A stretch of 64,000 bases of DNA, taken from positions 5,193 to 69,192 of the forward strand of contig JAEWYO010000044.1 of NCBI GenBank assembly GCA_023395595.1, written 5' to 3'. A program made the position numbers and the translations under genes. Source of the stretch: Bacillota bacterium (GTDB lineage: Bacteria; Bacillota; Clostridia; Christensenellales; CAG-138). Below, piece after piece: positions 1 through 64,000 of this stretch (position 1 is its first letter; every line of letters starts with the position of its first letter). Below the pieces are notes generated by a model, which saw only the letters and a list, made by a program, of their open reading frames with translations, ran no database searches and had not been told where the DNA came from.

Positions 1-40
1 TAATACTATGATACTGAAAGAGCACTGGAGACATCACACG

Positions 41-1402
41 ATGGCACATATCGACGACGCAAAGCGAATCCACCTCATCGGCATCGGCGGATGCAGCATG
101 AACGGGCTGGCGCTGATCCTCAAATCCCAAGGGCACGAGGTGACCGGTTCCGACCGGGAGCGCACGCAATTTACCGACGCGCTGGATCACGAGGGCATTT
201 GCTACAGCATCGGCCACACGGGCGAATACGTTGACGGAGCGGATCTCGTGGTCTATTCCGCCGCGATCAAGCCGGACAACCCGGAGCGTGTACTCGCGCG
301 TGAGAAGGGCATTCCGGAGCTGGAGCGCAGTGTTGCGCTGGGGCAGATCAGCGAGCGGTATGACCAGGTGGTCGCCATCGCGGGCTGCCACGGCAAGACG
401 ACCATCACCTCCATGCTCGCCATCATCCACGCGCAGGCGAAGACCGAGGCGACGATCCACGTTGGCGGCTATGTCGAGTTTCTCGAAGGCGGCGTACACG
501 TTGGCAATCGCGACCTGTTCGTCACCGAGGCCTGCGAATATGTGGAGAGTTTTCTAACGCTAAAACCCACCGTCGCGCTGATCAACAACATCGACGACGA
601 TCATCTCGATTATTATGAAAACATCGACGCGATCGTTGCGGCGTTTGAACGCTTCCTCGCGCTGCTGCCGGAGGACGGCACGTTTATTGCCTGCACGGAC
701 GACGCGCGGGTGAAAGCCCTCGCGGACAAGAGCGATCTTGAGGTAGTCACCTACGGACTCACCGGCGGGGACTATACCGCGCAGAATATCGTGTTTGACG
801 CGCTGGGTAACGCGGGCTTTTCGGTCGTGCGCCGCGGGAAAACGCTCGGCACGGTGCAACTCAGCGTGCCCGGTATGCACAACGTGGTCAACGCGCTGGG
901 CGCCATCGCGATCTCGGATCATTTCGGCGTACCATTTGCGATTCTGACGCAGGCGCTGCACGATTTTGTGAACACGCGCCGGCGATTTGAATTCTATGGC
1001 GAGCGCAACGGCGTGAAGGTGTTTCACGATTACGGTCATCACCCGAACGAAATCCGCGCGACGCTGGATGCGGCAAAGCGCGTTCCGCACAAAAAGCTCT
1101 ACTGCGTATTTCAATGCAACAGTTATACGCGCGCGCGCACGCTCTTTTGCAACAATGTGACGTGCTTTACGGATGCGGATGTCGTGCTCGTGCCGGATAT
1201 TTATCCCGGACGCGAAAAGGACACCGGCATCGTCCACGCGCGGGATATGGTTGCCGCAATCAATGAGCAGAGCAAAAACGCGACGTATATTCCGACGTTT
1301 GAAGAGATTCGCACCTATCTCGACGAGCACGCCGAGGCGGGCGACCTCGTGGTCACCGTCGGTTCCGGCGATGTCTATCGCCAGACGAAAAAGCTGCTCT
1401 AG
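41..1402 (+). CDS. murC: UDP-N-acetylmuramate--L-alanine ligase
   Basis: ORF 8..1402. It has the N-terminal HLIGIGGCSMNGLA motif, the Mur-ligase P-loop GCHGKTT and a C-terminal Mur ligase domain. The ATG at 41 follows GGAGA by about 9 nt, so I prefer it over the ATG at 8. Confidence 0.9.
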   Translation: MAHIDDAKRIHLIGIGGCSMNGLALILKSQGHEVTGSDRERTQFTDALDHEGICYSIGHTGEYVDGADLVVYSAAIKPDNPERVLAREKGIPELERSVALGQISERYDQVVAIAGCHGKTTITSMLAIIHAQAKTEATIHVGGYVEFLEGGVHVGNRDLFVTEACEYVESFLTLKPTVALINNIDDDHLDYYENIDAIVAAFERFLALLPEDGTFIACTDDARVKALADKSDLEVVTYGLTGGDYTAQNIVFDALGNAGFSVVRRGKTLGTVQLSVPGMHNVVNALGAIAISDHFGVPFAILTQALHDFVNTRRRFEFYGERNGVKVFHDYGHHPNEIRATLDAAKRVPHKKLYCVFQCNSYTRARTLFCNNVTCFTDADVVLVPDIYPGREKDTGIVHARDMVAAINEQSKNATYIPTFEEIRTYLDEHAEAGDLVVTVGSGDVYRQTKKLL

Positions 1403-1440
1403 TTGAACGACCCGGAGCGATCGAGTGCAGGAGGTTTGAC

Positions 1441-2283
1441 ATGCCGTCTATCTTTGAAGTGTTGAAAGATTATCTGCCGGACAAAGCGGTGCTGGATCAG
1501 CGTCCGCCGTTTGACGACGACCTTTCACAGCCGCTGTTTCACAAGGGAAACGAGATCGGCTGCATCACGCTCCACGGTATCGGCGGTACGCCCGCGAACA
1601 TCCGTGTGGTGGCAGACGCACTGATCGCAAAAGGCTACACCGTGATTTCCCCGATGATTCCCGGGCACGGCGAGACCGTCCGCGCGCAAAACGCGTCCAC
1701 GGGCGCGCAGTGGCTCGACGGTATTCGCGCGGCGTATCGAAAGCTCAAGGATGAGGGCTGCACGCAAGTCTATGCGCTTGGGCTCTCACTCGGGGGCATC
1801 CTCTGCGGCTTGCTGGCGGAGGAGGAGCATCTCGATGGCCTCGCGCTGATCTGCACGCCGATTCGGATGAAGCGGTATCTGCGCATCGCTCGCGCGATCA
1901 GTCCGATCATTCCCGTGGTGGGTTATCCGGAGAGCCGCGGCGGCAAACCCGCTTGGGGTGACAACCCGTATGCGCAGATGTACGGCGGGTTTTCAACGAG
2001 AAAACTTGTTGACCTCGGCCAACTCGCGCGCAGACTCACGAAAAATCTGGACAAGATCGACTGCCCGACACTGCTCATCTCCGCTGGTCAGGACGACAAG
2101 GTGGACCCCAAGAGCATCGAAATCTTCTGCACGGGAGCCGTCAACGCGCCGAGCGTGGACTTATCGGAGTTTGACCATTCGCCGCATGGCTGCACCTATG
2201 GGCCTGAGCGAGAGCAGATCGCCGCACGCTGCGTCGAATTCGTCGCGGGTTTGGTTGACAATCCCGCCCGCGCTTCGGTATAA
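1441..2283 (+). CDS. carboxylesterase, Est30/YvaK-like alpha/beta hydrolase
   Basis: It has the HGIGGTP oxyanion region, the nucleophile elbow GLSLGG, and a C-terminal D...H (SAGQDD, SPHG). AGGAGG lies upstream of the ATG. No signal peptide. Confidence 0.8.
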   Translation: MPSIFEVLKDYLPDKAVLDQRPPFDDDLSQPLFHKGNEIGCITLHGIGGTPANIRVVADALIAKGYTVISPMIPGHGETVRAQNASTGAQWLDGIRAAYRKLKDEGCTQVYALGLSLGGILCGLLAEEEHLDGLALICTPIRMKRYLRIARAISPIIPVVGYPESRGGKPAWGDNPYAQMYGGFSTRKLVDLGQLARRLTKNLDKIDCPTLLISAGQDDKVDPKSIEIFCTGAVNAPSVDLSEFDHSPHGCTYGPEREQIAARCVEFVAGLVDNPARASV

Positions 2284-2355
2284 TTCCTCTTGCCGTACGT
2301 TTAGCGGAAGTCCATTTAGGACGCGCAATGCCGCGTGCAAAACAACCAAATATCT

Positions 2356-2432
2356 GTCTCCGTAGCTCAGCAGGATAGAGCGTTCGCCTCCTAAGCGAAA
2401 GGCCGCGCGTTCGAATCGCGCCGGGGACGCCA
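2356..2432 (+). tRNA. tRNA-Arg (anticodon CCT)
   Basis: The cloverleaf folds by hand. Acceptor GTCTCCG/CGGGGAC, D-arm GCTC..GAGC, anticodon stem TTCGC/GCGAA with loop CTCCTAA (CCT), T-arm GCGCG TTCGAAT CGCGC, and an encoded CCA. Confidence 0.9.
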
Positions 2433-2435
2433 AAG

Positions 2436-2478
2436 AAGACATACAATTCCGTTTGGGAGGGGTATGTCTTTATTTTTA
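2436..2478 (+). terminator. rho-independent terminator after the tRNA
   Basis: The 9-bp stem aagacatac (2436-2444) pairs with gtatgtctt (2462-2470) and is followed by TATTTTTA. Confidence 0.6.
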
Positions 2479-2563
2479 CATCTGTGTTACGATTAAAAAC
2501 AATAATTAACGATATTCCAACGGATTATTTTGAAATGGAACTTACTGTATAGGAGGAAAATTT

Positions 2564-2803
2564 ATGAAAAAGTTGATCATTGGGATGTTTCTTTCTACAT
2601 TGGGAACAGTGGGGATCTTAGTGACGAGCAGCAATGCGGCTGAACATCTGATGGATTCTTGGAACCCAGATCTTGGTCGCTATTTATCTACCTTGATAGA
2701 CTTAGGGTTAGTACTATGGTTGGTTGTCTATGCCGTGATCTTTGCCATCGGTTTGATCATTGTTTTCTTGGAGTATCGTAGGAAGCAAGAAAGCAATCAC
2801 TAA
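2564..2803 (+). CDS. small two-TM membrane protein, unknown function
   Basis: 79 aa with a strong AGGAGG RBS 8 nt upstream. It has two hydrophobic segments (res 5-22 and 45-70) and a charged tail RRKQESNH. It lies in AT-rich DNA between the tRNA and the tRNA-fragment repeat. Confidence 0.6.
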   Translation: MKKLIIGMFLSTLGTVGILVTSSNAAEHLMDSWNPDLGRYLSTLIDLGLVLWLVVYAVIFAIGLIIVFLEYRRKQESNH

Positions 2804-2824
2804 CAAAATAACGAGTTAGTAATA

Positions 2825-2858
2825 CGCGCGATCGAATCGCGCCGGGGACACCAAAGAA
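2825..2858 (+). repeat. direct repeat of the tRNA-Arg 3' end (att-like tRNA fragment)
   Basis: cgcgcgAtcgaatcgcgccggggacAccaaagaa matches tRNA positions about 2405-2438 (T-arm, 3' acceptor and 3' flank) with 2 mismatches. It is followed by its own hairpin (accacccgttt...aaacgagtggt). Confidence 0.75.
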
Positions 2859-2984
2859 AAGACCACCCGTTTTTAATGTAACACCACAAACGAGTGGTTT
2901 CTAATTTGGCTCGCGTTTAAGAGGATTCGAATAAACAGCGCTATAGCACCTTCGTTCAAAAAGCAACAGCGCTTCTCTCATTCG

Positions 2985-4118
2985 TTACTCGCCGTACTCG
3001 CCATATTCGCAGCCGACATTCTTCGCCTCGATTTCGTCCACCAAGACTCTCTTTCCGCGCTTCTTCTGATAAAGCCGGATCAGGCCCGTCCCGTTTCCGC
3101 CATTCCAGAGGCGGTTATGCCGTTTCTGCCCGTTCGGCGATTCATAATTGATCCACAGCATCTCTTTTTTGTTGCAGCGGATATCAACCTCCAGCACCGC
3201 AGTTATCGTTTCCTGCTTCACATGCCAGAGAATTTCCGTCTCCGTCTCCTGTCCGGTGAATTCCGTGCGGCAAAACGTCCAGAACCGCGAAAAGTTGAAT
3301 TCGTAGTTCTTGCCTTCATAGTAAAAGTCGGACAGGAGCTTGCGGTTGAACGCCACGCCGAATACCTTCGGGCAGCCGCCACCGATATCAAACACGCTGT
3401 TGTTCAGGCACTTGCCGCTGATCCTGCTGACCAAATTGTTGCTGGAAAGCCAAACCCACGGGCTTGTGTAGTCCCCGCCCCAGTTCTTGTCAGCATACCC
3501 ATAACACGTCTCAGGCTTGACGACATATTTCCTGCCGTTCAGACTGATCGTTCCGCTATACTCGGTTTTCATTCCCTCCGCGTGCCAGAACATTTCAAAT
3601 GCATTCACCCGCTGAAAGAACTTTGACGCACCATACCCGACATGAAACGCAACTTTCTTGCGGATGTCGATGTCCCATTCGACGACTCCACCGTTGCACA
3701 TGTACTCCGGATGCGCCTTTGCTTCCTCCTCGGAAAGCGAAATAGAGCCCTTGGTATGCGTTTCGGAGCATGAGCAATCTTTGACTGTAATGTCAAAGTC
3801 TTTGTCATATTCGATAGCGGCATCCTTCCATGCAAAGAAACGGTGCAGTTGTCCGGCGGAATCACCCCACCATCCGACCTTTACCATGACATAGGACGGC
3901 TTTTTCCCGTCGATTTTTCTCTCCGGTAATTGTCCGAATATCGGCTCCGCCTCGCCGAGCGCCGGGTTGCAGGTATAGAATTCTATGAAAAACGGCTGCT
4001 GCTCCCCCGTTTCCGCATCCTCGGCTGTAAAGTTATGCCACCACCAGTCAAAACCGCGCTTTGCCAGCGGCCCACGCAGCATAAACTGATCCCTTTGTTT
4101 ATCGCTGATGTTTCCCAT
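2985..4118 (-). CDS. hypothetical cytoplasmic protein, possibly tocopherol-cyclase-like or AttH/CrtC-like beta-barrel
   Basis: A 377-aa ORF with no competing ORF. Trp-rich motifs (FDWWWHNF, YADKNWGGDYTSPWVWL) recall the DKNWG...W.W signature of the tocopherol cyclase family, from memory. The family call is weak. Confidence 0.55.
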   Translation of the reverse strand: MGNISDKQRDQFMLRGPLAKRGFDWWWHNFTAEDAETGEQQPFFIEFYTCNPALGEAEPIFGQLPERKIDGKKPSYVMVKVGWWGDSAGQLHRFFAWKDAAIEYDKDFDITVKDCSCSETHTKGSISLSEEEAKAHPEYMCNGGVVEWDIDIRKKVAFHVGYGASKFFQRVNAFEMFWHAEGMKTEYSGTISLNGRKYVVKPETCYGYADKNWGGDYTSPWVWLSSNNLVSRISGKCLNNSVFDIGGGCPKVFGVAFNRKLLSDFYYEGKNYEFNFSRFWTFCRTEFTGQETETEILWHVKQETITAVLEVDIRCNKKEMLWINYESPNGQKRHNRLWNGGNGTGLIRLYQKKRGKRVLVDEIEAKNVGCEYGEYGE

Positions 4119-4241
4119 ACGATCCTCTCCTCTATCTTTGCAATATGTTTTGTTCCATTATTTCCTGAACCGGTTGTCGCAACACGCGAGCCTTGCTTCT
4201 GCGTATCCGATCCAAACCGTCTTTATCCGCACCAAATATCA

Positions 4242-4823
4242 TCATTTCGTGAAGAACATCTCCGAACTCTCCGTTATGATTTTGCTGACTACCAAGGACA
4301 ATTCATTGAGCGTGTAGTCCACCTCCCCCCGAAACCACGCTTGGTAAAGATTCACAACCCCGCCCGCAAAAAAATGCACACGAATCATGAATTCCGGCGA
4401 ATGCTTGATCGACTGTTGAATGTCGGCGTCCGTTTTCATATACGTCACAAAAATCCGCTTGAGCTTCACCAAAAACTGTTCAGACCCCTTGGAGTTGATC
4501 AGAATTCGGAAGAATTCCACGTCTTCCTCCAGATACCTTGCCAACATCAAGAGCAACGGAAGCGGATTTTGGAAAAAGCTTTTATAATGAAACTCACCTA
4601 AAAACTCCAGCATCTTTTCGATAATTTCATTTTCGATTTCCTCAATCACTGCCCGCGTATCCTGATAATGCGCATAAAAAGTACCCCGGTTCAGATCGGA
4701 TCGGGTTATGATGTCCGTTACCGTAATCTTCTCCAAATCCTTCTCTTGCATCAGTTCAACAAACGCCTGCCGAATCATCCGCCGGGATCGAATTGCGCTC
4801 TTGTATTCCGCCTTTTCCTTCAC
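4242..4823 (-). CDS. TetR/AcrR family transcriptional regulator
   Basis: N-terminal HTH: IRQAFVELMQEKDLEKITVTDIITRSDLNRGTFYAHY. It is divergent from ohyA and upstream of the 2985-4118 gene. Confidence 0.85.
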   Translation of the reverse strand: MKEKAEYKSAIRSRRMIRQAFVELMQEKDLEKITVTDIITRSDLNRGTFYAHYQDTRAVIEEIENEIIEKMLEFLGEFHYKSFFQNPLPLLLMLARYLEEDVEFFRILINSKGSEQFLVKLKRIFVTYMKTDADIQQSIKHSPEFMIRVHFFAGGVVNLYQAWFRGEVDYTLNELSLVVSKIITESSEMFFTK

Positions 4824-5004
4824 ATGTGACTCCTTGATGATCCAAAATTAAACAAATTTGGCTCATCTGTGCAAAATTGTATAGTTCTCGGAATTCTGAT
4901 GATTGAACCCGAAGCACGCTATTATTATACTCGACACAGTAACAATATTCAACAGTTGTTTGATTTTGTTGATTTGTTGATTGATGAAGAGAAAGGTGTT
5001 TCAG

Positions 5005-6762
5005 ATGAAAAATTATGATCGCGTCAACGCCAGAAAACCGCAAGGAATTCAAAACCGTCATGCATACATCGTAGGTGGCGGAATCGCGGGGCTATCTGCC
5101 GCGGCGTTCCTCACCGTGGACGGCAGCATGCCGGGCAAAAACATCACGGTGTTTGATCAACTCCCTGTCGTCGGGGGCTCCATGGACAGTTCCGGCAACG
5201 CCGTGGATGGATATGTGAGCCGCGGTGAGCGAGAGCTGGAGCCCTATATGGAGTGTCTATGGTATTTGTTTGCCATGGTCCCTTCTCTTGAGGAGGAAGG
5301 GCGCAGCGTCCTCGATGAAACCCGCGAGAGCAACAAAAACCTCCCGATTCACGCCAATCGGCGCCTGTTTGAAAATCGGTTTCAGGCAAGAGACCTCTCC
5401 TCGCTCGGTTTGACCAAAGCGGATATGGACAACATGGTACGGATGATGACCACGCCGGAAGAAGAAATTGAGAACGTAACGATCGAGCAATGGTTCTCTG
5501 CGGATTATTTCCGCAGCAACATCTGGTATTACTGGAGCAGCATGCTTGCGTTCCAACCCTACCACAGCCTGATCGAGATGAAGCGCTATACCGTTCGGTT
5601 TATGCAGCATCTCGACGGCATCGAGAATCTCAAAGGGATTCTGCGCACCAAATATGACCAGTATGCCAGTTTGATTCAGCCGCTCCATGCATGGCTGGAA
5701 AGCAAAGGCGTTGTGTTTGTGACCGGCGCTCTGGTGGAAGAAATCCATGTGGAGGTCGAAGGCACACGCAAGACGGTGACCTATCTAGATATCGTCCGGG
5801 ACGGCAAAGCGGAGCGTGTTTCCATCGCTGCGGACGACCTCGTGTATTTCACCAACGGCAGCATGACGCAGAACAGCGCGCACGGCGACAACAAGACTGT
5901 CGCGCCGATGAACCGTGATCGGGAGCACAGAGGGTGCTTCTCCGTTTGGGAAAAGCTCGCAAAGGTCAGCCCGGTGTTCGGCAGACCGGAGAAATTTATC
6001 TCGACGCCGGACAAGTCGCACTTCATCAGCTATACGATCACGATCACCGATTATCCGCAGTTTTTCCGGCATATCGAAGAGCGAACGGCAAACGTTACCG
6101 GAACAGCAGGCGCGATCACTTTGGTCGATTCGGCGTGGTTTCAGTCCATCAACACGCCGCCGCAACCCGCCTTCAAAGGTCAGCCGGAAAACGTGCAGGT
6201 CCTCTGGGGTTATGGGCTGCACGGAAACGAAATTGGAGACTATTTGAAGAAGCCGATGACGCAGTGCACCGGCGAGGAGATTTTGCAGGAGTTACTGTAT
6301 CATCTGGATTATCTCGAAGCGTATGAGGATCTCCTGCCGCACGTTAAAATCATCACAACGATGATGCCGTATATCACGAGCCAGTTCATGCCGCGCGGCC
6401 TGACCGATCGCCCGCAGATCATTCCCGAGGGCTGCACAAATCTAGCGCTCATCGGACAATTCGTTGAGCTGGAAGGCGACGTGGTGTTCACCGTTGAAAC
6501 CTCGGTTCGCACCGCGATGATTGCCGTATACCGCACGCTCCATCTGGACAAGCCGATTACGCCGCTGTTTGAAGCGCAGTATGACGTTCGGATCATCGTA
6601 GCAAACCTGAAGAAGATGTTGAGTGTTGAGGTGATTCGCAAGGAGGACTTGCCGCCGATCAATCCGCTGCATTTGCCTAAGCTGATCAGCGACATGCTAA
6701 AAGCGGTCAACTCGGTTCCCAAGATGAAGAGCTACTATCCTGAATCCGATGAGAACCGATAG
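5005..6762 (+). CDS. ohyA: oleate hydratase (MCRA family, FAD-dependent)
   Basis: FAD fold AYIVGGGIAGLSAAAFL...VFDQLPVVGGSMD, about 585 aa, with MCRA-type conservation throughout. The ATG at 5005 has AGAAAGG about 9 nt upstream; the ORF track starts at 4981. Confidence 0.88.
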   Translation: MKNYDRVNARKPQGIQNRHAYIVGGGIAGLSAAAFLTVDGSMPGKNITVFDQLPVVGGSMDSSGNAVDGYVSRGERELEPYMECLWYLFAMVPSLEEEGRSVLDETRESNKNLPIHANRRLFENRFQARDLSSLGLTKADMDNMVRMMTTPEEEIENVTIEQWFSADYFRSNIWYYWSSMLAFQPYHSLIEMKRYTVRFMQHLDGIENLKGILRTKYDQYASLIQPLHAWLESKGVVFVTGALVEEIHVEVEGTRKTVTYLDIVRDGKAERVSIAADDLVYFTNGSMTQNSAHGDNKTVAPMNRDREHRGCFSVWEKLAKVSPVFGRPEKFISTPDKSHFISYTITITDYPQFFRHIEERTANVTGTAGAITLVDSAWFQSINTPPQPAFKGQPENVQVLWGYGLHGNEIGDYLKKPMTQCTGEEILQELLYHLDYLEAYEDLLPHVKIITTMMPYITSQFMPRGLTDRPQIIPEGCTNLALIGQFVELEGDVVFTVETSVRTAMIAVYRTLHLDKPITPLFEAQYDVRIIVANLKKMLSVEVIRKEDLPPINPLHLPKLISDMLKAVNSVPKMKSYYPESDENR

Positions 6763-6910
6763 CTTTAACTCGGCCGAGCCGCGACGGTTCGGCTCCTGTT
6801 ATTCGGATTGATTTGCATAGTGAATTCTGCTGCATTGTGTACCCATGTTATCGATGCAGCAGGATTCCTTTGCTGTTTCCGTTCGAATTGACCTTCTTTT
6901 GAGCAGAATA

Positions 6911-6919
6911 TGGTATACT
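6911..6919 (+). promoter_or_regulatory. candidate extended -10 promoter (TGgTATACT) for the helicase gene
   Basis: TGGTATACT lies about 70 nt upstream of the ATG at 6989. No good -35 at canonical spacing. Confidence 0.35.
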
Positions 6920-6988
6920 GTTTCGGTTGATGTAACGTATGCAGACATGCGACAATACAAGAATAAGCAACATAAGAAATGAGTAACT

Positions 6989-8221
6989 ATGACGTTTCAA
7001 GAAATGGAACTCGTCCAGCCGCTCTTACAGGCGGTCACAGAGGCGGGTTTTACAGAGCCCTCCCCCATTCAGGCGGAGGCGATTCCCGTTCTGCTGCGCG
7101 GGCGCGACATCATCGGATGCGCGCAAACAGGCAGCGGAAAGACAGCGGCTTTTGCCCTGCCGATTTTACAGCGTTTGAGCAAAGAGAAGAGCAGCCAGAT
7201 CCGAGCGCTGATTTTGACACCGACACGTGAGCTTGCGATCCAAATTTACGACACCTTCCGCTATTTTGGCAGACGGCTGCGCCTGCACTCCGGCGTGGTT
7301 TTCGGCGGCGTTTCGCAAAACCCGCAGGTCGATGCCCTCAGCAGAGGAATCGATGTGTTGATTGCGACGCCCGGGCGGCTCAACGACCTGATCAATCAAG
7401 GTTATATCCATCTGGATCACATTGAGATTTTTGTTCTGGACGAGGCAGATCGCATGCTCGATATGGGCTTCATCCACGATGTCAAGAAGACGATCAAGCT
7501 CCTGCCCGCGCAGCGGCAGACGATGCTCTTTAGCGCAACCATGCCCTCTGAGATCGAATCTCTCGCGCAAACGCTGCTGAAGAATCCGGCTATGATCAAG
7601 GTCGATCCCGTCACGCGCGCAGTGGAGAGCATCGATCAGCGCGTATACATGGTAGACAAACCAAACAAGACGCTTCTCCTGGCGGAATTGCTCCGCACCG
7701 AAGACATCAAGAATGCGCTCGTGTTCACCAACACCAAGCACGGCGCAGACCGCGTCGTCCAGAAACTCTCGCAGGAGGGGTTCGTTGCTCGTGCCATACA
7801 CGGAGACAAAACGCAGAATGCCCGGCAGGATGCGCTCAAGAGCTTTCGCGACGGGCGCGTGCAGATTCTCGTGGCAACAGACATTGCGGCAAGAGGCATT
7901 GATATCCCCGAACTGTCGCACGTAATCAACTACGACTTGCCCGACGTTGCGGAGACGTACATCCATCGCATCGGGCGTACCGGCAGGGCGGGGTTGGGTG
8001 GCACTGCCATTAGTTTTTGCAACATCGATCATCTGGACAATCTGCGTTCCATCGAGAAGATGACCGGCCTGAAAATCCCCGTGCGGGAGTCCAAATGGCC
8101 GATGCAAATTTTTGAAAAAACGGTCAAGCAGCAAAGACCGCCGCGGCCGGAAAAACGCGCAACGCCGAGCAAGCGTTTCTCCAGCCCGACAAAACCCAAG
8201 CAAAGCAGACCCGAACGCTAA
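6989..8221 (+). CDS. DEAD-box ATP-dependent RNA helicase (RhlE/CshA-like)
   Basis: Q-motif region GFTEPSPIQ, motif I AQTGSGKTAAF, motif II DEAD, motif III SAT, motif VI HRIGRTGRAG, and a basic C-terminal tail. Confidence 0.92.
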   Translation: MTFQEMELVQPLLQAVTEAGFTEPSPIQAEAIPVLLRGRDIIGCAQTGSGKTAAFALPILQRLSKEKSSQIRALILTPTRELAIQIYDTFRYFGRRLRLHSGVVFGGVSQNPQVDALSRGIDVLIATPGRLNDLINQGYIHLDHIEIFVLDEADRMLDMGFIHDVKKTIKLLPAQRQTMLFSATMPSEIESLAQTLLKNPAMIKVDPVTRAVESIDQRVYMVDKPNKTLLLAELLRTEDIKNALVFTNTKHGADRVVQKLSQEGFVARAIHGDKTQNARQDALKSFRDGRVQILVATDIAARGIDIPELSHVINYDLPDVAETYIHRIGRTGRAGLGGTAISFCNIDHLDNLRSIEKMTGLKIPVRESKWPMQIFEKTVKQQRPPRPEKRATPSKRFSSPTKPKQSRPER

Positions 8222-8247
8222 ACGAGATAACGTTTCTTCCAAATAGG

Positions 8248-8294
8248 CTGTACGGACGCGATTCCATCGAATTGCAATCCGGACAGTCTTTTTT
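8248..8294 (+). terminator. rho-independent terminator of the helicase gene
   Basis: ctgtacgga (8248-8256) pairs with tccggacag (8278-8286) with one mismatch. An inner helix gcgatt/aattgc is present, followed by TCTTTTTT. Confidence 0.6.
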
Positions 8295-8365
8295 ACTCTG
8301 TGCGTTCCCGTACAACAAAACGGCCTCTTGCGAAGCCGTCTTGCTCGTATGATTTTGATTGCTTG

Positions 8366-9058
8366 TTAGTGCGAGCTGGTGTTGGTCGGCGCCGGCAGGA
8401 ACGGGATGATCCGCTTGGCAAAGCCCGGCATCGTCATCGTCTGCAACCAAACTCTACCAGGTCCGGTCAAGCGTGTGTTCAGCAGACCTTCGCCGCCGAG
8501 CAGCACATTCTTAAACCCTCTGACCATCGTAACCTCGTATTGTACCCTTGCTTCAAACGCGGCGACATTTCCGGTGTCAACGATCAACGATTCCCCCGGC
8601 GCAAGTGTCTTTTCGCAGAGCGCACCGTCGATTTCAAGGAACGCGACCCCGTTTCCGCTCAACCGTTGCAGGATGAACCCCTCGCCGCCGAACAGCCCCG
8701 CACTGAGGTTCTTCACCACATGCGCGTTGACGGTGACGCCGGGCTCTGCGCAGAGAAACGCGCTCTTCTGTGCGATGATGTCTCCAGACTCAGGATGAAC
8801 CGCCACGATTGAACCGGGAAACGTGGAAGCAACCGTAATCTCCTGATCGGGCGCGGTTGCCGAGTATGTTGCGATAAACAGTGAATCGCCGGACAGCATC
8901 CGCCCAAGCCCTTTCAGCAGGCCGCCCTTCATGTTTGTTTCCATGCGCATACCCGCGCTCATCCACGTCATACCGCCAGACTGCGTAAAGATCGATTCAC
9001 CCGCGTTGAGCGTCATCGTGACGGCAGGCATGTTTTCGCCAAAGATCTTATACTGCAT
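8366..9058 (-). CDS. AIM24 / TIGR00266 (DUF124) family protein
   Basis: MQYKI.G...P.V...L..GE....SGGM.WM and repeated GGEG...RL.G.G motifs are typical of this family. 230 aa. Confidence 0.8.
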   Translation of the reverse strand: MQYKIFGENMPAVTMTLNAGESIFTQSGGMTWMSAGMRMETNMKGGLLKGLGRMLSGDSLFIATYSATAPDQEITVASTFPGSIVAVHPESGDIIAQKSAFLCAEPGVTVNAHVVKNLSAGLFGGEGFILQRLSGNGVAFLEIDGALCEKTLAPGESLIVDTGNVAAFEARVQYEVTMVRGFKNVLLGGEGLLNTRLTGPGRVWLQTMTMPGFAKRIIPFLPAPTNTSSH

Positions 9059-9118
9059 AAAGCGCTCCTTTCGGCAGGCTTATTGCCTACCGTATCCTAT
9101 TATAGAACGATTCCGGCA

Positions 9119-9802
9119 TCAAAGCCAGGTGATCGGTACCTGAAGCATGATCGCAACGCCAAAGATCAGCGCCGCAACCGATACAGAAGCGATGATGAGC
9201 CTTGTGCGCTTGCCTTGGAACACGCCGACGATACCAAGCATGAACAACACAACCGCGAGAATTACCGAAACCAAGCCAAGCTTGTCCGCCCAGTTGTTCG
9301 CCTCGTCGCCTTGCTCAATCTGTGTATAGCCCTCGTCCATAACAGCGGATGCATCGGCATAATAGCTGTCAATGAATCCATCCTTGTCAAACGGGGTTGC
9401 ATAGTTTTCCTGCGCGTTTGCCCATTCAATTCCGGCGGCGAGCTCATCCGACACGCCATACATCAGCATATCGAGCTTATACTGCGCGGCTTCCGCCGTG
9501 TCCGCATCGGCACGATACTCGGCATAGTTGAGATCGACCTGCAGCGCGCTGATTTGGTTCCATGTGTTCATGTCCTGTGCGAGGGTTTGCGATGCCTCGT
9601 TCCAGCGGGCGTTGCCGTCCGCCAGCGTGGCGTTGCCAAGTGTGTAATACTTGGCTTGCGTGCTGTCATAGAGCGAGCCCTGCCATGCTGCCCATGCGGT
9701 GATCACCGCCGTGATGCCGAGCAGGATCGCAATCACCAATTCAAATACTTTATTGAACTTTACCGATTTCTCTTCCATTTTTTCTTCCATATTTGATTCC
9801 AT
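9119..9802 (-). CDS. hypothetical membrane protein (N-terminal TM, helical ectodomain, two C-terminal TMs)
   Basis: A 227-aa ORF with AAGGAGA 6 nt upstream of the ATG. Hydrophobic segments at res 20-40, 175-195 and 203-222. No family recognised with confidence (DUF4337-like at best). Confidence 0.6.
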   Translation of the reverse strand: MESNMEEKMEEKSVKFNKVFELVIAILLGITAVITAWAAWQGSLYDSTQAKYYTLGNATLADGNARWNEASQTLAQDMNTWNQISALQVDLNYAEYRADADTAEAAQYKLDMLMYGVSDELAAGIEWANAQENYATPFDKDGFIDSYYADASAVMDEGYTQIEQGDEANNWADKLGLVSVILAVVLFMLGIVGVFQGKRTRLIIASVSVAALIFGVAIMLQVPITWL

Positions 9803-10195
9803 ATGAGTTCTCCTTATTTATTCTACTTTTTGATTCTATCTTCGTTTAGCTTCCGCCGCTCTCTTTCCCTACCGCATCCGTCTGTTTCCGGCGGTTTAGG
9901 GTTGGGTGGCAACAGGCTGACAGTCATTGTCTGGATTCGAATTGTCAAATTGTCCCTTCGAAAAACGTTGAATTTATATCCCCGCCGAACTACTCTTTTC
10001 ACGTGTATTACTATCAGTAATGCATATTGTTTACTGTGATTTCTGCTATTATTATGCGGAAAATAGTATTCATTTTTCTGAAGTTGATAGTAGTATACCT
10101 TGCGCGTAATCTGGCGGCTATAGCTGTTCTCATATGAGTTGTGCACAATTTTTATATGGATGTTCGACGATGTTAACTCACTCGAATCCGCACGC

Positions 10196-10229
10196 CCCAA
10201 AAACCAAAAACCACCGTTTGACGGGTGGC
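10196..10229 (-). terminator. rho-independent terminator (minus strand) after the 10299-11186 gene
   Basis: On the minus strand the hairpin ccacccg/cggtgg (10211-10228) is followed by TTTTTGGTTTTTGGGG. Confidence 0.65.
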
Positions 10230-10298
10230 TCTTGGCTTCACATGCGCTTCTCTTGTCATTCGCGGGTGAACGCTCCCGCGAAACTGAATCGATCCTAG

Positions 10299-11186
10299 TT
10301 ACTCTGCAATCGCCTGTTCGAGCGTCGCAAAGAACAGCTCCGGATCGTCGGTAATCGGTGAATGGCCTGTTGTTTCGAGCGTGACGAGCTTCGATCCGGA
10401 GATGGCAGCCGCTGCGCCCTCCGCCCAGGCATACGGCACAACAAGGTCGAGCTTGCCGTGGATCAGCGTGACCGGGCACTGGATCTGTCCCAACCTTCCG
10501 CTGCCTTCCGCTGAGCCGGTCGGTTCACTTGTCATATTGAACGTCAAAAGCGAATAATCGATGTCTACGAGGTTTTTTTGCTTGAGCATGGCGTCGAGAT
10601 ACTGCTCATAGTCCGCAGCGGGCGGCTGCGCCATGTTGTAGATCACAGCGTTCCAGATGGCGCGCATCATCTCGCGGTTGCCGGATGCATACGCTGCGAG
10701 CACAGGAGCCACCTGAACCGGATCGCTCTCGATCTCCTCTTTGGTCTTGAGCAACTCGGTCAAAATCGGCTGACCGGTGGCGTCTTTCTTGAACATCGGG
10801 TATCCCGTCGGCGGAACCGACTCGACAAGGATCGCCTTTTTGATGCGCTTGGGCAGATCCGCCGCCATTTCGAGCGCAACACCGCCGCCTGTTGACCAGC
10901 CAACCAGCGTGCAGGTATCAATGCCCGCTTCGTCGAGAAAACGCTCCAGGTCCTGCGCGAGTTCGCGCAGCGAGTCGAATCGGCCAAGATAGGTGCTGTC
11001 GCCAAAGCCGCGCATATCCGGCGCGACAACATGATAGCGTCCTTCCAGATATTCCATCGTCGTCTGCCAATGGACGGAAGAGGACATATTGCCGTGAATG
11101 AGAACCACCGTCTCGCCTGCGCCGCCCGCACGATAGGACAGCGTTTCGTTGCCGATGGAGATCTGTTTTACTTCATACTGTTTCAT
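10299..11186 (-). CDS. alpha/beta fold hydrolase
   Basis: VVLIHGNMSS (HG oxyanion), nucleophile elbow VGWSTGG, and a C-terminal TGHSP His. No signal peptide. Confidence 0.8.
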   Translation of the reverse strand: MKQYEVKQISIGNETLSYRAGGAGETVVLIHGNMSSSVHWQTTMEYLEGRYHVVAPDMRGFGDSTYLGRFDSLRELAQDLERFLDEAGIDTCTLVGWSTGGGVALEMAADLPKRIKKAILVESVPPTGYPMFKKDATGQPILTELLKTKEEIESDPVQVAPVLAAYASGNREMMRAIWNAVIYNMAQPPAADYEQYLDAMLKQKNLVDIDYSLLTFNMTSEPTGSAEGSGRLGQIQCPVTLIHGKLDLVVPYAWAEGAAAAISGSKLVTLETTGHSPITDDPELFFATLEQAIAE

Positions 11187-11392
11187 GTTCGTAATCCTTT
11201 CCTATCTTCACGTTCGCATTTCAGGGTCTTGTTTCGGGTTAATTGAATGAAAAACAGAACGCTTTACTTTGCTTACTGTGCAACAGAACCAGTATACAAT
11301 ACTTATTAAGCTGATTCAGCAGTCCTCGCGTTGTTTGCGAGGATTTTTTTGCGTTCATCCATCCAATGTGCGCACAACGTGCCGCATCATTC

Positions 11393-12595
11393 TCAGCAGG
11401 TTTTGAGCACGACCGCCGTGCCCATACCGCCTCCGATGCACAGAGAGGCAAGGCCTGTCTGCTCGCCCGCGGCACGCAGGCCCGCAAGCAGGGTCACGAT
11501 GATGCGCGCGCCGGATGCGCCGACCGGATGGCCAAGCGCGATTGCGCCGCCGTTGGGGTTCGTGCGCGCCAGAAGAGTCTCCTTGTCCATATTGTGTTCT
11601 TCCGACAGCAGCTTGATCACGCCGAGCGACTGCGCGGCAAACGCCTCGTTGAGCTCAATGCGCTGCATGTCCGCAAGCGCAAGACCACCCATCTTCAGCG
11701 CCGCGCGCACGGCGGGCACCGGGCCAAGACCCATCACATTCGGCTCCACGCCGCCCTGTCCCCAGGCAACGAGTTCCGCCAACGGGGTCAGGTTGTGCTC
11801 CTTCAGCGCGCGCTCGGAAGCGATCAGCAGGAACGCCGCACCGTCGTTGATGCCGGAGGCGTTGCCCGCTGTGACGGTTCCGCCCGGCAAAAACGCGGGC
11901 TTCAGCGCGGAGAGTTTTTCGAGGCTCGTCTTGCGGTTGGGGTATTCATCGGTATCAAACACAATCTCTTCCTTGCGTACCTTCACCGTGATCGGTGTGA
12001 TTTCCGCGCGGAACGCACCCGCGTCCACCGCGCGAATCGCCTTCTCCTGCGACGCGATGGAAAACGCATCCTGCTCTTCGCGCGTGATGCCATATTGCTT
12101 TGCGATATTCTCCGCCGTGATGCCCATGTGGATGTTGTCAAAGGCATCCGTCAGCGCATCATACACCATATGATCCACGATCTCCTTGTTGCCCATGCGC
12201 AGTCCCTGCCGCGCGCCGGGGAGCAGATAGGGCGCAAGGCTCATGCTCTCCGTGCCGCCCGCAAGGTAGAGATCACCCATGCCGGATGCAACGTTGGCAG
12301 CCGCCGTCATCACGGCCTTCATGCCGGAGCCGCACGCCATGGAGATACCCCAGGCGGGGACTTCCACGGGCACGCCCGCAAGAATTGCAACCTGTCTGGC
12401 GACGCCCTGCCCGCAGCCCGCGGGCAGAATGTTGCCGACGATGACTTCATCGAGCTTGTCGCCGGACACGCCCGCGCTCTGGAGCACATCACGCGCGACA
12501 GCCGCGCCGAGCGCAGGAGCTGTTACGGTTGAAAGCCCGCCGGCAAATGCACCGATTGCGCTGCGTTTTGCCGCAACGATATAGACCTTTTTCAT
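11393..12595 (-). CDS. thl: acetyl-CoA C-acetyltransferase (thiolase II)
   Basis: MKKVYIVAAKRSAIGAFAGGLS N-terminus, active-site Cys region ISMACGSGMKAV, and C-terminal NPNGGAIALGHPVGASGARI and CIGGGMG signatures. Confidence 0.92.
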   Translation of the reverse strand: MKKVYIVAAKRSAIGAFAGGLSTVTAPALGAAVARDVLQSAGVSGDKLDEVIVGNILPAGCGQGVARQVAILAGVPVEVPAWGISMACGSGMKAVMTAAANVASGMGDLYLAGGTESMSLAPYLLPGARQGLRMGNKEIVDHMVYDALTDAFDNIHMGITAENIAKQYGITREEQDAFSIASQEKAIRAVDAGAFRAEITPITVKVRKEEIVFDTDEYPNRKTSLEKLSALKPAFLPGGTVTAGNASGINDGAAFLLIASERALKEHNLTPLAELVAWGQGGVEPNVMGLGPVPAVRAALKMGGLALADMQRIELNEAFAAQSLGVIKLLSEEHNMDKETLLARTNPNGGAIALGHPVGASGARIIVTLLAGLRAAGEQTGLASLCIGGGMGTAVVLKTC

Positions 12596-12714
12596 ATGAT
12601 TCTCCTTTTTTCTGTTGCGCGCGCAGTCTCAGGATAAAATCCCCTTGACTTCATGCCGCGAACTGTGTTCTGATTAATAACGTCAAATCATGGTAAACCC
12701 GCAGGGAGGCCGTT

Positions 12715-13332
12715 ATGCCGAATCCAACATTCCACAATCTTTCCGAGGAGAAAAAGGAACGCATCCTGAACGCCGCAATCAAGGAGTTTCGGGTGCGTAA
12801 TGTGCGCGAAAGCAATCTTTCCAACATCGTCAAGGACGCAAAGATCGCCCGCGGCAGCATCTACCAGTATTTTCCTTCCAAAGAAGATTTGTATATCTAC
12901 ATCTTCGATACCCTGCGCGCCCAACGCGCGGAGTTTGTCTTCCCCGCCTACGAGTTCTATAAAAAAGCACCGTTTCTGGACTTTTTTCAGGCGTTCTATC
13001 TGCGCGACAGCGAATTTCTGCTGATGCATCCGGATCACATCGACCTGGGTCAACAGCTCTACGGTTGCTCCCATCCGGTGTCGCAAGGCTTGATTCGCCA
13101 GCAGCAGAATCGCTATCGGGATATGTTCCTGATTGGAATCGAGTATGATAAGCAGCGCGGCTTGATCGACGCAAACGTGGAATCCGCGATTCTTGCCGAC
13201 CTGTGCGTGCATTTCGTCACGGATATCTTCATCTTTCAGAGCGTCTACTCCCAGCTCACCATGCAAAACATCCGGCTGCACTGTCAGCAGACGCTCTTCC
13301 TGCTCGCAAACGGCACCAAGCCGCGCGCATAA
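12715..13332 (+). CDS. TetR family transcriptional regulator
   Basis: HTH: KKERILNAAIKEFRVRNVRESNLSNIVKDAKIARGSIYQYFPSKEDLY. It is divergent from the thiolase gene. Its stop lies 9 nt from the convergent SDR stop. Confidence 0.85.
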   Translation: MPNPTFHNLSEEKKERILNAAIKEFRVRNVRESNLSNIVKDAKIARGSIYQYFPSKEDLYIYIFDTLRAQRAEFVFPAYEFYKKAPFLDFFQAFYLRDSEFLLMHPDHIDLGQQLYGCSHPVSQGLIRQQQNRYRDMFLIGIEYDKQRGLIDANVESAILADLCVHFVTDIFIFQSVYSQLTMQNIRLHCQQTLFLLANGTKPRA

Positions 13333-13341
13333 CTTCGCTTC

Positions 13342-14067
13342 TTAGAGGCGCATACCGCCGTTGACTTCCAGTACGTGTCCCGTGACATAGCTCGACTCGC
13401 TGCTGGCAAGATACAGCGCGGCATCCGCGATCTCTTCCGGCTGACCCAGGCGGCCAAGCATCGTCATCTTCGCGAACTTATCCAGCAGATCCTGCGGGAC
13501 AGTCTTCAAAATATCGGTCATGCAATATCCCGGCGCGATGGCGTTACAACGCACATTCGCGCCTTTTCTTGCGAACTCTTTTGCCCAAGTCTTCGTCATG
13601 CCAATCACGCCCGCCTTGGTTGCAGCATAGTTCGTCTGCCCGATGTTGCCATACACGCCGACGACGGAGGAGATGTTGATAATCGAACCATAGCCCGCCT
13701 CCGCCATCGCGGGGCCTACGATACGGGTGAGGTTGAACACGCCCTTGAGGTTGACGGAGATAACCGCGTCCCACATGTCGTCCGTCATCTTCTGAATCAG
13801 CGCGTCGCGCGTGATGCCCGCGTTGTTTACGAGGATGTCGATTTTGCCTTGTGCGGCCACGATTTCATCCACCGCTGCCTGGCAGCTTGCCGTGTCGGTC
13901 ACGTTCAGCGAAACAAAGTGAACGTTCTCCGCCTCAAACGTCAGCGGCCGTAGATCGCCGGCGTAGACGATTGCGCCTTCCTGCGCAAAGCGTTTTGCGC
14001 ACTCCGCGCCGATGCCTGCCGCGCCGCCGGTGACGAGCGCAACTTTTCCTTCCAGTCGTTTCGACAT
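13342..14067 (-). CDS. SDR family oxidoreductase, FabG / acetoacetyl-CoA-reductase-like
   Basis: GKVALVTGGAAGIG Rossmann motif, NNAG, and catalytic YAATKAG. The ATG at 14067 has GGAGG 8 nt upstream; the ORF track starts at 14082. Confidence 0.88.
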   Translation of the reverse strand: MSKRLEGKVALVTGGAAGIGAECAKRFAQEGAIVYAGDLRPLTFEAENVHFVSLNVTDTASCQAAVDEIVAAQGKIDILVNNAGITRDALIQKMTDDMWDAVISVNLKGVFNLTRIVGPAMAEAGYGSIINISSVVGVYGNIGQTNYAATKAGVIGMTKTWAKEFARKGANVRCNAIAPGYCMTDILKTVPQDLLDKFAKMTMLGRLGQPEEIADAALYLASSESSYVTGHVLEVNGGMRL

Positions 14068-14137
14068 GTTCTGTTCCTCCATTTGATTTTTAGATGTTTA
14101 TTTGTGATCGCTTTGCTTCTTGCGAAGCCTTTGTTGT

Positions 14138-14953
14138 TTAAACTGTCTTTACGTCCGTATCGTTGTTGACAAACCCCAGCACAAGTGAGATGAACTCCGC
14201 AGGTTTTTCGTACATCACCGCATGCCCCGCATCGAGAATCATCGCGTGTGCCGCATACGGAATTGCCGCAACGATCTCCTTTTGCTGATAAAGCGGGGTA
14301 ACATAGTCGTGCTCCGCCGAGATGACGAGCGTTTGCGCCGTAATTTGATGCAGCGATTGCCGCACGTCATACGTCTCCGCCGAGCGAATCAGACGCGAGA
14401 ATGCGTCATAGATCTCCGGCGTAAACACGCGCTCAAAGAGCGCCTCCCGCGCGCTTGCCCAGGCATAGTTTTTCACATAGAACTGCGGAGAATACACGAT
14501 TGGTATGCAGGTTTTGAAGAACTGTCTGCCATCATGGCTGTTGCAGGCGTATTCCCAACTGTGCCCGATGTCCCGCAGCCAATCGGACGTGTTCGCCGCC
14601 GTGTTGGAGAGAATGAGTTTGTCCACCTTCTCGGGATAGGCGCTGGCAAACTGCATCGCGATTTCACCACCGTAGGAGATGCCGATGATGCTGCACGATG
14701 GAAGCCCCATGTGCCGCAAGAACGCATCCACAACCTTGACCTGCTCCGCCTGCGTATAATCCATTTCCCGCTTCGCCGTGCGCCCCTGATCATAAAAATC
14801 CAGCAAAAGCAGGCGGCAGGACTTTGAAAACGCGGGAACAAACGTATTCCAGGAAGCACAGCTCATGAAGATGCCGTTGAGCACGAGAAGCGGTTTTCCC
14901 GCGCCGTGATCCTCGTAATAAATCTCTCTGCCTTCCAGCAAAAACGTTGCCAT
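14138..14953 (-). CDS. alpha/beta fold hydrolase
   Basis: LLVLNGIF, nucleophile elbow IGISYGG, and a C-terminal DAGHAV His motif. Confidence 0.8.
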   Translation of the reverse strand: MATFLLEGREIYYEDHGAGKPLLVLNGIFMSCASWNTFVPAFSKSCRLLLLDFYDQGRTAKREMDYTQAEQVKVVDAFLRHMGLPSCSIIGISYGGEIAMQFASAYPEKVDKLILSNTAANTSDWLRDIGHSWEYACNSHDGRQFFKTCIPIVYSPQFYVKNYAWASAREALFERVFTPEIYDAFSRLIRSAETYDVRQSLHQITAQTLVISAEHDYVTPLYQQKEIVAAIPYAAHAMILDAGHAVMYEKPAEFISLVLGFVNNDTDVKTV

Positions 14954-14997
14954 ACAGTCCCCTCCTTATTGTGATAGATTCGCTTTGGTGATGCCGC

Positions 14998-16323
14998 TTA
15001 TGGCATCATCATGTATTCGCGCGCCGCAACGGAGAGTTCCGCGCGGAATTTCGGGTGCGCAATGGAGATGAGCCGCCGTGCGCGCTCCTCCACATTCAAT
15101 CCACGCAGGCGCACCGCGCCATACTCGGTCACCACATAATCCACGTCGTTCCTGCTCAACGAAACTGCCGCGCCGTGCTTGAGCAGCGGCACGATCTTGG
15201 AGATTTCCTCGCGCTCGCCCGTGTTCTTGTTTTTCACCATCGCGGTGGAATACAGCGCGATGAACGAACGTCCATTTTTCGAGATCTGCGCGCCGATCGC
15301 GGTATCGGACTGTCCGCCCGTTCCGGAAAACTGAATGGGACCCAGGCTCTCAGAGCAGCACTGTCCGGTGAGGTCTACCTCCAGCGAGGTATTGATCGAA
15401 ACCTGATTATCGTTGAGCCCGATCACATGCGGATCGTTTGTCCACGCACCGGATTTGATACAGACCTCCGGGTTGTTGTGCATGAAGTCATACAGTTCCT
15501 GCGTGCCCATGCCGAAGCAGCAGACGGAGACGCCGGGATAAAGCTGCTTTTTGCGGTTGGTGACAACACCTTTTTTCATCAGGCGCATGATGCCCGTGGT
15601 CATCATCTCCGTATGTACGCCGAGGTCTTTCTTCTCGGAAAGAAACTCGCAAACCGCATTGGGGATGCCGCCGATGCCGATCTGGATGCAATCCCCATCG
15701 TTGACGAGGTCGGCGATGTGTCGCCCGATTTCGCGATCTTTTTCGTTTGGCGCAACGTCCGCAATCGCAGGCAGAAAATAGTCCGATTCGATGATGTAGT
15801 CCACATCCTCATAGGAAACCACATGGTCACCCATGGTATGCGGTATGTTCGGGCTGACTTCGAGGATCACGATGTCCGCGCGCTTGACCATCTCCATCTC
15901 GTAGACATTGGAGCAGGACAACGCGATGCCATCCTCCGTCGGCATGGAAGCCGAACAGACGAAGATATTGGTGTGCACCGCCTGGTTCCGCTTGAACCCC
16001 GCGAGGTGCAGATGGTTCGGGATAAACGAGATGCGCCCCGTGTGCTGCAAGGCGCGCAGCTGACCGGAATAGAACCACGAATCAATCCGAAAGGCGTTTT
16101 GATAGCGCAGAAAATCCGTAAGATACGGCGCCTGAACGGTCGAGAGGCTGCTGGTGATGGTAACGTCCTTCACGCGGTCTGCAATGGTATGCAGCTTCAT
16201 GAGAAACTCATTCGGCTCTGCGCTTGCCATACCGACGGTGATGACATCGTTGCTCTTCACCAGTTCGAGCGCCTGCTCTGCCGTGATGCACTTTTGCGGA
16301 TATTGTGTGCGGAAATCAAACAT
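14998..16323 (-). CDS. acetyl-CoA hydrolase/transferase family protein (4-hydroxybutyrate / butyryl-CoA:acetate CoA-transferase-like)
   Basis: 441 aa. Family-typical IQIGIGGIPNAV, HTEMM and GSGGQ-like (FSGTGGQSD) motifs. Confidence 0.85.
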   Translation of the reverse strand: MFDFRTQYPQKCITAEQALELVKSNDVITVGMASAEPNEFLMKLHTIADRVKDVTITSSLSTVQAPYLTDFLRYQNAFRIDSWFYSGQLRALQHTGRISFIPNHLHLAGFKRNQAVHTNIFVCSASMPTEDGIALSCSNVYEMEMVKRADIVILEVSPNIPHTMGDHVVSYEDVDYIIESDYFLPAIADVAPNEKDREIGRHIADLVNDGDCIQIGIGGIPNAVCEFLSEKKDLGVHTEMMTTGIMRLMKKGVVTNRKKQLYPGVSVCCFGMGTQELYDFMHNNPEVCIKSGAWTNDPHVIGLNDNQVSINTSLEVDLTGQCCSESLGPIQFSGTGGQSDTAIGAQISKNGRSFIALYSTAMVKNKNTGEREEISKIVPLLKHGAAVSLSRNDVDYVVTEYGAVRLRGLNVEERARRLISIAHPKFRAELSVAAREYMMMP

Positions 16324-16362
16324 GAACGAAATCCCTTTCTGTGTGTGTTGGTTGTGCGGCGC

Positions 16363-17394
16363 TCACTGTGCCGCGCCCCAGCGGACGCAGGTAGAGGCCC
16401 AAACGTAGCCGATGCCCGCTGCGATCATCGTCACCAGCGTGCCGTCTTTGATCTTTCCCTGCTCGATGCCGAGCGCGAGGGAAAGAATCTGATCGATCTG
16501 CCCGATATGGCCGTAGTCCTCCAGATAGATGGTTTGATCCGGCGTGAGCCCCAGCTCCGCAACCATACCCTCGTGCTGCGAGCGCTTGAAATGCAGAATG
16601 CCGAGGTAGCCGATGTCTTTTCGCGTCAGGTTTCCGGATTTTCTCAGCGACTCGTCGATGCAATGGTACCAGTTTGCAATCGAAACCTCGTTGAGCCGCG
16701 CTTTCATATGCGCCGGGTTCAGCAGGCGAAGCGAGCGATAGCCTTCCTCAACGTTTTCCGGTGTAAATGGCTGCGCAATACCGCCGATCTCCACGCCCGC
16801 GTCTCGCGAGAGGCTGCCGTCCGCCACGATGTGCGAACCCAGTACGAGGTTTTTATCCATACCCTTTTTGAGGATCAGCGCACCTGCACCTGCGCCGAGG
16901 TTATACATCATGGACATATCCTTGTCGGTGAAGTCCACAAAGTCGCCGTTACGATAGCCGCCGACGATCATTACAGTGTTGATGTCCTCGTCCGCAATCA
17001 TCATGTCCTTGGCGATCTTGATGGCGGAGCACGTGGTGCAGCAGCGGTTTTGTACGTCGATGCCCCAGGCATTTTCCGCGCCGATCTCGCCCTGCACATA
17101 CAGTGCGGAGGTCGTGAGCGGATATTCCTTCCATTCCTCCCCGACGCAGAGGATCAAGTCGATGCTCAACGGATCGACATCGCCGCGCATGAGCGCGTCC
17201 TTCGCGGCACGAACAGCCATCTCCTGCGTGCCGTCGTCTTCCCCCGGGATTCGCTTTTGCACGATGCCGAGTTTTTGCTTGACCGCGTCCTCACTCCAGA
17301 CGCCCTTGGTCGCCTCGGAGATTTCGCGCGCTGTCATAACGCGCTGCGGCAGATAGAGACCATAGCTCCAGATACCAATGCTGTGATCTGGCAT
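16363..17394 (-). CDS. KAS III (FabH)-like condensing enzyme, non-canonical
   Basis: FabH-like layout: IGIWSYGLYLP N-terminus, active-site Cys in DVQNRCCTTCSAI, and His in GILHFKRS. The GNTSAAS Asn position reads YGHIGQ (hand alignment to E. coli FabH). Confidence 0.75.
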   Translation of the reverse strand: MPDHSIGIWSYGLYLPQRVMTAREISEATKGVWSEDAVKQKLGIVQKRIPGEDDGTQEMAVRAAKDALMRGDVDPLSIDLILCVGEEWKEYPLTTSALYVQGEIGAENAWGIDVQNRCCTTCSAIKIAKDMMIADEDINTVMIVGGYRNGDFVDFTDKDMSMMYNLGAGAGALILKKGMDKNLVLGSHIVADGSLSRDAGVEIGGIAQPFTPENVEEGYRSLRLLNPAHMKARLNEVSIANWYHCIDESLRKSGNLTRKDIGYLGILHFKRSQHEGMVAELGLTPDQTIYLEDYGHIGQIDQILSLALGIEQGKIKDGTLVTMIAAGIGYVWASTCVRWGAAQ

Positions 17395-17661
17395 ACGTTA
17401 TTACCCCTTTCCAGCGGAAAATTGCTGGTTATTTTACTGTCGTTTTCTTGGTTTGGTTCGCTTAATTTTGATGAACGGACTGGCTGATTTGCCATTTCGA
17501 ACACGAAAGATTTGTGCTGCAGGCGATTTCGCTCCGCAATATGACAACCTTGTCACTTCGCTGCCAGTATAGCAGACGAAAAATCGAATTTCAATGGTCT
17601 TTTTTCGTCTTTTTCGATTTTTTGTTCGGTTTTGCTGTGTTTCTTGCCGTAAGAATGACTA

Positions 17662-17691
17662 TTGACAAGCTGTATATCGACAGGTTATCAT
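17662..17691 (+). promoter_or_regulatory. candidate sigma-A promoter of the liv operon
   Basis: TTGACA (17662-17667), an 18-nt spacer, then TATCAT (17686-17691). This leaves a leader of about 200 nt before the ATG at 17895. Confidence 0.45.
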
Positions 17692-17894
17692 GCAAGTAAG
17701 CCGGTTAATCAGGCGACAAATCGCACAATAATCCATTATATCTAGCAAAAAACGCAATTCAGTGACATTGATGTCATTTACGAAATGCAAGACGCAAAAC
17801 CCAAACCAAGCGTCATCTGAACCCAACCCGAAAAATCAAAGTTCCAAGGTCTGTGGCTTCCCACTATACAACCACCCGTAAGGAGTTCAATTCT

Positions 17895-18770
17895 ATGGTC
17901 GAATTCTTCCAACAAGTGGTCGGCGGCATCGAAACCGGCAGCATGTATGCGCTGGCGGCGATGGGTCTCGTACTCATCTATCAAACCGCAAAGATCATCA
18001 ACTTTTCACAGGGCACACTCGGCATGTTCATGGCGTATGTGTGCACAGGGCTGATCCTTGATCTCGGGCTGCCGATGTGGATCGCGGTTCCGGTCGCGAT
18101 GATCCTCGCGATGGTGCTCGGCGCGCTGATTGACCGCTTCCTCATGAACGGCAAAAGCAATATCACGAACCTCAGCCGCGAGATGATCACCCTTGCGATC
18201 ATCATGATCTTTCAAGGGCTTGCACCGATGCTCTTTGGCGCAAACGAAACGCCGTTCAGCAAATTTATCTCCGCCTCCGCGCTAGACATTGGCGGGGTGA
18301 AGCTCCTGCCGAACTCCCTATTGATCATCGGCATCACCTGCGTGATCATGGCGGTTCTCTTCTTTGTTCTGGAGAAGACAACACTGGGCGTCGCCGTCCG
18401 CGCAACCGCATCCAACCCGCAGGTTGCGCGCCTGCAGGGCATCCCGGTCAAGCTGGTCACCATCGGCGCATGGGCGGTTGCAACCGCGCTTGGCTGCCTT
18501 GCCGCCGTCATGGTCGCTCCGCTGAAAAACGTGACCGTCTCCATGATGGACAGCATCCACCTCAACTCTTTCATCGCGTCTGTGCTCGGCGGGTTTTCCA
18601 CCTTCTACGGGCCGGTGGTCGCGAGCTTTATCATTGGCATCGCCAACAACCTTCTGGGTTACTATGTCTCTACCAAGTGGTCTCTGCCGCTGCTGTATGC
18701 GCTGATTCTGCTGTTTATCGTGCTGCGCCCCAACGGGCTCTTCGGCAAAAAAATCGTCAAAAAAGTATAG
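17895..18770 (+). CDS. livH: branched-chain amino acid ABC transporter permease
   Basis: MVEFFQQVVGGIETGSMYALAAMGLVLIY is the typical LivH N-terminus. AGGAG lies 9 nt upstream of the ATG at 17895; the ORF track starts at 17853. Confidence 0.88.
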   Translation: MVEFFQQVVGGIETGSMYALAAMGLVLIYQTAKIINFSQGTLGMFMAYVCTGLILDLGLPMWIAVPVAMILAMVLGALIDRFLMNGKSNITNLSREMITLAIIMIFQGLAPMLFGANETPFSKFISASALDIGGVKLLPNSLLIIGITCVIMAVLFFVLEKTTLGVAVRATASNPQVARLQGIPVKLVTIGAWAVATALGCLAAVMVAPLKNVTVSMMDSIHLNSFIASVLGGFSTFYGPVVASFIIGIANNLLGYYVSTKWSLPLLYALILLFIVLRPNGLFGKKIVKKV

Positions 18771-18779
18771 GAGAACCGC

Positions 18780-19769
18780 ATGCGGCTGATTCGAAACAAG
18801 TATTTCCAATATCTTCTCGTCGGCGTGGTGTTTCTGCTGCCGGTGATCATCCGCGGCGTGCCAACGGCGACGGTCACGCTCGCCGCCAGCATGGTGTATA
18901 CCGCAATCGCAGCCCTCGGCATCAATGTGCTGCTCGGCTATTCCGGTCAAATCTCGCTGGGACACGCTGCTTTTATGGGGCTTTCGGCCTACCTGAGCGC
19001 ATACTTGACCAAGCAGATGGACCTCCCGTTTCTGCTCTCCGTGCTGATTGCCGTGATCGTACCGATGCTCATCGGACTCATCCTCGGCGCAATCGCGGTC
19101 CGGCTGGAAGGGTTTTACCTCGCGATCGCGACGCTAGGCTTCGGCGAAATCCTGCGCCAGCTCTTCATCGAGATGGACTGGTTCACGGGTGGCTTCTCCG
19201 GCGCATCTGCAACCTATCCCAAAGTTTTCGGGCATACCTTCAGCAAGAGCGAGATGTATATCTTCATGGTCTGCCTGCTTGTGGTGCTGATGATGTTGGT
19301 CTATAACCTCGTTCATTCTTCCACGGGTCGCGCGATGATCGCCATGAAGAGCAGCAAAACGGCAGCGATGGCGATGGGGGTCAACGTTTTTCAATACAAG
19401 CTCATCAGCTTTGCCATCAGTTCCGTGTTTGCCGGGCTTGCAGGTGTTTGCTATGTCCACTTCTTCCGTCACGTGGACCCGACCGTCTGGACGGCGGCGC
19501 TCTCGCTCAACCTGATCGCAATCGTGGTCATCGGCGGCGCGGCAACCGTCGGCGGCGCTGTCGTCGGCGCGGTGGTCATGCACGGCCTGCCGGAGCTCAT
19601 GAAGGGTATGCCCGTCGTGGGCGAAATCCCCGGCGTGCCGCTGCTCATCGTCGGCATCCTGATGGTCATCATGCTGATCTTCTACCCGCGCGGCTTGATC
19701 CATATCCCGCGCGATATCGCAAACTTTTTCCAAAAACGCGCCACACGCGCCAAGAAAGGAGAGGCATAA
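18780..19769 (+). CDS. livM: branched-chain amino acid ABC transporter permease
   Basis: LivM-type motif GYSGQISLGHAAFMGL, a multi-TM protein, with an AGGAGA RBS. Confidence 0.88.
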   Translation: MRLIRNKYFQYLLVGVVFLLPVIIRGVPTATVTLAASMVYTAIAALGINVLLGYSGQISLGHAAFMGLSAYLSAYLTKQMDLPFLLSVLIAVIVPMLIGLILGAIAVRLEGFYLAIATLGFGEILRQLFIEMDWFTGGFSGASATYPKVFGHTFSKSEMYIFMVCLLVVLMMLVYNLVHSSTGRAMIAMKSSKTAAMAMGVNVFQYKLISFAISSVFAGLAGVCYVHFFRHVDPTVWTAALSLNLIAIVVIGGAATVGGAVVGAVVMHGLPELMKGMPVVGEIPGVPLLIVGILMVIMLIFYPRGLIHIPRDIANFFQKRATRAKKGEA

Positions 19770-19772
19770 ACC

Positions 19773-20561
19773 ATGTCGCGAGTATTATCGGTTGACCATC
19801 TCTCCATTAGCTTCGGCGGGCTCCGCGCGGTGGACGATCTCTCCTTTCATATCGACCGCCATGAGATCTACGGGCTCATCGGCCCGAACGGCGCAGGTAA
19901 AACCACGGTGTTCAACTGCATCACGCAGTTCTATAAGCCGGATACCGGCGAAATCCGTTTCACCGACCAAAAGGGTAAGGAACACCTGCTCAACGGCATG
20001 CCCGCGCACAAGATCATCGGGCTTGGACTGGTTCGCACCTTCCAAAACACGGAGATCATCCGCGAACTGCCGATCATCGACAACGTGCTGCTCGGCGCAC
20101 ATACCGAGTTTCGTGCCGGAACGCTGGCCAACATGTTTGCGATGCCCTGGGCGCGCAAACAGGAGCGCGAACTGCGCAAAAAAGCGATGGATGTGCTGGC
20201 GTATGTCGGCCTCGACAAGATCGCAAATGAATATGCCGGTGCACAACCCTACGGTGTGCTCAAGCTCATCGAGCTGGGACGTACGCTGATGTGCGACCCG
20301 AGCCTGATCATCCTCGACGAACCGGCGGGCGGGCTCAACGACAGCGAGACCGAGCGCTTAACCGAGCTCATCCGCGGCATCGCGCGAGATCGGCACTGCG
20401 CAATCCTGCTGGTGGAGCACGACATGAAGCTCGTGATGACGTTGTGCGACCGCATCTGCGCAATCTCGTTCGGCAAAAAGCTCGCGGAGGGAACCGCCGC
20501 AGAAATTCAGCAAAACCCGTTGGTTCAGGACGCATACCTGGGCAAGGAGGACGAGGCATGA
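19773..20561 (+). CDS. livG: branched-chain amino acid ABC transporter ATP-binding protein
   Basis: Walker A GPNGAGKTT, the LivG-type insertion, an ABC-signature region (AGAQPYGVLK, divergent from LSGGQ), and Walker B LIILDEPAGG. Confidence 0.9.
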   Translation: MSRVLSVDHLSISFGGLRAVDDLSFHIDRHEIYGLIGPNGAGKTTVFNCITQFYKPDTGEIRFTDQKGKEHLLNGMPAHKIIGLGLVRTFQNTEIIRELPIIDNVLLGAHTEFRAGTLANMFAMPWARKQERELRKKAMDVLAYVGLDKIANEYAGAQPYGVLKLIELGRTLMCDPSLIILDEPAGGLNDSETERLTELIRGIARDRHCAILLVEHDMKLVMTLCDRICAISFGKKLAEGTAAEIQQNPLVQDAYLGKEDEA

Positions 20562-21292
20562 GGCAACCCGCCGATTCACAGCGCGCGGCGCTGAACATTC
20601 ACGACCTAAGCGTATCCTATGGCCGCATCGACGCCCTGAAACACGTCAATTTGGAGATTCGCGAAGGCGAGATCGTCGCCATCCTCGGCGCAAACGGCGC
20701 AGGAAAATCCAGTCTCTTGCGCGCCATCTCCGGTCTTGTGTCGGTTTCCGGCGGTGAGATCCTCTCCTTTGGCAAGCCGATCCACACCATCCCCGCGGAA
20801 AAACTCGTTTCGCGCGGAATTGTGCAATCCCCCGAAGGACGGCAGATTTTCGCCGACTTGACGGTGGAAGATAACCTTGTTGCGGGCGGTTTCACCGTCT
20901 CCGCCGCTGAACGCAAGGCAAACCTTGCGATGGTGTATGAGCGTTTCCCGATTCTTGGCAAGCGCGCAAAGCAGGTTGCGGGCACACTCTCCGGCGGCGA
21001 ACAGCAGATGCTCGCCATCGGGCGCGCGTTGATGGCGAACCCGAAGATTCTGCTGCTGGACGAACCCTCGCTGGGTCTTGCGCCGCTGATCGTACGCGAT
21101 ATCTTCAACATCGTCGAGCAGCTCAACAAGCAGGGCGTCACCGTTGTGCTTGTGGAACAGAACGCGAAGCAATCGCTCAAGATTGCGCACTATGCTTATG
21201 TTCTGGAAGTCGGCTCCATCTCAATGGAAGGCCCCGCGGAAGATTTGCTCAAGGACGACCGCGTCATCGAAGCCTATCTGGGCAAGAGCTGA
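20558..21292 (+). CDS. livF: branched-chain amino acid ABC transporter ATP-binding protein
   Basis: Walker A GANGAGKSS, signature LSGGEQQ, and Walker B LLLLDEPS. The ATG overlaps the livG stop (ATGA). The ORF-track extension to 20291 is out of context. Confidence 0.9.
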   Translation: MRQPADSQRAALNIHDLSVSYGRIDALKHVNLEIREGEIVAILGANGAGKSSLLRAISGLVSVSGGEILSFGKPIHTIPAEKLVSRGIVQSPEGRQIFADLTVEDNLVAGGFTVSAAERKANLAMVYERFPILGKRAKQVAGTLSGGEQQMLAIGRALMANPKILLLDEPSLGLAPLIVRDIFNIVEQLNKQGVTVVLVEQNAKQSLKIAHYAYVLEVGSISMEGPAEDLLKDDRVIEAYLGKS

Positions 21293-21389
21293 CCTTCCGA
21301 CGTGCTTGAAAAACTTCGATTCACGTATTATTACCCGATTGACATGGCGATTTGCCATTCATAAACCGAACATTAAAAGGAGGAAGACC

Positions 21390-22700
21390 ATGAAAAAAAT
21401 CGTATCATTGCTATTGGTGGTTCTGATGTTGGGATCGCTCGTTGCCTGTGCTCCGCAGACGCAAGCGCCCGCAGCAGAAGCCCCCGCCGCCACCGAAGCC
21501 GCACAGGAAGCGGCAGCCCCCGCAGAAGAAGCAACCCCCGCCGAACCGCAGCAGGGCGTGACGGACACCGAAGTGCTCATCGCCAACAGCATTGCTGTCT
21601 CCGGCGCGTATGCGCCCGTCGGCGTGCCGTTTAAGTACGGCATGGAAGCCTACTTCAAGATGGTAAACGACAACGGCGGCATCGCCGGCAGAACCATCAA
21701 GTACATCCACACCGACGATGAATTCTCGCCGGAAAAGGGCATCGCAGCCTTTGAAAAGTTCTTCTATGATGACAAAGTCTTCGCCATCGTTGGTCATTTC
21801 GGCACGCCCGTCGTCGCCGCCACGCTGGACGAAATGAAAGAAGTCGGCATCCCGACCGTTTACTACGCAACCGGCATCGGTCAGCTCTATCAGGAGAAGG
21901 CAGAGGGCACGAACCGCTCCTCCTTCCCGATTCAGCCGATCTACACCACCGAAGGTCAGGTCATGGTCGCCTATGCAAAGGGCTACTTTGATGCCAAGAC
22001 CATCGGCGTTGTTTACACCAACGACGACGCGGGCAAATCCCTCTTCGAAGGCATCTCCATCGCCGCCGAGAAATACGGCGTGACGCTGGTGTCCGAGTCC
22101 ATTCAGGCCGGCGCAACCGATGCCTCCGCGCAGGTTGCCAAGGTCAAGGATTGCGACATGGTCATCGCCGCGATGATCCAGGCAACCTTCCCCGTACTCA
22201 TCAAAGAGATGGAAAAACAGGACATCATGAAGCCCGTGCTGACCACCTACGTCAACGTTTCCAAGACGCTGACCGACGCAAACGCAGAGCACGTGCAGAA
22301 GCTCATGAAGACCGAAGGCGCGGGCATCTACGGCTTGGGCTGGGTGGACACGACCGACCTCACCACCGAGAGCTTCGTCAACTTCTACAAATACATGCCG
22401 GAAGTCGGCGCAACGGAAGCCGATATGAACGCCTTTGCCATGACGGGCTGGATCGCGGGCAGCGTCTTCTGTCAGGGTCTGGAGCGCGCAGGCAAAGACC
22501 TCACCTGGGCAAGCTTCATGGATGCCATGGAATCCGCGCCCATCGTGAACCCCTTCGGCGGCTCGGTCGATTTCTCGAACGGTCAGCGCAAGGGCACCAC
22601 GGAGATGAACCTCTCCAAGATGGATGACACCGCGGCCTCCGGCTGGACGCTCATCATCCCGATCAAGAGCATCGACGATATTCTTGCGGGTGTGAAATAA
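21390..22700 (+). CDS. ABC transporter substrate-binding lipoprotein (Leu/Ile/Val-binding protein family)
   Basis: Lipobox MKKIVSLLLVVLMLGSLVAC and an Ala/Pro/Glu-rich tether, followed by Peripla_BP_6-like GVTDTEVLIANS...GRTIKY. AGGAGG RBS. The ORF-track start at 21144 is rejected. Confidence 0.85.
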   Translation: MKKIVSLLLVVLMLGSLVACAPQTQAPAAEAPAATEAAQEAAAPAEEATPAEPQQGVTDTEVLIANSIAVSGAYAPVGVPFKYGMEAYFKMVNDNGGIAGRTIKYIHTDDEFSPEKGIAAFEKFFYDDKVFAIVGHFGTPVVAATLDEMKEVGIPTVYYATGIGQLYQEKAEGTNRSSFPIQPIYTTEGQVMVAYAKGYFDAKTIGVVYTNDDAGKSLFEGISIAAEKYGVTLVSESIQAGATDASAQVAKVKDCDMVIAAMIQATFPVLIKEMEKQDIMKPVLTTYVNVSKTLTDANAEHVQKLMKTEGAGIYGLGWVDTTDLTTESFVNFYKYMPEVGATEADMNAFAMTGWIAGSVFCQGLERAGKDLTWASFMDAMESAPIVNPFGGSVDFSNGQRKGTTEMNLSKMDDTAASGWTLIIPIKSIDDILAGVK

Positions 22701-22851
22701 GTACTATCTCCTGTTCTCCTTCCGCGTGTACCGTTCAGACGGAAAGCCATATACCGTCTGAACGGGCACGCACTGATTCAAGCCACACGCTTCGGCAGCA
22801 GGCAAAGCGATTTGCCAGCAGAATGTTGCCCGAGCAAAACACAAGCAGAAG

Positions 22852-22888
22852 AAAACCTCCTACCGAACAAGTATCGGTAGGAGGTTTT
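22852..22888. terminator. bidirectional rho-independent terminator between convergent genes
   Basis: aaaacctcctaccga (22852-22866) pairs with tcggtaggaggtttt (22874-22888) as a 15-bp stem. A-run and T-run flanks give a U-tract on both strands. Confidence 0.75.
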
Positions 22889-22928
22889 GTGTAGTCCGTT
22901 ATTTGATTGAATCGTGCGTTTTGTGACT

Positions 22929-24437
22929 TTACAGCCGCTTCATTGTGCACTCCGACGGGATCATCTTGAGCAAAAACGGGAATCCCGCGTTGGTTGATCT
23001 GCGCGAGAAGATGAGTTGATCCATTTCCAGCGCGAGGCAATACTCCTGTTCAAAGCAGGATTCAATCCAGCGTGCAACGAAGACCAGCTTGGCCGGTTCC
23101 TCAAAATAACCGCTCAAGAGCACGCGCGTCATCGGCGAACCGGAACCGGAATAGTCGTTCTCCCGGCGGGAACCGTCCAAAGCGATCACAAAACGTTGTT
23201 CGTTTCCGTCGGCAAAGCGCAGATCCAGCGTGCAAGACGCGGAGGCGAATCCGATCGTGCAGCCTGCCACCTCCGGCGGAAGCGGCGCGCCGCCCATCAT
23301 GCTGCCGGTCGCTTCACCGATGATGAGTTTTCCGGAGCCGGTCTCATAAGCACCGGAGAGCAGTTCCCGCATGCCATGCGGCTGAAAAACGGGCTTGGGC
23401 AGCGCAAGCCGCTGCAAACGCGCGGCAAGCCTCGCGTCCGCCGCCTCGTCCGCGCGAAACGGTTCCGATTCCAGCCGCTCAAAGAAGCGCCAGATGCAAT
23501 CCAGCGATTTTTGCGCCCAGTGCGCGCTTCCCGCCGTCTCATTGATCGAAACGATCAAATCCAGCTTAGGATGCACGATAGAATATTGCCCGAACGCGCC
23601 GTCCGCACGATAGCAGCCGGGGTGGCGGCACATCCAGATTTGGAACCCATAGCCAACGAAATTATCCAGAGCGGGCGGGTTGTTTGCCGCCTCGCTCGCA
23701 GTGTCGATCTGTTTGCTGGTGGCAAGGCGCACATATTCTTCCGAGAGGATGCGCTCGCCCGACCATGTGCCGCCGTTTTGATAGAGCATCATCAACCGCA
23801 GGTTATCCTCCGTGGTAGCGAATAGCCCACCGCCGCCGACCTCAATACCATCCGGCATGGTCGTCCAGTGCAGGTTTTCCGCATCGATACCAATCTTGTC
23901 AAACAAGCGGGGCTTGAGATACTGCATCAGCGTCTTGCCCGATCTTCTGCAAACCATCGCGGCGAGCAGTGTCGATCCCGTGCTGTTGTAAAAAAATGCG
24001 CTGCCCGGCTCGTGCAACACGGGAGTAGCGAGAAAGTCGCGAATCCAGTCCGCGCTCGGCCACGGCATCTCCTCCATGCCCGTGCCCATGCAAAGCACGT
24101 CCCGCACAGTCATTTTACTCAGGTTTTCAGAGACCTCAGCGGGCATCTCCGCCGGAAATATCGCGGAAATCTTCTCGTCCAACCGCAAAAGCCCTTCTGT
24201 ATATGCGATGCCAACCGCGGTTGCCGCATAGGTTTTGGAGAGCGATTGCAGCCCGTGGCGTGTGCCCGGCGCATAGGGAGTCCACCATCCCTCAGCGCAA
24301 ACCTTGCCGTGGCGGAGGATCATCAGCCCATGTGGCTCAGTAAAGCCGGACTCCAGCTCGTCTAGAAACGCATTGATTGCGGCGGCGGACAAGCCAACTG
24401 CGCCGGGCGAAACCCGTTCTAATTCCATTCGATTCAT
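22929..24437 (-). CDS. serine hydrolase, beta-lactamase fold (family VIII carboxylesterase-like) with extra C-terminal domain
   Basis: SxxK motif QSLSKTY, a conserved Tyr region (FYNSTGS), no signal peptide, and 502 aa. It is a paralogue of 60301-61821. Confidence 0.8.
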   Translation of the reverse strand: MNRMELERVSPGAVGLSAAAINAFLDELESGFTEPHGLMILRHGKVCAEGWWTPYAPGTRHGLQSLSKTYAATAVGIAYTEGLLRLDEKISAIFPAEMPAEVSENLSKMTVRDVLCMGTGMEEMPWPSADWIRDFLATPVLHEPGSAFFYNSTGSTLLAAMVCRRSGKTLMQYLKPRLFDKIGIDAENLHWTTMPDGIEVGGGGLFATTEDNLRLMMLYQNGGTWSGERILSEEYVRLATSKQIDTASEAANNPPALDNFVGYGFQIWMCRHPGCYRADGAFGQYSIVHPKLDLIVSINETAGSAHWAQKSLDCIWRFFERLESEPFRADEAADARLAARLQRLALPKPVFQPHGMRELLSGAYETGSGKLIIGEATGSMMGGAPLPPEVAGCTIGFASASCTLDLRFADGNEQRFVIALDGSRRENDYSGSGSPMTRVLLSGYFEEPAKLVFVARWIESCFEQEYCLALEMDQLIFSRRSTNAGFPFLLKMIPSECTMKRL

Positions 24438-24504
24438 CGTGTCATTCCCTCTTCTTTCATTCTATTGTGCTTCTACCATCTCTTGTGCGTTTCTATCGTC
24501 GCCG

Positions 24505-26217
24505 TTATGCTTCCGATGTCTGAAACACCGTCGTCCCTTGCGGATCAACGCCCGTGACGGAAAACGTCGCTTGCGCAAAATCCACCAGTAGCGTCGCCGT
24601 GAATCCATCCTTCTGCCAAATAAAGCGCACGATGGATTCCGTCTCGCTCATGAGCGCCAGTTCTGCGTCAAAACCGAATGCGGGAAATGCGTTGCGAAAG
24701 CGCAGGAGCGCGAGCTGCCGCTGCACCACGTCTTGCCCGATTGACTCTTCGATTCTTTCTTTGGAAAGATTGCTGCGGTTGATCTCCTTGTGCCCACCCG
24801 CGCCAGCGTGCGCAACGGCTTCATGATCGTTTTTGCCCGCGAAGAGATCCAGATACCATACCTGCGGGATGCCGGGCATGAAAAGTTGCACCGCGCGGCA
24901 GAGCAAAAGTCGCTGTTCGCTCTCGCCCAATGCGGAAAAATACGTCGCGTTTACCTGATAATACGCGTTCTTCTGCCCGTAGAGATTCTTCACATAGCCG
25001 CCGCGCGAGACGACGGTTTGAATCAGCGATTCGATTCTTTCGTCCGGCACCAAGCCGCGCAAATCCAGCAGCGGGATTCCATCGTGGCAGCCGAGCATGT
25101 TGACCACGCGATAATCGTTTGTCACGAGCTCCGTCCCCCAGCGCGTAATCAGCGCGCCGGAACCTGTCTCCAACGCATCCAAAAGAACCCCCGGCAGGAA
25201 GAAGTCATAGGTCATATAGCCACGCTTGGCGATCTCGGCATACGTCTGCTCCGCATAGGTCGCGTGAATCTCCGGAAGCAGTGTCAGCCCCTGCTCCGCC
25301 GCCATGCCACGCAAGCACTCCAGCATCTGCCAAGTCTCCGGCTCGTTGAAGAAATTGCGTCTGCCCGCGATTTTGGACGCATACGCAAACGCATCCAGCC
25401 GGACGATCTTGGCGCCGTAGGAAGCAAGGTTCTCAAGCGTCTGCTGGTAAAACGCCCAGACAGCGGGAGAATTTACGTTCAAGTCCATCTGGCCGAGATA
25501 GCTGCGCTTGGATTCCAGCGTGTCGATTCCAGCAGCTTCCTTGCCGCTTGGCCAGTCGATCTCAGCTGGTTTTTTGCCCACGTCCAGCACGAGGTTGACG
25601 CGCTGCGTGAGCGCCTCCGCCGCCGCAGACGAGAGCGAGAGTCGCTCCATCCAATCGTTTACCGTCAGGCGCGGATAGCGAATTTCCTGATAAAACGTGT
25701 TCCAATACGGACGCTCGGTTCCGTCAGGAAAGCGCACCATCAAAATCGGCAAACCCGGCTTGCGGAAGAACATATCCGCGATCAGCTCCGGCTCCGGCTG
25801 CAGATAGCCCCCTTGCGTCATCTCACCCCTGCCACTCCAGAACGCGTTCCAGTCGATGAAAAAGTCGCGATAAGGCGAATCGTCACCACGCACGATCATA
25901 TCCTGAAACTGCGGAGACTGCACCGACGCATGGTTGAGCACAAAATCGAGTTTAAGCGAAACACCGCTCGCGCGAATGGCGTCAAGGTCGGCTTTGGTCG
26001 CCAGCGATTGCTCGATGCCGTAGTCAATTACGGAAAAGCCACGATCCAAATCGGTGTGAAACAGACTCGGCAGTACATAGAGCGCAGAAAACGCACCTTT
26101 CACCCCATCTTTTGCAAGAAACGCGGCGGCTTGGCCGAGCGTTTCACCAAGGCTATCGGGATACAGATTCAACATTGTTCCGCCGAGCGGGGAACTCTGC
26201 TTCGTTTCGTTTTGCAT
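24505..26217 (-). CDS. GH13_18 alpha-glucoside phosphorylase (sucrose-phosphorylase family), long variant
   Basis: Catalytic signatures VRLDAFAY (nucleophile), LLPEIH (acid/base) and CHDGIP; the N-terminal motif is LDRGFSVIDY. I set the start at ATG 26217 (MQNETK). The 796-aa ORF-track version overlaps the kinase gene and is rejected. Confidence 0.85.
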   Translation of the reverse strand: MQNETKQSSPLGGTMLNLYPDSLGETLGQAAAFLAKDGVKGAFSALYVLPSLFHTDLDRGFSVIDYGIEQSLATKADLDAIRASGVSLKLDFVLNHASVQSPQFQDMIVRGDDSPYRDFFIDWNAFWSGRGEMTQGGYLQPEPELIADMFFRKPGLPILMVRFPDGTERPYWNTFYQEIRYPRLTVNDWMERLSLSSAAAEALTQRVNLVLDVGKKPAEIDWPSGKEAAGIDTLESKRSYLGQMDLNVNSPAVWAFYQQTLENLASYGAKIVRLDAFAYASKIAGRRNFFNEPETWQMLECLRGMAAEQGLTLLPEIHATYAEQTYAEIAKRGYMTYDFFLPGVLLDALETGSGALITRWGTELVTNDYRVVNMLGCHDGIPLLDLRGLVPDERIESLIQTVVSRGGYVKNLYGQKNAYYQVNATYFSALGESEQRLLLCRAVQLFMPGIPQVWYLDLFAGKNDHEAVAHAGAGGHKEINRSNLSKERIEESIGQDVVQRQLALLRFRNAFPAFGFDAELALMSETESIVRFIWQKDGFTATLLVDFAQATFSVTGVDPQGTTVFQTSEA

Positions 26218-26224
26218 ATCGTTC

Positions 26225-27157
26225 TTACTCCGCGCGCAGTTGCTGCATTTGTTCCGGTGTAAAGAGTTCGCCGCTCTTGCTGACAACAATCTTTGCCTTA
26301 TGCGCCTGTTTTTGCAACAACCCTTGTTCGATCTCCAGCACCATCGTGGTAAAGGGGCTGTCCGGCGCGCCGTCCCGCGCGCGCAGCTTACGATGCGCGA
26401 GGGTTTCCTCCGGCGTGCTGTTGAGCAAAACCGGGATGTCCACACCCGCCAGCAGGTCGTTGTTGCCATGTGTCCATTCCACGACAAGCACGGAGACATT
26501 CTGCATCTCGACGCGTTCATACCAAAGCGCGGTTTCCTCCCGACCCATGCGTTTGAGAAACAGCGCGGGTTCACCTGCGTGAAAACGCGACAGAATGGTC
26601 GAAAGCTCTGCAAAATCGATCTCGTTTTGCGTGCCGAGATAACCCGAAAGCCCTGCCCTGCCTGCGTTTTGATAGATCGCAAGCCACGGGTGCTCACTGC
26701 GCAGCGCAGTATCCGCCTCGCGTCCGTCACGCATAAGTTGCGCGAGGGTTTCCGCCCGCGCGGCGTTATATTCACCCGCCGCGAGCAGTCCACGCAGCGC
26801 GGCAACGCGGAACACGCGCAGGCGCTCCGCATCGTTGAAAAACGGAATGCGATGCGGATAGTTGTCCCCGGAGAGCGTATAGGCCCCAATCCCACATTGA
26901 TTCAAATAAAAGCTCAGCAGTGACGCGGTTTCACTCTTGCCAACGCCGGAACCGCCGCAGATCGCGACAACCGCCTTTTGCGCGGGATTGTTCGCCAGTA
27001 CATCCGGCAGCAGCGTGAGCAGGCGCGGGAAAATCACATTCGCTTTGGCAATGTGCCCCGCGTTGATCGAAACCTTGTCCCCCGGCATGTCCCCGTGGGG
27101 GATTTCGTCCGGAATCGCAGGCGCGATCCATACGCGCGAAAAAACAGAAAGATCCAT
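26225..27157 (-). CDS. P-loop kinase, uridine-kinase / PRK / glycerate-3-kinase-like family
   Basis: Walker A AICGGSGVGKSE, followed by TLSGDNYPH, VVEWTHG and HRKLRARDG blocks typical of PF00485-type kinases. AGGAGA RBS. The stop lies 7 nt before the phosphorylase start. Confidence 0.65.
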   Translation of the reverse strand: MDLSVFSRVWIAPAIPDEIPHGDMPGDKVSINAGHIAKANVIFPRLLTLLPDVLANNPAQKAVVAICGGSGVGKSETASLLSFYLNQCGIGAYTLSGDNYPHRIPFFNDAERLRVFRVAALRGLLAAGEYNAARAETLAQLMRDGREADTALRSEHPWLAIYQNAGRAGLSGYLGTQNEIDFAELSTILSRFHAGEPALFLKRMGREETALWYERVEMQNVSVLVVEWTHGNNDLLAGVDIPVLLNSTPEETLAHRKLRARDGAPDSPFTTMVLEIEQGLLQKQAHKAKIVVSKSGELFTPEQMQQLRAE

Positions 27158-27169
27158 ATCTCTTTTCTC

Positions 27170-28282
27170 CTAAATCAGTGTCCTAAGCAGCGCGGCGAGT
27201 TCGTTCCCCATGCGCAGCTGCGTCTTCGCATTTGGATGGTTCAATCCGCCCATTCCCTCGCCCCACGGGTCGATTGCGCCAAACTTGAAGCAGACCACAC
27301 GGGTGTCGCCCGTCTTCTCGCGGTATTGCGCGGCTGCTTTTTCGATTGTGTCGTAAAGGAAATAGTCCATCGAACCAAGCGTGCAGACAATCCAAGCATG
27401 TTCTCCGTTGCAGGCGCGAACCTGCTGCAAAAACGCGGCATACCGCTCCTGAAAATAGGTCTCCTCCGCAGGGTCGTTGCCCGAAACGCGGATACGAAAC
27501 GCGTCGTTGGTGCCGAGGTTGATTACGACCGCATCCGGCTCAAAGCGCGAAAAATCCCAGCGGGTAAAGCATTCCTGTTTGCCCTCTCGCTCCTCTTGGA
27601 ACCGATCGGCATAGGCATAATAAGCCTCCATCGTCCGCACAGGCGGCGTAAAATCCGGCGCCCACGGCAGGCGCATGCGGTAGTGCTCATCTCGCGCCCA
27701 GCACAGGGGTATGCCGGAGACACAGACGAGCTGGTAGTCCGCGTCCAGCAACTCGGCGGCTATCGCGCCATAGGAGAGAAGCCCGTTCTCCTGCTCTGCA
27801 GAGAACTGCGCTGCCTCCGGCGGCATCTCGTTGCCAAACCCGCAGGTGATGGAATCCCCAATAAACTCGATCTTGCGCTTTCTGGTCACGGTTGAAGGCG
27901 AAAGCAGCTCGCCCTCAATCGTCAGCGCACGCAAGCCCGCTCTGCCCTTGGACCCTTCGGAGCGTTTGACGAGCGTAAGCGTATGCTCCCCCGCGATTTC
28001 GCTCGTAAACAGCGTGACGCAGCTCTCGCCCGCGGAAAGGGAGAAGATGCGCGCAGGCTCTTTTGCCCCGTCTAGAAACAGCGCAAACCAAGGCAAGCTG
28101 TCCGCCTCGCCGGGATAGGTTTCCGGAAAAGCGAGTGCGTCCAATACGACCCGTTTGCCAAAGAAACGCACAGTAAACCCCGCGCAAGACCAGTTAAAAA
28201 ACAGTGTATCCCGGCTCTCGTCATAGAGCGTCCGCCCCGACCAGCGCAGGTGCTGCGCGCAGTCTCTTGCCGTAAGAATCAT
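27170..28282 (-). CDS. CE2-type SGNH/GDSL acetyl esterase with N-terminal beta-sandwich
   Basis: Block I FIGDSITCGFG, block III LGTNDA, and a C-terminal His (LNHPN). An N-terminal domain of about 130 aa precedes the SGNH core, as in CE2. No signal peptide. Confidence 0.82.
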   Translation of the reverse strand: MILTARDCAQHLRWSGRTLYDESRDTLFFNWSCAGFTVRFFGKRVVLDALAFPETYPGEADSLPWFALFLDGAKEPARIFSLSAGESCVTLFTSEIAGEHTLTLVKRSEGSKGRAGLRALTIEGELLSPSTVTRKRKIEFIGDSITCGFGNEMPPEAAQFSAEQENGLLSYGAIAAELLDADYQLVCVSGIPLCWARDEHYRMRLPWAPDFTPPVRTMEAYYAYADRFQEEREGKQECFTRWDFSRFEPDAVVINLGTNDAFRIRVSGNDPAEETYFQERYAAFLQQVRACNGEHAWIVCTLGSMDYFLYDTIEKAAAQYREKTGDTRVVCFKFGAIDPWGEGMGGLNHPNAKTQLRMGNELAALLRTLI

Positions 28283-28312
28283 ATTTGCCTCCGTCGTGTC
28301 CCGTTTTACACC

Positions 28313-28732
28313 CTAGCGCAGGCGATAGACGCGAATGTCTACCGCGTTTTTTCCGCCGCTGACAAGTTCCGCCGCGTAGGTATCTCTGCTCAAAAAGGCA
28401 TATGTTCCGTCGATGTCACAGGTAAAACGCGGTGTAGTTCGTATGGTTGCGTTCTCGCGGTTCTGGTTATAGTATCCCTCGTTCTCGATGGCGATGATCG
28501 CGCCGTCGTCGGTTTCGATCCAGTAGCGAGCGTGCACATGCGCCACACCGCCGGGCAGTTGCGTGCTCCAGTCCGCGCCGCCGGGCAGAACCTTGCCGCG
28601 CAGCGCCTCTCCCTCGAAGCTGCCGCCGATGATCGGAATGATCACAAGCTTGCCAGCGCCGGTCTCACCGACGAGCTTCGGCACACCAACCTCCACATGC
28701 AGCGTGAGGATTGCGTCCGCCTCGAGCATCAT
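28313..28732 (-). CDS. DUF3237 (UPF0311) family protein
   Basis: PIIGGSFEGEALRGKVLPGGADW....ARYWIETDDGAIIAIEN matches my memory of the DUF3237 signature. The ATG at 28732 overlaps the upstream stop (ATGA). The ORF-track start at 28828 overlaps the esterase gene. Confidence 0.65.
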   Translation of the reverse strand: MMLEADAILTLHVEVGVPKLVGETGAGKLVIIPIIGGSFEGEALRGKVLPGGADWSTQLPGGVAHVHARYWIETDDGAIIAIENEGYYNQNRENATIRTTPRFTCDIDGTYAFLSRDTYAAELVSGGKNAVDIRVYRLR

Positions 28733-29538
28733 AACGCCGTCTCCTGCTCGCCAGACAGCCAGCCGAGGCTCGCGGGGAGCGACGCATTCCAGAATACATA
28801 GTCGTGCACGCCGGGTGTGACCCACCACGTGTGCGCGTAGCCGATCTCTTCCAGATGCGCATGAAATTCACAATTGCGCGCATAGAGAAAATCCTCCGAC
28901 CCGCAAGCTAAGAACAGCTTTGGCGCGGTGCCGTCCTTTAGCCGTTCGCTGGCCAGATGCATCGGGTCTTTATCCGAGCCCAGCAACGCCTTGGGTTCGC
29001 CAAATGTATGGCGATAATACGCATATGGTGCCATGAAGTTGCCCTCGCCTTCACGCATGTGCGCGACCTCGTTGGTAATCAACGCCGCAGAATGCGAGAG
29101 TATCGCACCAAACGTGTCCGCATACTTCAGCCCGTTGCGCACCGCACCATAGCCGCCCATCGAAATGCCGCCGATGACGGTATCCTCGCGCTTGCGGGAG
29201 AGCGGAAACATCCGGCGGGTGACATCCACCAGCTCTCTGCCAATAAACTCGCCGCAGTATTCCAGCGATTCTTCGATGTCAAGGTAAAAATTATTCCGCG
29301 CGTCCGGCATGATGACCGCGTATCCGCGCCGCGACGCCATCTCCACAATCTGCGTGTTGGTGATCCAGTCGTTGCGGTTGCCGGAAAACCCATGCAGCAG
29401 ATACAGCGTTGGGTACGGCCCGTTGGTGTAGGAAGCCTGTTCATGCCCTTCCGGCGGGCGCTCCACGGGAAGAATCGCGTTAAAGGAGACAAAGCCCCTG
29501 CGCGCCAAGGAATAATAGTCGCAATTGATCACAGCCAT
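28729..29538 (-). CDS. esterase-D / putative-esterase family (CE1-like) alpha/beta hydrolase
   Basis: PTLYLLHGFSGNRNDW, intact nucleophile elbow GGISMGGYGA, and C-terminal CGSEDFLY and PGVHDYVFW (Asp and His). Start at ATG 29538 with a GGAGGA RBS. Confidence 0.85.
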   Translation of the reverse strand: MAVINCDYYSLARRGFVSFNAILPVERPPEGHEQASYTNGPYPTLYLLHGFSGNRNDWITNTQIVEMASRRGYAVIMPDARNNFYLDIEESLEYCGEFIGRELVDVTRRMFPLSRKREDTVIGGISMGGYGAVRNGLKYADTFGAILSHSAALITNEVAHMREGEGNFMAPYAYYRHTFGEPKALLGSDKDPMHLASERLKDGTAPKLFLACGSEDFLYARNCEFHAHLEEIGYAHTWWVTPGVHDYVFWNASLPASLGWLSGEQETAL

Positions 29539-29593
29539 ACTGATTTCCTCCTGCCGGTCGTTTTTTTGTTTTTCTTCTATTCTTCTGTCGTGT

Positions 29594-30439
29594 TTAGAGA
29601 TAGGTAAACGGTTCTTTGGCGTCCAAAAAGACCACAGGTGTGCCGTTACCGATGTCCGCCAGCCAATCTCCAAGGCGCTTCATACCCGGTTCTTCGCTGC
29701 GCTCGTGCCCGAGCACGAGAATTGCGCGGTTGAGTCCAAGCTGATATGCATCCCGCACATAGGCGGGCAGAGTCCATTCCGTGATATCGCCGCAGATGAG
29801 CACATCCGCGTTTCGCAGGCGCATATAGCGCATCGGCATTTGCTCGGTGCCGAGGCCGAGACTCCCACCGCCGGGCAGAACGCCCACGCGGGAAACCTTC
29901 ATCTCCGGGTCGCCGATGATCTGGATCACGGGCATGTTGAACTTCGCTTTGAAGAAATCACAAAGCCCGCGCAGCGTGGTTTCGGGGATCTCGTAGCAAC
30001 CATCGGGTTTTCCAGTGATGCCAAATCCGAGGGTGTCAGTCGTTGGCGGTGCCATGCGGTATTTGTCCCAGCCGGTCTCCTGCTCGAAACCACGGAAAAT
30101 GCCGTCCTCACCAGCCATATGCATATGGTCGTGAAAACGCCAGATTGCGATGCCCGATTGATCGATCAGCGCTTTCTTCGCCCAATACACCTCGTCCTCC
30201 TGCACCCAGTCGGTCTTATCCATACCGGTAAACCAAGTCGGCTCGTGCGTGATGATGAGGTTTGCCCCCTCACTTGCCGCGCGGCGGATGACATCCACCG
30301 TCGCCATAAACGTAGTGGCGATCTTTGTCACCTGAGTGTCCCAGCTTCCGGCGATCAGACGATCGCACGTGCGCTCCTCCGGCAGAGGCGGAACGCCAGT
30401 CTTCTGAATGATTGCATCAACGATTTCACGAACGGTCAT
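29594..30439 (-). CDS. NIF3-like dinuclear-metal-centre protein
   Basis: ATVDVIRRAASEGANLIITHEP, HDHMH and ICGDITEW resemble NIF3/YbgI motifs. Start at MTVREIV with a GAGGGAGA RBS. Confidence 0.7.
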   Translation of the reverse strand: MTVREIVDAIIQKTGVPPLPEERTCDRLIAGSWDTQVTKIATTFMATVDVIRRAASEGANLIITHEPTWFTGMDKTDWVQEDEVYWAKKALIDQSGIAIWRFHDHMHMAGEDGIFRGFEQETGWDKYRMAPPTTDTLGFGITGKPDGCYEIPETTLRGLCDFFKAKFNMPVIQIIGDPEMKVSRVGVLPGGGSLGLGTEQMPMRYMRLRNADVLICGDITEWTLPAYVRDAYQLGLNRAILVLGHERSEEPGMKRLGDWLADIGNGTPVVFLDAKEPFTYL

Positions 30440-30513
30440 AGTATCTCCCTCTTTCCCAGAAAAACCCCGCATTTACGCGGGGTTTGTTGTTTTTGCAAAC
30501 CGGTTGCAGCCTG

Positions 30514-31413
30514 TTACCCTTTTACCGCGCCGAGGACAACACCCTTGATAAAGTGCTTCTGCACGAACGGGTACACGATCACGACCGGCAGTATGCCGAT
30601 CACCGCCATCGCCATACGCACCGATGTGCCTGGCAAATCGACATTCATCGTTCCCAGCAGCGACACGTTGGAGCTCACCTTGAGGAACTGAATGTTGTTC
30701 ATAATGCGAATCAACAGGTTTTGAATGCCGTAGAGCTTCGCGTCCGTCAGATAATACAAGCCGTTGATCCAGTCGTTCCAGTAGATCAGGCCGGTGAAGA
30801 GGCTGATGGTTGCGACCGACGGAATCGCCAGCGGCAGCATAATCTTAAAGAAGATCGTCAGTTCACTCGCGCCGTCGATCTGCGCGGATTCGATGATCGA
30901 AAGCGGCACGCTCGTTACGTAATAGTTACGCACGAGGAACACGTTGAACGCCGTGACCAGATAATTCGGGATGATCAGCGCCCAAATCGTATCCTTGATC
31001 TGAAACACGCGCGACCACATGATATAGGATGACACGATACCACCGTTGAACAACATCGTGAAGAACACGAAGAACGCCAATGCGTTGCGATAGCGGAAGT
31101 TTGGGCGCGACATCGGGTAAGCCAGCATAGTCGTGATCAGTACGCTGATGATCGTGCCCACGCAGGTGACGGTAATCGTCACACCGTATGCGCGGAGGAT
31201 CATCTCGCTCTGCTTGATCATATAGTAGTAAGAATCCAGACTGAGCTTGGACGGAAAATAGGTATAACCTGATGAAATCAGCACGTTTTCATCGGTAAAC
31301 GACGAGATTACCACCAGTAAAATAGGCAGCAGGATGAGAAACGCCAGTACGCTGAGTATGATGGTGGAGCCGAGGCGGAATTTGGTTCCGTCGTCTCTGA
31401 ATTGCTTTTTCAT
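30514..31413 (-). CDS. carbohydrate ABC transporter permease (LplC/MalG-like)
   Basis: Six TM segments and the EAA loop ESAQIDGASELTIFFKIMLP. Confidence 0.88.
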   Translation of the reverse strand: MKKQFRDDGTKFRLGSTIILSVLAFLILLPILLVVISSFTDENVLISSGYTYFPSKLSLDSYYYMIKQSEMILRAYGVTITVTCVGTIISVLITTMLAYPMSRPNFRYRNALAFFVFFTMLFNGGIVSSYIMWSRVFQIKDTIWALIIPNYLVTAFNVFLVRNYYVTSVPLSIIESAQIDGASELTIFFKIMLPLAIPSVATISLFTGLIYWNDWINGLYYLTDAKLYGIQNLLIRIMNNIQFLKVSSNVSLLGTMNVDLPGTSVRMAMAVIGILPVVIVYPFVQKHFIKGVVLGAVKG

Positions 31414-31427
31414 GTGCTCCTTCCCCC

Positions 31428-32345
31428 TTAAAACAGCGCGTTCTCGCGGTCCACTTTGCGCACCAGCGCGTTTGCACCGAGCACGAGCAGGAACCCGACC
31501 ACGGACTGATACAGCGCGGCAGCAGCCGACATACCGATGTTTTTAAGTTCCATCAAGCCGTTATACACATAGGTATCGATGGTCTGCGTGACCTCAAAGA
31601 GGCGGCCGGACTGCTGCGGCACCTGATAGAAAAGGCCAAAGTCGGAATAGAAGATACGACCGATGGACATCAGTGTGAGGATGATGATCGTGGGCTTGAG
31701 CATCGGCAGCGTGATCCTAAATATCTGCTGCATCTTGGTGGCTCCATCCAGCTGCGCCGCCTCGAAAATTCCCTTATCGATGCCGGAAATGCTCGCCATA
31801 TAGATAATCGAGTTGACCCCGACGTATTTCCAAAGATAGGTGACTATGATGATGAATGGCCATGGTTTTGTGGTGCTGTACCATGAGATCGGCTCCATGT
31901 GCAGCGCCTTGAGGATGGTGTTGTTGATAAAGCCCGTGTCCGCGTTGAGAAACGCATAGACGACAAAGCCGATAACCACCCAGCTTAAGAGGTTTGGCAG
32001 CAGCATGACGGATTGAAAAAACTTCACCCGTGTGCGCTGGCCGAGTTCGTACATCAGCACCGCGATAAAGATTGCCGCAATGGTGCCGATGATGATGAAC
32101 ACGATGTTGTAGAGAATCGTGTTTCGCGTCATCACCCACGCATCGTGGGTTTTGAAAAGGAACTTGAAGTTATCCAGTCCGCACCATTCGCTGCCGAAGA
32201 TGCCTTTGCGATAGTTGAAATCTTTGAACGCCAGAAAGACGCCAAACATGGGGATATAGTTATTGATCAGCAAATACAGAATGCCCGGCGCTGCAATCAG
32301 CAGCAGAGGCGCGCTGTTTGCACGCTGTTGCTTTTTTTTCTTCAT
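31428..32345 (-). CDS. carbohydrate ABC transporter permease (LplB/MalF-like)
   Basis: EAA loop EAAQLDGATKMQQIFRITLP. Start at MKKKKQQR (32345). Confidence 0.88.
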   Translation of the reverse strand: MKKKKQQRANSAPLLLIAAPGILYLLINNYIPMFGVFLAFKDFNYRKGIFGSEWCGLDNFKFLFKTHDAWVMTRNTILYNIVFIIIGTIAAIFIAVLMYELGQRTRVKFFQSVMLLPNLLSWVVIGFVVYAFLNADTGFINNTILKALHMEPISWYSTTKPWPFIIIVTYLWKYVGVNSIIYMASISGIDKGIFEAAQLDGATKMQQIFRITLPMLKPTIIILTLMSIGRIFYSDFGLFYQVPQQSGRLFEVTQTIDTYVYNGLMELKNIGMSAAAALYQSVVGFLLVLGANALVRKVDRENALF

Positions 32346-32475
32346 AGCAGAGCGTCCCTCCGTCGTGTTGTTGTTGCGCGCGCCGCCATTCAAACAGCCT
32401 TGCGCGGATGCGGGAGCGGAGAGGGAAAAGCCCCTTCCGCTCCCGTCGATACGCTACCTTGAATCGCTCAGGTTC

Positions 32476-34026
32476 TTATTTGCCTGCTGCCCAAGCGTCC
32501 AACTGTGCCTGTTTCTCGGCGATGATGGCGCCCATGCCGGCATCCGCCAGTCTTTCGAGGAAGACGGGGATTTCCGTGGTGGGGTCAACGCTGCCGCAGA
32601 CGAGGCCGTAGACATACTGCTCGATCACGTTGGTGACGGCGGTATACTCGGTCTTGACCTTGCTGTTGTCAAAGGTGAAGCCCATGGCGGCAGAGGTCTT
32701 TGCGCTCTGGTTCTGTTCGAGTTCCCAGGCGAGAGAATCCACGTTGGTGCCCGCCATCGGGTACATGATGAAGAAGTTGCCCAGCGTGCCGCAGGAAAGC
32801 TGAGAGGTATAGGGCACGGTGGTCGCATCCTGTCCCTCGGGATAGCTCATGAAGCCATCATCGCTCAGGACATAATCGCGATCCTTCAGACCGTAGATGA
32901 TCAGGTTGGTGATCTCCGGATCGGTGAAGGTGAGGTTCAGGAACTTCAGCGCGCCTTCCGGCGCATCGCTCGTGGAGGAGACCATCCAGGTCAGCGCGTT
33001 GATGGAAGACGTATCGAGGAACGCGGAACCGATCGTCTTTGCGCCGAGGTCAAAGCCGCCGCACTGTGCTTCCAGAGAAGCTGCGGTATCCGCTTCCGGA
33101 TAGCTGTAGGACGCGACATAGCAGAAGTAGTTGCCGGAGGCCATCAGTTCCGCTGCGGTGCTGGAGGTCGTGGCTGCGTCTTTCATGACGAGGCCTTTGT
33201 TGAACCAGTCGCGTGCGAGGTTGCAGAGGGAAGCGAATTCAGGGGTTGCATAGTAGTCCACAACCTTGAGTTCGTCACCCATGAGAACGCCCTTGGGCGC
33301 ATACATGCTGTCGGTGAGATAGTCCACATTTTGCGCAGAGAGGCCGATGTTGCCCTGGTTGACGGCGGCGACCGGCGTCATATCCGGATAGGCTGCCTTG
33401 ACCTGTTCGAGTACGGCGGTCACATCGTTGATACTGTTGACCTTGCTCATATCGATACCGAGGGCATCCGCGATGTCCTGACGATAGATGACCATCTGTG
33501 TCAGCGCGATCGGCTTATAGGTCGGGAAACCATAGAGCTTGCCGTCCGAGGTGCAGGCTGCCAGCCACTTGTCGCCGATGAGGGCTTTGGTTTCCGGCGC
33601 GCAGGTGTCCACGATGCCGGTGATGTCGAGGCACATATCCGTGCTGATTGCGGTGCTCAGATCGCCAAGGCTCTGGAAGATGTCAATCTTCTCTCCGCCC
33701 TGCAGCGCGAGGCTGACGGTGCTGGAGTAGTCCCAGATCACGATGGGTTTGAGTTCCACTTCCACGCCGATTTTGTCACGGGTGATGGCGTTGATCGCCT
33801 CTTCCACCGTTGCAAGCGTTTCTTCGGAGGGAATGTTGTTGAATGTTGCATAGGCGTAAACCACCTTTTCGATGGCCTTGGGTTCCGCTGCGGCCGGAGC
33901 TGCCGTTGCGGAGTCGCCGGATGCCGCGGGTTCGGTCGTTGCGGGCGTGGCTGCTTTGCAGGCGAACGCGCCGAACGCCATCACCGCAACCATTGCGAGG
34001 ACGAGAAGACGTTTGGTCAGTTTCAT
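32476..34026 (-). CDS. extracellular solute-binding lipoprotein, large LplA/YesO-like type
   Basis: Lipobox MKLTKRLLVLAMVAVMAFGAFAC with an Ala/Pro/Thr linker; about 515 aa. GGAGG lies 9 nt upstream of ATG 34026. Confidence 0.85.
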   Translation of the reverse strand: MKLTKRLLVLAMVAVMAFGAFACKAATPATTEPAASGDSATAAPAAAEPKAIEKVVYAYATFNNIPSEETLATVEEAINAITRDKIGVEVELKPIVIWDYSSTVSLALQGGEKIDIFQSLGDLSTAISTDMCLDITGIVDTCAPETKALIGDKWLAACTSDGKLYGFPTYKPIALTQMVIYRQDIADALGIDMSKVNSINDVTAVLEQVKAAYPDMTPVAAVNQGNIGLSAQNVDYLTDSMYAPKGVLMGDELKVVDYYATPEFASLCNLARDWFNKGLVMKDAATTSSTAAELMASGNYFCYVASYSYPEADTAASLEAQCGGFDLGAKTIGSAFLDTSSINALTWMVSSTSDAPEGALKFLNLTFTDPEITNLIIYGLKDRDYVLSDDGFMSYPEGQDATTVPYTSQLSCGTLGNFFIMYPMAGTNVDSLAWELEQNQSAKTSAAMGFTFDNSKVKTEYTAVTNVIEQYVYGLVCGSVDPTTEIPVFLERLADAGMGAIIAEKQAQLDAWAAGK

Positions 34027-34329
34027 CACGAGAATCCTCCTTTTTTGATACTTCGAGTATACCAAGCGCCGCTGAATCGCTCTTTCGAAATCGAGCACAC
34101 TTATTTTGAAAACGGGAGTATGTTAAGTTTGTGTTAAGTGTGTTTGGGTACACAAAACCAAGCCCTCGTTGCCCTTCGTTTTTTGCACGAATCGGGGCAA
34201 ATGTGCTTGCGTTTTCGTTCCAGTTTGCTTCTTTTTTATATGGCCACGCGTGCCCTCACGCGCGAAATGCATCGTTGTTTATTTTGCCTTGCCCGGGCGG
34301 ATCGATTCTGCAAAGGCAAGCATACGCCG

Positions 34330-35913
34330 TTAGTCACCGCGGCGGTATTCGTTTGGTGTGACTCCGACGTATTTGCGGAAGATCGTCGAAAAATAGCTGA
34401 AGTTATCAAAACCGACCGCGCCTGCCACATCGCTCACCAACACGTTTTTGTCCCGCAGGAGGCGCTTTGCCTGCTCCACGCGGTATTCACGGATGTAATC
34501 CTTGAGATAGACCCCGGTCTTTTTCTTGTAAAGCTTTGCCAAATATTCCGGCGCAAGATGGAACGCACCAGCAACCTCGTTTCGATCCAGCTGCTCGCTG
34601 TAGTGCTCGTGCACATAGGCGTTGATGCGCTCGATGAGCCCGCTCGCTTTCCGCACCTCTTCCTCATAATCATACGCGCGTTCCAGCAGATAGTTGACCC
34701 AGCGGATCATATCCACGGCGGACTGCGTCGCAAGATCGGACAGACGCATAGAGTTATCATCGTGAAAGAGCAGAGTCGCCTGAATTCCGCTCTCGGAAAG
34801 ATAGCCGTACACCGCCTGTAAGATTTCCTGCTTCATCAAAAACAGGCTGCGTTCATTGAGCGTGCGGTTGTCGGTACGGATTTTAAGCACGTCTTTGATG
34901 TAGGTCAGAATGGACATCTTGTCCCGCTCGACGAGCCATTTTTCGAGGCGATCCAAGTCCAGAATGACCGGCTCACCGCAGAAAACGCCAAGCGCACCGC
35001 TCTCCGAAAACGCTTGGCCGTAAAACGCGGCGCTGCGCTGAATCATGCGGTGCAGTTGGTGATGTTTCTCGGTCAATTCTTCAATCGCGCAGGCGCACCC
35101 CACGCAACAGGTTACTTTGACCCGCGCGCGCTCCGCGCAAGCCGATACCACCTGCTCGCAGCGGGCGATGATCTCCTCCTCCGGTGCGTCCGGTACGGTC
35201 GTCATAAACCAAAGCCCCGTGTCGCCCACACGGCGCACGACGCTGTCGTTCTCTTCGGAATGGCAGATCAGGCTGGAATGGATGTTTTCCAGCAAGAAGA
35301 AGAACAGATCGTTGCCAATGTCTTCCAGCGGGCGTTCATAGTCCGTGATCTTGGTGACGATGAGGCGGAATGTCTGCCGGGTGTCGATTGGCAGTTTGCG
35401 CGCGGCAATCTCGCTCAAGATCGCTTCCCTACCGCTGCTGACGATGCCGCTGTAGAGCGAGAGCCAGAAATAGAGCTGCTCCTGACGGAGGTTTTTGCTG
35501 TGCCATTCGCCATATTCGCTCTTCTCGCGTAAGCGCTTTGCTTCGGATATTTTCGCGATCACGCGCTTGAGCGAGAGCTGCATAATCTCCGCGTCAAAGG
35601 GTTTCACGAGATATTCCGCGGCATCGAGTTTGATGGCATGCGCCGCATAGTCAAAGCGCTCGTGGCAGGTGAGCAGGATAAACTCCGTCTCCTCGCCGCG
35701 CCCGCGAATCCACGCAAGCAGGTCGAGTCCGCTACCCTGCGGCATCTCGATGTCACTGATGACAATGTCCACCGGCGCGCGCTCAATGACCGCTTTTGCC
35801 TGCGCAACGCTATGCGCAATTTCCACCTCCGAAATGTCGATGTCGCGCCAAGCGATGGAATCCCACACCGTTTCAACGGTTGGGACATCGTCATCAACGA
35901 TCAACAGCCGCAT
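34330..35913 (-). CDS. response regulator with AraC-type HTH output (YesN-like)
   Basis: Receiver domain MRLLIVDDD...ISDIEMPQGSGLDLL, and a C-terminal AraC HTH (VGFDNFSYFSTIFRKYVGVTPNEYRR). Confidence 0.9.
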   Translation of the reverse strand: MRLLIVDDDVPTVETVWDSIAWRDIDISEVEIAHSVAQAKAVIERAPVDIVISDIEMPQGSGLDLLAWIRGRGEETEFILLTCHERFDYAAHAIKLDAAEYLVKPFDAEIMQLSLKRVIAKISEAKRLREKSEYGEWHSKNLRQEQLYFWLSLYSGIVSSGREAILSEIAARKLPIDTRQTFRLIVTKITDYERPLEDIGNDLFFFLLENIHSSLICHSEENDSVVRRVGDTGLWFMTTVPDAPEEEIIARCEQVVSACAERARVKVTCCVGCACAIEELTEKHHQLHRMIQRSAAFYGQAFSESGALGVFCGEPVILDLDRLEKWLVERDKMSILTYIKDVLKIRTDNRTLNERSLFLMKQEILQAVYGYLSESGIQATLLFHDDNSMRLSDLATQSAVDMIRWVNYLLERAYDYEEEVRKASGLIERINAYVHEHYSEQLDRNEVAGAFHLAPEYLAKLYKKKTGVYLKDYIREYRVEQAKRLLRDKNVLVSDVAGAVGFDNFSYFSTIFRKYVGVTPNEYRRGD

Positions 35914-35949
35914 GCGCCACACCACCTTTCGTTCTTTGTCCGGACTTGC

Positions 35950-37665
35950 TCAAAGCTCCGGTTCGCCTTCATCCGTGAATTCATGTACCGGTTCCGCCGG
36001 AACCCAGATGCGGTTCAGACAGCCGTGTGGTTCGATGTTTGTCAGCTCCAGCAAATCGTCGCGTTCATACATCAGCGACATCATGCGTTTGACACTCCAC
36101 AAGCCCACGCGGGAGCCATCTTCCGTCCTCGGCTTGCCGTGACCGTTCATATAGCGCAGCACATCGCGCGGGTAGCCTTTTCCGTCGTCCTCAATCTCGA
36201 TGAGCAGCATCTCCTGCCCGTTTCGCTCACTTAAGCTCACCTTGATGAGCACGGTAAGCACGGTATCCACCGAGATTGCATACTTGAACTCGTTTTCCAC
36301 AAACGTTTGAATCAGCATCTGTGGGATGCGCCAGCCTTCCAATGCCGCCGGAAGGTCAATGAAGTAAAACGCACAGTTGGGATATTTGAACGCCTGCATA
36401 TCAAAGTAATTCTCGATGTGGCGAATCTCTTCCTTTACGCTGACGGTATGCAGGCCGGACTTGAACATATAGCGAATGTTCTTGCTCAAGGATTCGACAT
36501 AGCCCTTGATCTGCTGCCCGCGTCCCTGGCTGTTCATGCTCGAAAGCGTGCTGATCGCGTTGAGAAAAAAGTGCGGCTTGATCTGGAGGCGGATGCTCCG
36601 CAGCTCCATATCCTTGAGGGAGATGATCTTCTCGTAACTCTGGATTTTCAGGTTGACGATTTCATCCATGAGTTTATTGAAGGTGTCTTTCAGGTGCGTG
36701 AACTCACTCGTGTCAAACTCGCCTTCGATGCGAAGGTCATATTCGCCTTTGTCGATTCGCTCCATGCCCTCGGTAATCACATTCATCGGCAGCATCATCT
36801 GCTTGCGCACATAACGAATCAGCAGAAAGCCAAAGAAGATCGTAACCACGATGGCCGCCAGTGAAACCGCAGTGCTGGCGCGCACCTGCCGCCATACGCT
36901 GAGGTTTTGCACGACACTGTGGAGAGAAATCTGCCCGGGATAGACCGGAAAACTGACCACCAGCGTGCGCGCGGAGGAGGCGATGTTCATCTCCTGCCCA
37001 ACTGCCAGTTGCTCCAGCGGCTCACCCGCCGCATCCGCAACGGTGTTGTATTCATCCGTCAACACAAATGTCTGCTCGCCATAGTCACCCGGCGGGATTG
37101 TGGCAAGTACATCGTTCGTGCCCGTAAACGCACTGACCGCACGTCCGTTGTAGAAATAGGACTTGGTCAAATACATGTGGTTGTTGAGAGAAACAAACGA
37201 CCAGCCGATTGGCGTTTCTTCGCCGCGCGCACACGCGGACGTATAGTCCCGCATCGCGTCGCGATCCCAATAGTTCAGTGTCGTTGCCGCCGCGTCCACG
37301 CAAACGTCATATCGTGCGTCCGCAACCACGATGCAACCGACTGTGTCATCGCTGCGTAGCAAATCTGTGATGTAGTTCTTGATGTTGAGCGAAGCATAGA
37401 CGCGTTTGGATTCCTCCGCGCCGCGAATGATCTGCAAATCTGTAAAGTTCTGTACCAGCAGGTTTTGCAGTGCGCGATCCATCTGCAAGACCCGGCTTTT
37501 GATCTCCCCGCCGTAGACCTGCAAAAAATTCTCCGCACTCTGCTCGATTTCACCGCGCAAAATAGAATATGACGACGCGGCATGCACCACCAGCACGATA
37601 GCCAGCAGCATCACCAACGCAGCCAGAAGCAGAATAATTTGGCGGACAAATGCTCTTTTTTTCAA
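35950..37665 (-). CDS. sensor histidine kinase (YesM-like: 2 TM, HAMP, His_kinase, HATPase)
   Basis: H-box QIKPHFFLNAISTL and the HATPase region IEIEDDGKGY...GSRVGLWSV. A TTG at 37665 with GGAGG 8 nt upstream is preferred over the ORF-track ATG at 37755. Confidence 0.85.
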   Translation of the reverse strand: MKKRAFVRQIILLLAALVMLLAIVLVVHAASSYSILRGEIEQSAENFLQVYGGEIKSRVLQMDRALQNLLVQNFTDLQIIRGAEESKRVYASLNIKNYITDLLRSDDTVGCIVVADARYDVCVDAAATTLNYWDRDAMRDYTSACARGEETPIGWSFVSLNNHMYLTKSYFYNGRAVSAFTGTNDVLATIPPGDYGEQTFVLTDEYNTVADAAGEPLEQLAVGQEMNIASSARTLVVSFPVYPGQISLHSVVQNLSVWRQVRASTAVSLAAIVVTIFFGFLLIRYVRKQMMLPMNVITEGMERIDKGEYDLRIEGEFDTSEFTHLKDTFNKLMDEIVNLKIQSYEKIISLKDMELRSIRLQIKPHFFLNAISTLSSMNSQGRGQQIKGYVESLSKNIRYMFKSGLHTVSVKEEIRHIENYFDMQAFKYPNCAFYFIDLPAALEGWRIPQMLIQTFVENEFKYAISVDTVLTVLIKVSLSERNGQEMLLIEIEDDGKGYPRDVLRYMNGHGKPRTEDGSRVGLWSVKRMMSLMYERDDLLELTNIEPHGCLNRIWVPAEPVHEFTDEGEPEL

Positions 37666-37847
37666 CCGTTCGCCTCCCCGTGATCGGCTCGGATCGGCAC
37701 AATAGGATAGGTAAAACACTCCAAGGATAGAATACCGCGTGCGGCGCGGGAACACAATTTCCCCTGGGCAAGTGATCCCGTTTTGAAAACAGATTCACTC
37801 GTTTTCAATAGTTCGGCGCTTTCCTGAGCATGCAACCGGTGTTTGGT

Positions 37848-38483
37848 TCACTCTATCTCGGCATACTGCGCAAACACACGCAGGAACAAACCGCTTGCGA
37901 GATACGCCGGTAGCGAGATACCGAAAAACAGCCAAACCAGCAGGATGAACGGTGCCTGATCCGGCAAAAATCGCATCAGCAGCACCCAAACGACCTGCAT
38001 TGCAATCACGATCAGCGTCACAGGCAGATGCCGGATGCTCATGAAGAACGCGTTGACGATGGTCTTTTTTACGGTGTTTTCAAACTTGGCAAACAGCGGG
38101 AAGACAAACGACATCGGAAAAAAGAACAGTGCACCGATGGCGGCAACCGCAATCCAGGCCCAAACGTTTTCCGCCGCAAGTCGCGGATAGAGCAGATAGA
38201 GATATGCGCCATACGCGGCAAGCGCAACAATCGCAAGCAGCCCAAGCGGCAGCGCCGGGCGAAATTCCGCCCGAAACGTCTGCCAATAGCCGATCACGGT
38301 GCGCCCTTTGTGCTGGCGGATGTCGAAGAGGGTTTTGTACAGCGCGGTCATGGCAGCGCCCGCGGTCACAATCGGAATGCAGAGCAGCAGCGTCATGAGG
38401 TTGAGCACCACAAGATCAAACACGCGCTCCAGAAAGCGCATAATCGGCGAGTTGTATGAAAACAGGTTCAATGTTGATACCAC
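37848..38483 (-). CDS. YesL-like DUF624 membrane protein
   Basis: FLERVFDLVVLNLMTLLLCIPIVTAGAAMTALY is the typical DUF624 N-terminus. About 6 TM. GTG start. Confidence 0.75.
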   Translation of the reverse strand: MVSTLNLFSYNSPIMRFLERVFDLVVLNLMTLLLCIPIVTAGAAMTALYKTLFDIRQHKGRTVIGYWQTFRAEFRPALPLGLLAIVALAAYGAYLYLLYPRLAAENVWAWIAVAAIGALFFFPMSFVFPLFAKFENTVKKTIVNAFFMSIRHLPVTLIVIAMQVVWVLLMRFLPDQAPFILLVWLFFGISLPAYLASGLFLRVFAQYAEIE

Positions 38484-38632
38484 CTTTATCCTTGTTGCTT
38501 GTTGTGCGGTTTGGCAGGTTTTTGCGCGATTTCTTGCTTTTTATCACAGGAAACCCAACTCCAATATAAACTCCCCGCGCAAAACCGTCAACTCATTGCA
38601 AGCCCGGTGCTTTGCTTCTAACGCTAGAAGCG

Positions 38633-39517
38633 TTATGCCTCTTCCGGCAGAATCGCCGCGCGCTTGAGCGGCAGCAATCGATCCAGCGCCAGTTCGATAT
38701 AGTCGTTCCACATCTTGAAGTCGTGGTCATAGCCCTCTGCGAGAAGATAGTCCACATCGAAGCCCAGCGCTTTGAGTAGGCGCGCGTCGTTTTCCATCCG
38801 CGCACGAATGAACTCCAGGCTCCCGCAGGCGAGGATGAACTTGCACTCCGGCATGCCATTTACCCGGTTTTCCAGCGCGACGGCGCTCAAGTCAAACCGC
38901 GAGCCGACCACCTCGTCCGCCGAACCAAACGTCGCGCCGTAGAGCGGGAAAAACTTCAAGAAATGCTCGCTCAGTAGCTCGTTTTTCAGCGTTTCGGCAT
39001 CCAGTGTCATACCGATTCCGCCAGAGATATCCATACACACGCTGTACCGATCCGGCCGCGCAATCGCGGCGGCAAGCGCAACGTTCCCGCCCATGGCATA
39101 GCCCATGATGAAGTTGTCTTCGCGCTTGGGCGAGCTGGCGAACAGCGTTTGAATCACCAGCGGCAGTTCCTCGGTGATGAATGTTTGATATGGCACGCCA
39201 TAGCATGCGTCCGCGCCAAAGCTATTTGCAATGTTTGGGGTTACGAGCATCACATGGTTTCGCTGCGCAAACGCTTCCGCGTTGGTATAACGATAGGTCA
39301 ACGTGTCGTCGTCCCCGCCGCCGTGCATCAGATAGACCGTTTGAAACTTCATGCCCGGCGCAAAAAAGTCTTTTTTTTCGCGGAGCAGCAGCCCGTGGGA
39401 GCGCTTGGCCAGCGCAGGCGTCTCCGGCAGGCGATACGTGTCCGTGGGATACACGACGGTGATGTCCACATAGTATCCAAGCACCTCACTGCGATAGTTA
39501 AAGCGTAGTTTTCCCAA
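38633..39517 (-). CDS. esterase-D-family fold protein lacking the nucleophile Ser (GYAMGG); probable pseudo-esterase
   Basis: It has the family layout (VYLMHGGGDD, REDNFIMGYAMGGNVA, GYDHDFKMW), but Ala sits at the GxSxG Ser position and the Asp region reads CGSLEF. TTG start with a GGAGGAGG RBS. Confidence 0.75.
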   Translation of the reverse strand: MGKLRFNYRSEVLGYYVDITVVYPTDTYRLPETPALAKRSHGLLLREKKDFFAPGMKFQTVYLMHGGGDDDTLTYRYTNAEAFAQRNHVMLVTPNIANSFGADACYGVPYQTFITEELPLVIQTLFASSPKREDNFIMGYAMGGNVALAAAIARPDRYSVCMDISGGIGMTLDAETLKNELLSEHFLKFFPLYGATFGSADEVVGSRFDLSAVALENRVNGMPECKFILACGSLEFIRARMENDARLLKALGFDVDYLLAEGYDHDFKMWNDYIELALDRLLPLKRAAILPEEA

Positions 39518-39547
39518 ATTTACCTCCTCCGGTTTGTACCGTGTTGC

Positions 39548-41185
39548 TCAATTCTGCGGCTCAAACGCGAGCGCGCCGTCCGGCAGGCGGCGGAACTGGC
39601 GGACATAGTTCCAACCCAGCCGTGCTTCCTCCGGGTTGCAGTCGTGCCCTTTGCCGTCCGCTAAAGAGTAGTTGTACAGATTCAGCGACACAGCATCGTT
39701 GGAGAAGAATCGATGCGTCGTATACTTGCGCGCGGGATAGCGCGGATTCGGATGATAAGTCTCAATCACATCGCCCGGTACGCCAACACCGGAAGCATCC
39801 GCATCCGGGAGATACGGCGTTTCCTTGCAGGTAATGTTGTTATACGATTTCCAGAAATCATACTGCACCTGCTGCCCGCTGCCGCGCACGGCGGGATACT
39901 CCATGTCCCGCGTGCCATACGTATAGAACACCGGCATACGGTAATCGTAAGCGAGTTTTTTGCAGCCCGCGATGGCAAATGGCTTTGTGTTACGGTTCTG
40001 GCAAAAGCGGGTGTTGTCGGCAATCACAGCGGCGATCATCTCGGGGTTGGTCATTGCGAACACCTGCGCCATCGCCGAGCCGTTGGAGAATCCGCCGATA
40101 TAGACGCGCGTTTCATCCACAGCATAAGTCGCTTTCATATACGCAATCAATGCGGAAAGATACGCCACGTCATCCGGCTGCTCCGGCACCATGTCCTGAT
40201 TCCAGCCCCAACGCGCGGTTGACCACGGATAGACGAGCAGGAATCCCTCTTGTTCCGCGACTTCGTGCATCTTGATCGTGTTTGCAATGTTGCCCGGCGT
40301 GTCCGCGCCGCCGTGATTGAAGAGCATCAGCGGTACCGGCTTGCCCGGGTTTTCCTTCACACATGTTGGCACATATTCTAACCATGTGTGCCCGACTTTA
40401 CCGTTGTCACCGAGGCGCATGTCGTCCTCATGCACGAAAAATTGGTAATCGTCGCGCACGGTACGCGGTCCCATATCGCCCAGCTCGCAGGAGTTGGAGC
40501 GGCACACCTTCGAAAACAACCTCTCCCAGCCGGAGCGGATCACACGCGCGTCGATCTCGTTGGACTCCGAGTGCTCGGTGATCACAAACGCCGCATCGTT
40601 CACGGGGTTGACGAACATGCCGTCGCCCGCTTGCTGTGCCCCATTCAGCGAAACAAAGAAGTCGCGCGTATCCGCGTCCGCATTGCGCAGGATCGCGGAG
40701 ACGGTGGCTCCAACCGAGCGCGACTGCGCACGATCCGAAAGCCTGCCGCCGAGGGTGAATATGCCTGCAACGTTGACGGGATTGCACGTGGCAAGCGCAT
40801 GCAGAAGGGACGCGCCCGTGCCACTGCCGATGAAATAACGTGCGTTGTGCATGTTGTGGTAGATGCCCATGTCCACAAACCCTGGCTGGTAGTTAAAGAG
40901 ACGTACCAGCTCCGCCACGTCGCTAAGATCGTCCCGCCCGTTTGGATCGAGTTCCCCGTTCCAAGTGCCGCCAATGGGGTTCGGAAACAGCAGGATCATC
41001 CGCTGACGATCCGCCAGAGCGCAAAAGTCCGCGTCGGAAAGCAGCGACATTGGCAATGCGTCGCTCTCGTCCTCTCGCAGAATGGTAATCAGCGTATTTT
41101 CATAGCAGCTCAGTCGCTCGCCCGCGGGATAGAGCACATACATGCTCCTGCCCAGTTCAGGATAGTTGATGAAATCCAGTCTCAT
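39548..41185 (-). CDS. tandem alpha/beta-hydrolase protein: degenerate N-terminal copy plus intact PHB-depolymerase-family (COG3509-like) esterase
   Basis: C-terminal half: PLMLFNHGG, RVYIGGFSNGSAMA (Ser intact). N-terminal half: the same spacing, but RYFIGSGTGASLL has Gly at the nucleophile position. No signal peptide. Confidence 0.75.
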   Translation of the reverse strand: MRLDFINYPELGRSMYVLYPAGERLSCYENTLITILREDESDALPMSLLSDADFCALADRQRMILLFPNPIGGTWNGELDPNGRDDLSDVAELVRLFNYQPGFVDMGIYHNMHNARYFIGSGTGASLLHALATCNPVNVAGIFTLGGRLSDRAQSRSVGATVSAILRNADADTRDFFVSLNGAQQAGDGMFVNPVNDAAFVITEHSESNEIDARVIRSGWERLFSKVCRSNSCELGDMGPRTVRDDYQFFVHEDDMRLGDNGKVGHTWLEYVPTCVKENPGKPVPLMLFNHGGADTPGNIANTIKMHEVAEQEGFLLVYPWSTARWGWNQDMVPEQPDDVAYLSALIAYMKATYAVDETRVYIGGFSNGSAMAQVFAMTNPEMIAAVIADNTRFCQNRNTKPFAIAGCKKLAYDYRMPVFYTYGTRDMEYPAVRGSGQQVQYDFWKSYNNITCKETPYLPDADASGVGVPGDVIETYHPNPRYPARKYTTHRFFSNDAVSLNLYNYSLADGKGHDCNPEEARLGWNYVRQFRRLPDGALAFEPQN

Positions 41186-41202
41186 GGGTTCACTCCTGTC
41201 TT

Positions 41203-42372
41203 TTAGAGTTCCATTGCCTCATACGCAAGATCCCGAATCATCGGGTGAATTTCGCTGTAGGAGGTAATCATGCCAAGAATCTGATGCGCATAAAAGATGC
41301 TTATGCCGTTTTTCGGGTCGGCCAGCGCATAGGCACCTGCCGCGCCGTCCCAGCCGAACTCACCGATTGGGCTCTTAGAGCACGCGGTATCCACCAGCGT
41401 GCGCACGCCGAGACCGTAGCCATAGCCGACCTTGCCCGCGCGGGAGAAATCTTCCATCTGCTGCCCATTCAGTCGGTTTTCACGCAGCAGATCGATCGAC
41501 TCCGGCTGCAAGATCCGCGCACCGTTTGTGCCAACGCCGCCGTTAGCGAGCGCATCGAGCACCACGCTGTAGGAATCCACCGTGCAGGTTAGCCCCGCAC
41601 CGCCGCTCTCGCTTCCCGCGGAGAGGCGGAAGATCATATCCGGGCTCTGCGTCATCTCGCCAGTCTCAAAATCCTTGCGATACTGCGCAGAGAGCCTGCT
41701 CCTCTGCTCCTCGGGCACCTGATAAAACATCTCCTTCAACCCCAGCGGCGCGAATATATGCTTGTGCATGTATGCGCCAAACGACATCCCACTGACCACC
41801 TCGATCACTGCCGCGAGCACATCGTGCCCCAGTGCATAGGAGTAGCGCGTGCCGGGCTCCGCAATCAGCGGCATCTTCGCAATCGCGCGGACGATTTTCC
41901 GCGTACTTGCACGGTCACTCGTCTGTTCCCGAATCTGACGGATCGGCTCGGAGAACACGTCGTAGGAAAGCCCCGCCGTCATCGACATCAGCTGATGGAT
42001 CAAAATCGGATTTTGTGCGCGAACGAGGGGCGAAGCTTGTGTCGGCCACTCAAACGGCCAATCGCCAATCTGGAAATCCGTTGCCACATACATGGTTTCA
42101 AACTCTGGCAGATAGCGCGAAAGCGGGTCGTCAAGCCCCAGCTTGCCGGATTCGATCAACTGCATCACCCCCGCCATGGTGATCACCTTTGTGCAGGAGT
42201 ATAGATCATATAGATCGTTTTCGGAAACAGGCCTTGTCATGGCGTAGTCGCTGTGCCCCGCCGTGTGGCGATAGAGCACTTCGTGCCCGCGCATGACCTT
42301 GCAGTCTAGCCCGTGAACCTCATATTTGCTCTCCAAAGAGTCGAGATAGTGTGTCAGTTTCGAAAAATTCAT
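41203..42372 (-). CDS. serine hydrolase, beta-lactamase fold (family VIII esterase / EstB-like)
   Basis: SxxK motif LYSCTKV and a Tyr region (RYSYALG). No signal peptide. The ATG at 42372 (MNFSKL) follows a G-rich RBS; the ORF-track GTG at 42411 has none. Confidence 0.8.
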   Translation of the reverse strand: MNFSKLTHYLDSLESKYEVHGLDCKVMRGHEVLYRHTAGHSDYAMTRPVSENDLYDLYSCTKVITMAGVMQLIESGKLGLDDPLSRYLPEFETMYVATDFQIGDWPFEWPTQASPLVRAQNPILIHQLMSMTAGLSYDVFSEPIRQIREQTSDRASTRKIVRAIAKMPLIAEPGTRYSYALGHDVLAAVIEVVSGMSFGAYMHKHIFAPLGLKEMFYQVPEEQRSRLSAQYRKDFETGEMTQSPDMIFRLSAGSESGGAGLTCTVDSYSVVLDALANGGVGTNGARILQPESIDLLRENRLNGQQMEDFSRAGKVGYGYGLGVRTLVDTACSKSPIGEFGWDGAAGAYALADPKNGISIFYAHQILGMITSYSEIHPMIRDLAYEAMEL

Positions 42373-42435
42373 CGTTACCCCCGCTTGCGTGATCGTTCGC
42401 GCAGTTTTCACTTTTGTAAGATTGGTTTCGCTTGT

Positions 42436-43533
42436 TTACTTCCGGTGCGAAATCATCCAATCCAGAATACCATATTCGTTGTGCAGCACAAGTACCCAGC
42501 TGTTGTGATTGGCGGCGCGAATCTCCTTCTCGCTGAGCGTTGGCGCGGCAACGATGCCGTATTGTTCCAGTTCTTCCGGCGTAAAAAGCGTGTAGCGCAG
42601 GTCTTTTCTGCCGCGCTCCCAGAGCTTGGTCAGTGCACGGAGGATATAGGCATGCCTGCCCGCCTGATGGTCAATATACGCCGTTGCGATGTACGCGGGC
42701 ACTTCCGGCCAATTCTCCAACAGCGGGTAGCTATCCCCGTTCATGCTCGGGCAAATCGGAACCGCCGCGGCAAACAGATCTGGTGCGGAGGAAACGGTTG
42801 TGATCACACCCGCCCCGCCCATACTCATGCCGATAACATAGACGCGCGCGGCATCCACACGGCCTTCGGCAATCATCTTGCGGATCAAGTCGCAAACCCT
42901 GCCGACATAGTCCCGGTTCCAACCGCGATCGCCAAAGCTGATGTTGGTCGGCGCGCCGACGCAAACGCGGAACGGATCGCCCGTTGCCATCATCTTGGCA
43001 AACATCTCCTGCATGCCAATGCCGTAGTCCGGCGCCTGAGGAGCCAGAACGAACATATCGGGAAAACGTTTGGCGAGGCTGATTGCCCCGATGGTTCCCG
43101 TGAGCTGGAGGAGATTATCCGTGCCGCATTCTCCACCGCCATGCAGAAACAGAATCAGCGGACGAGGGCTGCTTGCCTTCGGTTCATAGAGACGGTAGAG
43201 CACGTCGCCCTCGCTGTGCTTGCCAAACAACACCTCGTCGCGCACGGTGATATCCGCGATATCCGCCTTGCGGATCGTTTGCCCCTGCACCGTCAGCGAA
43301 AAGTCGATTCGATAGAGAAACGGATCTACTTTGACGACGGTTTCGCCGCCGACAAGCTTCACGGAGAGCACTCCTTTGCTCGCAATCGTGGCGCAGCAGT
43401 CGGTATAGCACTCCTTGAGCGCAATATCTGCCGCCGTTACTTCGCCGGAGAGCCCCGTGATGCGGATGGTCTCCACCATCTGCCCAAAATCGCCGATGAA
43501 CGTATCGATACTCGTCTTGATCATGGTATTCAT
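42436..43533 (-). CDS. alpha/beta hydrolase, COG4099-type (phospholipase/carboxylesterase-like) with N-terminal beta domain
   Basis: YRLYEP....PLILFLHGGGECGTDN and nucleophile elbow VIGMSMGGAG. No signal peptide. Confidence 0.78.
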   Translation of the reverse strand: MNTMIKTSIDTFIGDFGQMVETIRITGLSGEVTAADIALKECYTDCCATIASKGVLSVKLVGGETVVKVDPFLYRIDFSLTVQGQTIRKADIADITVRDEVLFGKHSEGDVLYRLYEPKASSPRPLILFLHGGGECGTDNLLQLTGTIGAISLAKRFPDMFVLAPQAPDYGIGMQEMFAKMMATGDPFRVCVGAPTNISFGDRGWNRDYVGRVCDLIRKMIAEGRVDAARVYVIGMSMGGAGVITTVSSAPDLFAAAVPICPSMNGDSYPLLENWPEVPAYIATAYIDHQAGRHAYILRALTKLWERGRKDLRYTLFTPEELEQYGIVAAPTLSEKEIRAANHNSWVLVLHNEYGILDWMISHRK

Positions 43534-43573
43534 CCTTCTTTCCGTTTGTTTTGTTCAAAACTGAGCGCCTTTT

Positions 43574-45067
43574 TTATTCCCCGTCCGCGCAAAGCATATC
43601 CTGAAAAAGCCAGGACATGTAGCGCGAGAGCACGGAATAATGATCGGTCGCGTAAAGCACTCCATCATATTCCGACACCTGCCAGTTCATCGCAAAGCGG
43701 CAGAACCACTCCAGCGAAGCATAGAGCGCGCCGTTGCGGAAGATGCATTCGCAGAGCATCGCTTCGATGCGGTTATCGACCACGCAGCCAATGCACCCTT
43801 CGGCAAAGGTAAAGACTCTGCCATCCGGCATGGTAAGCTGCGCGCGCCTGCCGACCGCGTCCGCCGCGATTGCTCCACCAAACGCCTGCGCGAAAAAGTC
43901 CACCGGCACGCAAAGATAGCTTCCGCGAACGATCTGATCACCGTTTAGCCCGTGATATTTCAATTTCTCCCAGCGCACCACCGGAGCCGAGAGCGGCACA
44001 ACCGCGCCGTTGAGCCACGCGCGGCCTGCGCCCTCGCAAACGGCGATCGCCGCCGCGTCGCCCGCCTGCCGGCTGAGCGTCGGGGTATGCACGAGCGTTC
44101 CGTCCGGTTCTTTGCGCACACCGGAGAAGAGAAAGTCCCAAACCATCTCCGCGTCGTCAAACGTCTGCCCGTGGTCGCGATTTTTCACGTCCATCAGCAC
44201 GACATTCGCCTTGTTTCCGCGATAAAACGCATAGTTCTTCTCGCCCTGAAGACTGATGAGCGGCAGCACGTCCGCCTCGTTGATCCGCTTCCAGTAATCG
44301 AGGTTTGCGCGCACCACGGTGCGGTCGTCCAGCCCGTAGTGAAACGGCGTTTTGTCGTGCTCCAGTCGGGATTGCCAGATGTCCATCGCGCCGCCTTTGT
44401 TGATTACGCTCCCATCCGGCGCAAACAGTAATAACGGGTTGGTTGGGCAGCCCGATCCGGCGGTTGCGGCAAAATGCATGCCGCAATAGCGCGCAACCTG
44501 GCTTGTCATGCAATCTCCCATCGACATGCCCTGCATGAACACGCGGCCTTCGTCGATGTTGTAGCGTTCCTTCATTCGTTTGAGCAGCGCGAGCACAAGT
44601 TGCACGTCGTGATATTCCTCCACCGTGCCCGTAGGTTTGTTGAGCGAAGGGATTCCCTCCGGCATCGGCTGCGAGAGCTCATCAATCGTGTTGGGATCGC
44701 ATTCGATCATCCACATCCGCTTGACATGCGCATTGGGAAAGACGCAGATAAACCCCTCGCGATCCGCAATGTGCGTCCAGGAGGTGTAGATGCACTGTCC
44801 CCAGCCGGTCATTAAGCCGCCGTGCATCGAAAACACCAAAGGTGTTTTCTTGGCCGGATCATAGCTTACCGGCACGTATTCATACCAGGTATCCGTCAAG
44901 CCGTCATCGGTGACGCTCTCGCAAAACTCTTGCAGCCGCGCGGGATAAACCTGTGAGCTGTTGCCGTTTTCGTTGACGACCATGCGGCTGCCTTTGATTG
45001 CCTCCGGCAAATAGTCGCGGTTTGCGTCGTTTGGCTCGCCCGCCAAAAGGTTGATCTTGCGCTTCAT
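43574..45067 (-). CDS. PHB-depolymerase-family esterase fused to a Cys-rich C-terminal domain (copper-amine-oxidase-N / stalk-like), paralogue 1
   Basis: PLVFSMHGG, EGFICVFPNA, RVFMQGMSMGD and NRDHGQT. The C-terminal roughly 150 aa has a YLCVP...GCIGCVVDN...EWFCRF pattern. The start overlaps the lacI-type stop (ATGA). Confidence 0.75.
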   Translation of the reverse strand: MKRKINLLAGEPNDANRDYLPEAIKGSRMVVNENGNSSQVYPARLQEFCESVTDDGLTDTWYEYVPVSYDPAKKTPLVFSMHGGLMTGWGQCIYTSWTHIADREGFICVFPNAHVKRMWMIECDPNTIDELSQPMPEGIPSLNKPTGTVEEYHDVQLVLALLKRMKERYNIDEGRVFMQGMSMGDCMTSQVARYCGMHFAATAGSGCPTNPLLLFAPDGSVINKGGAMDIWQSRLEHDKTPFHYGLDDRTVVRANLDYWKRINEADVLPLISLQGEKNYAFYRGNKANVVLMDVKNRDHGQTFDDAEMVWDFLFSGVRKEPDGTLVHTPTLSRQAGDAAAIAVCEGAGRAWLNGAVVPLSAPVVRWEKLKYHGLNGDQIVRGSYLCVPVDFFAQAFGGAIAADAVGRRAQLTMPDGRVFTFAEGCIGCVVDNRIEAMLCECIFRNGALYASLEWFCRFAMNWQVSEYDGVLYATDHYSVLSRYMSWLFQDMLCADGE

Positions 45068-46065
45068 CGTTCCCTCATTTCTTCGCCTTGTGTAAATGAC
45101 TGTGTGCTTTTGCGTTCGATATAGGACACCGGCAGCACAAGCTGCTCCGGTGCTGTTTCGCCGTTGATGCGGCGAATCAGCAGCTCCACCGCGCGCGTGC
45201 CCATCTCGCGGATTGGCTGCGCCACGGTAGAAAACGAAAACAAGCGTGAAATATCCAGCCCGTCGAACCCGACGATTGGCAGCCGGACGCGTGCAAGAGA
45301 ATCCTCTTGCAGCACCGTGTGCAAAAACCCCGCGGCAATCATATCCCCAAGCGCGAACACGCCGTCCACGATTGGTGCTCTCGTCATCATGCGCTTGATC
45401 TGTGCCGTTTCCGCTTCGCCAAAGCCGACGTCTCGCAGCATGAGCGGGCGCGCGATCATATCATGCGACGCGCACGTATCGAGAAACCCGCGCTGGCGCT
45501 GATACATCGCCATATACTCCGGCACGTCGGTGGTCAGCAGCAGCGGATTGCGCGAACCCGCGCGAAAGAGAGCCTCCGCCGCCAGCACGCCGCCGTTGTA
45601 GTTGTCGGCGGTGACGGAGGGAACGCCCGGAATTTCGCGGTCGATGCTGATGATCGGAAAATCGTTTTTGGTGTAGAGCGAGGCGTCGCCAAGCCTGCTG
45701 CAAAGCAGGATGCCGTCCACCTTGTTCGCCTTGAGGAGAGACACCATCTCCAGCTCTTTTGCGGCATCATAGGCGGACTGGCAGAGCAGGAGCTTGTAAC
45801 CATAGCGGCTGCAAGCCTGCTCCACCGCGTCCGTCAGCCTGCTGAAAAACGCGTAGTCCACAACGGGCACCACGAGCCCAATCATGCTGCTCTTCTTGCT
45901 CTGCAAGGCGCGTGCCGTGGGATCGGGCTGGTAGCCCAGTGTTTCAATTGCGTGGCGCACCTTGCTCTGCGCTCTTTCGCTAAGCATCTCTCGCTGGTTC
46001 ATATAGCGGGACACCGTCGCCGTCGAAACACCCGCGTGTTTTGCGACATCCTTGATGGTGATCAT
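45064..46065 (-). CDS. LacI family transcriptional regulator
   Basis: HTH MITIKDVAKHAGVSTATVSRYMN plus a periplasmic-binding-fold core. Confidence 0.9.
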   Translation of the reverse strand: MITIKDVAKHAGVSTATVSRYMNQREMLSERAQSKVRHAIETLGYQPDPTARALQSKKSSMIGLVVPVVDYAFFSRLTDAVEQACSRYGYKLLLCQSAYDAAKELEMVSLLKANKVDGILLCSRLGDASLYTKNDFPIISIDREIPGVPSVTADNYNGGVLAAEALFRAGSRNPLLLTTDVPEYMAMYQRQRGFLDTCASHDMIARPLMLRDVGFGEAETAQIKRMMTRAPIVDGVFALGDMIAAGFLHTVLQEDSLARVRLPIVGFDGLDISRLFSFSTVAQPIREMGTRAVELLIRRINGETAPEQLVLPVSYIERKSTQSFTQGEEMRER

Positions 46066-46104
46066 CGCATTGCCTCCGTTGCCCGTTGTCCGCCTTTGCG
46101 GCGG

Positions 46105-47610
46105 TTAGTCTTCGATGACGGAGAAATCCTCCGGCATGGCGCGCCCTTTGAGCAGGTCTTTGATCAAATCCGCCATGAATATGGAAAGCTCCGCAAAATG
46201 ATCCGTCACATACACCACATCGTTGCTGGCGCTCACGTGCAAATTCATCAGATAACGGCAGAACCATTCCACGCCGACGAGCAGCTGCCCGTCACGATGT
46301 AGCGCCTCGCAATACATGCTCCTTAGATCGTTGTCGATCACACAGCCGATGCTGCCGCGCGCAAACTGGAGCACCCTTCCATCTTTGAGTGTCACGACTG
46401 CGGTGAGCGTATCCACGCTGGGTTCATATTTCGCGCCGAACACCTCGCAAAGAAACGAAAGCGGGACACACAGATATTCTCCGCGCACCGCCTGCCCGCC
46501 GTTGAGCCCGTGATATTTGAGCTTTTGCCAGGAGACGGCCTTCGCGCTCATCTGGTAGACGCGGTTTTGGTACCAAGCCTTGTCCAGATCGCGGCTCAGC
46601 GCTATTGCAAACGCGTCGCCCTTACGCGGGAGAATCGTCTCGGTGTGCGTGATCGACCCATCCGCCTCGCGCCGCGTGCCGGAGAAGAAATAGTCCCAGT
46701 AAAGGAACGCTTCGTCCAGCGTCTGCCCGTGGTCGCGATTCTTGATGTCCAGATAGACCAAATCCGCTTTTTTACCGCGATAGAAGGCAAAGTTGTCCTC
46801 GCCCACGATGCTGATTTCCGGCACAGGGTCGCACTCGTTGAGCTTCATCCAGTAGAAACGGTTGTATTTATTGGTGGTGAATTCGCTGTAGTTTTTGCCT
46901 GGAGGCGTGCCGTTGAGTTCCGGGCGGGAATGCCAAACCGCGAGGTGCCCGCCCTTGTTCTTGAGGTTGCCCTGTTCGTCGAAAAGGATGTTGACGCGCG
47001 AAGGGCCGCCGCTGCCCGCGGCACCCGCGAGCAAATGCCCGTAATTGCGTGCGAACTGATCCGTCATAAGGTTGCCCATCGACATACCCTGCATGAAGAT
47101 GCGCCCTTCGTCGATGTTGTACTGTCCCTTCATCTTCTCGATGAGACCGAGCAGGAAGTTCATGTCGTGGTTGTCTTTGATATCCTTTGGCACCTTCTGG
47201 ATGGGCAGATCCGGCGCGTCCTTGGGATCAAAGTCGTCAAACACGCCCTCGACCACCCACATCCGGAGCGAATGCGCATTCGGAAACACGCAGATGAATC
47301 CTTCGCGATCCGCAACCATCGTCCAACTCGTATAGATCGCGTGACCCCAGCCGGTCATCAACCCACCGTGGTTGCCGATCACGAGCGGCGTTTTCTTCGC
47401 GGGATCATAGCCTCTGGGAACGTATTCATACCAAACATCCTCCAAACCGTCGGCGATGATGCCGCGGCATTCCTTGAGTCGTTCGGGATAGGGCTGGGAG
47501 TTGTTTCCGTTTTCGTTGACCACCATATCGCTGCCCTTGATCGCCTCCGGCAGATAGGTCCTGTTGTCGTCGTCCGGCGTGCCGGCGCGCAGTGTTACCT
47601 TGTAGTCCAT
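46105..47610 (-). CDS. PHB-depolymerase-family esterase with Cys-rich C-terminal domain, paralogue 2
   Basis: Same architecture as 43574-45067 (RIFMQGMSMGN, NRDHGQT, GSIGCVIDN). The ATG at 47610 has GGAGG 5 nt upstream. Confidence 0.78.
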   Translation of the reverse strand: MDYKVTLRAGTPDDDNRTYLPEAIKGSDMVVNENGNNSQPYPERLKECRGIIADGLEDVWYEYVPRGYDPAKKTPLVIGNHGGLMTGWGHAIYTSWTMVADREGFICVFPNAHSLRMWVVEGVFDDFDPKDAPDLPIQKVPKDIKDNHDMNFLLGLIEKMKGQYNIDEGRIFMQGMSMGNLMTDQFARNYGHLLAGAAGSGGPSRVNILFDEQGNLKNKGGHLAVWHSRPELNGTPPGKNYSEFTTNKYNRFYWMKLNECDPVPEISIVGEDNFAFYRGKKADLVYLDIKNRDHGQTLDEAFLYWDYFFSGTRREADGSITHTETILPRKGDAFAIALSRDLDKAWYQNRVYQMSAKAVSWQKLKYHGLNGGQAVRGEYLCVPLSFLCEVFGAKYEPSVDTLTAVVTLKDGRVLQFARGSIGCVIDNDLRSMYCEALHRDGQLLVGVEWFCRYLMNLHVSASNDVVYVTDHFAELSIFMADLIKDLLKGRAMPEDFSVIED

Positions 47611-47657
47611 ACAATCCTCCAAAGAAGTTTCATTGCTTGGTTTGGTTTTATTCGAGA

Positions 47658-49187
47658 TTATGCCTTGGGCAAGGCGGTCTTCTCATAGTCCGGCAGCGCG
47701 CCGCCGTTTCTCAACAGATCGGTGATCAAGTCCGCCATGTTCACGGAGAGCGTGTTGAAATGATCCGTGGCGTAGGCGACCCCGTCGCAAGTAGAGACAT
47801 GCAGATTCAGCAAATACCGGCAGAACCACTCGATAGAAACAAGCAGTTCGCCGTCGCGATGGAGCGCCTCGCAATACATACTGCGCAGTGTGTTGTCGAT
47901 CACACAGCCGATGCTGCCGCGCGCAAACTGAAGCCGTCTGCCGTCTTTGAGCGTGACGATTGCCGTCAGCGTGTCTTCACTCGGTTCATAGGTCGCGCCA
48001 ACCGCCTCGCACAGAAACGAGAGTGGAACGCACAGATAGTCTCCGCGAACCGCCTGTCCACCGTTGAGCCCGTGGTATTTGAGCTTTTGCCAGCGAACCG
48101 CTTTCGTCTTCATCGGCACAATTCGATTGTTCATCCAGCCATAGCCGCAGACATCCGCAGCGGCAAACGCGAACGCATCGCCTGTGCGCGCAATGTTGGA
48201 ATTCGTGTGCACAATGGTTCCATCCGCTTTTCTGCGCACGCCGGAGAAATGATAGTTCCAGATCAACGACGCGTCGTCCAGCGTCTGCCCGTGATCGCGG
48301 TTTTTGATGTCCAGATAGGTCACATCCGCTTTCTCGCCGTGATAGAACGCAAAGTTGTCTTCGCCGACGATGCGGATCTGCGGCACCGGCTGGCAGCCGT
48401 TGATGCGCATCCAGTAATAGCGGTTGTAGCGGTTGACCCTAAGTGCCTCCTGTTTGTTCGGCGGGATGTCGTTGAGCTCCGGGCGGGATTGCCAGATGTC
48501 CACGTGCCCGGCTCTGTTTTGTACCGTACCATCGGGCGCAAACAAGACCGAAAGGAACGTTGCGCAGCCCGAGCCCGCAGCCCCCGCGAGCACATCGCCA
48601 TAGTTTCTGGTAAACATCGCCGTCATGAGGTCGCCCATCGACATACCTTGCATGAAGATGCGCTCCTCGTCGATGTTGTATTTTTGCTTCATCTTCTTGA
48701 TGAGCGCGCGCGCCATCTGCGCGTCGTGATTGGCTTCGATGCTCTCCGGCACCTCCGGCAGCTCGCCGGGCGCTTCTTCCCGTCCCGTCTTGCCGTCGTC
48801 ATGGCTCCAACGACCCCATTCGACGCACCAAACGCGCTTGCTGGAGGCGTTCGGGAACGCGACAATGAAGTTGTGTTCCTCAGCCATCAATGTCCAGCTC
48901 GTGTAGATCGCCTGACCCCACCCCGTCATCAGCCCGCCATGCATAGAGAGCACGAGCGGCACCTTCTTTGCCGGGTCGTAGCCAGAAGGGACGAATTCAT
49001 ACCACGTGTCCGTGATGCCGTCGTCCAACAGCGCCTCCTGATATTCCTTGAGCCGTTCGGGGTAAGGCTGGGAGTTGTTGCCGTTTTCGTTGACCACGAT
49101 GTCGCTACCCTTGATCCGCTCCGGCAGGTAGTCCCGATTGCCGTCGTCCGGCGTGCCCGCCGCTAAAAAAATCTTACTCATCTGCAT
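47658..49187 (-). CDS. PHB-depolymerase-family esterase with Cys-rich C-terminal domain, paralogue 3
   Basis: Same architecture (RIFMQGMSMGD, NRDHGQT, GSIGCVIDN). The ATG at 49187 has GAGGA 5 nt upstream. Confidence 0.78.
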   Translation of the reverse strand: MQMSKIFLAAGTPDDGNRDYLPERIKGSDIVVNENGNNSQPYPERLKEYQEALLDDGITDTWYEFVPSGYDPAKKVPLVLSMHGGLMTGWGQAIYTSWTLMAEEHNFIVAFPNASSKRVWCVEWGRWSHDDGKTGREEAPGELPEVPESIEANHDAQMARALIKKMKQKYNIDEERIFMQGMSMGDLMTAMFTRNYGDVLAGAAGSGCATFLSVLFAPDGTVQNRAGHVDIWQSRPELNDIPPNKQEALRVNRYNRYYWMRINGCQPVPQIRIVGEDNFAFYHGEKADVTYLDIKNRDHGQTLDDASLIWNYHFSGVRRKADGTIVHTNSNIARTGDAFAFAAADVCGYGWMNNRIVPMKTKAVRWQKLKYHGLNGGQAVRGDYLCVPLSFLCEAVGATYEPSEDTLTAIVTLKDGRRLQFARGSIGCVIDNTLRSMYCEALHRDGELLVSIEWFCRYLLNLHVSTCDGVAYATDHFNTLSVNMADLITDLLRNGGALPDYEKTALPKA

Positions 49188-49211
49188 ACCATTCCTCACT
49201 CGTACATTCCA

Positions 49212-50021
49212 TTATTCACTCAGTCGCTTATAGGTGTCTTCGATGGCGAGCCAATCGATGAATTTCTTTACATGCCGGTCGCAGTATTCCCAGTTGTGAT
49301 GCCCGTGGTCGATGGTCCTCTCAAACTCCAGCCCGAGGGCTGCGTATTTGTCCATGTATTCCACATTGCCTTCGTAATGCGTGTCCTCCACGCCGGTCGC
49401 CATGTACCCTTTGGGAAACTTCTTTCCAGCTGCCTTCTGTTTGCGAATCAGATAGGCGACGTCATGCTCGGTGTTCTCGACGTTTGACTTGCAGCCAAAG
49501 GCGCTTGCAAACATATAGAAGCTCTGCGTGTTGTCCTCCACCTCCGGCACAAAATCGATCACATTCTTGTTGCCGGAGAAGGTGCCAAACGCCGCGAATT
49601 GCTCAGGATCGCGCAGCATCCATTTCAGCGAGCCATAGCCGCCCATTGAAAAGCCAGCGATGTAGTTGTGTTTCGGGTCTTCGTTCAGCGGGAAGAGATG
49701 GCGCACCACGCGCGGGGTCTCAATCGAAAGCTGAGTGAAATATTTGAAATCGCCATGCAGGGTATCCATATAGCCTGAGCAATAGGTGCCGCTGCAAACG
49801 ACCGCGATGCCCGCCTCGGCGGCGTAGAGTTCAATCGCGGTATAACGCTGCCAGTCGGTATAGTCAAACCCACCGCCGGATTGCAGCCACAGCACGGGAT
49901 AGCGATAGCCCGCCGGACGATCCGCCAGCGAATGCCCCCATGTGTTTTCGGGGATGATGACGTTCACGCCGACCTTCATCTTCAGCGCTTCGGAAAAATA
50001 ATACAGCCTGATGTTTGCCAT
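49212..50021 (-). CDS. esterase-D / putative-esterase family alpha/beta hydrolase
   Basis: PVLWLQSGGG, intact AGFSMGGYGS, GVEDTHY, and a C-terminal DHGHHNWEY His. Start at MANIRL (50021) with a GGGAGG RBS. The ORF-track extension to 50468 is rejected. Confidence 0.85.
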   Translation of the reverse strand: MANIRLYYFSEALKMKVGVNVIIPENTWGHSLADRPAGYRYPVLWLQSGGGFDYTDWQRYTAIELYAAEAGIAVVCSGTYCSGYMDTLHGDFKYFTQLSIETPRVVRHLFPLNEDPKHNYIAGFSMGGYGSLKWMLRDPEQFAAFGTFSGNKNVIDFVPEVEDNTQSFYMFASAFGCKSNVENTEHDVAYLIRKQKAAGKKFPKGYMATGVEDTHYEGNVEYMDKYAALGLEFERTIDHGHHNWEYCDRHVKKFIDWLAIEDTYKRLSE

Positions 50022-50037
50022 TTTCTTGTCCTCCCGA

Positions 50038-50802
50038 TTATGCGCAAGCCCAAGCGACGGCTTGCGGCAGGCTCTTTTGCTGGCTCGTGCAGTCCGCCCC
50101 GGACGGTAGGGTGACAAGTTCCGCCGCCGTGCCGAGCAGTTTCGCGAGCGCTTCGCTCTCTTTTTGATGGCGAAAGCCATCTTCGCTGACAAAGAGGAAC
50201 TTGCCCTTTGCTTGCCGCTTTGCCAGCGCGAAGAGATCGTTTGTCCCTCCGGAAAAATGCGAATGGTCGCTGAAAATCGCTTCCAACTGCGCTTTGCCAA
50301 GCAGGATGCCCGTATCCTTGCCCGCCTCCGCTTTCTCGATGATCGCGTTAAGATCCAGCACGCCGTCGAGGGAGAACGCTTTGCTGAACACGTCCGGGTG
50401 ATGCAGCGCGAGCTTGATTGCGCCGTAGCCGCCCGTGCCGACTCCGCCAACCCATGTTTGGGCGGCATCTTGCGCGATTGGAAAAATGTTGCGGCAGATA
50501 TTCAGTAGCTCGGTACTCACAAACGTCTCATACTTCGGGCCATATTCCATATCCGTACCCAGCGCGTGCTGCACATCCGGCGTAATCACGAAGATTCCGT
50601 GCTCCGCCGCGAGCCGCTCTGCAGGCGTGCGCTGCCAGTCTATGCTGGCGCCGCCTTCGTCATGCAACAGCACGAGCACGGGGTATTTGTGCGCGTGTGC
50701 GGTGTCGTCGAGTTGCAGTTTGTCCATCTCCGGCAGGAACACCCGCGCGGCAAACGAGCCGCCGAGGATCACCGAAAGCGCATTGAATTCAAAAAGTGCC
50801 AT
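50038..50802 (-). CDS. esterase-D-family fold protein lacking Ser and His of the triad; probable pseudo-esterase
   Basis: PVLVLLHDEGG and WVGGVGTGGYGA (Gly at the nucleophile position). The C-terminus LPSGADCTSQQ has no His where paralogues have GxHxW. Confidence 0.7.
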   Translation of the reverse strand: MALFEFNALSVILGGSFAARVFLPEMDKLQLDDTAHAHKYPVLVLLHDEGGASIDWQRTPAERLAAEHGIFVITPDVQHALGTDMEYGPKYETFVSTELLNICRNIFPIAQDAAQTWVGGVGTGGYGAIKLALHHPDVFSKAFSLDGVLDLNAIIEKAEAGKDTGILLGKAQLEAIFSDHSHFSGGTNDLFALAKRQAKGKFLFVSEDGFRHQKESEALAKLLGTAAELVTLPSGADCTSQQKSLPQAVAWACA

Positions 50803-50861
50803 CTGCTTTTACTCCTCCAAATCGAAACTGGATGCGCACGCATGCGCCAATTCATTCTGTG

Positions 50862-51698
50862 TTAATACGGGTTGCCGCCCTGTTCCGTCAGCCCAAAGAA
50901 CGACAGCGCTTCCTGAATCGCAAGATCCCAAAACCGCCATTCGTGCTTGTAGCCCGGCAGCTCAAACCAATGCGCATCCAGCCCGATCTCTTTGGCATGC
51001 GCTTGAAATTTTTTAAATAGTTCATAGAGCATTACATCCTCTTGCCCACAGGCAAACATCAGCCGCGGAAGCGTGTCGGTGTTAGCGAGGCGGTCGATGA
51101 TCGCCCAAACATTCTCGTTGGAATTTTGGAATGCTTCCACCCCTCCCGCGTTCTGCAGCGTCGCGTGCATGCGCGGGTTGTTGGTGTTCAACATCGGGCA
51201 AGGATTGTCCGGCCCCATATCGCTCATGTCCATCGGCGTTGCAGAGAGCACGGCGGCCGCCGCGAATTTCTCCGGGTGGTTGACCGCGTATTTGATCGTT
51301 CCGCGTCCGCCCATACTCAAGCCCGCGATGAAGTTATCCTCCCGTTTGTCGGAGACCGGGAACCAGCCGTAGATCATCGGCATGAGCTCTTCGGTGAGAA
51401 AATCGAACATGCGGTAACCCAGCATGTAGTCGTTCCAGTTGGAATAGTTGGAGTTGAGAGCGCTGGGCATGACCACGACGAGGTTTTTCTCCGTCGCATA
51501 CATCTCGATGTTGGTCTTTCGCACCCAGTCGGTATGATCGCCAAACGTGCCATGCAGCAGCCAGAGTACCTTATATTTTCTACCGTTGCCATAGAATTCC
51601 GCAGGGCTAAGTTCGCGCGGCTTGTCCGGCAAAATCACGGTGATCTGCGTGTTGTTGTTCAGGCAAACGCTTTCAAACGAGTATTGTACAATCGACAT
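50862..51698 (-). CDS. esterase-D / putative-esterase family alpha/beta hydrolase
   Basis: KVLWLLHGTFGDHTDW, intact AGLSMGGRGT, CGQEDVM, and PGYKHEWRFW. Confidence 0.85.
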   Translation of the reverse strand: MSIVQYSFESVCLNNNTQITVILPDKPRELSPAEFYGNGRKYKVLWLLHGTFGDHTDWVRKTNIEMYATEKNLVVVMPSALNSNYSNWNDYMLGYRMFDFLTEELMPMIYGWFPVSDKREDNFIAGLSMGGRGTIKYAVNHPEKFAAAAVLSATPMDMSDMGPDNPCPMLNTNNPRMHATLQNAGGVEAFQNSNENVWAIIDRLANTDTLPRLMFACGQEDVMLYELFKKFQAHAKEIGLDAHWFELPGYKHEWRFWDLAIQEALSFFGLTEQGGNPY

Positions 51699-51721
51699 AC
51701 ACTTCTCCTATTCTTCTTGCT

Positions 51722-53218
51722 CTATGCTTCCAATGTGCAGACAAATGGTAGCATTGGCAGGCCCGCGCTGTTATAGATGTTGTCCTCGCAAAACGGCATC
51801 TGGCAGAACGAAACCATCACGCGCCCGCCGTTGGCAAACGCACCAGACTGAATGCGCAGCTCGTTTTCGCAAACTTGCGCAAAAAACACGCTGATTTCGG
51901 TTCCGTCCAACGTGAGCGCAATCGTTTCCGGTGTTTCGCCGCGGCAGACAAGCCCGCTGCCAGTGTGCGCGAAGCGGAGCACGAGCGTGTCCCCTTCCCG
52001 TTTTACCGCCTCCACGGCGGGCGAATCCGCAAGAATCGACTTGCCGTAGACGTGTAGGAGCGCTTGCCCCGCCAGCCGTTCGCCAATCGGACGCTTCTGC
52101 TTTGGGTGGATGTCATAGCGCATGCCCGCGTCCATCGCACACGCAAGCCAAACCTTGTCGCAAGAGCGTGTGAGTTGCTCCTGCGCGGCGCGAATCGGGA
52201 CAAAGTCCAACGGCTCCATCATCTCTTCAAACGAGGCAAGCTGCACGATCAAAAACGGCAGTTCCGCTTTCCAGAGGCTGCGCCAGCAGGCGATCATCTG
52301 CTGCATCAGCCGCTCATATGTGTCCGCGTAGGCCGCGTCCGACTCTCCCTGATACCAGATCACCCCGCTGATGGTGAAGGGCGCGGTCGGCTTGAGCATC
52401 GTTTCGTAAAGCCCGCACGGGCGAAACGGCGAGTAGCGCGAGAGGAACAACTCTCCCATCTCCGCCATCGATGCCATCATCGCCGGATCAGGACGGACGG
52501 GCGCAAGGTTGCTCATGCTGTTGTCAAAGGGCATATTGTCCATCGTGTGTTGCAGCTTGCAGTAGCGATCCAGCTCCGTCGCCGGGTCTAGCTTCGCCTG
52601 TGCCTCCGTTGCGCGGTCGAGATAGGGTTGAAGCGCTCCGGTCAGGTAGTCCTTGCTCATAAACGCGCTTGCAGAGGTACCACCCCAGGTGCAGTTGAGG
52701 ATACCGACGGGAACATCCAGCTCCGCATGCAGTTTTTTTGCAAAATAGTAGCCCACTGCTGTGAAATATTTCGCTTCAACACCGCGCGCCTTTCGCCAAA
52801 CGCCAACCTTGGAATAGTCCCGGTCGTTCTCCTGTCCAGCATAGGCAATCTTCGGCACTTCATAGCAGCGCATATCCGCGCAGTCACTCGCAATTTCGCC
52901 TGCGACCTCCGCATCGTCCCGCAGGAGAAATTCCATATTGGACTGCCCGCCCGCGAGCCAGACTTCGCCGATGGCGACATCGCCTATTACGATGCTCTCG
53001 TCTCCCGCACTGACGCGGAGCGTAAGGTTCCGCCCCGCTTCCATCGGCGGAAGATAGGCGCGAAAACCATCCTTTCCCGCAACGGCATAGGCGGGTTGTT
53101 CGTCAAGCTGGATCTCAACGAGGCTTCCTTCTTGCGCTGTTCCCCAAATGCAGACCGGAGTTCTTCTTTGCAGCACCATACCGTTTTGAAACAGCGTCGC
53201 AAGTTGCAGTTTGCCCAT
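51722..53218 (-). CDS. sialate-O-acetylesterase-like (SASA domain) carbohydrate acetylesterase
   Basis: GEVWLAGGQSNMEF and WYQGESDA motifs of the SASA/DUF303 family. No signal peptide. Confidence 0.85.
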   Translation of the reverse strand: MGKLQLATLFQNGMVLQRRTPVCIWGTAQEGSLVEIQLDEQPAYAVAGKDGFRAYLPPMEAGRNLTLRVSAGDESIVIGDVAIGEVWLAGGQSNMEFLLRDDAEVAGEIASDCADMRCYEVPKIAYAGQENDRDYSKVGVWRKARGVEAKYFTAVGYYFAKKLHAELDVPVGILNCTWGGTSASAFMSKDYLTGALQPYLDRATEAQAKLDPATELDRYCKLQHTMDNMPFDNSMSNLAPVRPDPAMMASMAEMGELFLSRYSPFRPCGLYETMLKPTAPFTISGVIWYQGESDAAYADTYERLMQQMIACWRSLWKAELPFLIVQLASFEEMMEPLDFVPIRAAQEQLTRSCDKVWLACAMDAGMRYDIHPKQKRPIGERLAGQALLHVYGKSILADSPAVEAVKREGDTLVLRFAHTGSGLVCRGETPETIALTLDGTEISVFFAQVCENELRIQSGAFANGGRVMVSFCQMPFCEDNIYNSAGLPMLPFVCTLEA

Positions 53219-53220
53219 CG

Positions 53221-54693
53221 TTATGCTTCCTCCTGCGCAAAGAACACGGTTTCGCCGGATGCATCTGCGCTGGTAATCGTGAATGCTTTGGTCACAAAAT
53301 TCGCATCCAGCCGTGCCGTCTGCGCGCCGTTTTTCCAGGTTACGCGCAGCTTACCGTCATCGTTCGATTCACCAATTTCGACTTCGCCGGAGAACGCGGG
53401 GTTCTCGTTTCGAAAGCGCATGATGCGATACATGTCCTGAAGCATCGGTTTTTCAACCGTCTCGGCGATCTCATCCTCCGTGTACGTGTGGCGGTTGATG
53501 CTCCTGGGTTCCTCGCCGCGCTTAAGCGCTTCGATGTCGTTTTCACCTGCGAGCAATCCTACATAGTAGACCTGCGGTACGCCAGGCGTGAAAAACTGCA
53601 CCACGCGGGCAAGCAGATAGGCGCGATCGTCCGCGCCCAGCGCGGAATAATAGCTGCACATGAGCTGGTAGCGCTGCGCCTGCTTGCCGGAGGTTTTAAT
53701 CATGCTCGGGAACTTCATATACGGCTGTGCCGGTAGGGTGATTTCGTCCACCCGGGCGCGCACATAGTCGATCTCCTCGTCGCTGAGTAACCCAACCACG
53801 TCCACAACGCCGATTCCATCATGCGTGTCCAGCGTGGTGAACTGTTTGCGCGGGCAGACGTTCAGCCAATGGATCAATCGGTCGGTTCTGCCGCTCATGA
53901 GCCCGTGCAACAACAGCATCGGCAGCGCAAAATCGTAGACCCAGTAGCCTTTTTCCGCCATTTTTAGTTGGATTGTATAGTTCTCATGGATTTCGGGCAG
54001 CATCTCGGTTCCGCTCTTACGCAGCGGCTGCATGCCCGTCTCAAGCACATCCCAAATCTCCGGCTCGACGAAGAAGCATGAAGTGCCCGGCTTTTTGGAG
54101 GCGTAGGCAAACGCGTCAAAGCGAATCAGCGGCACATGCTTTGAAAGCAAGCCGAGATTGCGGCGATAGTAGTCCTGCGTTGCCGCGCTGTAGGGATCGA
54201 TATCCACCTGCTCCTGAAAGAACGTGTTCCAGAGGTTGACACTCTTGCCGTCCGCGCGGGTGAAGGAGAAGAACGGGCCTTTCTCCTTGCGGCGATACAT
54301 TACATCCAGCTCCGCCTCGGTTGGTTCGCCGTTGGGCCAGAACTTGTTCCAATCGATGAACATGTCTTTATAGGGCGAGTCGTCGCCGTTTTGCAGATAA
54401 TCCTGAAACTCGGCACAGCGGATCGAAACATGGTTGAGCATGAAATCCGCCATCAGATAGTACTGCTCTCCAAGGCGGTCTATGTCTTCCCATGTGCCGA
54501 ACGCGGGATCGACGATGTCATAATGAATCACGGCAAAGCCGCGATCACCGGAGGACGGAAAGAACGGCAGAATATGCACGCCGCCAAATACACCGTCAAA
54601 ATACCGCGCGAGCACGTCGTTTAGCGCCGCAAGATTGTTCCCCATGGTGTCGGAATAGGTGATGAGCATAATCTTATTTTCGACTTTTTTCAT
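53221..54693 (-). CDS. GH13_18 sucrose-phosphorylase-family phosphorylase, canonical length
   Basis: IMLITYSDTMG...GGVHILPFFPSSGDRGFAVIHY, IRFDAFAY, MLPEIH and THDGIG; 490 aa. Start at ATG 54693. Confidence 0.88.
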   Translation of the reverse strand: MKKVENKIMLITYSDTMGNNLAALNDVLARYFDGVFGGVHILPFFPSSGDRGFAVIHYDIVDPAFGTWEDIDRLGEQYYLMADFMLNHVSIRCAEFQDYLQNGDDSPYKDMFIDWNKFWPNGEPTEAELDVMYRRKEKGPFFSFTRADGKSVNLWNTFFQEQVDIDPYSAATQDYYRRNLGLLSKHVPLIRFDAFAYASKKPGTSCFFVEPEIWDVLETGMQPLRKSGTEMLPEIHENYTIQLKMAEKGYWVYDFALPMLLLHGLMSGRTDRLIHWLNVCPRKQFTTLDTHDGIGVVDVVGLLSDEEIDYVRARVDEITLPAQPYMKFPSMIKTSGKQAQRYQLMCSYYSALGADDRAYLLARVVQFFTPGVPQVYYVGLLAGENDIEALKRGEEPRSINRHTYTEDEIAETVEKPMLQDMYRIMRFRNENPAFSGEVEIGESNDDGKLRVTWKNGAQTARLDANFVTKAFTITSADASGETVFFAQEEA

Positions 54694-54761
54694 GAAATAC
54701 TCCCAACTCTGTCTCTTGATGCAACGCGTGTTCCTGCCAATGGACACATGCAGGCTTAAAT

Positions 54762-54775
54762 TGTAAACGTTTTCA
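54762..54775 (-). promoter_or_regulatory. candidate LacI/CcpA-type operator (TGTAAACGTTTTCA) overlapping a TACAAT -10
   Basis: A 14-bp near-palindrome fitting TGNAANCGNTNNCA, 69 nt upstream of the phosphorylase start. On the minus strand it reads TGAAAACGTTTACAAT. Confidence 0.5.
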
Positions 54776-54975
54776 TTTTTTTGGAAAAACAAGCGCCGGA
54801 CAAAGCCTTTTGTTTCGCACGGCTCCGTGCTTTCTTTTGCGAAAGCCGCTTGCTGTTTCTAGCAAGCCACGGTAGGGGCTCCCCGCACAGGAAAACCGGA
54901 GCCAATGCGTCTGTCTGGCGCTTGTTGTTTGCTCTGCGTCATGAAATGGTACCCGCAAAGCGCGAGATCGGTGCA

Positions 54976-55857
54976 TCAGCCCTTAACGGAACCGAGCGTG
55001 ATGCCCTTGACGAAATACTTCTGGAAGAAGGGATACGCAATCATCAGCGGAATCACCGCAATCACGGCGATTGCCATACGCACGCTGATGTTCGGAATCG
55101 ATTTTGCGCTGATCATGCCCGACGTGTGCGACTGGAGGAAAGCCGCTTTGTTCATCACGTCGTTGAGATAGTTCTGTATGCCGTAGAGGTCTGTGCGCGT
55201 GGTTAAGAAATACACGCCGTTTGTCCAGTTGTTCCAGTAGGAGATCAGCGTCATCAGCGCGATGGTCGCGATGATGGGTTTGCTCATCGGCAGCACGATC
55301 TTGAGCAGGCTCTGCACCTCGTTCGCGCCGTCAATCTTTGCCGCCTCCAGTACCTCGCCCGGAATGCTGGAGGTAAAGTAGGTGCGCATGATGATCACGA
55401 AAAACGCGTTCATCAGCAAAAACGGCACGATCATGCCCGCAAGAGAATCTTTCACATTGATGAGGTTTGTATAGACCATATAGGTCGGCACCAAGCCCCC
55501 GTTGAAGAGCATCGTGAAAAACAGGAAGAAGGAGATGGCACCCCGCCCGGGCAGGTCCTTGTGGGACAGCGGATAGGCAAAGAGCACTGTGAGTACGATG
55601 TTTGCCGCAACACCGATGAGCGCGATGACGATGCTCATCAGATATGCCCGCCCGATAGAATCTTTCGCGTCCCAGAGATATTTGTATGCGTCAAAACTCA
55701 GCTCCTTCGGCAGCAGCGAGTAGCCGTGCTGAATCAGATACGTCTCGGACGTGATGGAGCTCACGAACAGCAGCCAGAACGGGATGATACACGCGGCAAT
55801 CAGCGCCACCAGCAGAAAGTTGACGAAGAAATTGAACACCTTGCTGTTATTTACCAT
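54976..55857 (-). CDS. carbohydrate ABC transporter permease (LplC-like)
   Basis: EAA loop EAAKIDGANEVQSLLKIVLP; six TM. Confidence 0.88.
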   Translation of the reverse strand: MVNNSKVFNFFVNFLLVALIAACIIPFWLLFVSSITSETYLIQHGYSLLPKELSFDAYKYLWDAKDSIGRAYLMSIVIALIGVAANIVLTVLFAYPLSHKDLPGRGAISFFLFFTMLFNGGLVPTYMVYTNLINVKDSLAGMIVPFLLMNAFFVIIMRTYFTSSIPGEVLEAAKIDGANEVQSLLKIVLPMSKPIIATIALMTLISYWNNWTNGVYFLTTRTDLYGIQNYLNDVMNKAAFLQSHTSGMISAKSIPNISVRMAIAVIAVIPLMIAYPFFQKYFVKGITLGSVKG

Positions 55858-55941
55858 AGTTTTTACCCTCCGCCCGAAGGAGGCGCGCCTCGCTTCCGGC
55901 TGAACACATTTACTGTACCTTGATCCGGTTTCCCTGCGCCG

Positions 55942-56925
55942 TTAGAACAGCGCGCTCTCTTTGTCCAGCTTACCGACGAGCCAGTTTGCGCCAAACACAA
56001 GGATAAAACCGAAGATCGATTGCAGGAAGCCCGCCGCAGAGGAACGGCCAACGTCATTGAGCTCCAACAACGCGCGGTAGACAAACGTGTCGATCGTTTG
56101 TGTGGTGGAATAGAGCAATCCGCTGTGCTGGGGAATGAGATAGAACAAACCAAAGTCCGAATAGCAGATCCTGCCGACCGAGAGAAGCACCAGTGTGATG
56201 ATCGTTGGCTTGATGCCCGGCAGCGTGATGTGAAGAATCTGCTGCCAGATGCTTGCGCCGTCCACAACCGCCGCCTCATAATAGGTTTTATCGATGCTGA
56301 TGACACTCGAATAGTAGAGGATCGAGCTGTAGCCGAACGACATCCAGAGATAGACAATGTTGAGGATGAGCGGCCAATATTTCGACTCGTTGTACCATTT
56401 GATCGGGTTCTCCACACCGAAGAGCGGCAAGATCGTGTTGTTCATGAAACCGTTGGAGGGGCTGAGAAACGCAAACGCGATGTAGCTGACGATCACGGTG
56501 GAGAGCAGGAACGGAATCAAAAACACGACCTGGCTCACCTGCTTGAAGTATTTGTTCTTCGCGCTGTCGAGCGCAATGGCAACCACGATCGCCAGCAGGT
56601 TTCCAAACAGGATGAACCCAAGGTTGTAAAGAACCGTGTTTCGCAGGGCAAGCAGCGCGTCGTTGTTGCTAAAGAGGTATTTGAAGTTGTCCAGACCGAC
56701 CCACGGGCTCTTGAAGATACCCAGCGAGTAGTTGATCTTTTTGAACGCGATCAACAATCCCGCCATCGGCAGATAGTTGTTGATGATTAAATACACCGCG
56801 CCCGGGATGAGCATGAGATACAGCGGCAGAAAGCGCAAAAACCGCCTCTTTCTTCTGAGTCTCTGATACGACTTTTCAGAAGGGGTCATGTCCCGTTTTC
56901 CCGACGCTTTTGTCTTTTTTTCCAT
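55942..56925 (-). CDS. carbohydrate ABC transporter permease (LplB-like)
   Basis: EAA loop EAAVVDGASIWQQILHITLP. Start at MEKKTK (56925) with a GGAGG RBS. Confidence 0.88.
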   Translation of the reverse strand: MEKKTKASGKRDMTPSEKSYQRLRRKRRFLRFLPLYLMLIPGAVYLIINNYLPMAGLLIAFKKINYSLGIFKSPWVGLDNFKYLFSNNDALLALRNTVLYNLGFILFGNLLAIVVAIALDSAKNKYFKQVSQVVFLIPFLLSTVIVSYIAFAFLSPSNGFMNNTILPLFGVENPIKWYNESKYWPLILNIVYLWMSFGYSSILYYSSVISIDKTYYEAAVVDGASIWQQILHITLPGIKPTIITLVLLSVGRICYSDFGLFYLIPQHSGLLYSTTQTIDTFVYRALLELNDVGRSSAAGFLQSIFGFILVFGANWLVGKLDKESALF

Positions 56926-57497
56926 TGAACATCCTCCGTGAAGGGTTGAAGTGCGTTGATTTTTGCTTTGTTTCTTACGAAAGGCATGGTGCGAAATGTG
57001 CCTGAACAGCACCTTGGTAAGATCGTATCAAAAAGAAAAACCCCTCACTATCAAAATTCCGACTAGATTTGTTACTTTTCTGAAGGGTTTTGCAGAAACC
57101 CGGATTTCTGCAGATTTTTGCGGTTTTCTCATCGATAACTGCAATGGAAACCGAATTTCGATCAAGGTGCTAAACTATTTCGGAATCATTCTTATATAAA
57201 TGACGTGTAATTATTATCGAAAGAACGTTTTTCGGCTCTGTTTCCTCTGGTGAGGTCCAGTTGCGCTCGTTGACGTATATACGCGCCTTGCTCCCTGCGG
57301 TATTCCGCGATTTTACCCGTTTTTGATCGGAAATATGATAAAAGGGGTCAGAAATTTGATGGCATCGCCGCGAGACGCTTTGCTATGATGGCTGTGTCAG
57401 AGGCGGTCTGCCTCACCCATCCGGTATTTTTTTAATCACACAAGAGCAACCGAAAAACAAACCAGAAACCACAAAACCATAAAAGGAGAGAGACCCA

Positions 57498-59048
57498 ATG
57501 AAAAAGAGCAAGGCCCTATTGTCTATTCTTGCGATGCTCCTGATCGTCGGAATGCTCGGCGCCTGCGCAGCACCCGCCGCAACCACCGAAGCGACGGCAG
57601 CCCCCGCAGAAACCGCGGCAATCACCGAAGCAGCTCCCGCGGACGGCACCTACCCCGTGATCCGCATGGCATACACGAAGATGTTTGCCACCGACTCGGA
57701 AGCGAAGATTGAGGAAGCCCTCAACGTCATCATGCGCAAGGAAGCGCAGGCTGAAATCGACCTCATTCCCGTTGACTTCTCGACCATGAGCACCCAGCTC
57801 AACCTGATGCTCACCGGCGGTGAAGATTCCATCGATATCTTCTCGTCCTTCTGGTATATGCCGATGAGCACGCTCTATGCCAATGGTCAGCTGGCTCCGC
57901 TCAACGACCTGCTGGAGTCTGACGGGCAGGGCATCCTGGATCTGTTTGCAGACACACCCGGCATTCTGGATTGCTGCACCATCAACGGTCAGCTCTACGG
58001 TCTGCCCACCTATGGGCCGTTCTCTTCCCCGATGATCTATATCGTCAAGGAAGGCGCCTCCAAGGCCGCGAACATCGACTGGACCAACATCAAGACGCTG
58101 GATGAAGTCACCGCCGCGATTCTTGAGATGAAGAAAGCCAACCCGGACAAGTACTTTGTCCCCGGCGCAACACAGAGCTACTGGATTCCGAAGGACATCG
58201 ATTACCTCGGAGACACCAACTTCCTCGGCGTTCTGACCGATCCGCTCAACAGCACAACGGTCGAGAACTATTATGAATCCGCCTACTTCATGAACCTGCT
58301 CGACAACGTGAAGATCTGGTCGGACAACGGCATCTTCAACCCCGATGCGATGAGCAACACGAACCCCACGCTGATGAGCGTCCAGTTCGGCATCACGGAA
58401 GGCACCCCCGGCTACTGCTGGAACCTCGACGAATGGATCTATGAAGCAAACCTCCAGCAGACCTATGGCGACAACATGGTCGGCACACAGCTTGGCGATA
58501 GCATCATCACCACCGGCAATGCCACCACGTATCTGTATCACATCACGAGCTTCAGCCAGAACAAAGAAGCCGCCATGCGCGTGCTGAAAGTGTTCTATAC
58601 CAACTCCGAAGCCGCCAACCTTCTCGGCAACGGCATCGAAGGCGAAAACTACGTCATCGACGACAAGGGCTATGTCCGCTTCCCCGAAGGAAAAGACATG
58701 ACCAACTGCGGCTGGACCGGCCTCGGCGCATCCTACTATCTGCCCAACTCCTCCGGCTGCCCGGTGTGGTACTATCAGCCCGACAATATGTGGGAGATGA
58801 TGGTGCAGTCCAACAAGGACGCGAAGAACTCCCTCGCGCTCGGCTTCACCTTTGACAGCACGAAAGTTGCAGATCAGATCACCGCTTGCAGCAACGTCAT
58901 CGCGCAGTATTATCTGCCGCTGATCAACGGCGAAGTGAACATCGCAGAAGTGCTCCCCGTCTTCCAGAAGGCGCTGCACGATGCGGGCATCGATGCCGTC
59001 ATCGCAGAGAAGCAAGCCCAGCTTGACGCTTGGCTCGCCGCGAAATAA
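57498..59048 (+). CDS. extracellular solute-binding lipoprotein, large LplA-like type
   Basis: Lipobox MKKSKALLSILAMLLIVGMLGAC with an Ala/Thr/Glu/Pro tether. It resembles the 32476-34026 SBP at the C-terminus (AEKQAQLDAW). Confidence 0.85.
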   Translation: MKKSKALLSILAMLLIVGMLGACAAPAATTEATAAPAETAAITEAAPADGTYPVIRMAYTKMFATDSEAKIEEALNVIMRKEAQAEIDLIPVDFSTMSTQLNLMLTGGEDSIDIFSSFWYMPMSTLYANGQLAPLNDLLESDGQGILDLFADTPGILDCCTINGQLYGLPTYGPFSSPMIYIVKEGASKAANIDWTNIKTLDEVTAAILEMKKANPDKYFVPGATQSYWIPKDIDYLGDTNFLGVLTDPLNSTTVENYYESAYFMNLLDNVKIWSDNGIFNPDAMSNTNPTLMSVQFGITEGTPGYCWNLDEWIYEANLQQTYGDNMVGTQLGDSIITTGNATTYLYHITSFSQNKEAAMRVLKVFYTNSEAANLLGNGIEGENYVIDDKGYVRFPEGKDMTNCGWTGLGASYYLPNSSGCPVWYYQPDNMWEMMVQSNKDAKNSLALGFTFDSTKVADQITACSNVIAQYYLPLINGEVNIAEVLPVFQKALHDAGIDAVIAEKQAQLDAWLAAK

Positions 59049-59070
59049 GCACAGCAAGACAACACAGTTG

Positions 59071-59102
59071 AAAGCGAGGGCACCTCTGTGCCCTCGCTTT
59101 TT
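59071..59102 (+). terminator. rho-independent terminator after the SBP gene
   Basis: aaagcgagggcac / gtgccctcgcttt form a 13-bp stem with loop CTCT, followed by a T-run. Confidence 0.8.
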
Positions 59103-59116
59103 GAGAGGAACCATCC

Positions 59117-60304
59117 GTGGAATCAATGCAAACAGCCGAACAAACCCAAAAGCTTTGGAATAAGCAATACATACTCGTGCTGATCATCAGCACACTGAGT
59201 TCGTTTTCCTTCTATATGGTGGTGACGATACTCTCCAAATATCTCACCGGCATCGGACTCTCGATCGCGCTGGCTGGCGTCATCGTCGGCCTGTTTTCGC
59301 TGACCTCGCTCTTTAGCCGACCGTTCTGCGGCCTCATGGCAGACCGCCTCAACAATGTTTGGCTGCTGGTTGCGAGCAATATCCTCATGGCGCTTGGCCT
59401 CCTTGGCCTTGCATTTACCAGGAATGTAACGCTGATTTTCGTCTTTCGGATTTTAAGCGGACTTGGCTTCGCCGTCGGTAGCACGGTGCAGGTGTCCCTG
59501 ATCATCCGCTTTATCCCCAAGGACAAGATGGGCGAAGGCATCGGCTATATGGGCATCAGCCAACTCATTGGCTCCGCCTGCGCGCCCGCTGTGGGGCTTG
59601 CGATTGCAAACGCGGTCGGCATGCAGCAGACGTTTATCGCGGCGGCGCTTTTGCCCGCGCTGACGTGTCTGCTGCTGCTCTTCATGAAAGACCTGCATCA
59701 GCCAAAACCGCAGGCGAGCCAAACAATCGCGCTAAGAGACATCATCGAACCAAAGGCGCTGCCGTTCACACTGCCCTACTCCACGCTCTCGTTTGTCAAC
59801 GGTATTATCTCGTCCTATCTGGTGCTGTATGCAGATGAACGCGGTATCGCCGGCATCAGCGTCTATTTCACCGTGTACGCGGTGTTTCTCTTCCTGGTCC
59901 GTCCGCTTGCCGGCAAGCTCATGGACGCAAAAGGCATCCAGTACACCGTCTTTCCGGGCATGGTCATCACCGCACTGTCGATGTTTCTGCTCGGCAGAAG
60001 CACCGCGCTTTGGATGATCCTGCTCACGTCTTTGCTGCGTGCGGTGGGACAGGGCGCGGCGCAGCCGTCCTTGCAAGCGGGCTGCATCAATCATGTCGGG
60101 CGCGAACGCAGCGGCGTTGCAACAAGCACCTATTTCCTCGGTGGTGACATCGGCCAGGGCATCGGCCCGATGATCGGCGGCGCTATTCTGGGTCAGGTGG
60201 CGGGTCTTGCGGGGTATCAGCTCGTGTTCAGCCTGTGCGGCGTGCTGATTCTGCTCGCGATGACGTATTTCTATTTTGCGCGCAAACGGAGGAACCTGCC
60301 ATGA
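59117..60304 (+). CDS. MFS transporter
   Basis: 12 predicted TM segments and an MFS loop motif GLMADRLNN. GTG start with GAGAGGA 7 nt upstream. Confidence 0.85.
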   Translation: MESMQTAEQTQKLWNKQYILVLIISTLSSFSFYMVVTILSKYLTGIGLSIALAGVIVGLFSLTSLFSRPFCGLMADRLNNVWLLVASNILMALGLLGLAFTRNVTLIFVFRILSGLGFAVGSTVQVSLIIRFIPKDKMGEGIGYMGISQLIGSACAPAVGLAIANAVGMQQTFIAAALLPALTCLLLLFMKDLHQPKPQASQTIALRDIIEPKALPFTLPYSTLSFVNGIISSYLVLYADERGIAGISVYFTVYAVFLFLVRPLAGKLMDAKGIQYTVFPGMVITALSMFLLGRSTALWMILLTSLLRAVGQGAAQPSLQAGCINHVGRERSGVATSTYFLGGDIGQGIGPMIGGAILGQVAGLAGYQLVFSLCGVLILLAMTYFYFARKRRNLP

Positions 60305-61821
60305 CGCAATTCGATCTTCCGCGCTGCACGCCGGAAGAGATCGGTCTTTCCAGCACGCAGGTTGCTTCTTGTATTCAGGCGCTCAACCACGACCTGACCA
60401 CCATGAACGGGTTTATGGCGGCGCGCTATGGCAAAGTATTCGCTGAGTGCTGGTGGTCTCCGTTTCGCGCGGGGCTTGTGCACAGCAACCACTCCTTTGG
60501 AAAAAGCTATACCGCAACGGCGATCTGCATCGCCCAGCAGGAAGGTAAACTCCATCTCGACGAGCGCATGGCGGACATCTTTGCCGAGGAGATCGCCAGT
60601 CGCAATCTCCGCCTCGATGAGCGGACGCGCCGCATCACCATACGCCATGTATTGACCATGACAAACGGCATGGTGCACCATCCCGACATGGCGGGCGACT
60701 GGATCGGCAACTATTTCGCTACGCCCATGGCGCACGAGCCGGGTACGTACTTTGCTTACAACTCCGCGGGTTCGTGTATGCTCGGCGCGATCATTCTCAA
60801 GCGCACGGGGCAGAACCTGAAGGAGTATCTCACCCCGCGTTTGTTTGACAAGATCGGCATCGACGCAAATCGCTTCGTCTGGTGTAAGTTTCCCAATGGA
60901 ATCGACGGCGAGCCGGGCACTTTTGCCACCACGGAGGATAATCTACGCCTTGCCCAGCTCTACTGCAGCGGCGGCGTTTGGAGCGGTGAACAGATTCTCG
61001 ATTCAAATTTTGTACAAGAAGCGCTCTCGGTTCAGATTGAGAATCCCTATGCGCCGGAGCAGAAGGACGGCAGATGCGGCTACGGCTATCAGCTCTGGGC
61101 CTGCAGCATCCCCGGTGTGTTCCGATTTGACGGTGGACAGGGACAATATGGCATCCTCTGGCCGGAGAAGCAGCTTGTCATCTCGTTGCACGAGGGTGCG
61201 TTTGCGCCCGTCGGCCCGCAGAAGACGCTCGATGTGCTCTATGAGCATCTGCTTCTGCCGATGCTGGATGAGCCGCTCCCGACCGCGGATAAAGAATACC
61301 GCGCACTGCTTGCACTTGAGAATGCGCAGGCGCTGACGCGAGGCGACGTCGGCAGTACGCTGCCGGACGATGGTTGGAACGGCACTTATTCGGTGCAATC
61401 CGGCGTGTTTGATCCGTGGTTTGCCGTGGCTCCGCCGGGCGTTGGCGACCTGTTTGCCGCGTTTCGGGCGCCGGAGCACGACCGACGAATCCACAGCTTC
61501 ACACTCTGGGTCTTAGCCAGACAGGTCTCGCTGACGCTGGATTCCGGTGCGGAGATCTACGCATATCTCGACGGTACACTGCACGAGTGCGCTGTCCCCA
61601 CCCCGTTCCCCGCGCTGAGCGCCTATGCAGCAACCGCGCGGCTGCTGCCGGACGGTGCGCTGGAGCTGCGCATTCGCTGGCTCAACGGCTGGTTTGAGAC
61701 GATGCTACTCTTTGCGCAATCGGAGAACGGGCTGGCTGTTACGATGAAAAAACTCCGGCTCAATGCGGCCGACAACTATTTGATCGAAACCTGCTTTGCG
61801 GTACGGCAAAGCTGCGTTTGA
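60301..61821 (+). CDS. serine hydrolase, beta-lactamase fold (family VIII esterase-like) with C-terminal domain
   Basis: SxxK motif HSFGKSY. It is a paralogue of 22929-24437. The ATG overlaps the MFS stop (ATGA). No signal peptide. Confidence 0.8.
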   Translation: MTQFDLPRCTPEEIGLSSTQVASCIQALNHDLTTMNGFMAARYGKVFAECWWSPFRAGLVHSNHSFGKSYTATAICIAQQEGKLHLDERMADIFAEEIASRNLRLDERTRRITIRHVLTMTNGMVHHPDMAGDWIGNYFATPMAHEPGTYFAYNSAGSCMLGAIILKRTGQNLKEYLTPRLFDKIGIDANRFVWCKFPNGIDGEPGTFATTEDNLRLAQLYCSGGVWSGEQILDSNFVQEALSVQIENPYAPEQKDGRCGYGYQLWACSIPGVFRFDGGQGQYGILWPEKQLVISLHEGAFAPVGPQKTLDVLYEHLLLPMLDEPLPTADKEYRALLALENAQALTRGDVGSTLPDDGWNGTYSVQSGVFDPWFAVAPPGVGDLFAAFRAPEHDRRIHSFTLWVLARQVSLTLDSGAEIYAYLDGTLHECAVPTPFPALSAYAATARLLPDGALELRIRWLNGWFETMLLFAQSENGLAVTMKKLRLNAADNYLIETCFAVRQSCV

Positions 61822-61860
61822 CTTCTGAATCGCAGAAAACGACCTGATTCCTCCCTTTAG

Positions 61861-61907
61861 CAAAGACACGGCAGCGGAGCAAGAACCGCATGCCGTGTCT
61901 TTGTTTG
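61861..61907 (+). terminator. rho-independent terminator between convergent genes
   Basis: caaagacacggca (61861-61873) pairs with tgccgtgtctttg (61890-61902), followed by TTTGATT. Confidence 0.7.
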
Positions 61908-61928
61908 ATTCCCGAATAGTCGGTAGTT

Positions 61929-63533
61929 TTATTTCTCTGCGAGGGACGAATATTTGCTGCGATATTCGCTTGGTGTCATGTTTTCATACTTTTTAAACAC
62001 CTGCGTGAAATGCGAAAAATAGGAATATCCCAGCTCCAGCGCGATCATCCCAACGGAGATATTGGAGTGCTCCAGCATCTCCTTTGCTGCGGTGACTTTG
62101 GAGAGCGCGATGTATTCCTTGATATTTTGCCCGGTCTCCCGCTTGAAGAGTTTGGTGAAATACTCCGCGCTGAGGTTGACGTGATCCGCCACGTCCTTGA
62201 CCGTAATCGGGTTTGCGATGTTGTTTGCAATATAGCTCTTGGCCCGCTCTACGTCGCTCTTTGGCATATTGTGCCGCTGCGCGCTGTCGATGGCGTTGAG
62301 CATGAAACTCACGCCCTTTCGCAGCGACTCAACATCCTTAAAGCTATCCATATAGTCGGTGTAGGTATAGCCTTCGTGGAACAGTTCACTCATATCGACA
62401 TTGTTGTTGTAAAAAAAGCCGAGGAAGATATGCGTGAGCTGCTGATGCAGTTCGCAGAGCGACTTGAATTTATTGTTGCTGTTGGCGATGGTGTTTCGTA
62501 AAAACGAATCGATCTCGCTCTCCAAAATTCGCTTCTGCCCAGCTGCGATCAGCGTTTTCCAGCGCTCAGTACTCTCGGCAAGGTTGGTTGAGGAAGCTGA
62601 GGCAATGTTTTGTCCGGAGATAGCATAGATGCCACTCGTGTTTGAAATGTTTTCGTCGAGATACTGGTGTATGAGCTTGATCTCGTCCCGCATGTCCTTG
62701 CAGGCAACCCAGTTTCCGGCATAGCAGGTCAGCGTTTCATTCGGCAGTTCCGCGCAGAGCATCTCATAAAACGCCTGATATTGCTCGGACGTGATTGCCA
62801 GTTCCTCCTCCGTTGCGGAAAACAGCACGAGCACAAAGATGCGATAACGGTTTACCGTGCTGAGTTTTAACACAGGATAGATCATGTTCGCCTGCTTCAG
62901 CGCGTTGGAAATCGCTTTATGGATCGACTTTTCAGAGAAGATCGGTTCACTGGAGTTGCGAAACGACTGCACGTTGATGAAGATGATCTGCACGCGCTTG
63001 TCCTCGTGGATCGGATAGCCCATCTTGTTCAGAAACTCGATAGACGAATCCACATCCTCCGGAATACGCGAAAAAAGCTGGGTGACCACATGGTTCATCA
63101 GCTCGGTCTCGTTGGTTTCAAGCAGTTGGCCGTATTGCTGGAGCCGCTCGCGCTTGCGCTGCTGATAGAGGTGCTGGAGCGCGCGGCGCAGGCAATCCTC
63201 AATCACCTCATACGGTGCAGGCTGTAAAAGATAATCAAAGCAGCCGAGTTTGATACTCTCCTGCGCATAGGAAAACTCCGCATGTGAGGTGAGCAGGATG
63301 CGCAGCGTGTCCGGATAACGCGCCTGCACCTGTCGGTTGAGCTCCAGACCGTTTTCACCCGGCATCTCGATATCCGTGAGCATGATATCGATTGCAAGCT
63401 CCTCAAAAACCTCCAGTGCCTGCTCCGTGCTGGTAGCAGAGCGGACGTTGTCGATGCCAAGCTCGCGGAAGTGCACGCCGGAAAGGATGCTGTTGAGCAC
63501 CGATATTTGATCGTCAACGATCAATACGTTCAT
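61929..63533 (-). CDS. response regulator with AraC-type HTH output (YesN-like)
   Basis: MNVLIVDDQ...LTDIEMPGENGLEL receiver domain and a C-terminal AraC HTH (LGYSYFSHFTQVFKKYENMTPSEYR). Confidence 0.9.
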   Translation of the reverse strand: MNVLIVDDQISVLNSILSGVHFRELGIDNVRSATSTEQALEVFEELAIDIMLTDIEMPGENGLELNRQVQARYPDTLRILLTSHAEFSYAQESIKLGCFDYLLQPAPYEVIEDCLRRALQHLYQQRKRERLQQYGQLLETNETELMNHVVTQLFSRIPEDVDSSIEFLNKMGYPIHEDKRVQIIFINVQSFRNSSEPIFSEKSIHKAISNALKQANMIYPVLKLSTVNRYRIFVLVLFSATEEELAITSEQYQAFYEMLCAELPNETLTCYAGNWVACKDMRDEIKLIHQYLDENISNTSGIYAISGQNIASASSTNLAESTERWKTLIAAGQKRILESEIDSFLRNTIANSNNKFKSLCELHQQLTHIFLGFFYNNNVDMSELFHEGYTYTDYMDSFKDVESLRKGVSFMLNAIDSAQRHNMPKSDVERAKSYIANNIANPITVKDVADHVNLSAEYFTKLFKRETGQNIKEYIALSKVTAAKEMLEHSNISVGMIALELGYSYFSHFTQVFKKYENMTPSEYRSKYSSLAEK

Positions 63534-64000
63534 TCGCGTCACTCCCTTGCTCAAATTGCAGCGGCAGATAGATGAGCGAGCATGCGCCGCCGTTTGGCGC
63601 GTTGAAAAACGCCACCTGAAAATCGTTTTGATAGATCAGCGCCATCCTGCGTTTGAGATTGCTGATGCCGATGTGGTATTGCTCAAACTGCTCGTCGGGC
63701 TCCGAGAGCTTCTTGAGCACCTCGTTGCTGTATCCGGCTCCGTTGTCACTCAGGCGCAGGCGTAAATAGGGGCGCGCTTCGATCTCAATTTTGTCAATCT
63801 GCACACCAAAGCGCAAAAACTTCTTGCTATTGGTGTTGTATTTATAGGAATTTTCCAAAAACGTCTGCACAACCAGAGGCGGTACACGGCAGTCCAGCAG
63901 AGACGGATCGACCTCCAGGTCCAGCAGGAGCGGATGCGCGCGATCCATCTGGATAATGTGGTAATAATCCTGCGCCTCGTCCAGCTCCGACTTGAGCGAC
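63514..64000 (-). CDS. sensor histidine kinase (YesM-like), C-terminal part; gene continues beyond the window
   Basis: HATPase region VPPLVVQTFLENSYKY, LSDNGAGY and HIGISNLKRR. The frame stays open to the window edge. It overlaps the RR start by 20 nt. Confidence 0.8.
   Translation of the reverse strand, partial: SLKSELDEAQDYYHIIQMDRAHPLLLDLEVDPSLLDCRVPPLVVQTFLENSYKYNTNSKKFLRFGVQIDKIEIEARPYLRLRLSDNGAGYSNEVLKKLSEPDEQFEQYHIGISNLKRRMALIYQNDFQVAFFNAPNGGACSLIYLPLQFEQGSDANERIDR

Follow-up and report, generated by a model that had tools for sequence, protein, structure and literature searches.

The 64,000-nt window analysed here contains a block of about 41 kb which we interpret as a single unit for the catabolism of a small alpha-glucoside bearing several ester groups, plant sucrose esters being the likeliest candidates. 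The reading that we favour, with a probability of roughly 60%, is that of a conserved cytoplasmic pathway in which an imported acylated alpha-glucoside, probably a sucrose ester, is de-esterified and its core phosphorolysed, all these activities being predicted ones.

The block comprises 28 consecutive genes on the minus strand (22929-56925), whose order and content agree with the original prediction, and a divergent plus-strand arm encoding an SBP, an MFS transporter and a beta-lactamase-fold protein; it runs beyond 61821 to at least 64000. Searches against Pfam, NCBIfam and the PDB identified two LplABC-type importers, one MFS transporter, two YesM/YesN systems, a LacI repressor and a YesL protein, together with hydrolase-type proteins of the alpha/beta (ten), beta-lactamase (three), CE2 (one) and SASA (one) types. 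This inventory had been anticipated with three exceptions: the second YesM/YesN system is real but lies outside the range assigned to the locus, 2 of the 10 alpha/beta-fold proteins lack the GxSxG serine, and the gene list had omitted a P-loop kinase (26225-27157), a NIF3/DUF34 family protein (29594-30439; PF01784, 6.4e-19) and a 139-residue DUF3237 protein (28313-28732; PF11578, 6.5e-26) inside the block, all on the minus strand. The NIF3 gene also adjoins permease genes in the related loci L046 and L059. The claim that two GH13_18 genes are the only glycosidic-bond enzymes held when all ORFs were searched: among the 32 ORFs assigned, Pfam returned no glycoside-hydrolase-type match besides Alpha-amylase in these two genes, and a hidden GH domain, sought with Pfam and NCBIfam HMMs in every ORF including the called esterases, was not found. 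Scanning of the N-termini likewise bore out the predicted compartments, with export signals (a hydrophobic N-terminus plus lipobox) restricted to the two SBPs and no signal peptide or lipobox seen in any hydrolase. About 13 esterases are catalytically intact by motif and cytoplasmic by absence of an export signal.

According to Pfam, the ten alpha/beta-fold proteins, all encoded on the minus strand, are five PF00756 "Esterase" members, one Abhydrolase_2/Esterase_PHB protein, one S9/PETase-like hydrolase and three paralogs of about 500 residues, here termed PHB500. Three PF00756 proteins keep the nucleophile in all orthologs compared: 28729-29538 (269 aa, GISMG, 6/6), 49212-50021 (GFSMG, 44/44) and 50862-51698 (GLSMG, 86/86), the last matching in the PDB 4rgy, 6vh9, the tributyrin esterase 2uz0 and the ferulic acid esterase 7xrt. 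The catalytic serine is conservedly missing from the other two paralog groups, since 38633-39517 (GYAMG; PF00756, 1.8e-10) has Ala for Ser in 24/25 orthologs and 50038-50802 (GVGTG; PF00756, 7.4e-11) has Gly in 33/33. The 545-residue PHB-depolymerase/CE1-like esterase (39548-41185, GFSNG) matches Abhydrolase_2, Esterase_PHB and BD-FAE, and scores 107.8 bits, under the cut-off, against NCBIfam e_dPHAscl_type1; the S9/PETase-like hydrolase (42436-43533, GMSMG), assigned by Pfam, is present in 40% of related loci. The PHB500 paralogs (1, 43574-45067; 2, 46105-47610; 3, 47658-49181) share 52-63% identity, 52% between paralogs 1 and 3. Paralog 3 alone passes the Esterase_PHB gathering score, paralog 2 has a weak Cu_amine_oxidN1 match and paralog 1, which carries a GMSMG motif in a CE1/PHB-depolymerase-like domain followed by a C-terminal beta-rich domain, has none. 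For paralogs 2 and 3, AF2 modelling (pLDDT 84) followed by Foldseek gave as top matches PHB depolymerase (8daj/9byu), feruloyl esterases and the acetyl-xylan esterases of fungal CE1. The family is represented by no more than 82 clusters when 1.84 billion representatives are searched at E<=1e-30.

The remaining hydrolases belong to other folds. PF00144 is matched by two of the three beta-lactamase-fold proteins, a type A serine hydrolase or acyl-transfer enzyme (22929-24437, minus strand, 502 aa, SLSK, 1.9e-30), which has no signal peptide and 8dc1 as best PDB match, and a type B esterase (41203-42372, minus strand, SCTK, 3.3e-54) found in 51% of related loci. The third (60301-61821, plus strand, SFGK) was assigned by its 44% identity to the first. 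All their NCBIfam scores fall under the cut-offs: 227 bits (cut-off 800) and 166 bits for the two type A proteins against 3-succinylated cholic acid synthase, and 159.7 bits for type B against the methyl acetate hydrolase AcmB. On the minus strand there are also a 370-residue CE2-type SGNH acetyl esterase (27170-28282, GDSIT; CE2_N and Lipase_GDSL_2; 101.7 bits against AxeC2, under cut-off) and a SASA-family acetylesterase (51722-53218, GQSNM; PF03629, 6.6e-17).

Transport genes include four BPD_transp_1 permeases and two DUF3502 lipoprotein SBPs. Importer 1 (30514-34026, minus strand) consists of permeases 30514-31413 and 31428-32345 and the SBP 32476-34026 (DUF3502 and SBP_bac_1; lipobox AFAC at residue 20), and importer 2 (54976-59048) of minus-strand permeases 54976-55857 and 55942-56925 and the divergent plus-strand SBP 57498-59048 (lipobox LGAC at residue 20), all assigned by Pfam. 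The layout of an SBP divergent from two permeases and a GH13 gene recurs in most related loci; the SBP homologs of solved structure are remote and do not hint at a ligand. The 392-residue MFS_1 transporter (59126-60304, plus strand; PF07690, 2.1e-56) has generic MFS matches only in NCBIfam. Regulators on the minus strand are a YesN-type response regulator (34330-35913; Response_reg and AraC-type HTH_18) with a YesM-type histidine kinase (35950-37665; His_kinase, HAMP, HATPase_c), a YesL-like DUF624 membrane protein (37848-38483; PF04854), a LacI-family repressor (45064-46065; LacI and Peripla_BP_1/3) and, from translations, a second YesN-type regulator (61929-63533) with a YesM-type kinase that is truncated where the window ends and represented by its C-terminal part (61929-64000 together). 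The order histidine kinase, response regulator, type A hydrolase, MFS and SBP is shared with L007 and L017. LacI was found by blastp in 33% of related loci, and one more LacI-like cluster occurs among unmatched ORFs. A predicted cre/LacI-type palindrome, TGTAAACGTTTTCA (54762-54775), the single consensus match in the window, overlaps a promoter-like site, recognised at consensus level only, on the minus strand (54787-54760), 63-82 bp upstream of the second phosphorylase gene.

Judged by their acceptor loops, the two GH13_18 phosphorylases, both on the minus strand, are not equivalent. GH13_18 #1 (24505-26217, 570 aa) has IcSPP (6s9u, 2.8e-169) as best PDB match, retains the catalytic motifs RLDAFAYA, LPEIH and CHDG, and its loop A, KNAYYQ, fits KxxYYQ, the fingerprint of sucrose-6F-phosphate phosphorylases (SPP) of the strict type, so that it is predicted to need a phosphorylated substrate. 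GH13_18 #2 (53221-54693, 490 aa; TIGR03852, 622 bits), which anchors the conserved locus, belongs to an uncharacterised clade; it retains the catalytic Asp/Glu/Asp and is closest in the PDB to 7qqj (3e-161), yet its loop is 5 residues longer and reads QAQRYQ where 7qqj has NLDIYQ. The sucrose-active fingerprints LDxYQ, FDVHQ and FDTYQ all retain Asp, the strict SPP type being the only one without it; loop A of GH13_18 #2 (GKQAQRYQ) has a conserved Lys/Arg in its place and matched none of the published specificity fingerprints. The Asp-replaced loop occurs in 112 of its 120 best homologs, with no classical loop seen (the search pattern missed the other 8), and in 80/80 genome loci with this clade. 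As the fructose-binding Asp is absent, the substrate of GH13_18 #2 may differ from plain sucrose.

A sucrose core is favoured, because GH13_18 #1 has the strict SPP fingerprint and follows a small-molecule kinase, as in Ruminococcus gnavus, where the SPP gene follows that of a sucrose kinase. The candidate sucrose kinase (310 aa, Walker A GGSGVGKS) is encoded directly upstream of GH13_18 #1, and its AF2 model (pLDDT 88.9) has as top Foldseek matches pantothenate kinase, uridine kinase 3asy, glycerate-3-kinase and FrcK, a uridine-kinase/PanK fold that was also used, as 3ASY, for modelling the R. gnavus sucrose-kinase domain. The sequence gave no detectable match to a characterised sucrose kinase, and no sucrose-kinase structure has been solved, so homology to the R. 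gnavus enzyme (RgSK) rests on fold class, synteny and the JGI naming of homologs, which are called "alpha-galactosidase". The same gene pair, in the same order and orientation, recurs in L041, L059, L063 and L080, and the kinase directly precedes a KxxYYQ phosphorylase in the unrelated loci L087-L089, accompanied there by PF00756, PHB500 and beta-lactamase-fold genes. Against our reading counts the presence of a fructokinase-like PfkB gene in only 3/86 loci.

The same esterase families, MFS transporter and ABC importer flank GH13_18 #2 orthologs in 80 species of three classes and more than one phylum (Clostridia, Paenibacillaceae, Actinomycetes) from guts, digesters and soil, so the grouping is more than chance. 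Among the 63 loci that span 18 kb or more, PF00756 esterases occur in 92%, PHB500 in 87%, permeases in 95%, and MFS and SBP in 81% each, with a median of 7 esterase-like genes per locus. Further recurring families are esterases too by Pfam label (CE4-like, Abhydrolase_3, COesterase, GDSL), and around the orthologs in the 80 species no GH family other than GH13_18 recurred. Microbacterium, Cellulomonas and Actinomyces have a minimal core of PHB500, PF00756 esterase, MFS, GH13 and permeases, the MFS gene being retained even there. The predicted sequence of import, deacylation and phosphorolysis thereby gains from co-conservation and the SPP fingerprint, but the two phosphorylases differ and two esterase-like proteins lack the nucleophile.

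In the pathway that we propose, the two lipoprotein SBPs and LplBC-type permeases would take up the intact or partly acylated sugar, and about 13 cytoplasmic esterases of six folds (PF00756, CE1/PHB-depolymerase-like, S9-like, beta-lactamase-fold, CE2 and SASA) would strip the various acyl groups from one position after another. The freed core would be cleaved non-hydrolytically along one of two routes, either by GH13_18 #2 to glucose-1-phosphate and the aglycone, or through the kinase to sucrose-6F-phosphate, which GH13_18 #1 would convert to glucose-1-phosphate and fructose-6-phosphate. The MFS transporter probably moves released acids or a second substrate, and LacI and the two YesMN systems would control expression. 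Like the original prediction, we found no description of such a pathway in the searchable literature. The tributyrin, feruloyl and acetyl-xylan esterases among the PDB and Foldseek relatives count in favour of this pathway, and multiply acetylated diferuloyl-sucroses are reported from maize roots (bioRxiv 10.1101/332056). The most likely substrates are plant sucrose esters, for example acetylated hydroxycinnamoyl-sucroses or short-chain acyl-sucroses.

ORF listing, translation and searches of Pfam and NCBIfam bore out, with minor corrections, the gene order and content that the original prediction had given for an esterase-dominated sugar-import locus: 28 consecutive genes on the minus strand (22929-56925) and a divergent arm on the plus strand (57498-61821). 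The gaps between these genes are mostly shorter than 70 bp, the larger ones preceding the regulator genes and the second of two GH13_18 phosphorylase genes. Pfam assigned to the locus two ABC importers, each composed of one DUF3502 lipoprotein solute-binding protein (SBP) and two BPD_transp_1 permeases, together with one MFS_1 transporter, one LacI repressor, one DUF624 (YesL) protein and one YesM/YesN pair. A second YesM/YesN system, which had been counted within the locus, does exist but lies outside the range given for it: the regulator gene occupies 61929-63533, and the kinase gene is truncated where the window ends. Three genes inside the block had been missing from the predicted list, encoding a DUF3237 protein (28313-28732), a NIF3/DUF34 protein (29594-30439) and a P-loop kinase (26225-27157) for which neither Pfam nor NCBIfam gave a family match. 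The NIF3 gene also adjoins the importer-1 permeases in related loci of two Ruminococcaceae genomes (L046 and L059) and, since this position is kept, may belong to the pathway. The hallmarks of a Gram-positive utilisation locus are present, namely an SBP-dependent ABC importer, regulators and CAZymes in one co-directional block. Solved homologs of the SBPs, all distant (E 1e-18 to 1e-36), offered no clue to their ligand, and the NCBIfam matches of the MFS protein were to generic acid and drug transporters.

Between the convergent gene of a Liv-type SBP and the first locus gene, a long perfect hairpin (AAAACCTCCTACCGA...TCGGTAGGAGGTTTT, 22860-22900) probably serves as a bidirectional terminator at the left border of the locus. 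The genes in the 23 kb upstream are unrelated to the locus and include no glycoside hydrolase (GH); they encode a Mur ligase, an oleate hydratase, a helicase, a thiolase/SDR/CoA-transferase cluster and a Liv-type ABC system. The cluster (9823-17394, minus strand) comprises two alpha/beta hydrolases, a thiolase, an SDR 3-oxoacyl reductase-like protein, an acetyl-CoA hydrolase/transferase and a KAS-III-like protein, and might process short-chain or 3-oxo/3-hydroxy acids; the oleate hydratase-type gene, of the MCRA family (4981-6762, 597 bits), stands solitary between a tocopherol-cyclase-like ORF and a DEAD-box helicase. Inside the locus, a cre/LacI-type palindrome (TGTAAACGTTTTCA, 54762-54775) overlaps the -10-like TACAAT of a minus-strand promoter-like site located 63-82 bp upstream of the second phosphorylase gene, which suggests, at the level of consensus sequences, an internal regulated promoter between permeases and enzyme genes. 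A common LacI operator across the intergenic regions was rejected, this palindrome being the single one in the 64-kb window.

The only GH-type Pfam match in the locus, Alpha-amylase, is confined to the two GH13_18 genes. Searches of Pfam and NCBIfam with 32 locus ORFs and 20 flanking ORFs disclosed no hidden glycosidase, and Pfam scans of the 64-kb window found neither a GH outside the GH13_18 pair nor a match to GH36/Melibiase, upholding the view that these phosphorylases are the sole glycosidic-bond enzymes and that the esterase ORFs contain no genuine GH domain. Likewise, a hydropathy and lipobox check of the locus proteins found export signals on the two SBPs only, in agreement with the claim that SBPs are exported and hydrolases remain in the cytoplasm. 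Besides the phosphorylases, Pfam identified five PF00756 'Esterase' proteins, a 545-aa Abhydrolase_2/Esterase_PHB protein, an S9/PETase-like alpha/beta hydrolase, a CE2_N+GDSL protein, a SASA protein and two PF00144 proteins, to which a third, 44% identical to the first, can be added, and the set is completed by three paralogs of ~500 aa (PHB500; 43574-45067, 46105-47610 and 47658-49181) with pairwise identities of 52-63%.

None of the esterases received an equivalog-level name in NCBIfam. The CE2 protein scored 47.6 bits with CE2_N (cut-off 27.9) and 48.5 with Lipase_GDSL_2, and its translation carries the GDSIT motif. Among the PHB500 paralogs, in which a CE1/PHB-depolymerase-like domain accompanies a C-terminal beta-rich domain, the Esterase_PHB gathering score was passed by 47658-49181 only, 46105-47610 giving a weak Cu_amine_oxidN1 match and 43574-45067 no Pfam match. 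The 47658-49181 protein and the product of the gene starting at 39548 reached 27.5 and 27.3 with PF10503 (cut-off 23) and stayed below the TIGR01840 cut-off of 107.85 (59.9 and 57.8). GMSMG and D-H-G are invariant in a 30-sequence alignment of PHB500, and Foldseek placed the esterase-domain fold closest to PHB depolymerase 8daj/9byu and to fungal CE1 acetyl-xylan and feruloyl esterases. The family is small, amounting to 82 clusters (50% identity) at E<=1e-30 among 1.84 billion representatives.

The nucleophile serine is present in the PF00756 proteins encoded at 28729, 49212 and 50862, whose groups keep G-x-S-M-G in 136/136 orthologs from the related loci L001-L086; the closest relatives of 50862 are the bacterial short-chain esterases 4rgy, 6vh9 and 2uz0 and the feruloyl esterases 7xrt and 1jjf. 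In the other two PF00756 proteins this serine is replaced, with GYAMG in 38633-39517 (G-x-A-M-G in 24 of 25 orthologs from the same loci) and GVGTG in 50038-50802 (G-x-G-x-G in 33/33). Fifteen hydrolases had been predicted; given these two serine-less groups, 13 of the 15 hydrolase-fold proteins look catalytically canonical, and the other two, judging from their motifs, are likely non-hydrolytic esterase-fold proteins. Among the beta-lactamase-fold proteins, the best named relative of the type-A pair (22929-24437 and 60301-61821) is the O-acyl-transfer enzyme 3-succinylated cholic acid synthase, although the two scored only 227 and 166 bits against its NCBIfam model, far under the cut-off of 800; the ~190-aa C-terminal extension of this pair matched no family.

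Next, we compared the two phosphorylases, GH13_18-1 (24505-26217) and GH13_18-2 (53221-54693), both encoded on the minus strand. The sequence of loop A is a specificity fingerprint in GH13_18, reading (L/V)D(I/L/V)YQ in sucrose phosphorylase (SP), GFDVHQ in TtSPP, FDTYQ in SphSPP, VGAIYQ in glucosylglycerol phosphorylase (GGoP) and KxxYYQ in the strict sucrose-6F-phosphate phosphorylases (SPP) IcSPP and RgSPP, with Glu replacing the loop-A Gln in glucosylglycerate phosphorylase (GGaP) (PMC7178133, PMC12703740). GH13_18-1 carries KNAYYQ, a loop of the strict SPP type, and its closest solved relative is IcSPP (6s9u, E 3e-169). GH13_18-2, from which KxxYYQ is absent, has its best solved match in 7qqj (E 3e-161), but its loop reads QAQRYQ versus NLDIYQ in 7qqj and 7qqi and is 5 residues longer. 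Across its clade the loop takes the form G-K-(K/Q/P)-(A/V)-(Q/R)-(R/L/Q)-Y-Q, always without the Asp and with a conserved Lys/Arg where the SP, TtSPP and SphSPP fingerprints have this residue; it was recovered in 112 of the 120 best database homologs, the other 8 being unmatched by the search pattern, and in 80/80 genome loci. The classical SP motif occurs in neither gene and in none of the 80 orthologous loci. VGAIYQ and the GGaP signature, taken as Glu for the loop-A Gln plus (T/S)ETN, are likewise found in neither gene, and both retain YQ and PEIH.

The catalytic nucleophile Asp (R-x-D-A-F-A-Y-A), the acid/base Glu (P-E-I-H) and the third Asp (H-D-G) are intact in both phosphorylases, which are 35-40% identical to each other. 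The TIGR03852 'sucrose phosphorylase' model (cut-off 334.4 bits) scored 622.5 with GH13_18-2 and 319.7, slightly under the cut-off, with GH13_18-1. By their sequences, the two enzymes are predicted to be different things. As its loop lacks the Asp and has a conserved Lys/Arg, GH13_18-2 may have a substrate different from plain sucrose, candidates being a sucrose that still carries acyl groups, an anionic glucoside or some further alpha-glucoside; this substrate is the weakest link of the mechanism that we propose. We found no description of the clade or of its loop fingerprint in the searchable literature. It is apparently an uncharacterised phosphorylase clade, encoded in a locus that also holds at least 2 uncharacterised protein families.

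The P-loop kinase (310 aa, with a Walker A motif) is encoded directly upstream of GH13_18-1, with 7 bp between the end of one gene and the start of the other. Foldseek placed its AF2 model (pLDDT 88.9) closest to pantothenate kinase, uridine kinase 3asy (hit 4, E 6.5e-6), glycerate-3-kinase and a putative fructose-system kinase. In Ruminococcus gnavus the strict SPP gene always follows the gene of AgaSK, which contains a sucrose kinase (PMC6521584); its SK domain, without solved structure, was modelled on 3ASY, and a stand-alone version of the sucrose kinase has been reported from Clostridium sp. L2-50 (PMC7688924). A phmmer search of the window kinase against the PDB returned APS-kinase P-loop matches only, and direct homology to AgaSK is neither supported nor excluded by sequence. 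Five stand-alone kinase homologs of ~308 aa (P0124, P0133, P0148, P0150 and P0151) are named 'alpha-galactosidase' in JGI, and others 'adenylylsulfate kinase' in NCBI; both names look like annotation errors, the former probably transferred, as we infer, from bifunctional AgaSK-type proteins.

The kinase followed by a KxxYYQ phosphorylase recurs in the related loci L041, L059, L063 and L080 and in the kinase-anchored loci L087-L089, the pair being found in ~5% of related loci. Given the upstream position, the fold class, the parallel with R. gnavus and this recurrence, the pair is best read as one module, which by analogy would convert sucrose into sucrose-6F-phosphate and then into Glc1P and Fru6P, with a putative kinase specificity. 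L087 and L088, ENA contigs with the homolog P0240, represent a smaller locus type without a phosphorylase of the GH13_18-2 clade, in which a PF00756 protein, a metallo-beta-lactamase fold, an SBP_bac_1 ABC importer, LacI, two PF00756 proteins, the kinase, a further PF00756 protein and a KNVYYQ phosphorylase succeed one another. This arrangement suggests that the kinase/SPP module alone can pair with esterases.

Conservation was examined in other genomes, with GH13_18-2 as the anchor. The window locus is fully syntenic with the neighbourhoods of homologs at 80-81% identity, and the same families are kept at 68-72% identity in a Vallitaleaceae MAG, Paenibacillus oryzae and a Gemmiger MAG. A scan with one genome per species yielded 80 loci of ~21 kb each, and the predicted co-occurrence held, since esterases, MFS and ABC importer flank the GH13_18-2 ortholog in 80 species. 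The nearest loci, at 88% identity, belong to Christensenellaceae MAGs, which makes this family the probable source of the window, and other carriers are found in Lachnospiraceae, Oscillospiraceae/Ruminococcaceae, Vallitaleaceae, Herbinix, Anaerobacterium, Paenibacillus, Cohnella, Radiobacillus, Microbacterium, Cellulomonas, Naasia and Actinomyces. Cultured carriers include Herbinix hemicellulosilytica, Mediterraneibacter massiliensis, M. hominis, Faecalicatena contorta, Paenibacillus daejeonensis, P. oryzae, Cohnella fermenti and Actinomyces ruminicola. Because the synteny crosses phyla, a chance juxtaposition of operons was rejected. Four loci (L001, L012, L015 and L021) come from MAGs labelled Anaerolineaceae, Anaerolineales or Chloroflexia; their GH13_18-2 is 80-81% identical and fully syntenic, the closest matches are Christensenellaceae, and the labels reflect either mis-binning/mislabelling or recent transfer.

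Every locus ORF was matched by blastp to the window proteins, and family frequencies were taken from the 63 loci that span 18 kb or more. Permeases were present in 95% of these loci, PF00756 proteins in 92%, PHB500 in 87%, MFS and SBP in 81% each, the type-B beta-lactamase fold (41203-42372 in the window) in 51%, the S9-like hydrolase in 40%, the type-A beta-lactamase fold in 29%, SASA in 16% and CE2 in 10%, with a median of 7 esterase-like genes per locus (range 1-13). In the actinomycete loci the conserved core is minimal and consists of PHB500, PF00756, MFS, GH13 and two permeases. Gene order is interleaved, esterases lying between permeases and phosphorylase within co-directional strings with short gaps. 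ORFs unmatched in the window were clustered and named from the Pfam labels of equivalent genes and from sequence reading, which gave a polysaccharide-deacetylase-like (CE4-like) cluster (23 loci), an Abhydrolase_3-like esterase (16 loci), a MATE-like transporter (12 loci), a type-B carboxylesterase-like cluster (6 loci), another LacI-like protein and a GDSL-like protein. No glycosidase family recurs in the 80 loci, including xylanase, xylosidase, mannanase and arabinofuranosidase, and a single GH43 was seen in the kinase-anchored L089; the related loci also have no recurrent GH36/Melibiase match, no recurrent glycerol or glycerate kinase gene and no acyl-CoA or acyl-carrier genes. PfkB (fructokinase) genes, found in 3/86 loci, are uninformative as a marker of a sucrose core. 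Across phyla, then, the GH13_18-2 clade is linked to esterases, MFS and ABC importer without other glycosidases.

Among described systems, the Rgaga1 locus of R. gnavus E1 (AgaSK + RgSPP) is likewise Gram-positive and equipped with an ABC importer; there, trimming of a decorated sucrose takes place in the cytoplasm, a P-loop kinase phosphorylates sucrose and a strict KxxYYQ GH13_18, encoded just downstream, splits the sucrose-6F-phosphate (PMC6521584, PMC7688924). The window shares the kinase-then-SPP order and the KxxYYQ fingerprint, but the trimming enzyme of R. gnavus is a GH36 alpha-galactosidase acting on raffinose-family sugars (RFO), whereas the window has no GH36 and ~13 esterases; its kinase is a stand-alone protein with a putative homology to RgSK, suggested by fold class, and the window has in addition the GH13_18-2 clade, the truly conserved element. 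With classical sucrose phosphorylase operons (BaSP/LmSP, EC 2.4.1.7; PMC7178133) GH13_18-2 shares the fold, the catalytic Asp/Glu/Asp and the YQ of loop A, and its closest solved structures, 7qqj and 7qqi, carry the SP fingerprint; its clade differs in the longer loop, with (A/V)(Q/R/K)xYQ versus (L/V)D(I/L/V)YQ, and in having esterases as partners beyond a sucrose transporter and repressor. Gram-positive xylan and mannan loci have LplABC importers, YesMN/LacI/YesL scaffolds and the same esterase families as the window but centre on GH10/GH43/GH26/GH130 with few esterases, a ratio that is inverted here, no such GH being present in the window or recurrent in the 80 loci. To our knowledge, the sole enzymes dedicated to acyl-sucrose deacylation are the ASH carboxylesterases of tomato (plant acylsugar acylhydrolases), which belong to another carboxylesterase family, act in trichomes and, unlike the system proposed for the window, are not described as part of an import-and-phosphorolysis pathway. 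By analogy, the locus would work like a Gram-positive sugar-utilisation locus and partly like the AgaSK/SPP route of R. gnavus; the differing fingerprint sets it apart from classical sucrose phosphorylase operons, the lack of GH36 from the RFO locus and the lack of hemicellulases from hemicellulose loci.

Building on the predicted gene content, cytoplasmic hydrolases, intact catalytic motifs and phosphorylase subtypes, we propose that an esterified alpha-glucoside would be imported, that many position- and acyl-specific esterases would strip it in the cytoplasm and that its core would then be phosphorolysed. In loci with the kinase/SPP pair, sucrose set free in this way would be finished via sucrose-6F-phosphate, as R. 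gnavus does with the sucrose left after galactose removal from raffinose-family sugars. The original prediction of an imported acylated alpha-glucoside is partly supported: it passed the in silico checks and gained independent support, its substrate and enzyme activities being still what we infer. Acetylated hydroxycinnamoyl-sucroses or short-chain acyl-sucroses fit three observations: an esterase mix that combines acetyl esterases (CE2, SASA, CE4-like) with CE1/feruloyl-like and tributyrin-like enzymes; the plant-fed habitats of the carriers, which comprise chicken, mouse, human and ruminant guts, biogas reactors, soil and plant-associated Paenibacillus; and the existence of such compounds, a preprint indicating acetylated diferuloylsucroses in maize roots (bioRxiv 10.1101/332056). 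We give a probability of roughly 35% to the reading that Clostridia, Paenibacillaceae and Actinomycetes of guts, rumens, digesters and soils share a widespread pathway, so far undescribed, that lets them feed on the acyl-sucroses with which plants defend themselves. What would set this pathway apart is a novel GH13_18 specificity, that of a phosphorylase whose acceptor loop is remodelled and basic and which may take still-esterified sucrose or another alpha-glucoside. PHB500, as a dedicated two-domain CE1-like esterase family, and conserved non-hydrolytic serine-less proteins with roles in, for example, binding or acyl migration would accompany it. In the literature that we searched, mostly outside subscription journals, neither a GH13_18 locus dominated by esterases nor the catabolism of sucrose esters by bacteria is described; a Butyrivibrio transcriptome paper mentions both enzyme types, but not within one locus.

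Other explanations have to be weighed against this acyl-sucrose pathway. The same logic could operate with another alpha-glucoside as the core for GH13_18-2, such as acylated glucosylglycerol or glucosylglycerate or deacylated alpha-glucosyl glycerolipids, the kinase/SPP pair being an add-on in some genomes. We hold this to be unlikely but worth keeping in mind: the Asp-less loop fits no sucrose-active fingerprint, its conserved basic residues could bind a carboxylate, the pair is limited to ~5% of loci, PfkB is rare and glucosylglycerol and glucosylglycerate phosphorylases are already known in GH13_18, but the loop is not VGAIYQ and retains Gln in place of the GGaP Glu, the nearest solved relatives are of the sucrose phosphorylase type (E 1e-161; equivalog model, 622 bits), no glycerol or glycerate kinase gene recurs and the second phosphorylase, where present, is of the sucrose-6F-phosphate type. 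Accessory de-esterification of acetylated or feruloylated xylan or mannan oligosaccharides, with glycosidases encoded elsewhere and GH13_18 serving an unrelated use of sucrose, would account for CE2, SASA, CE1-like and PF00756 esterases typical of xylan and mannan loci and for acetyl-xylan and feruloyl esterases among the closest solved or curated relatives. It is made improbable by 80 loci of ~21 kb with no recurrent hemicellulase family and the single GH43 of L089, by a 64-kb window with no GH beyond the GH13_18 genes, by the predicted cytoplasmic location of all the esterases and by the invariant partnership with GH13_18, which extends to the minimal actinomycete loci.

Mere co-location, in which a plain sucrose/sucrose-6F-phosphate system lies beside esterases and an MFS transporter for non-sugar esters (chlorogenate-type phenolics, hydroxyalkanoate oligomers or a xenobiotic), appears similarly improbable: the co-location is kept across three classes with interleaved gene order, and the kinase/SPP pair independently meets the same esterase families in other locus types, even if the MFS is akin to generic acid and drug transporters, some esterases have PHB-depolymerase-like and PETase/BHET-hydrolase-like similarities and a thiolase/SDR/CoA-transferase cluster lies upstream in the window. 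A role in biosynthesis or remodelling, with the phosphorylase in reverse, the beta-lactamase-fold and serine-less proteins as acyltransferases and acylated glucosides exported by the MFS, could invoke the resemblance of the type-A proteins to the curated acyltransferase model of 3-succinylated cholic acid synthase, the reversibility of GH13_18 reactions and the conservation of the exporter-like MFS gene. We consider it very improbable, as that resemblance is far under the cut-off, the loci lack acyl-CoA or acyl-carrier genes, and the combination of two SBP-dependent importers with a LacI repressor and YesMN sensors is typical of loci for sugar catabolism.

Common both as defence compounds and as constituents of the diet or of additives, sucrose esters include the acylsugars of Solanaceae, acetylated feruloyl- and sinapoyl-sucroses, which occur in cereals and many further plants, and the sucrose esters added to food. 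As cultured carriers exist, the locus is easy to test. If the acyl-sucrose pathway is true, it would account for the detoxification and harvest of sucrose esters by bacteria of the gut, rumen and rhizosphere, and the sucrose-phosphorylase subfamily, which matters to biotechnology, would gain a new substrate specificity. The pathway would then also provide a toolbox of regioselective sugar-ester esterases and give a function to several 'hypothetical' families, among them PHB500, the kinase that stands alone and the PF00756 paralogs without the serine.
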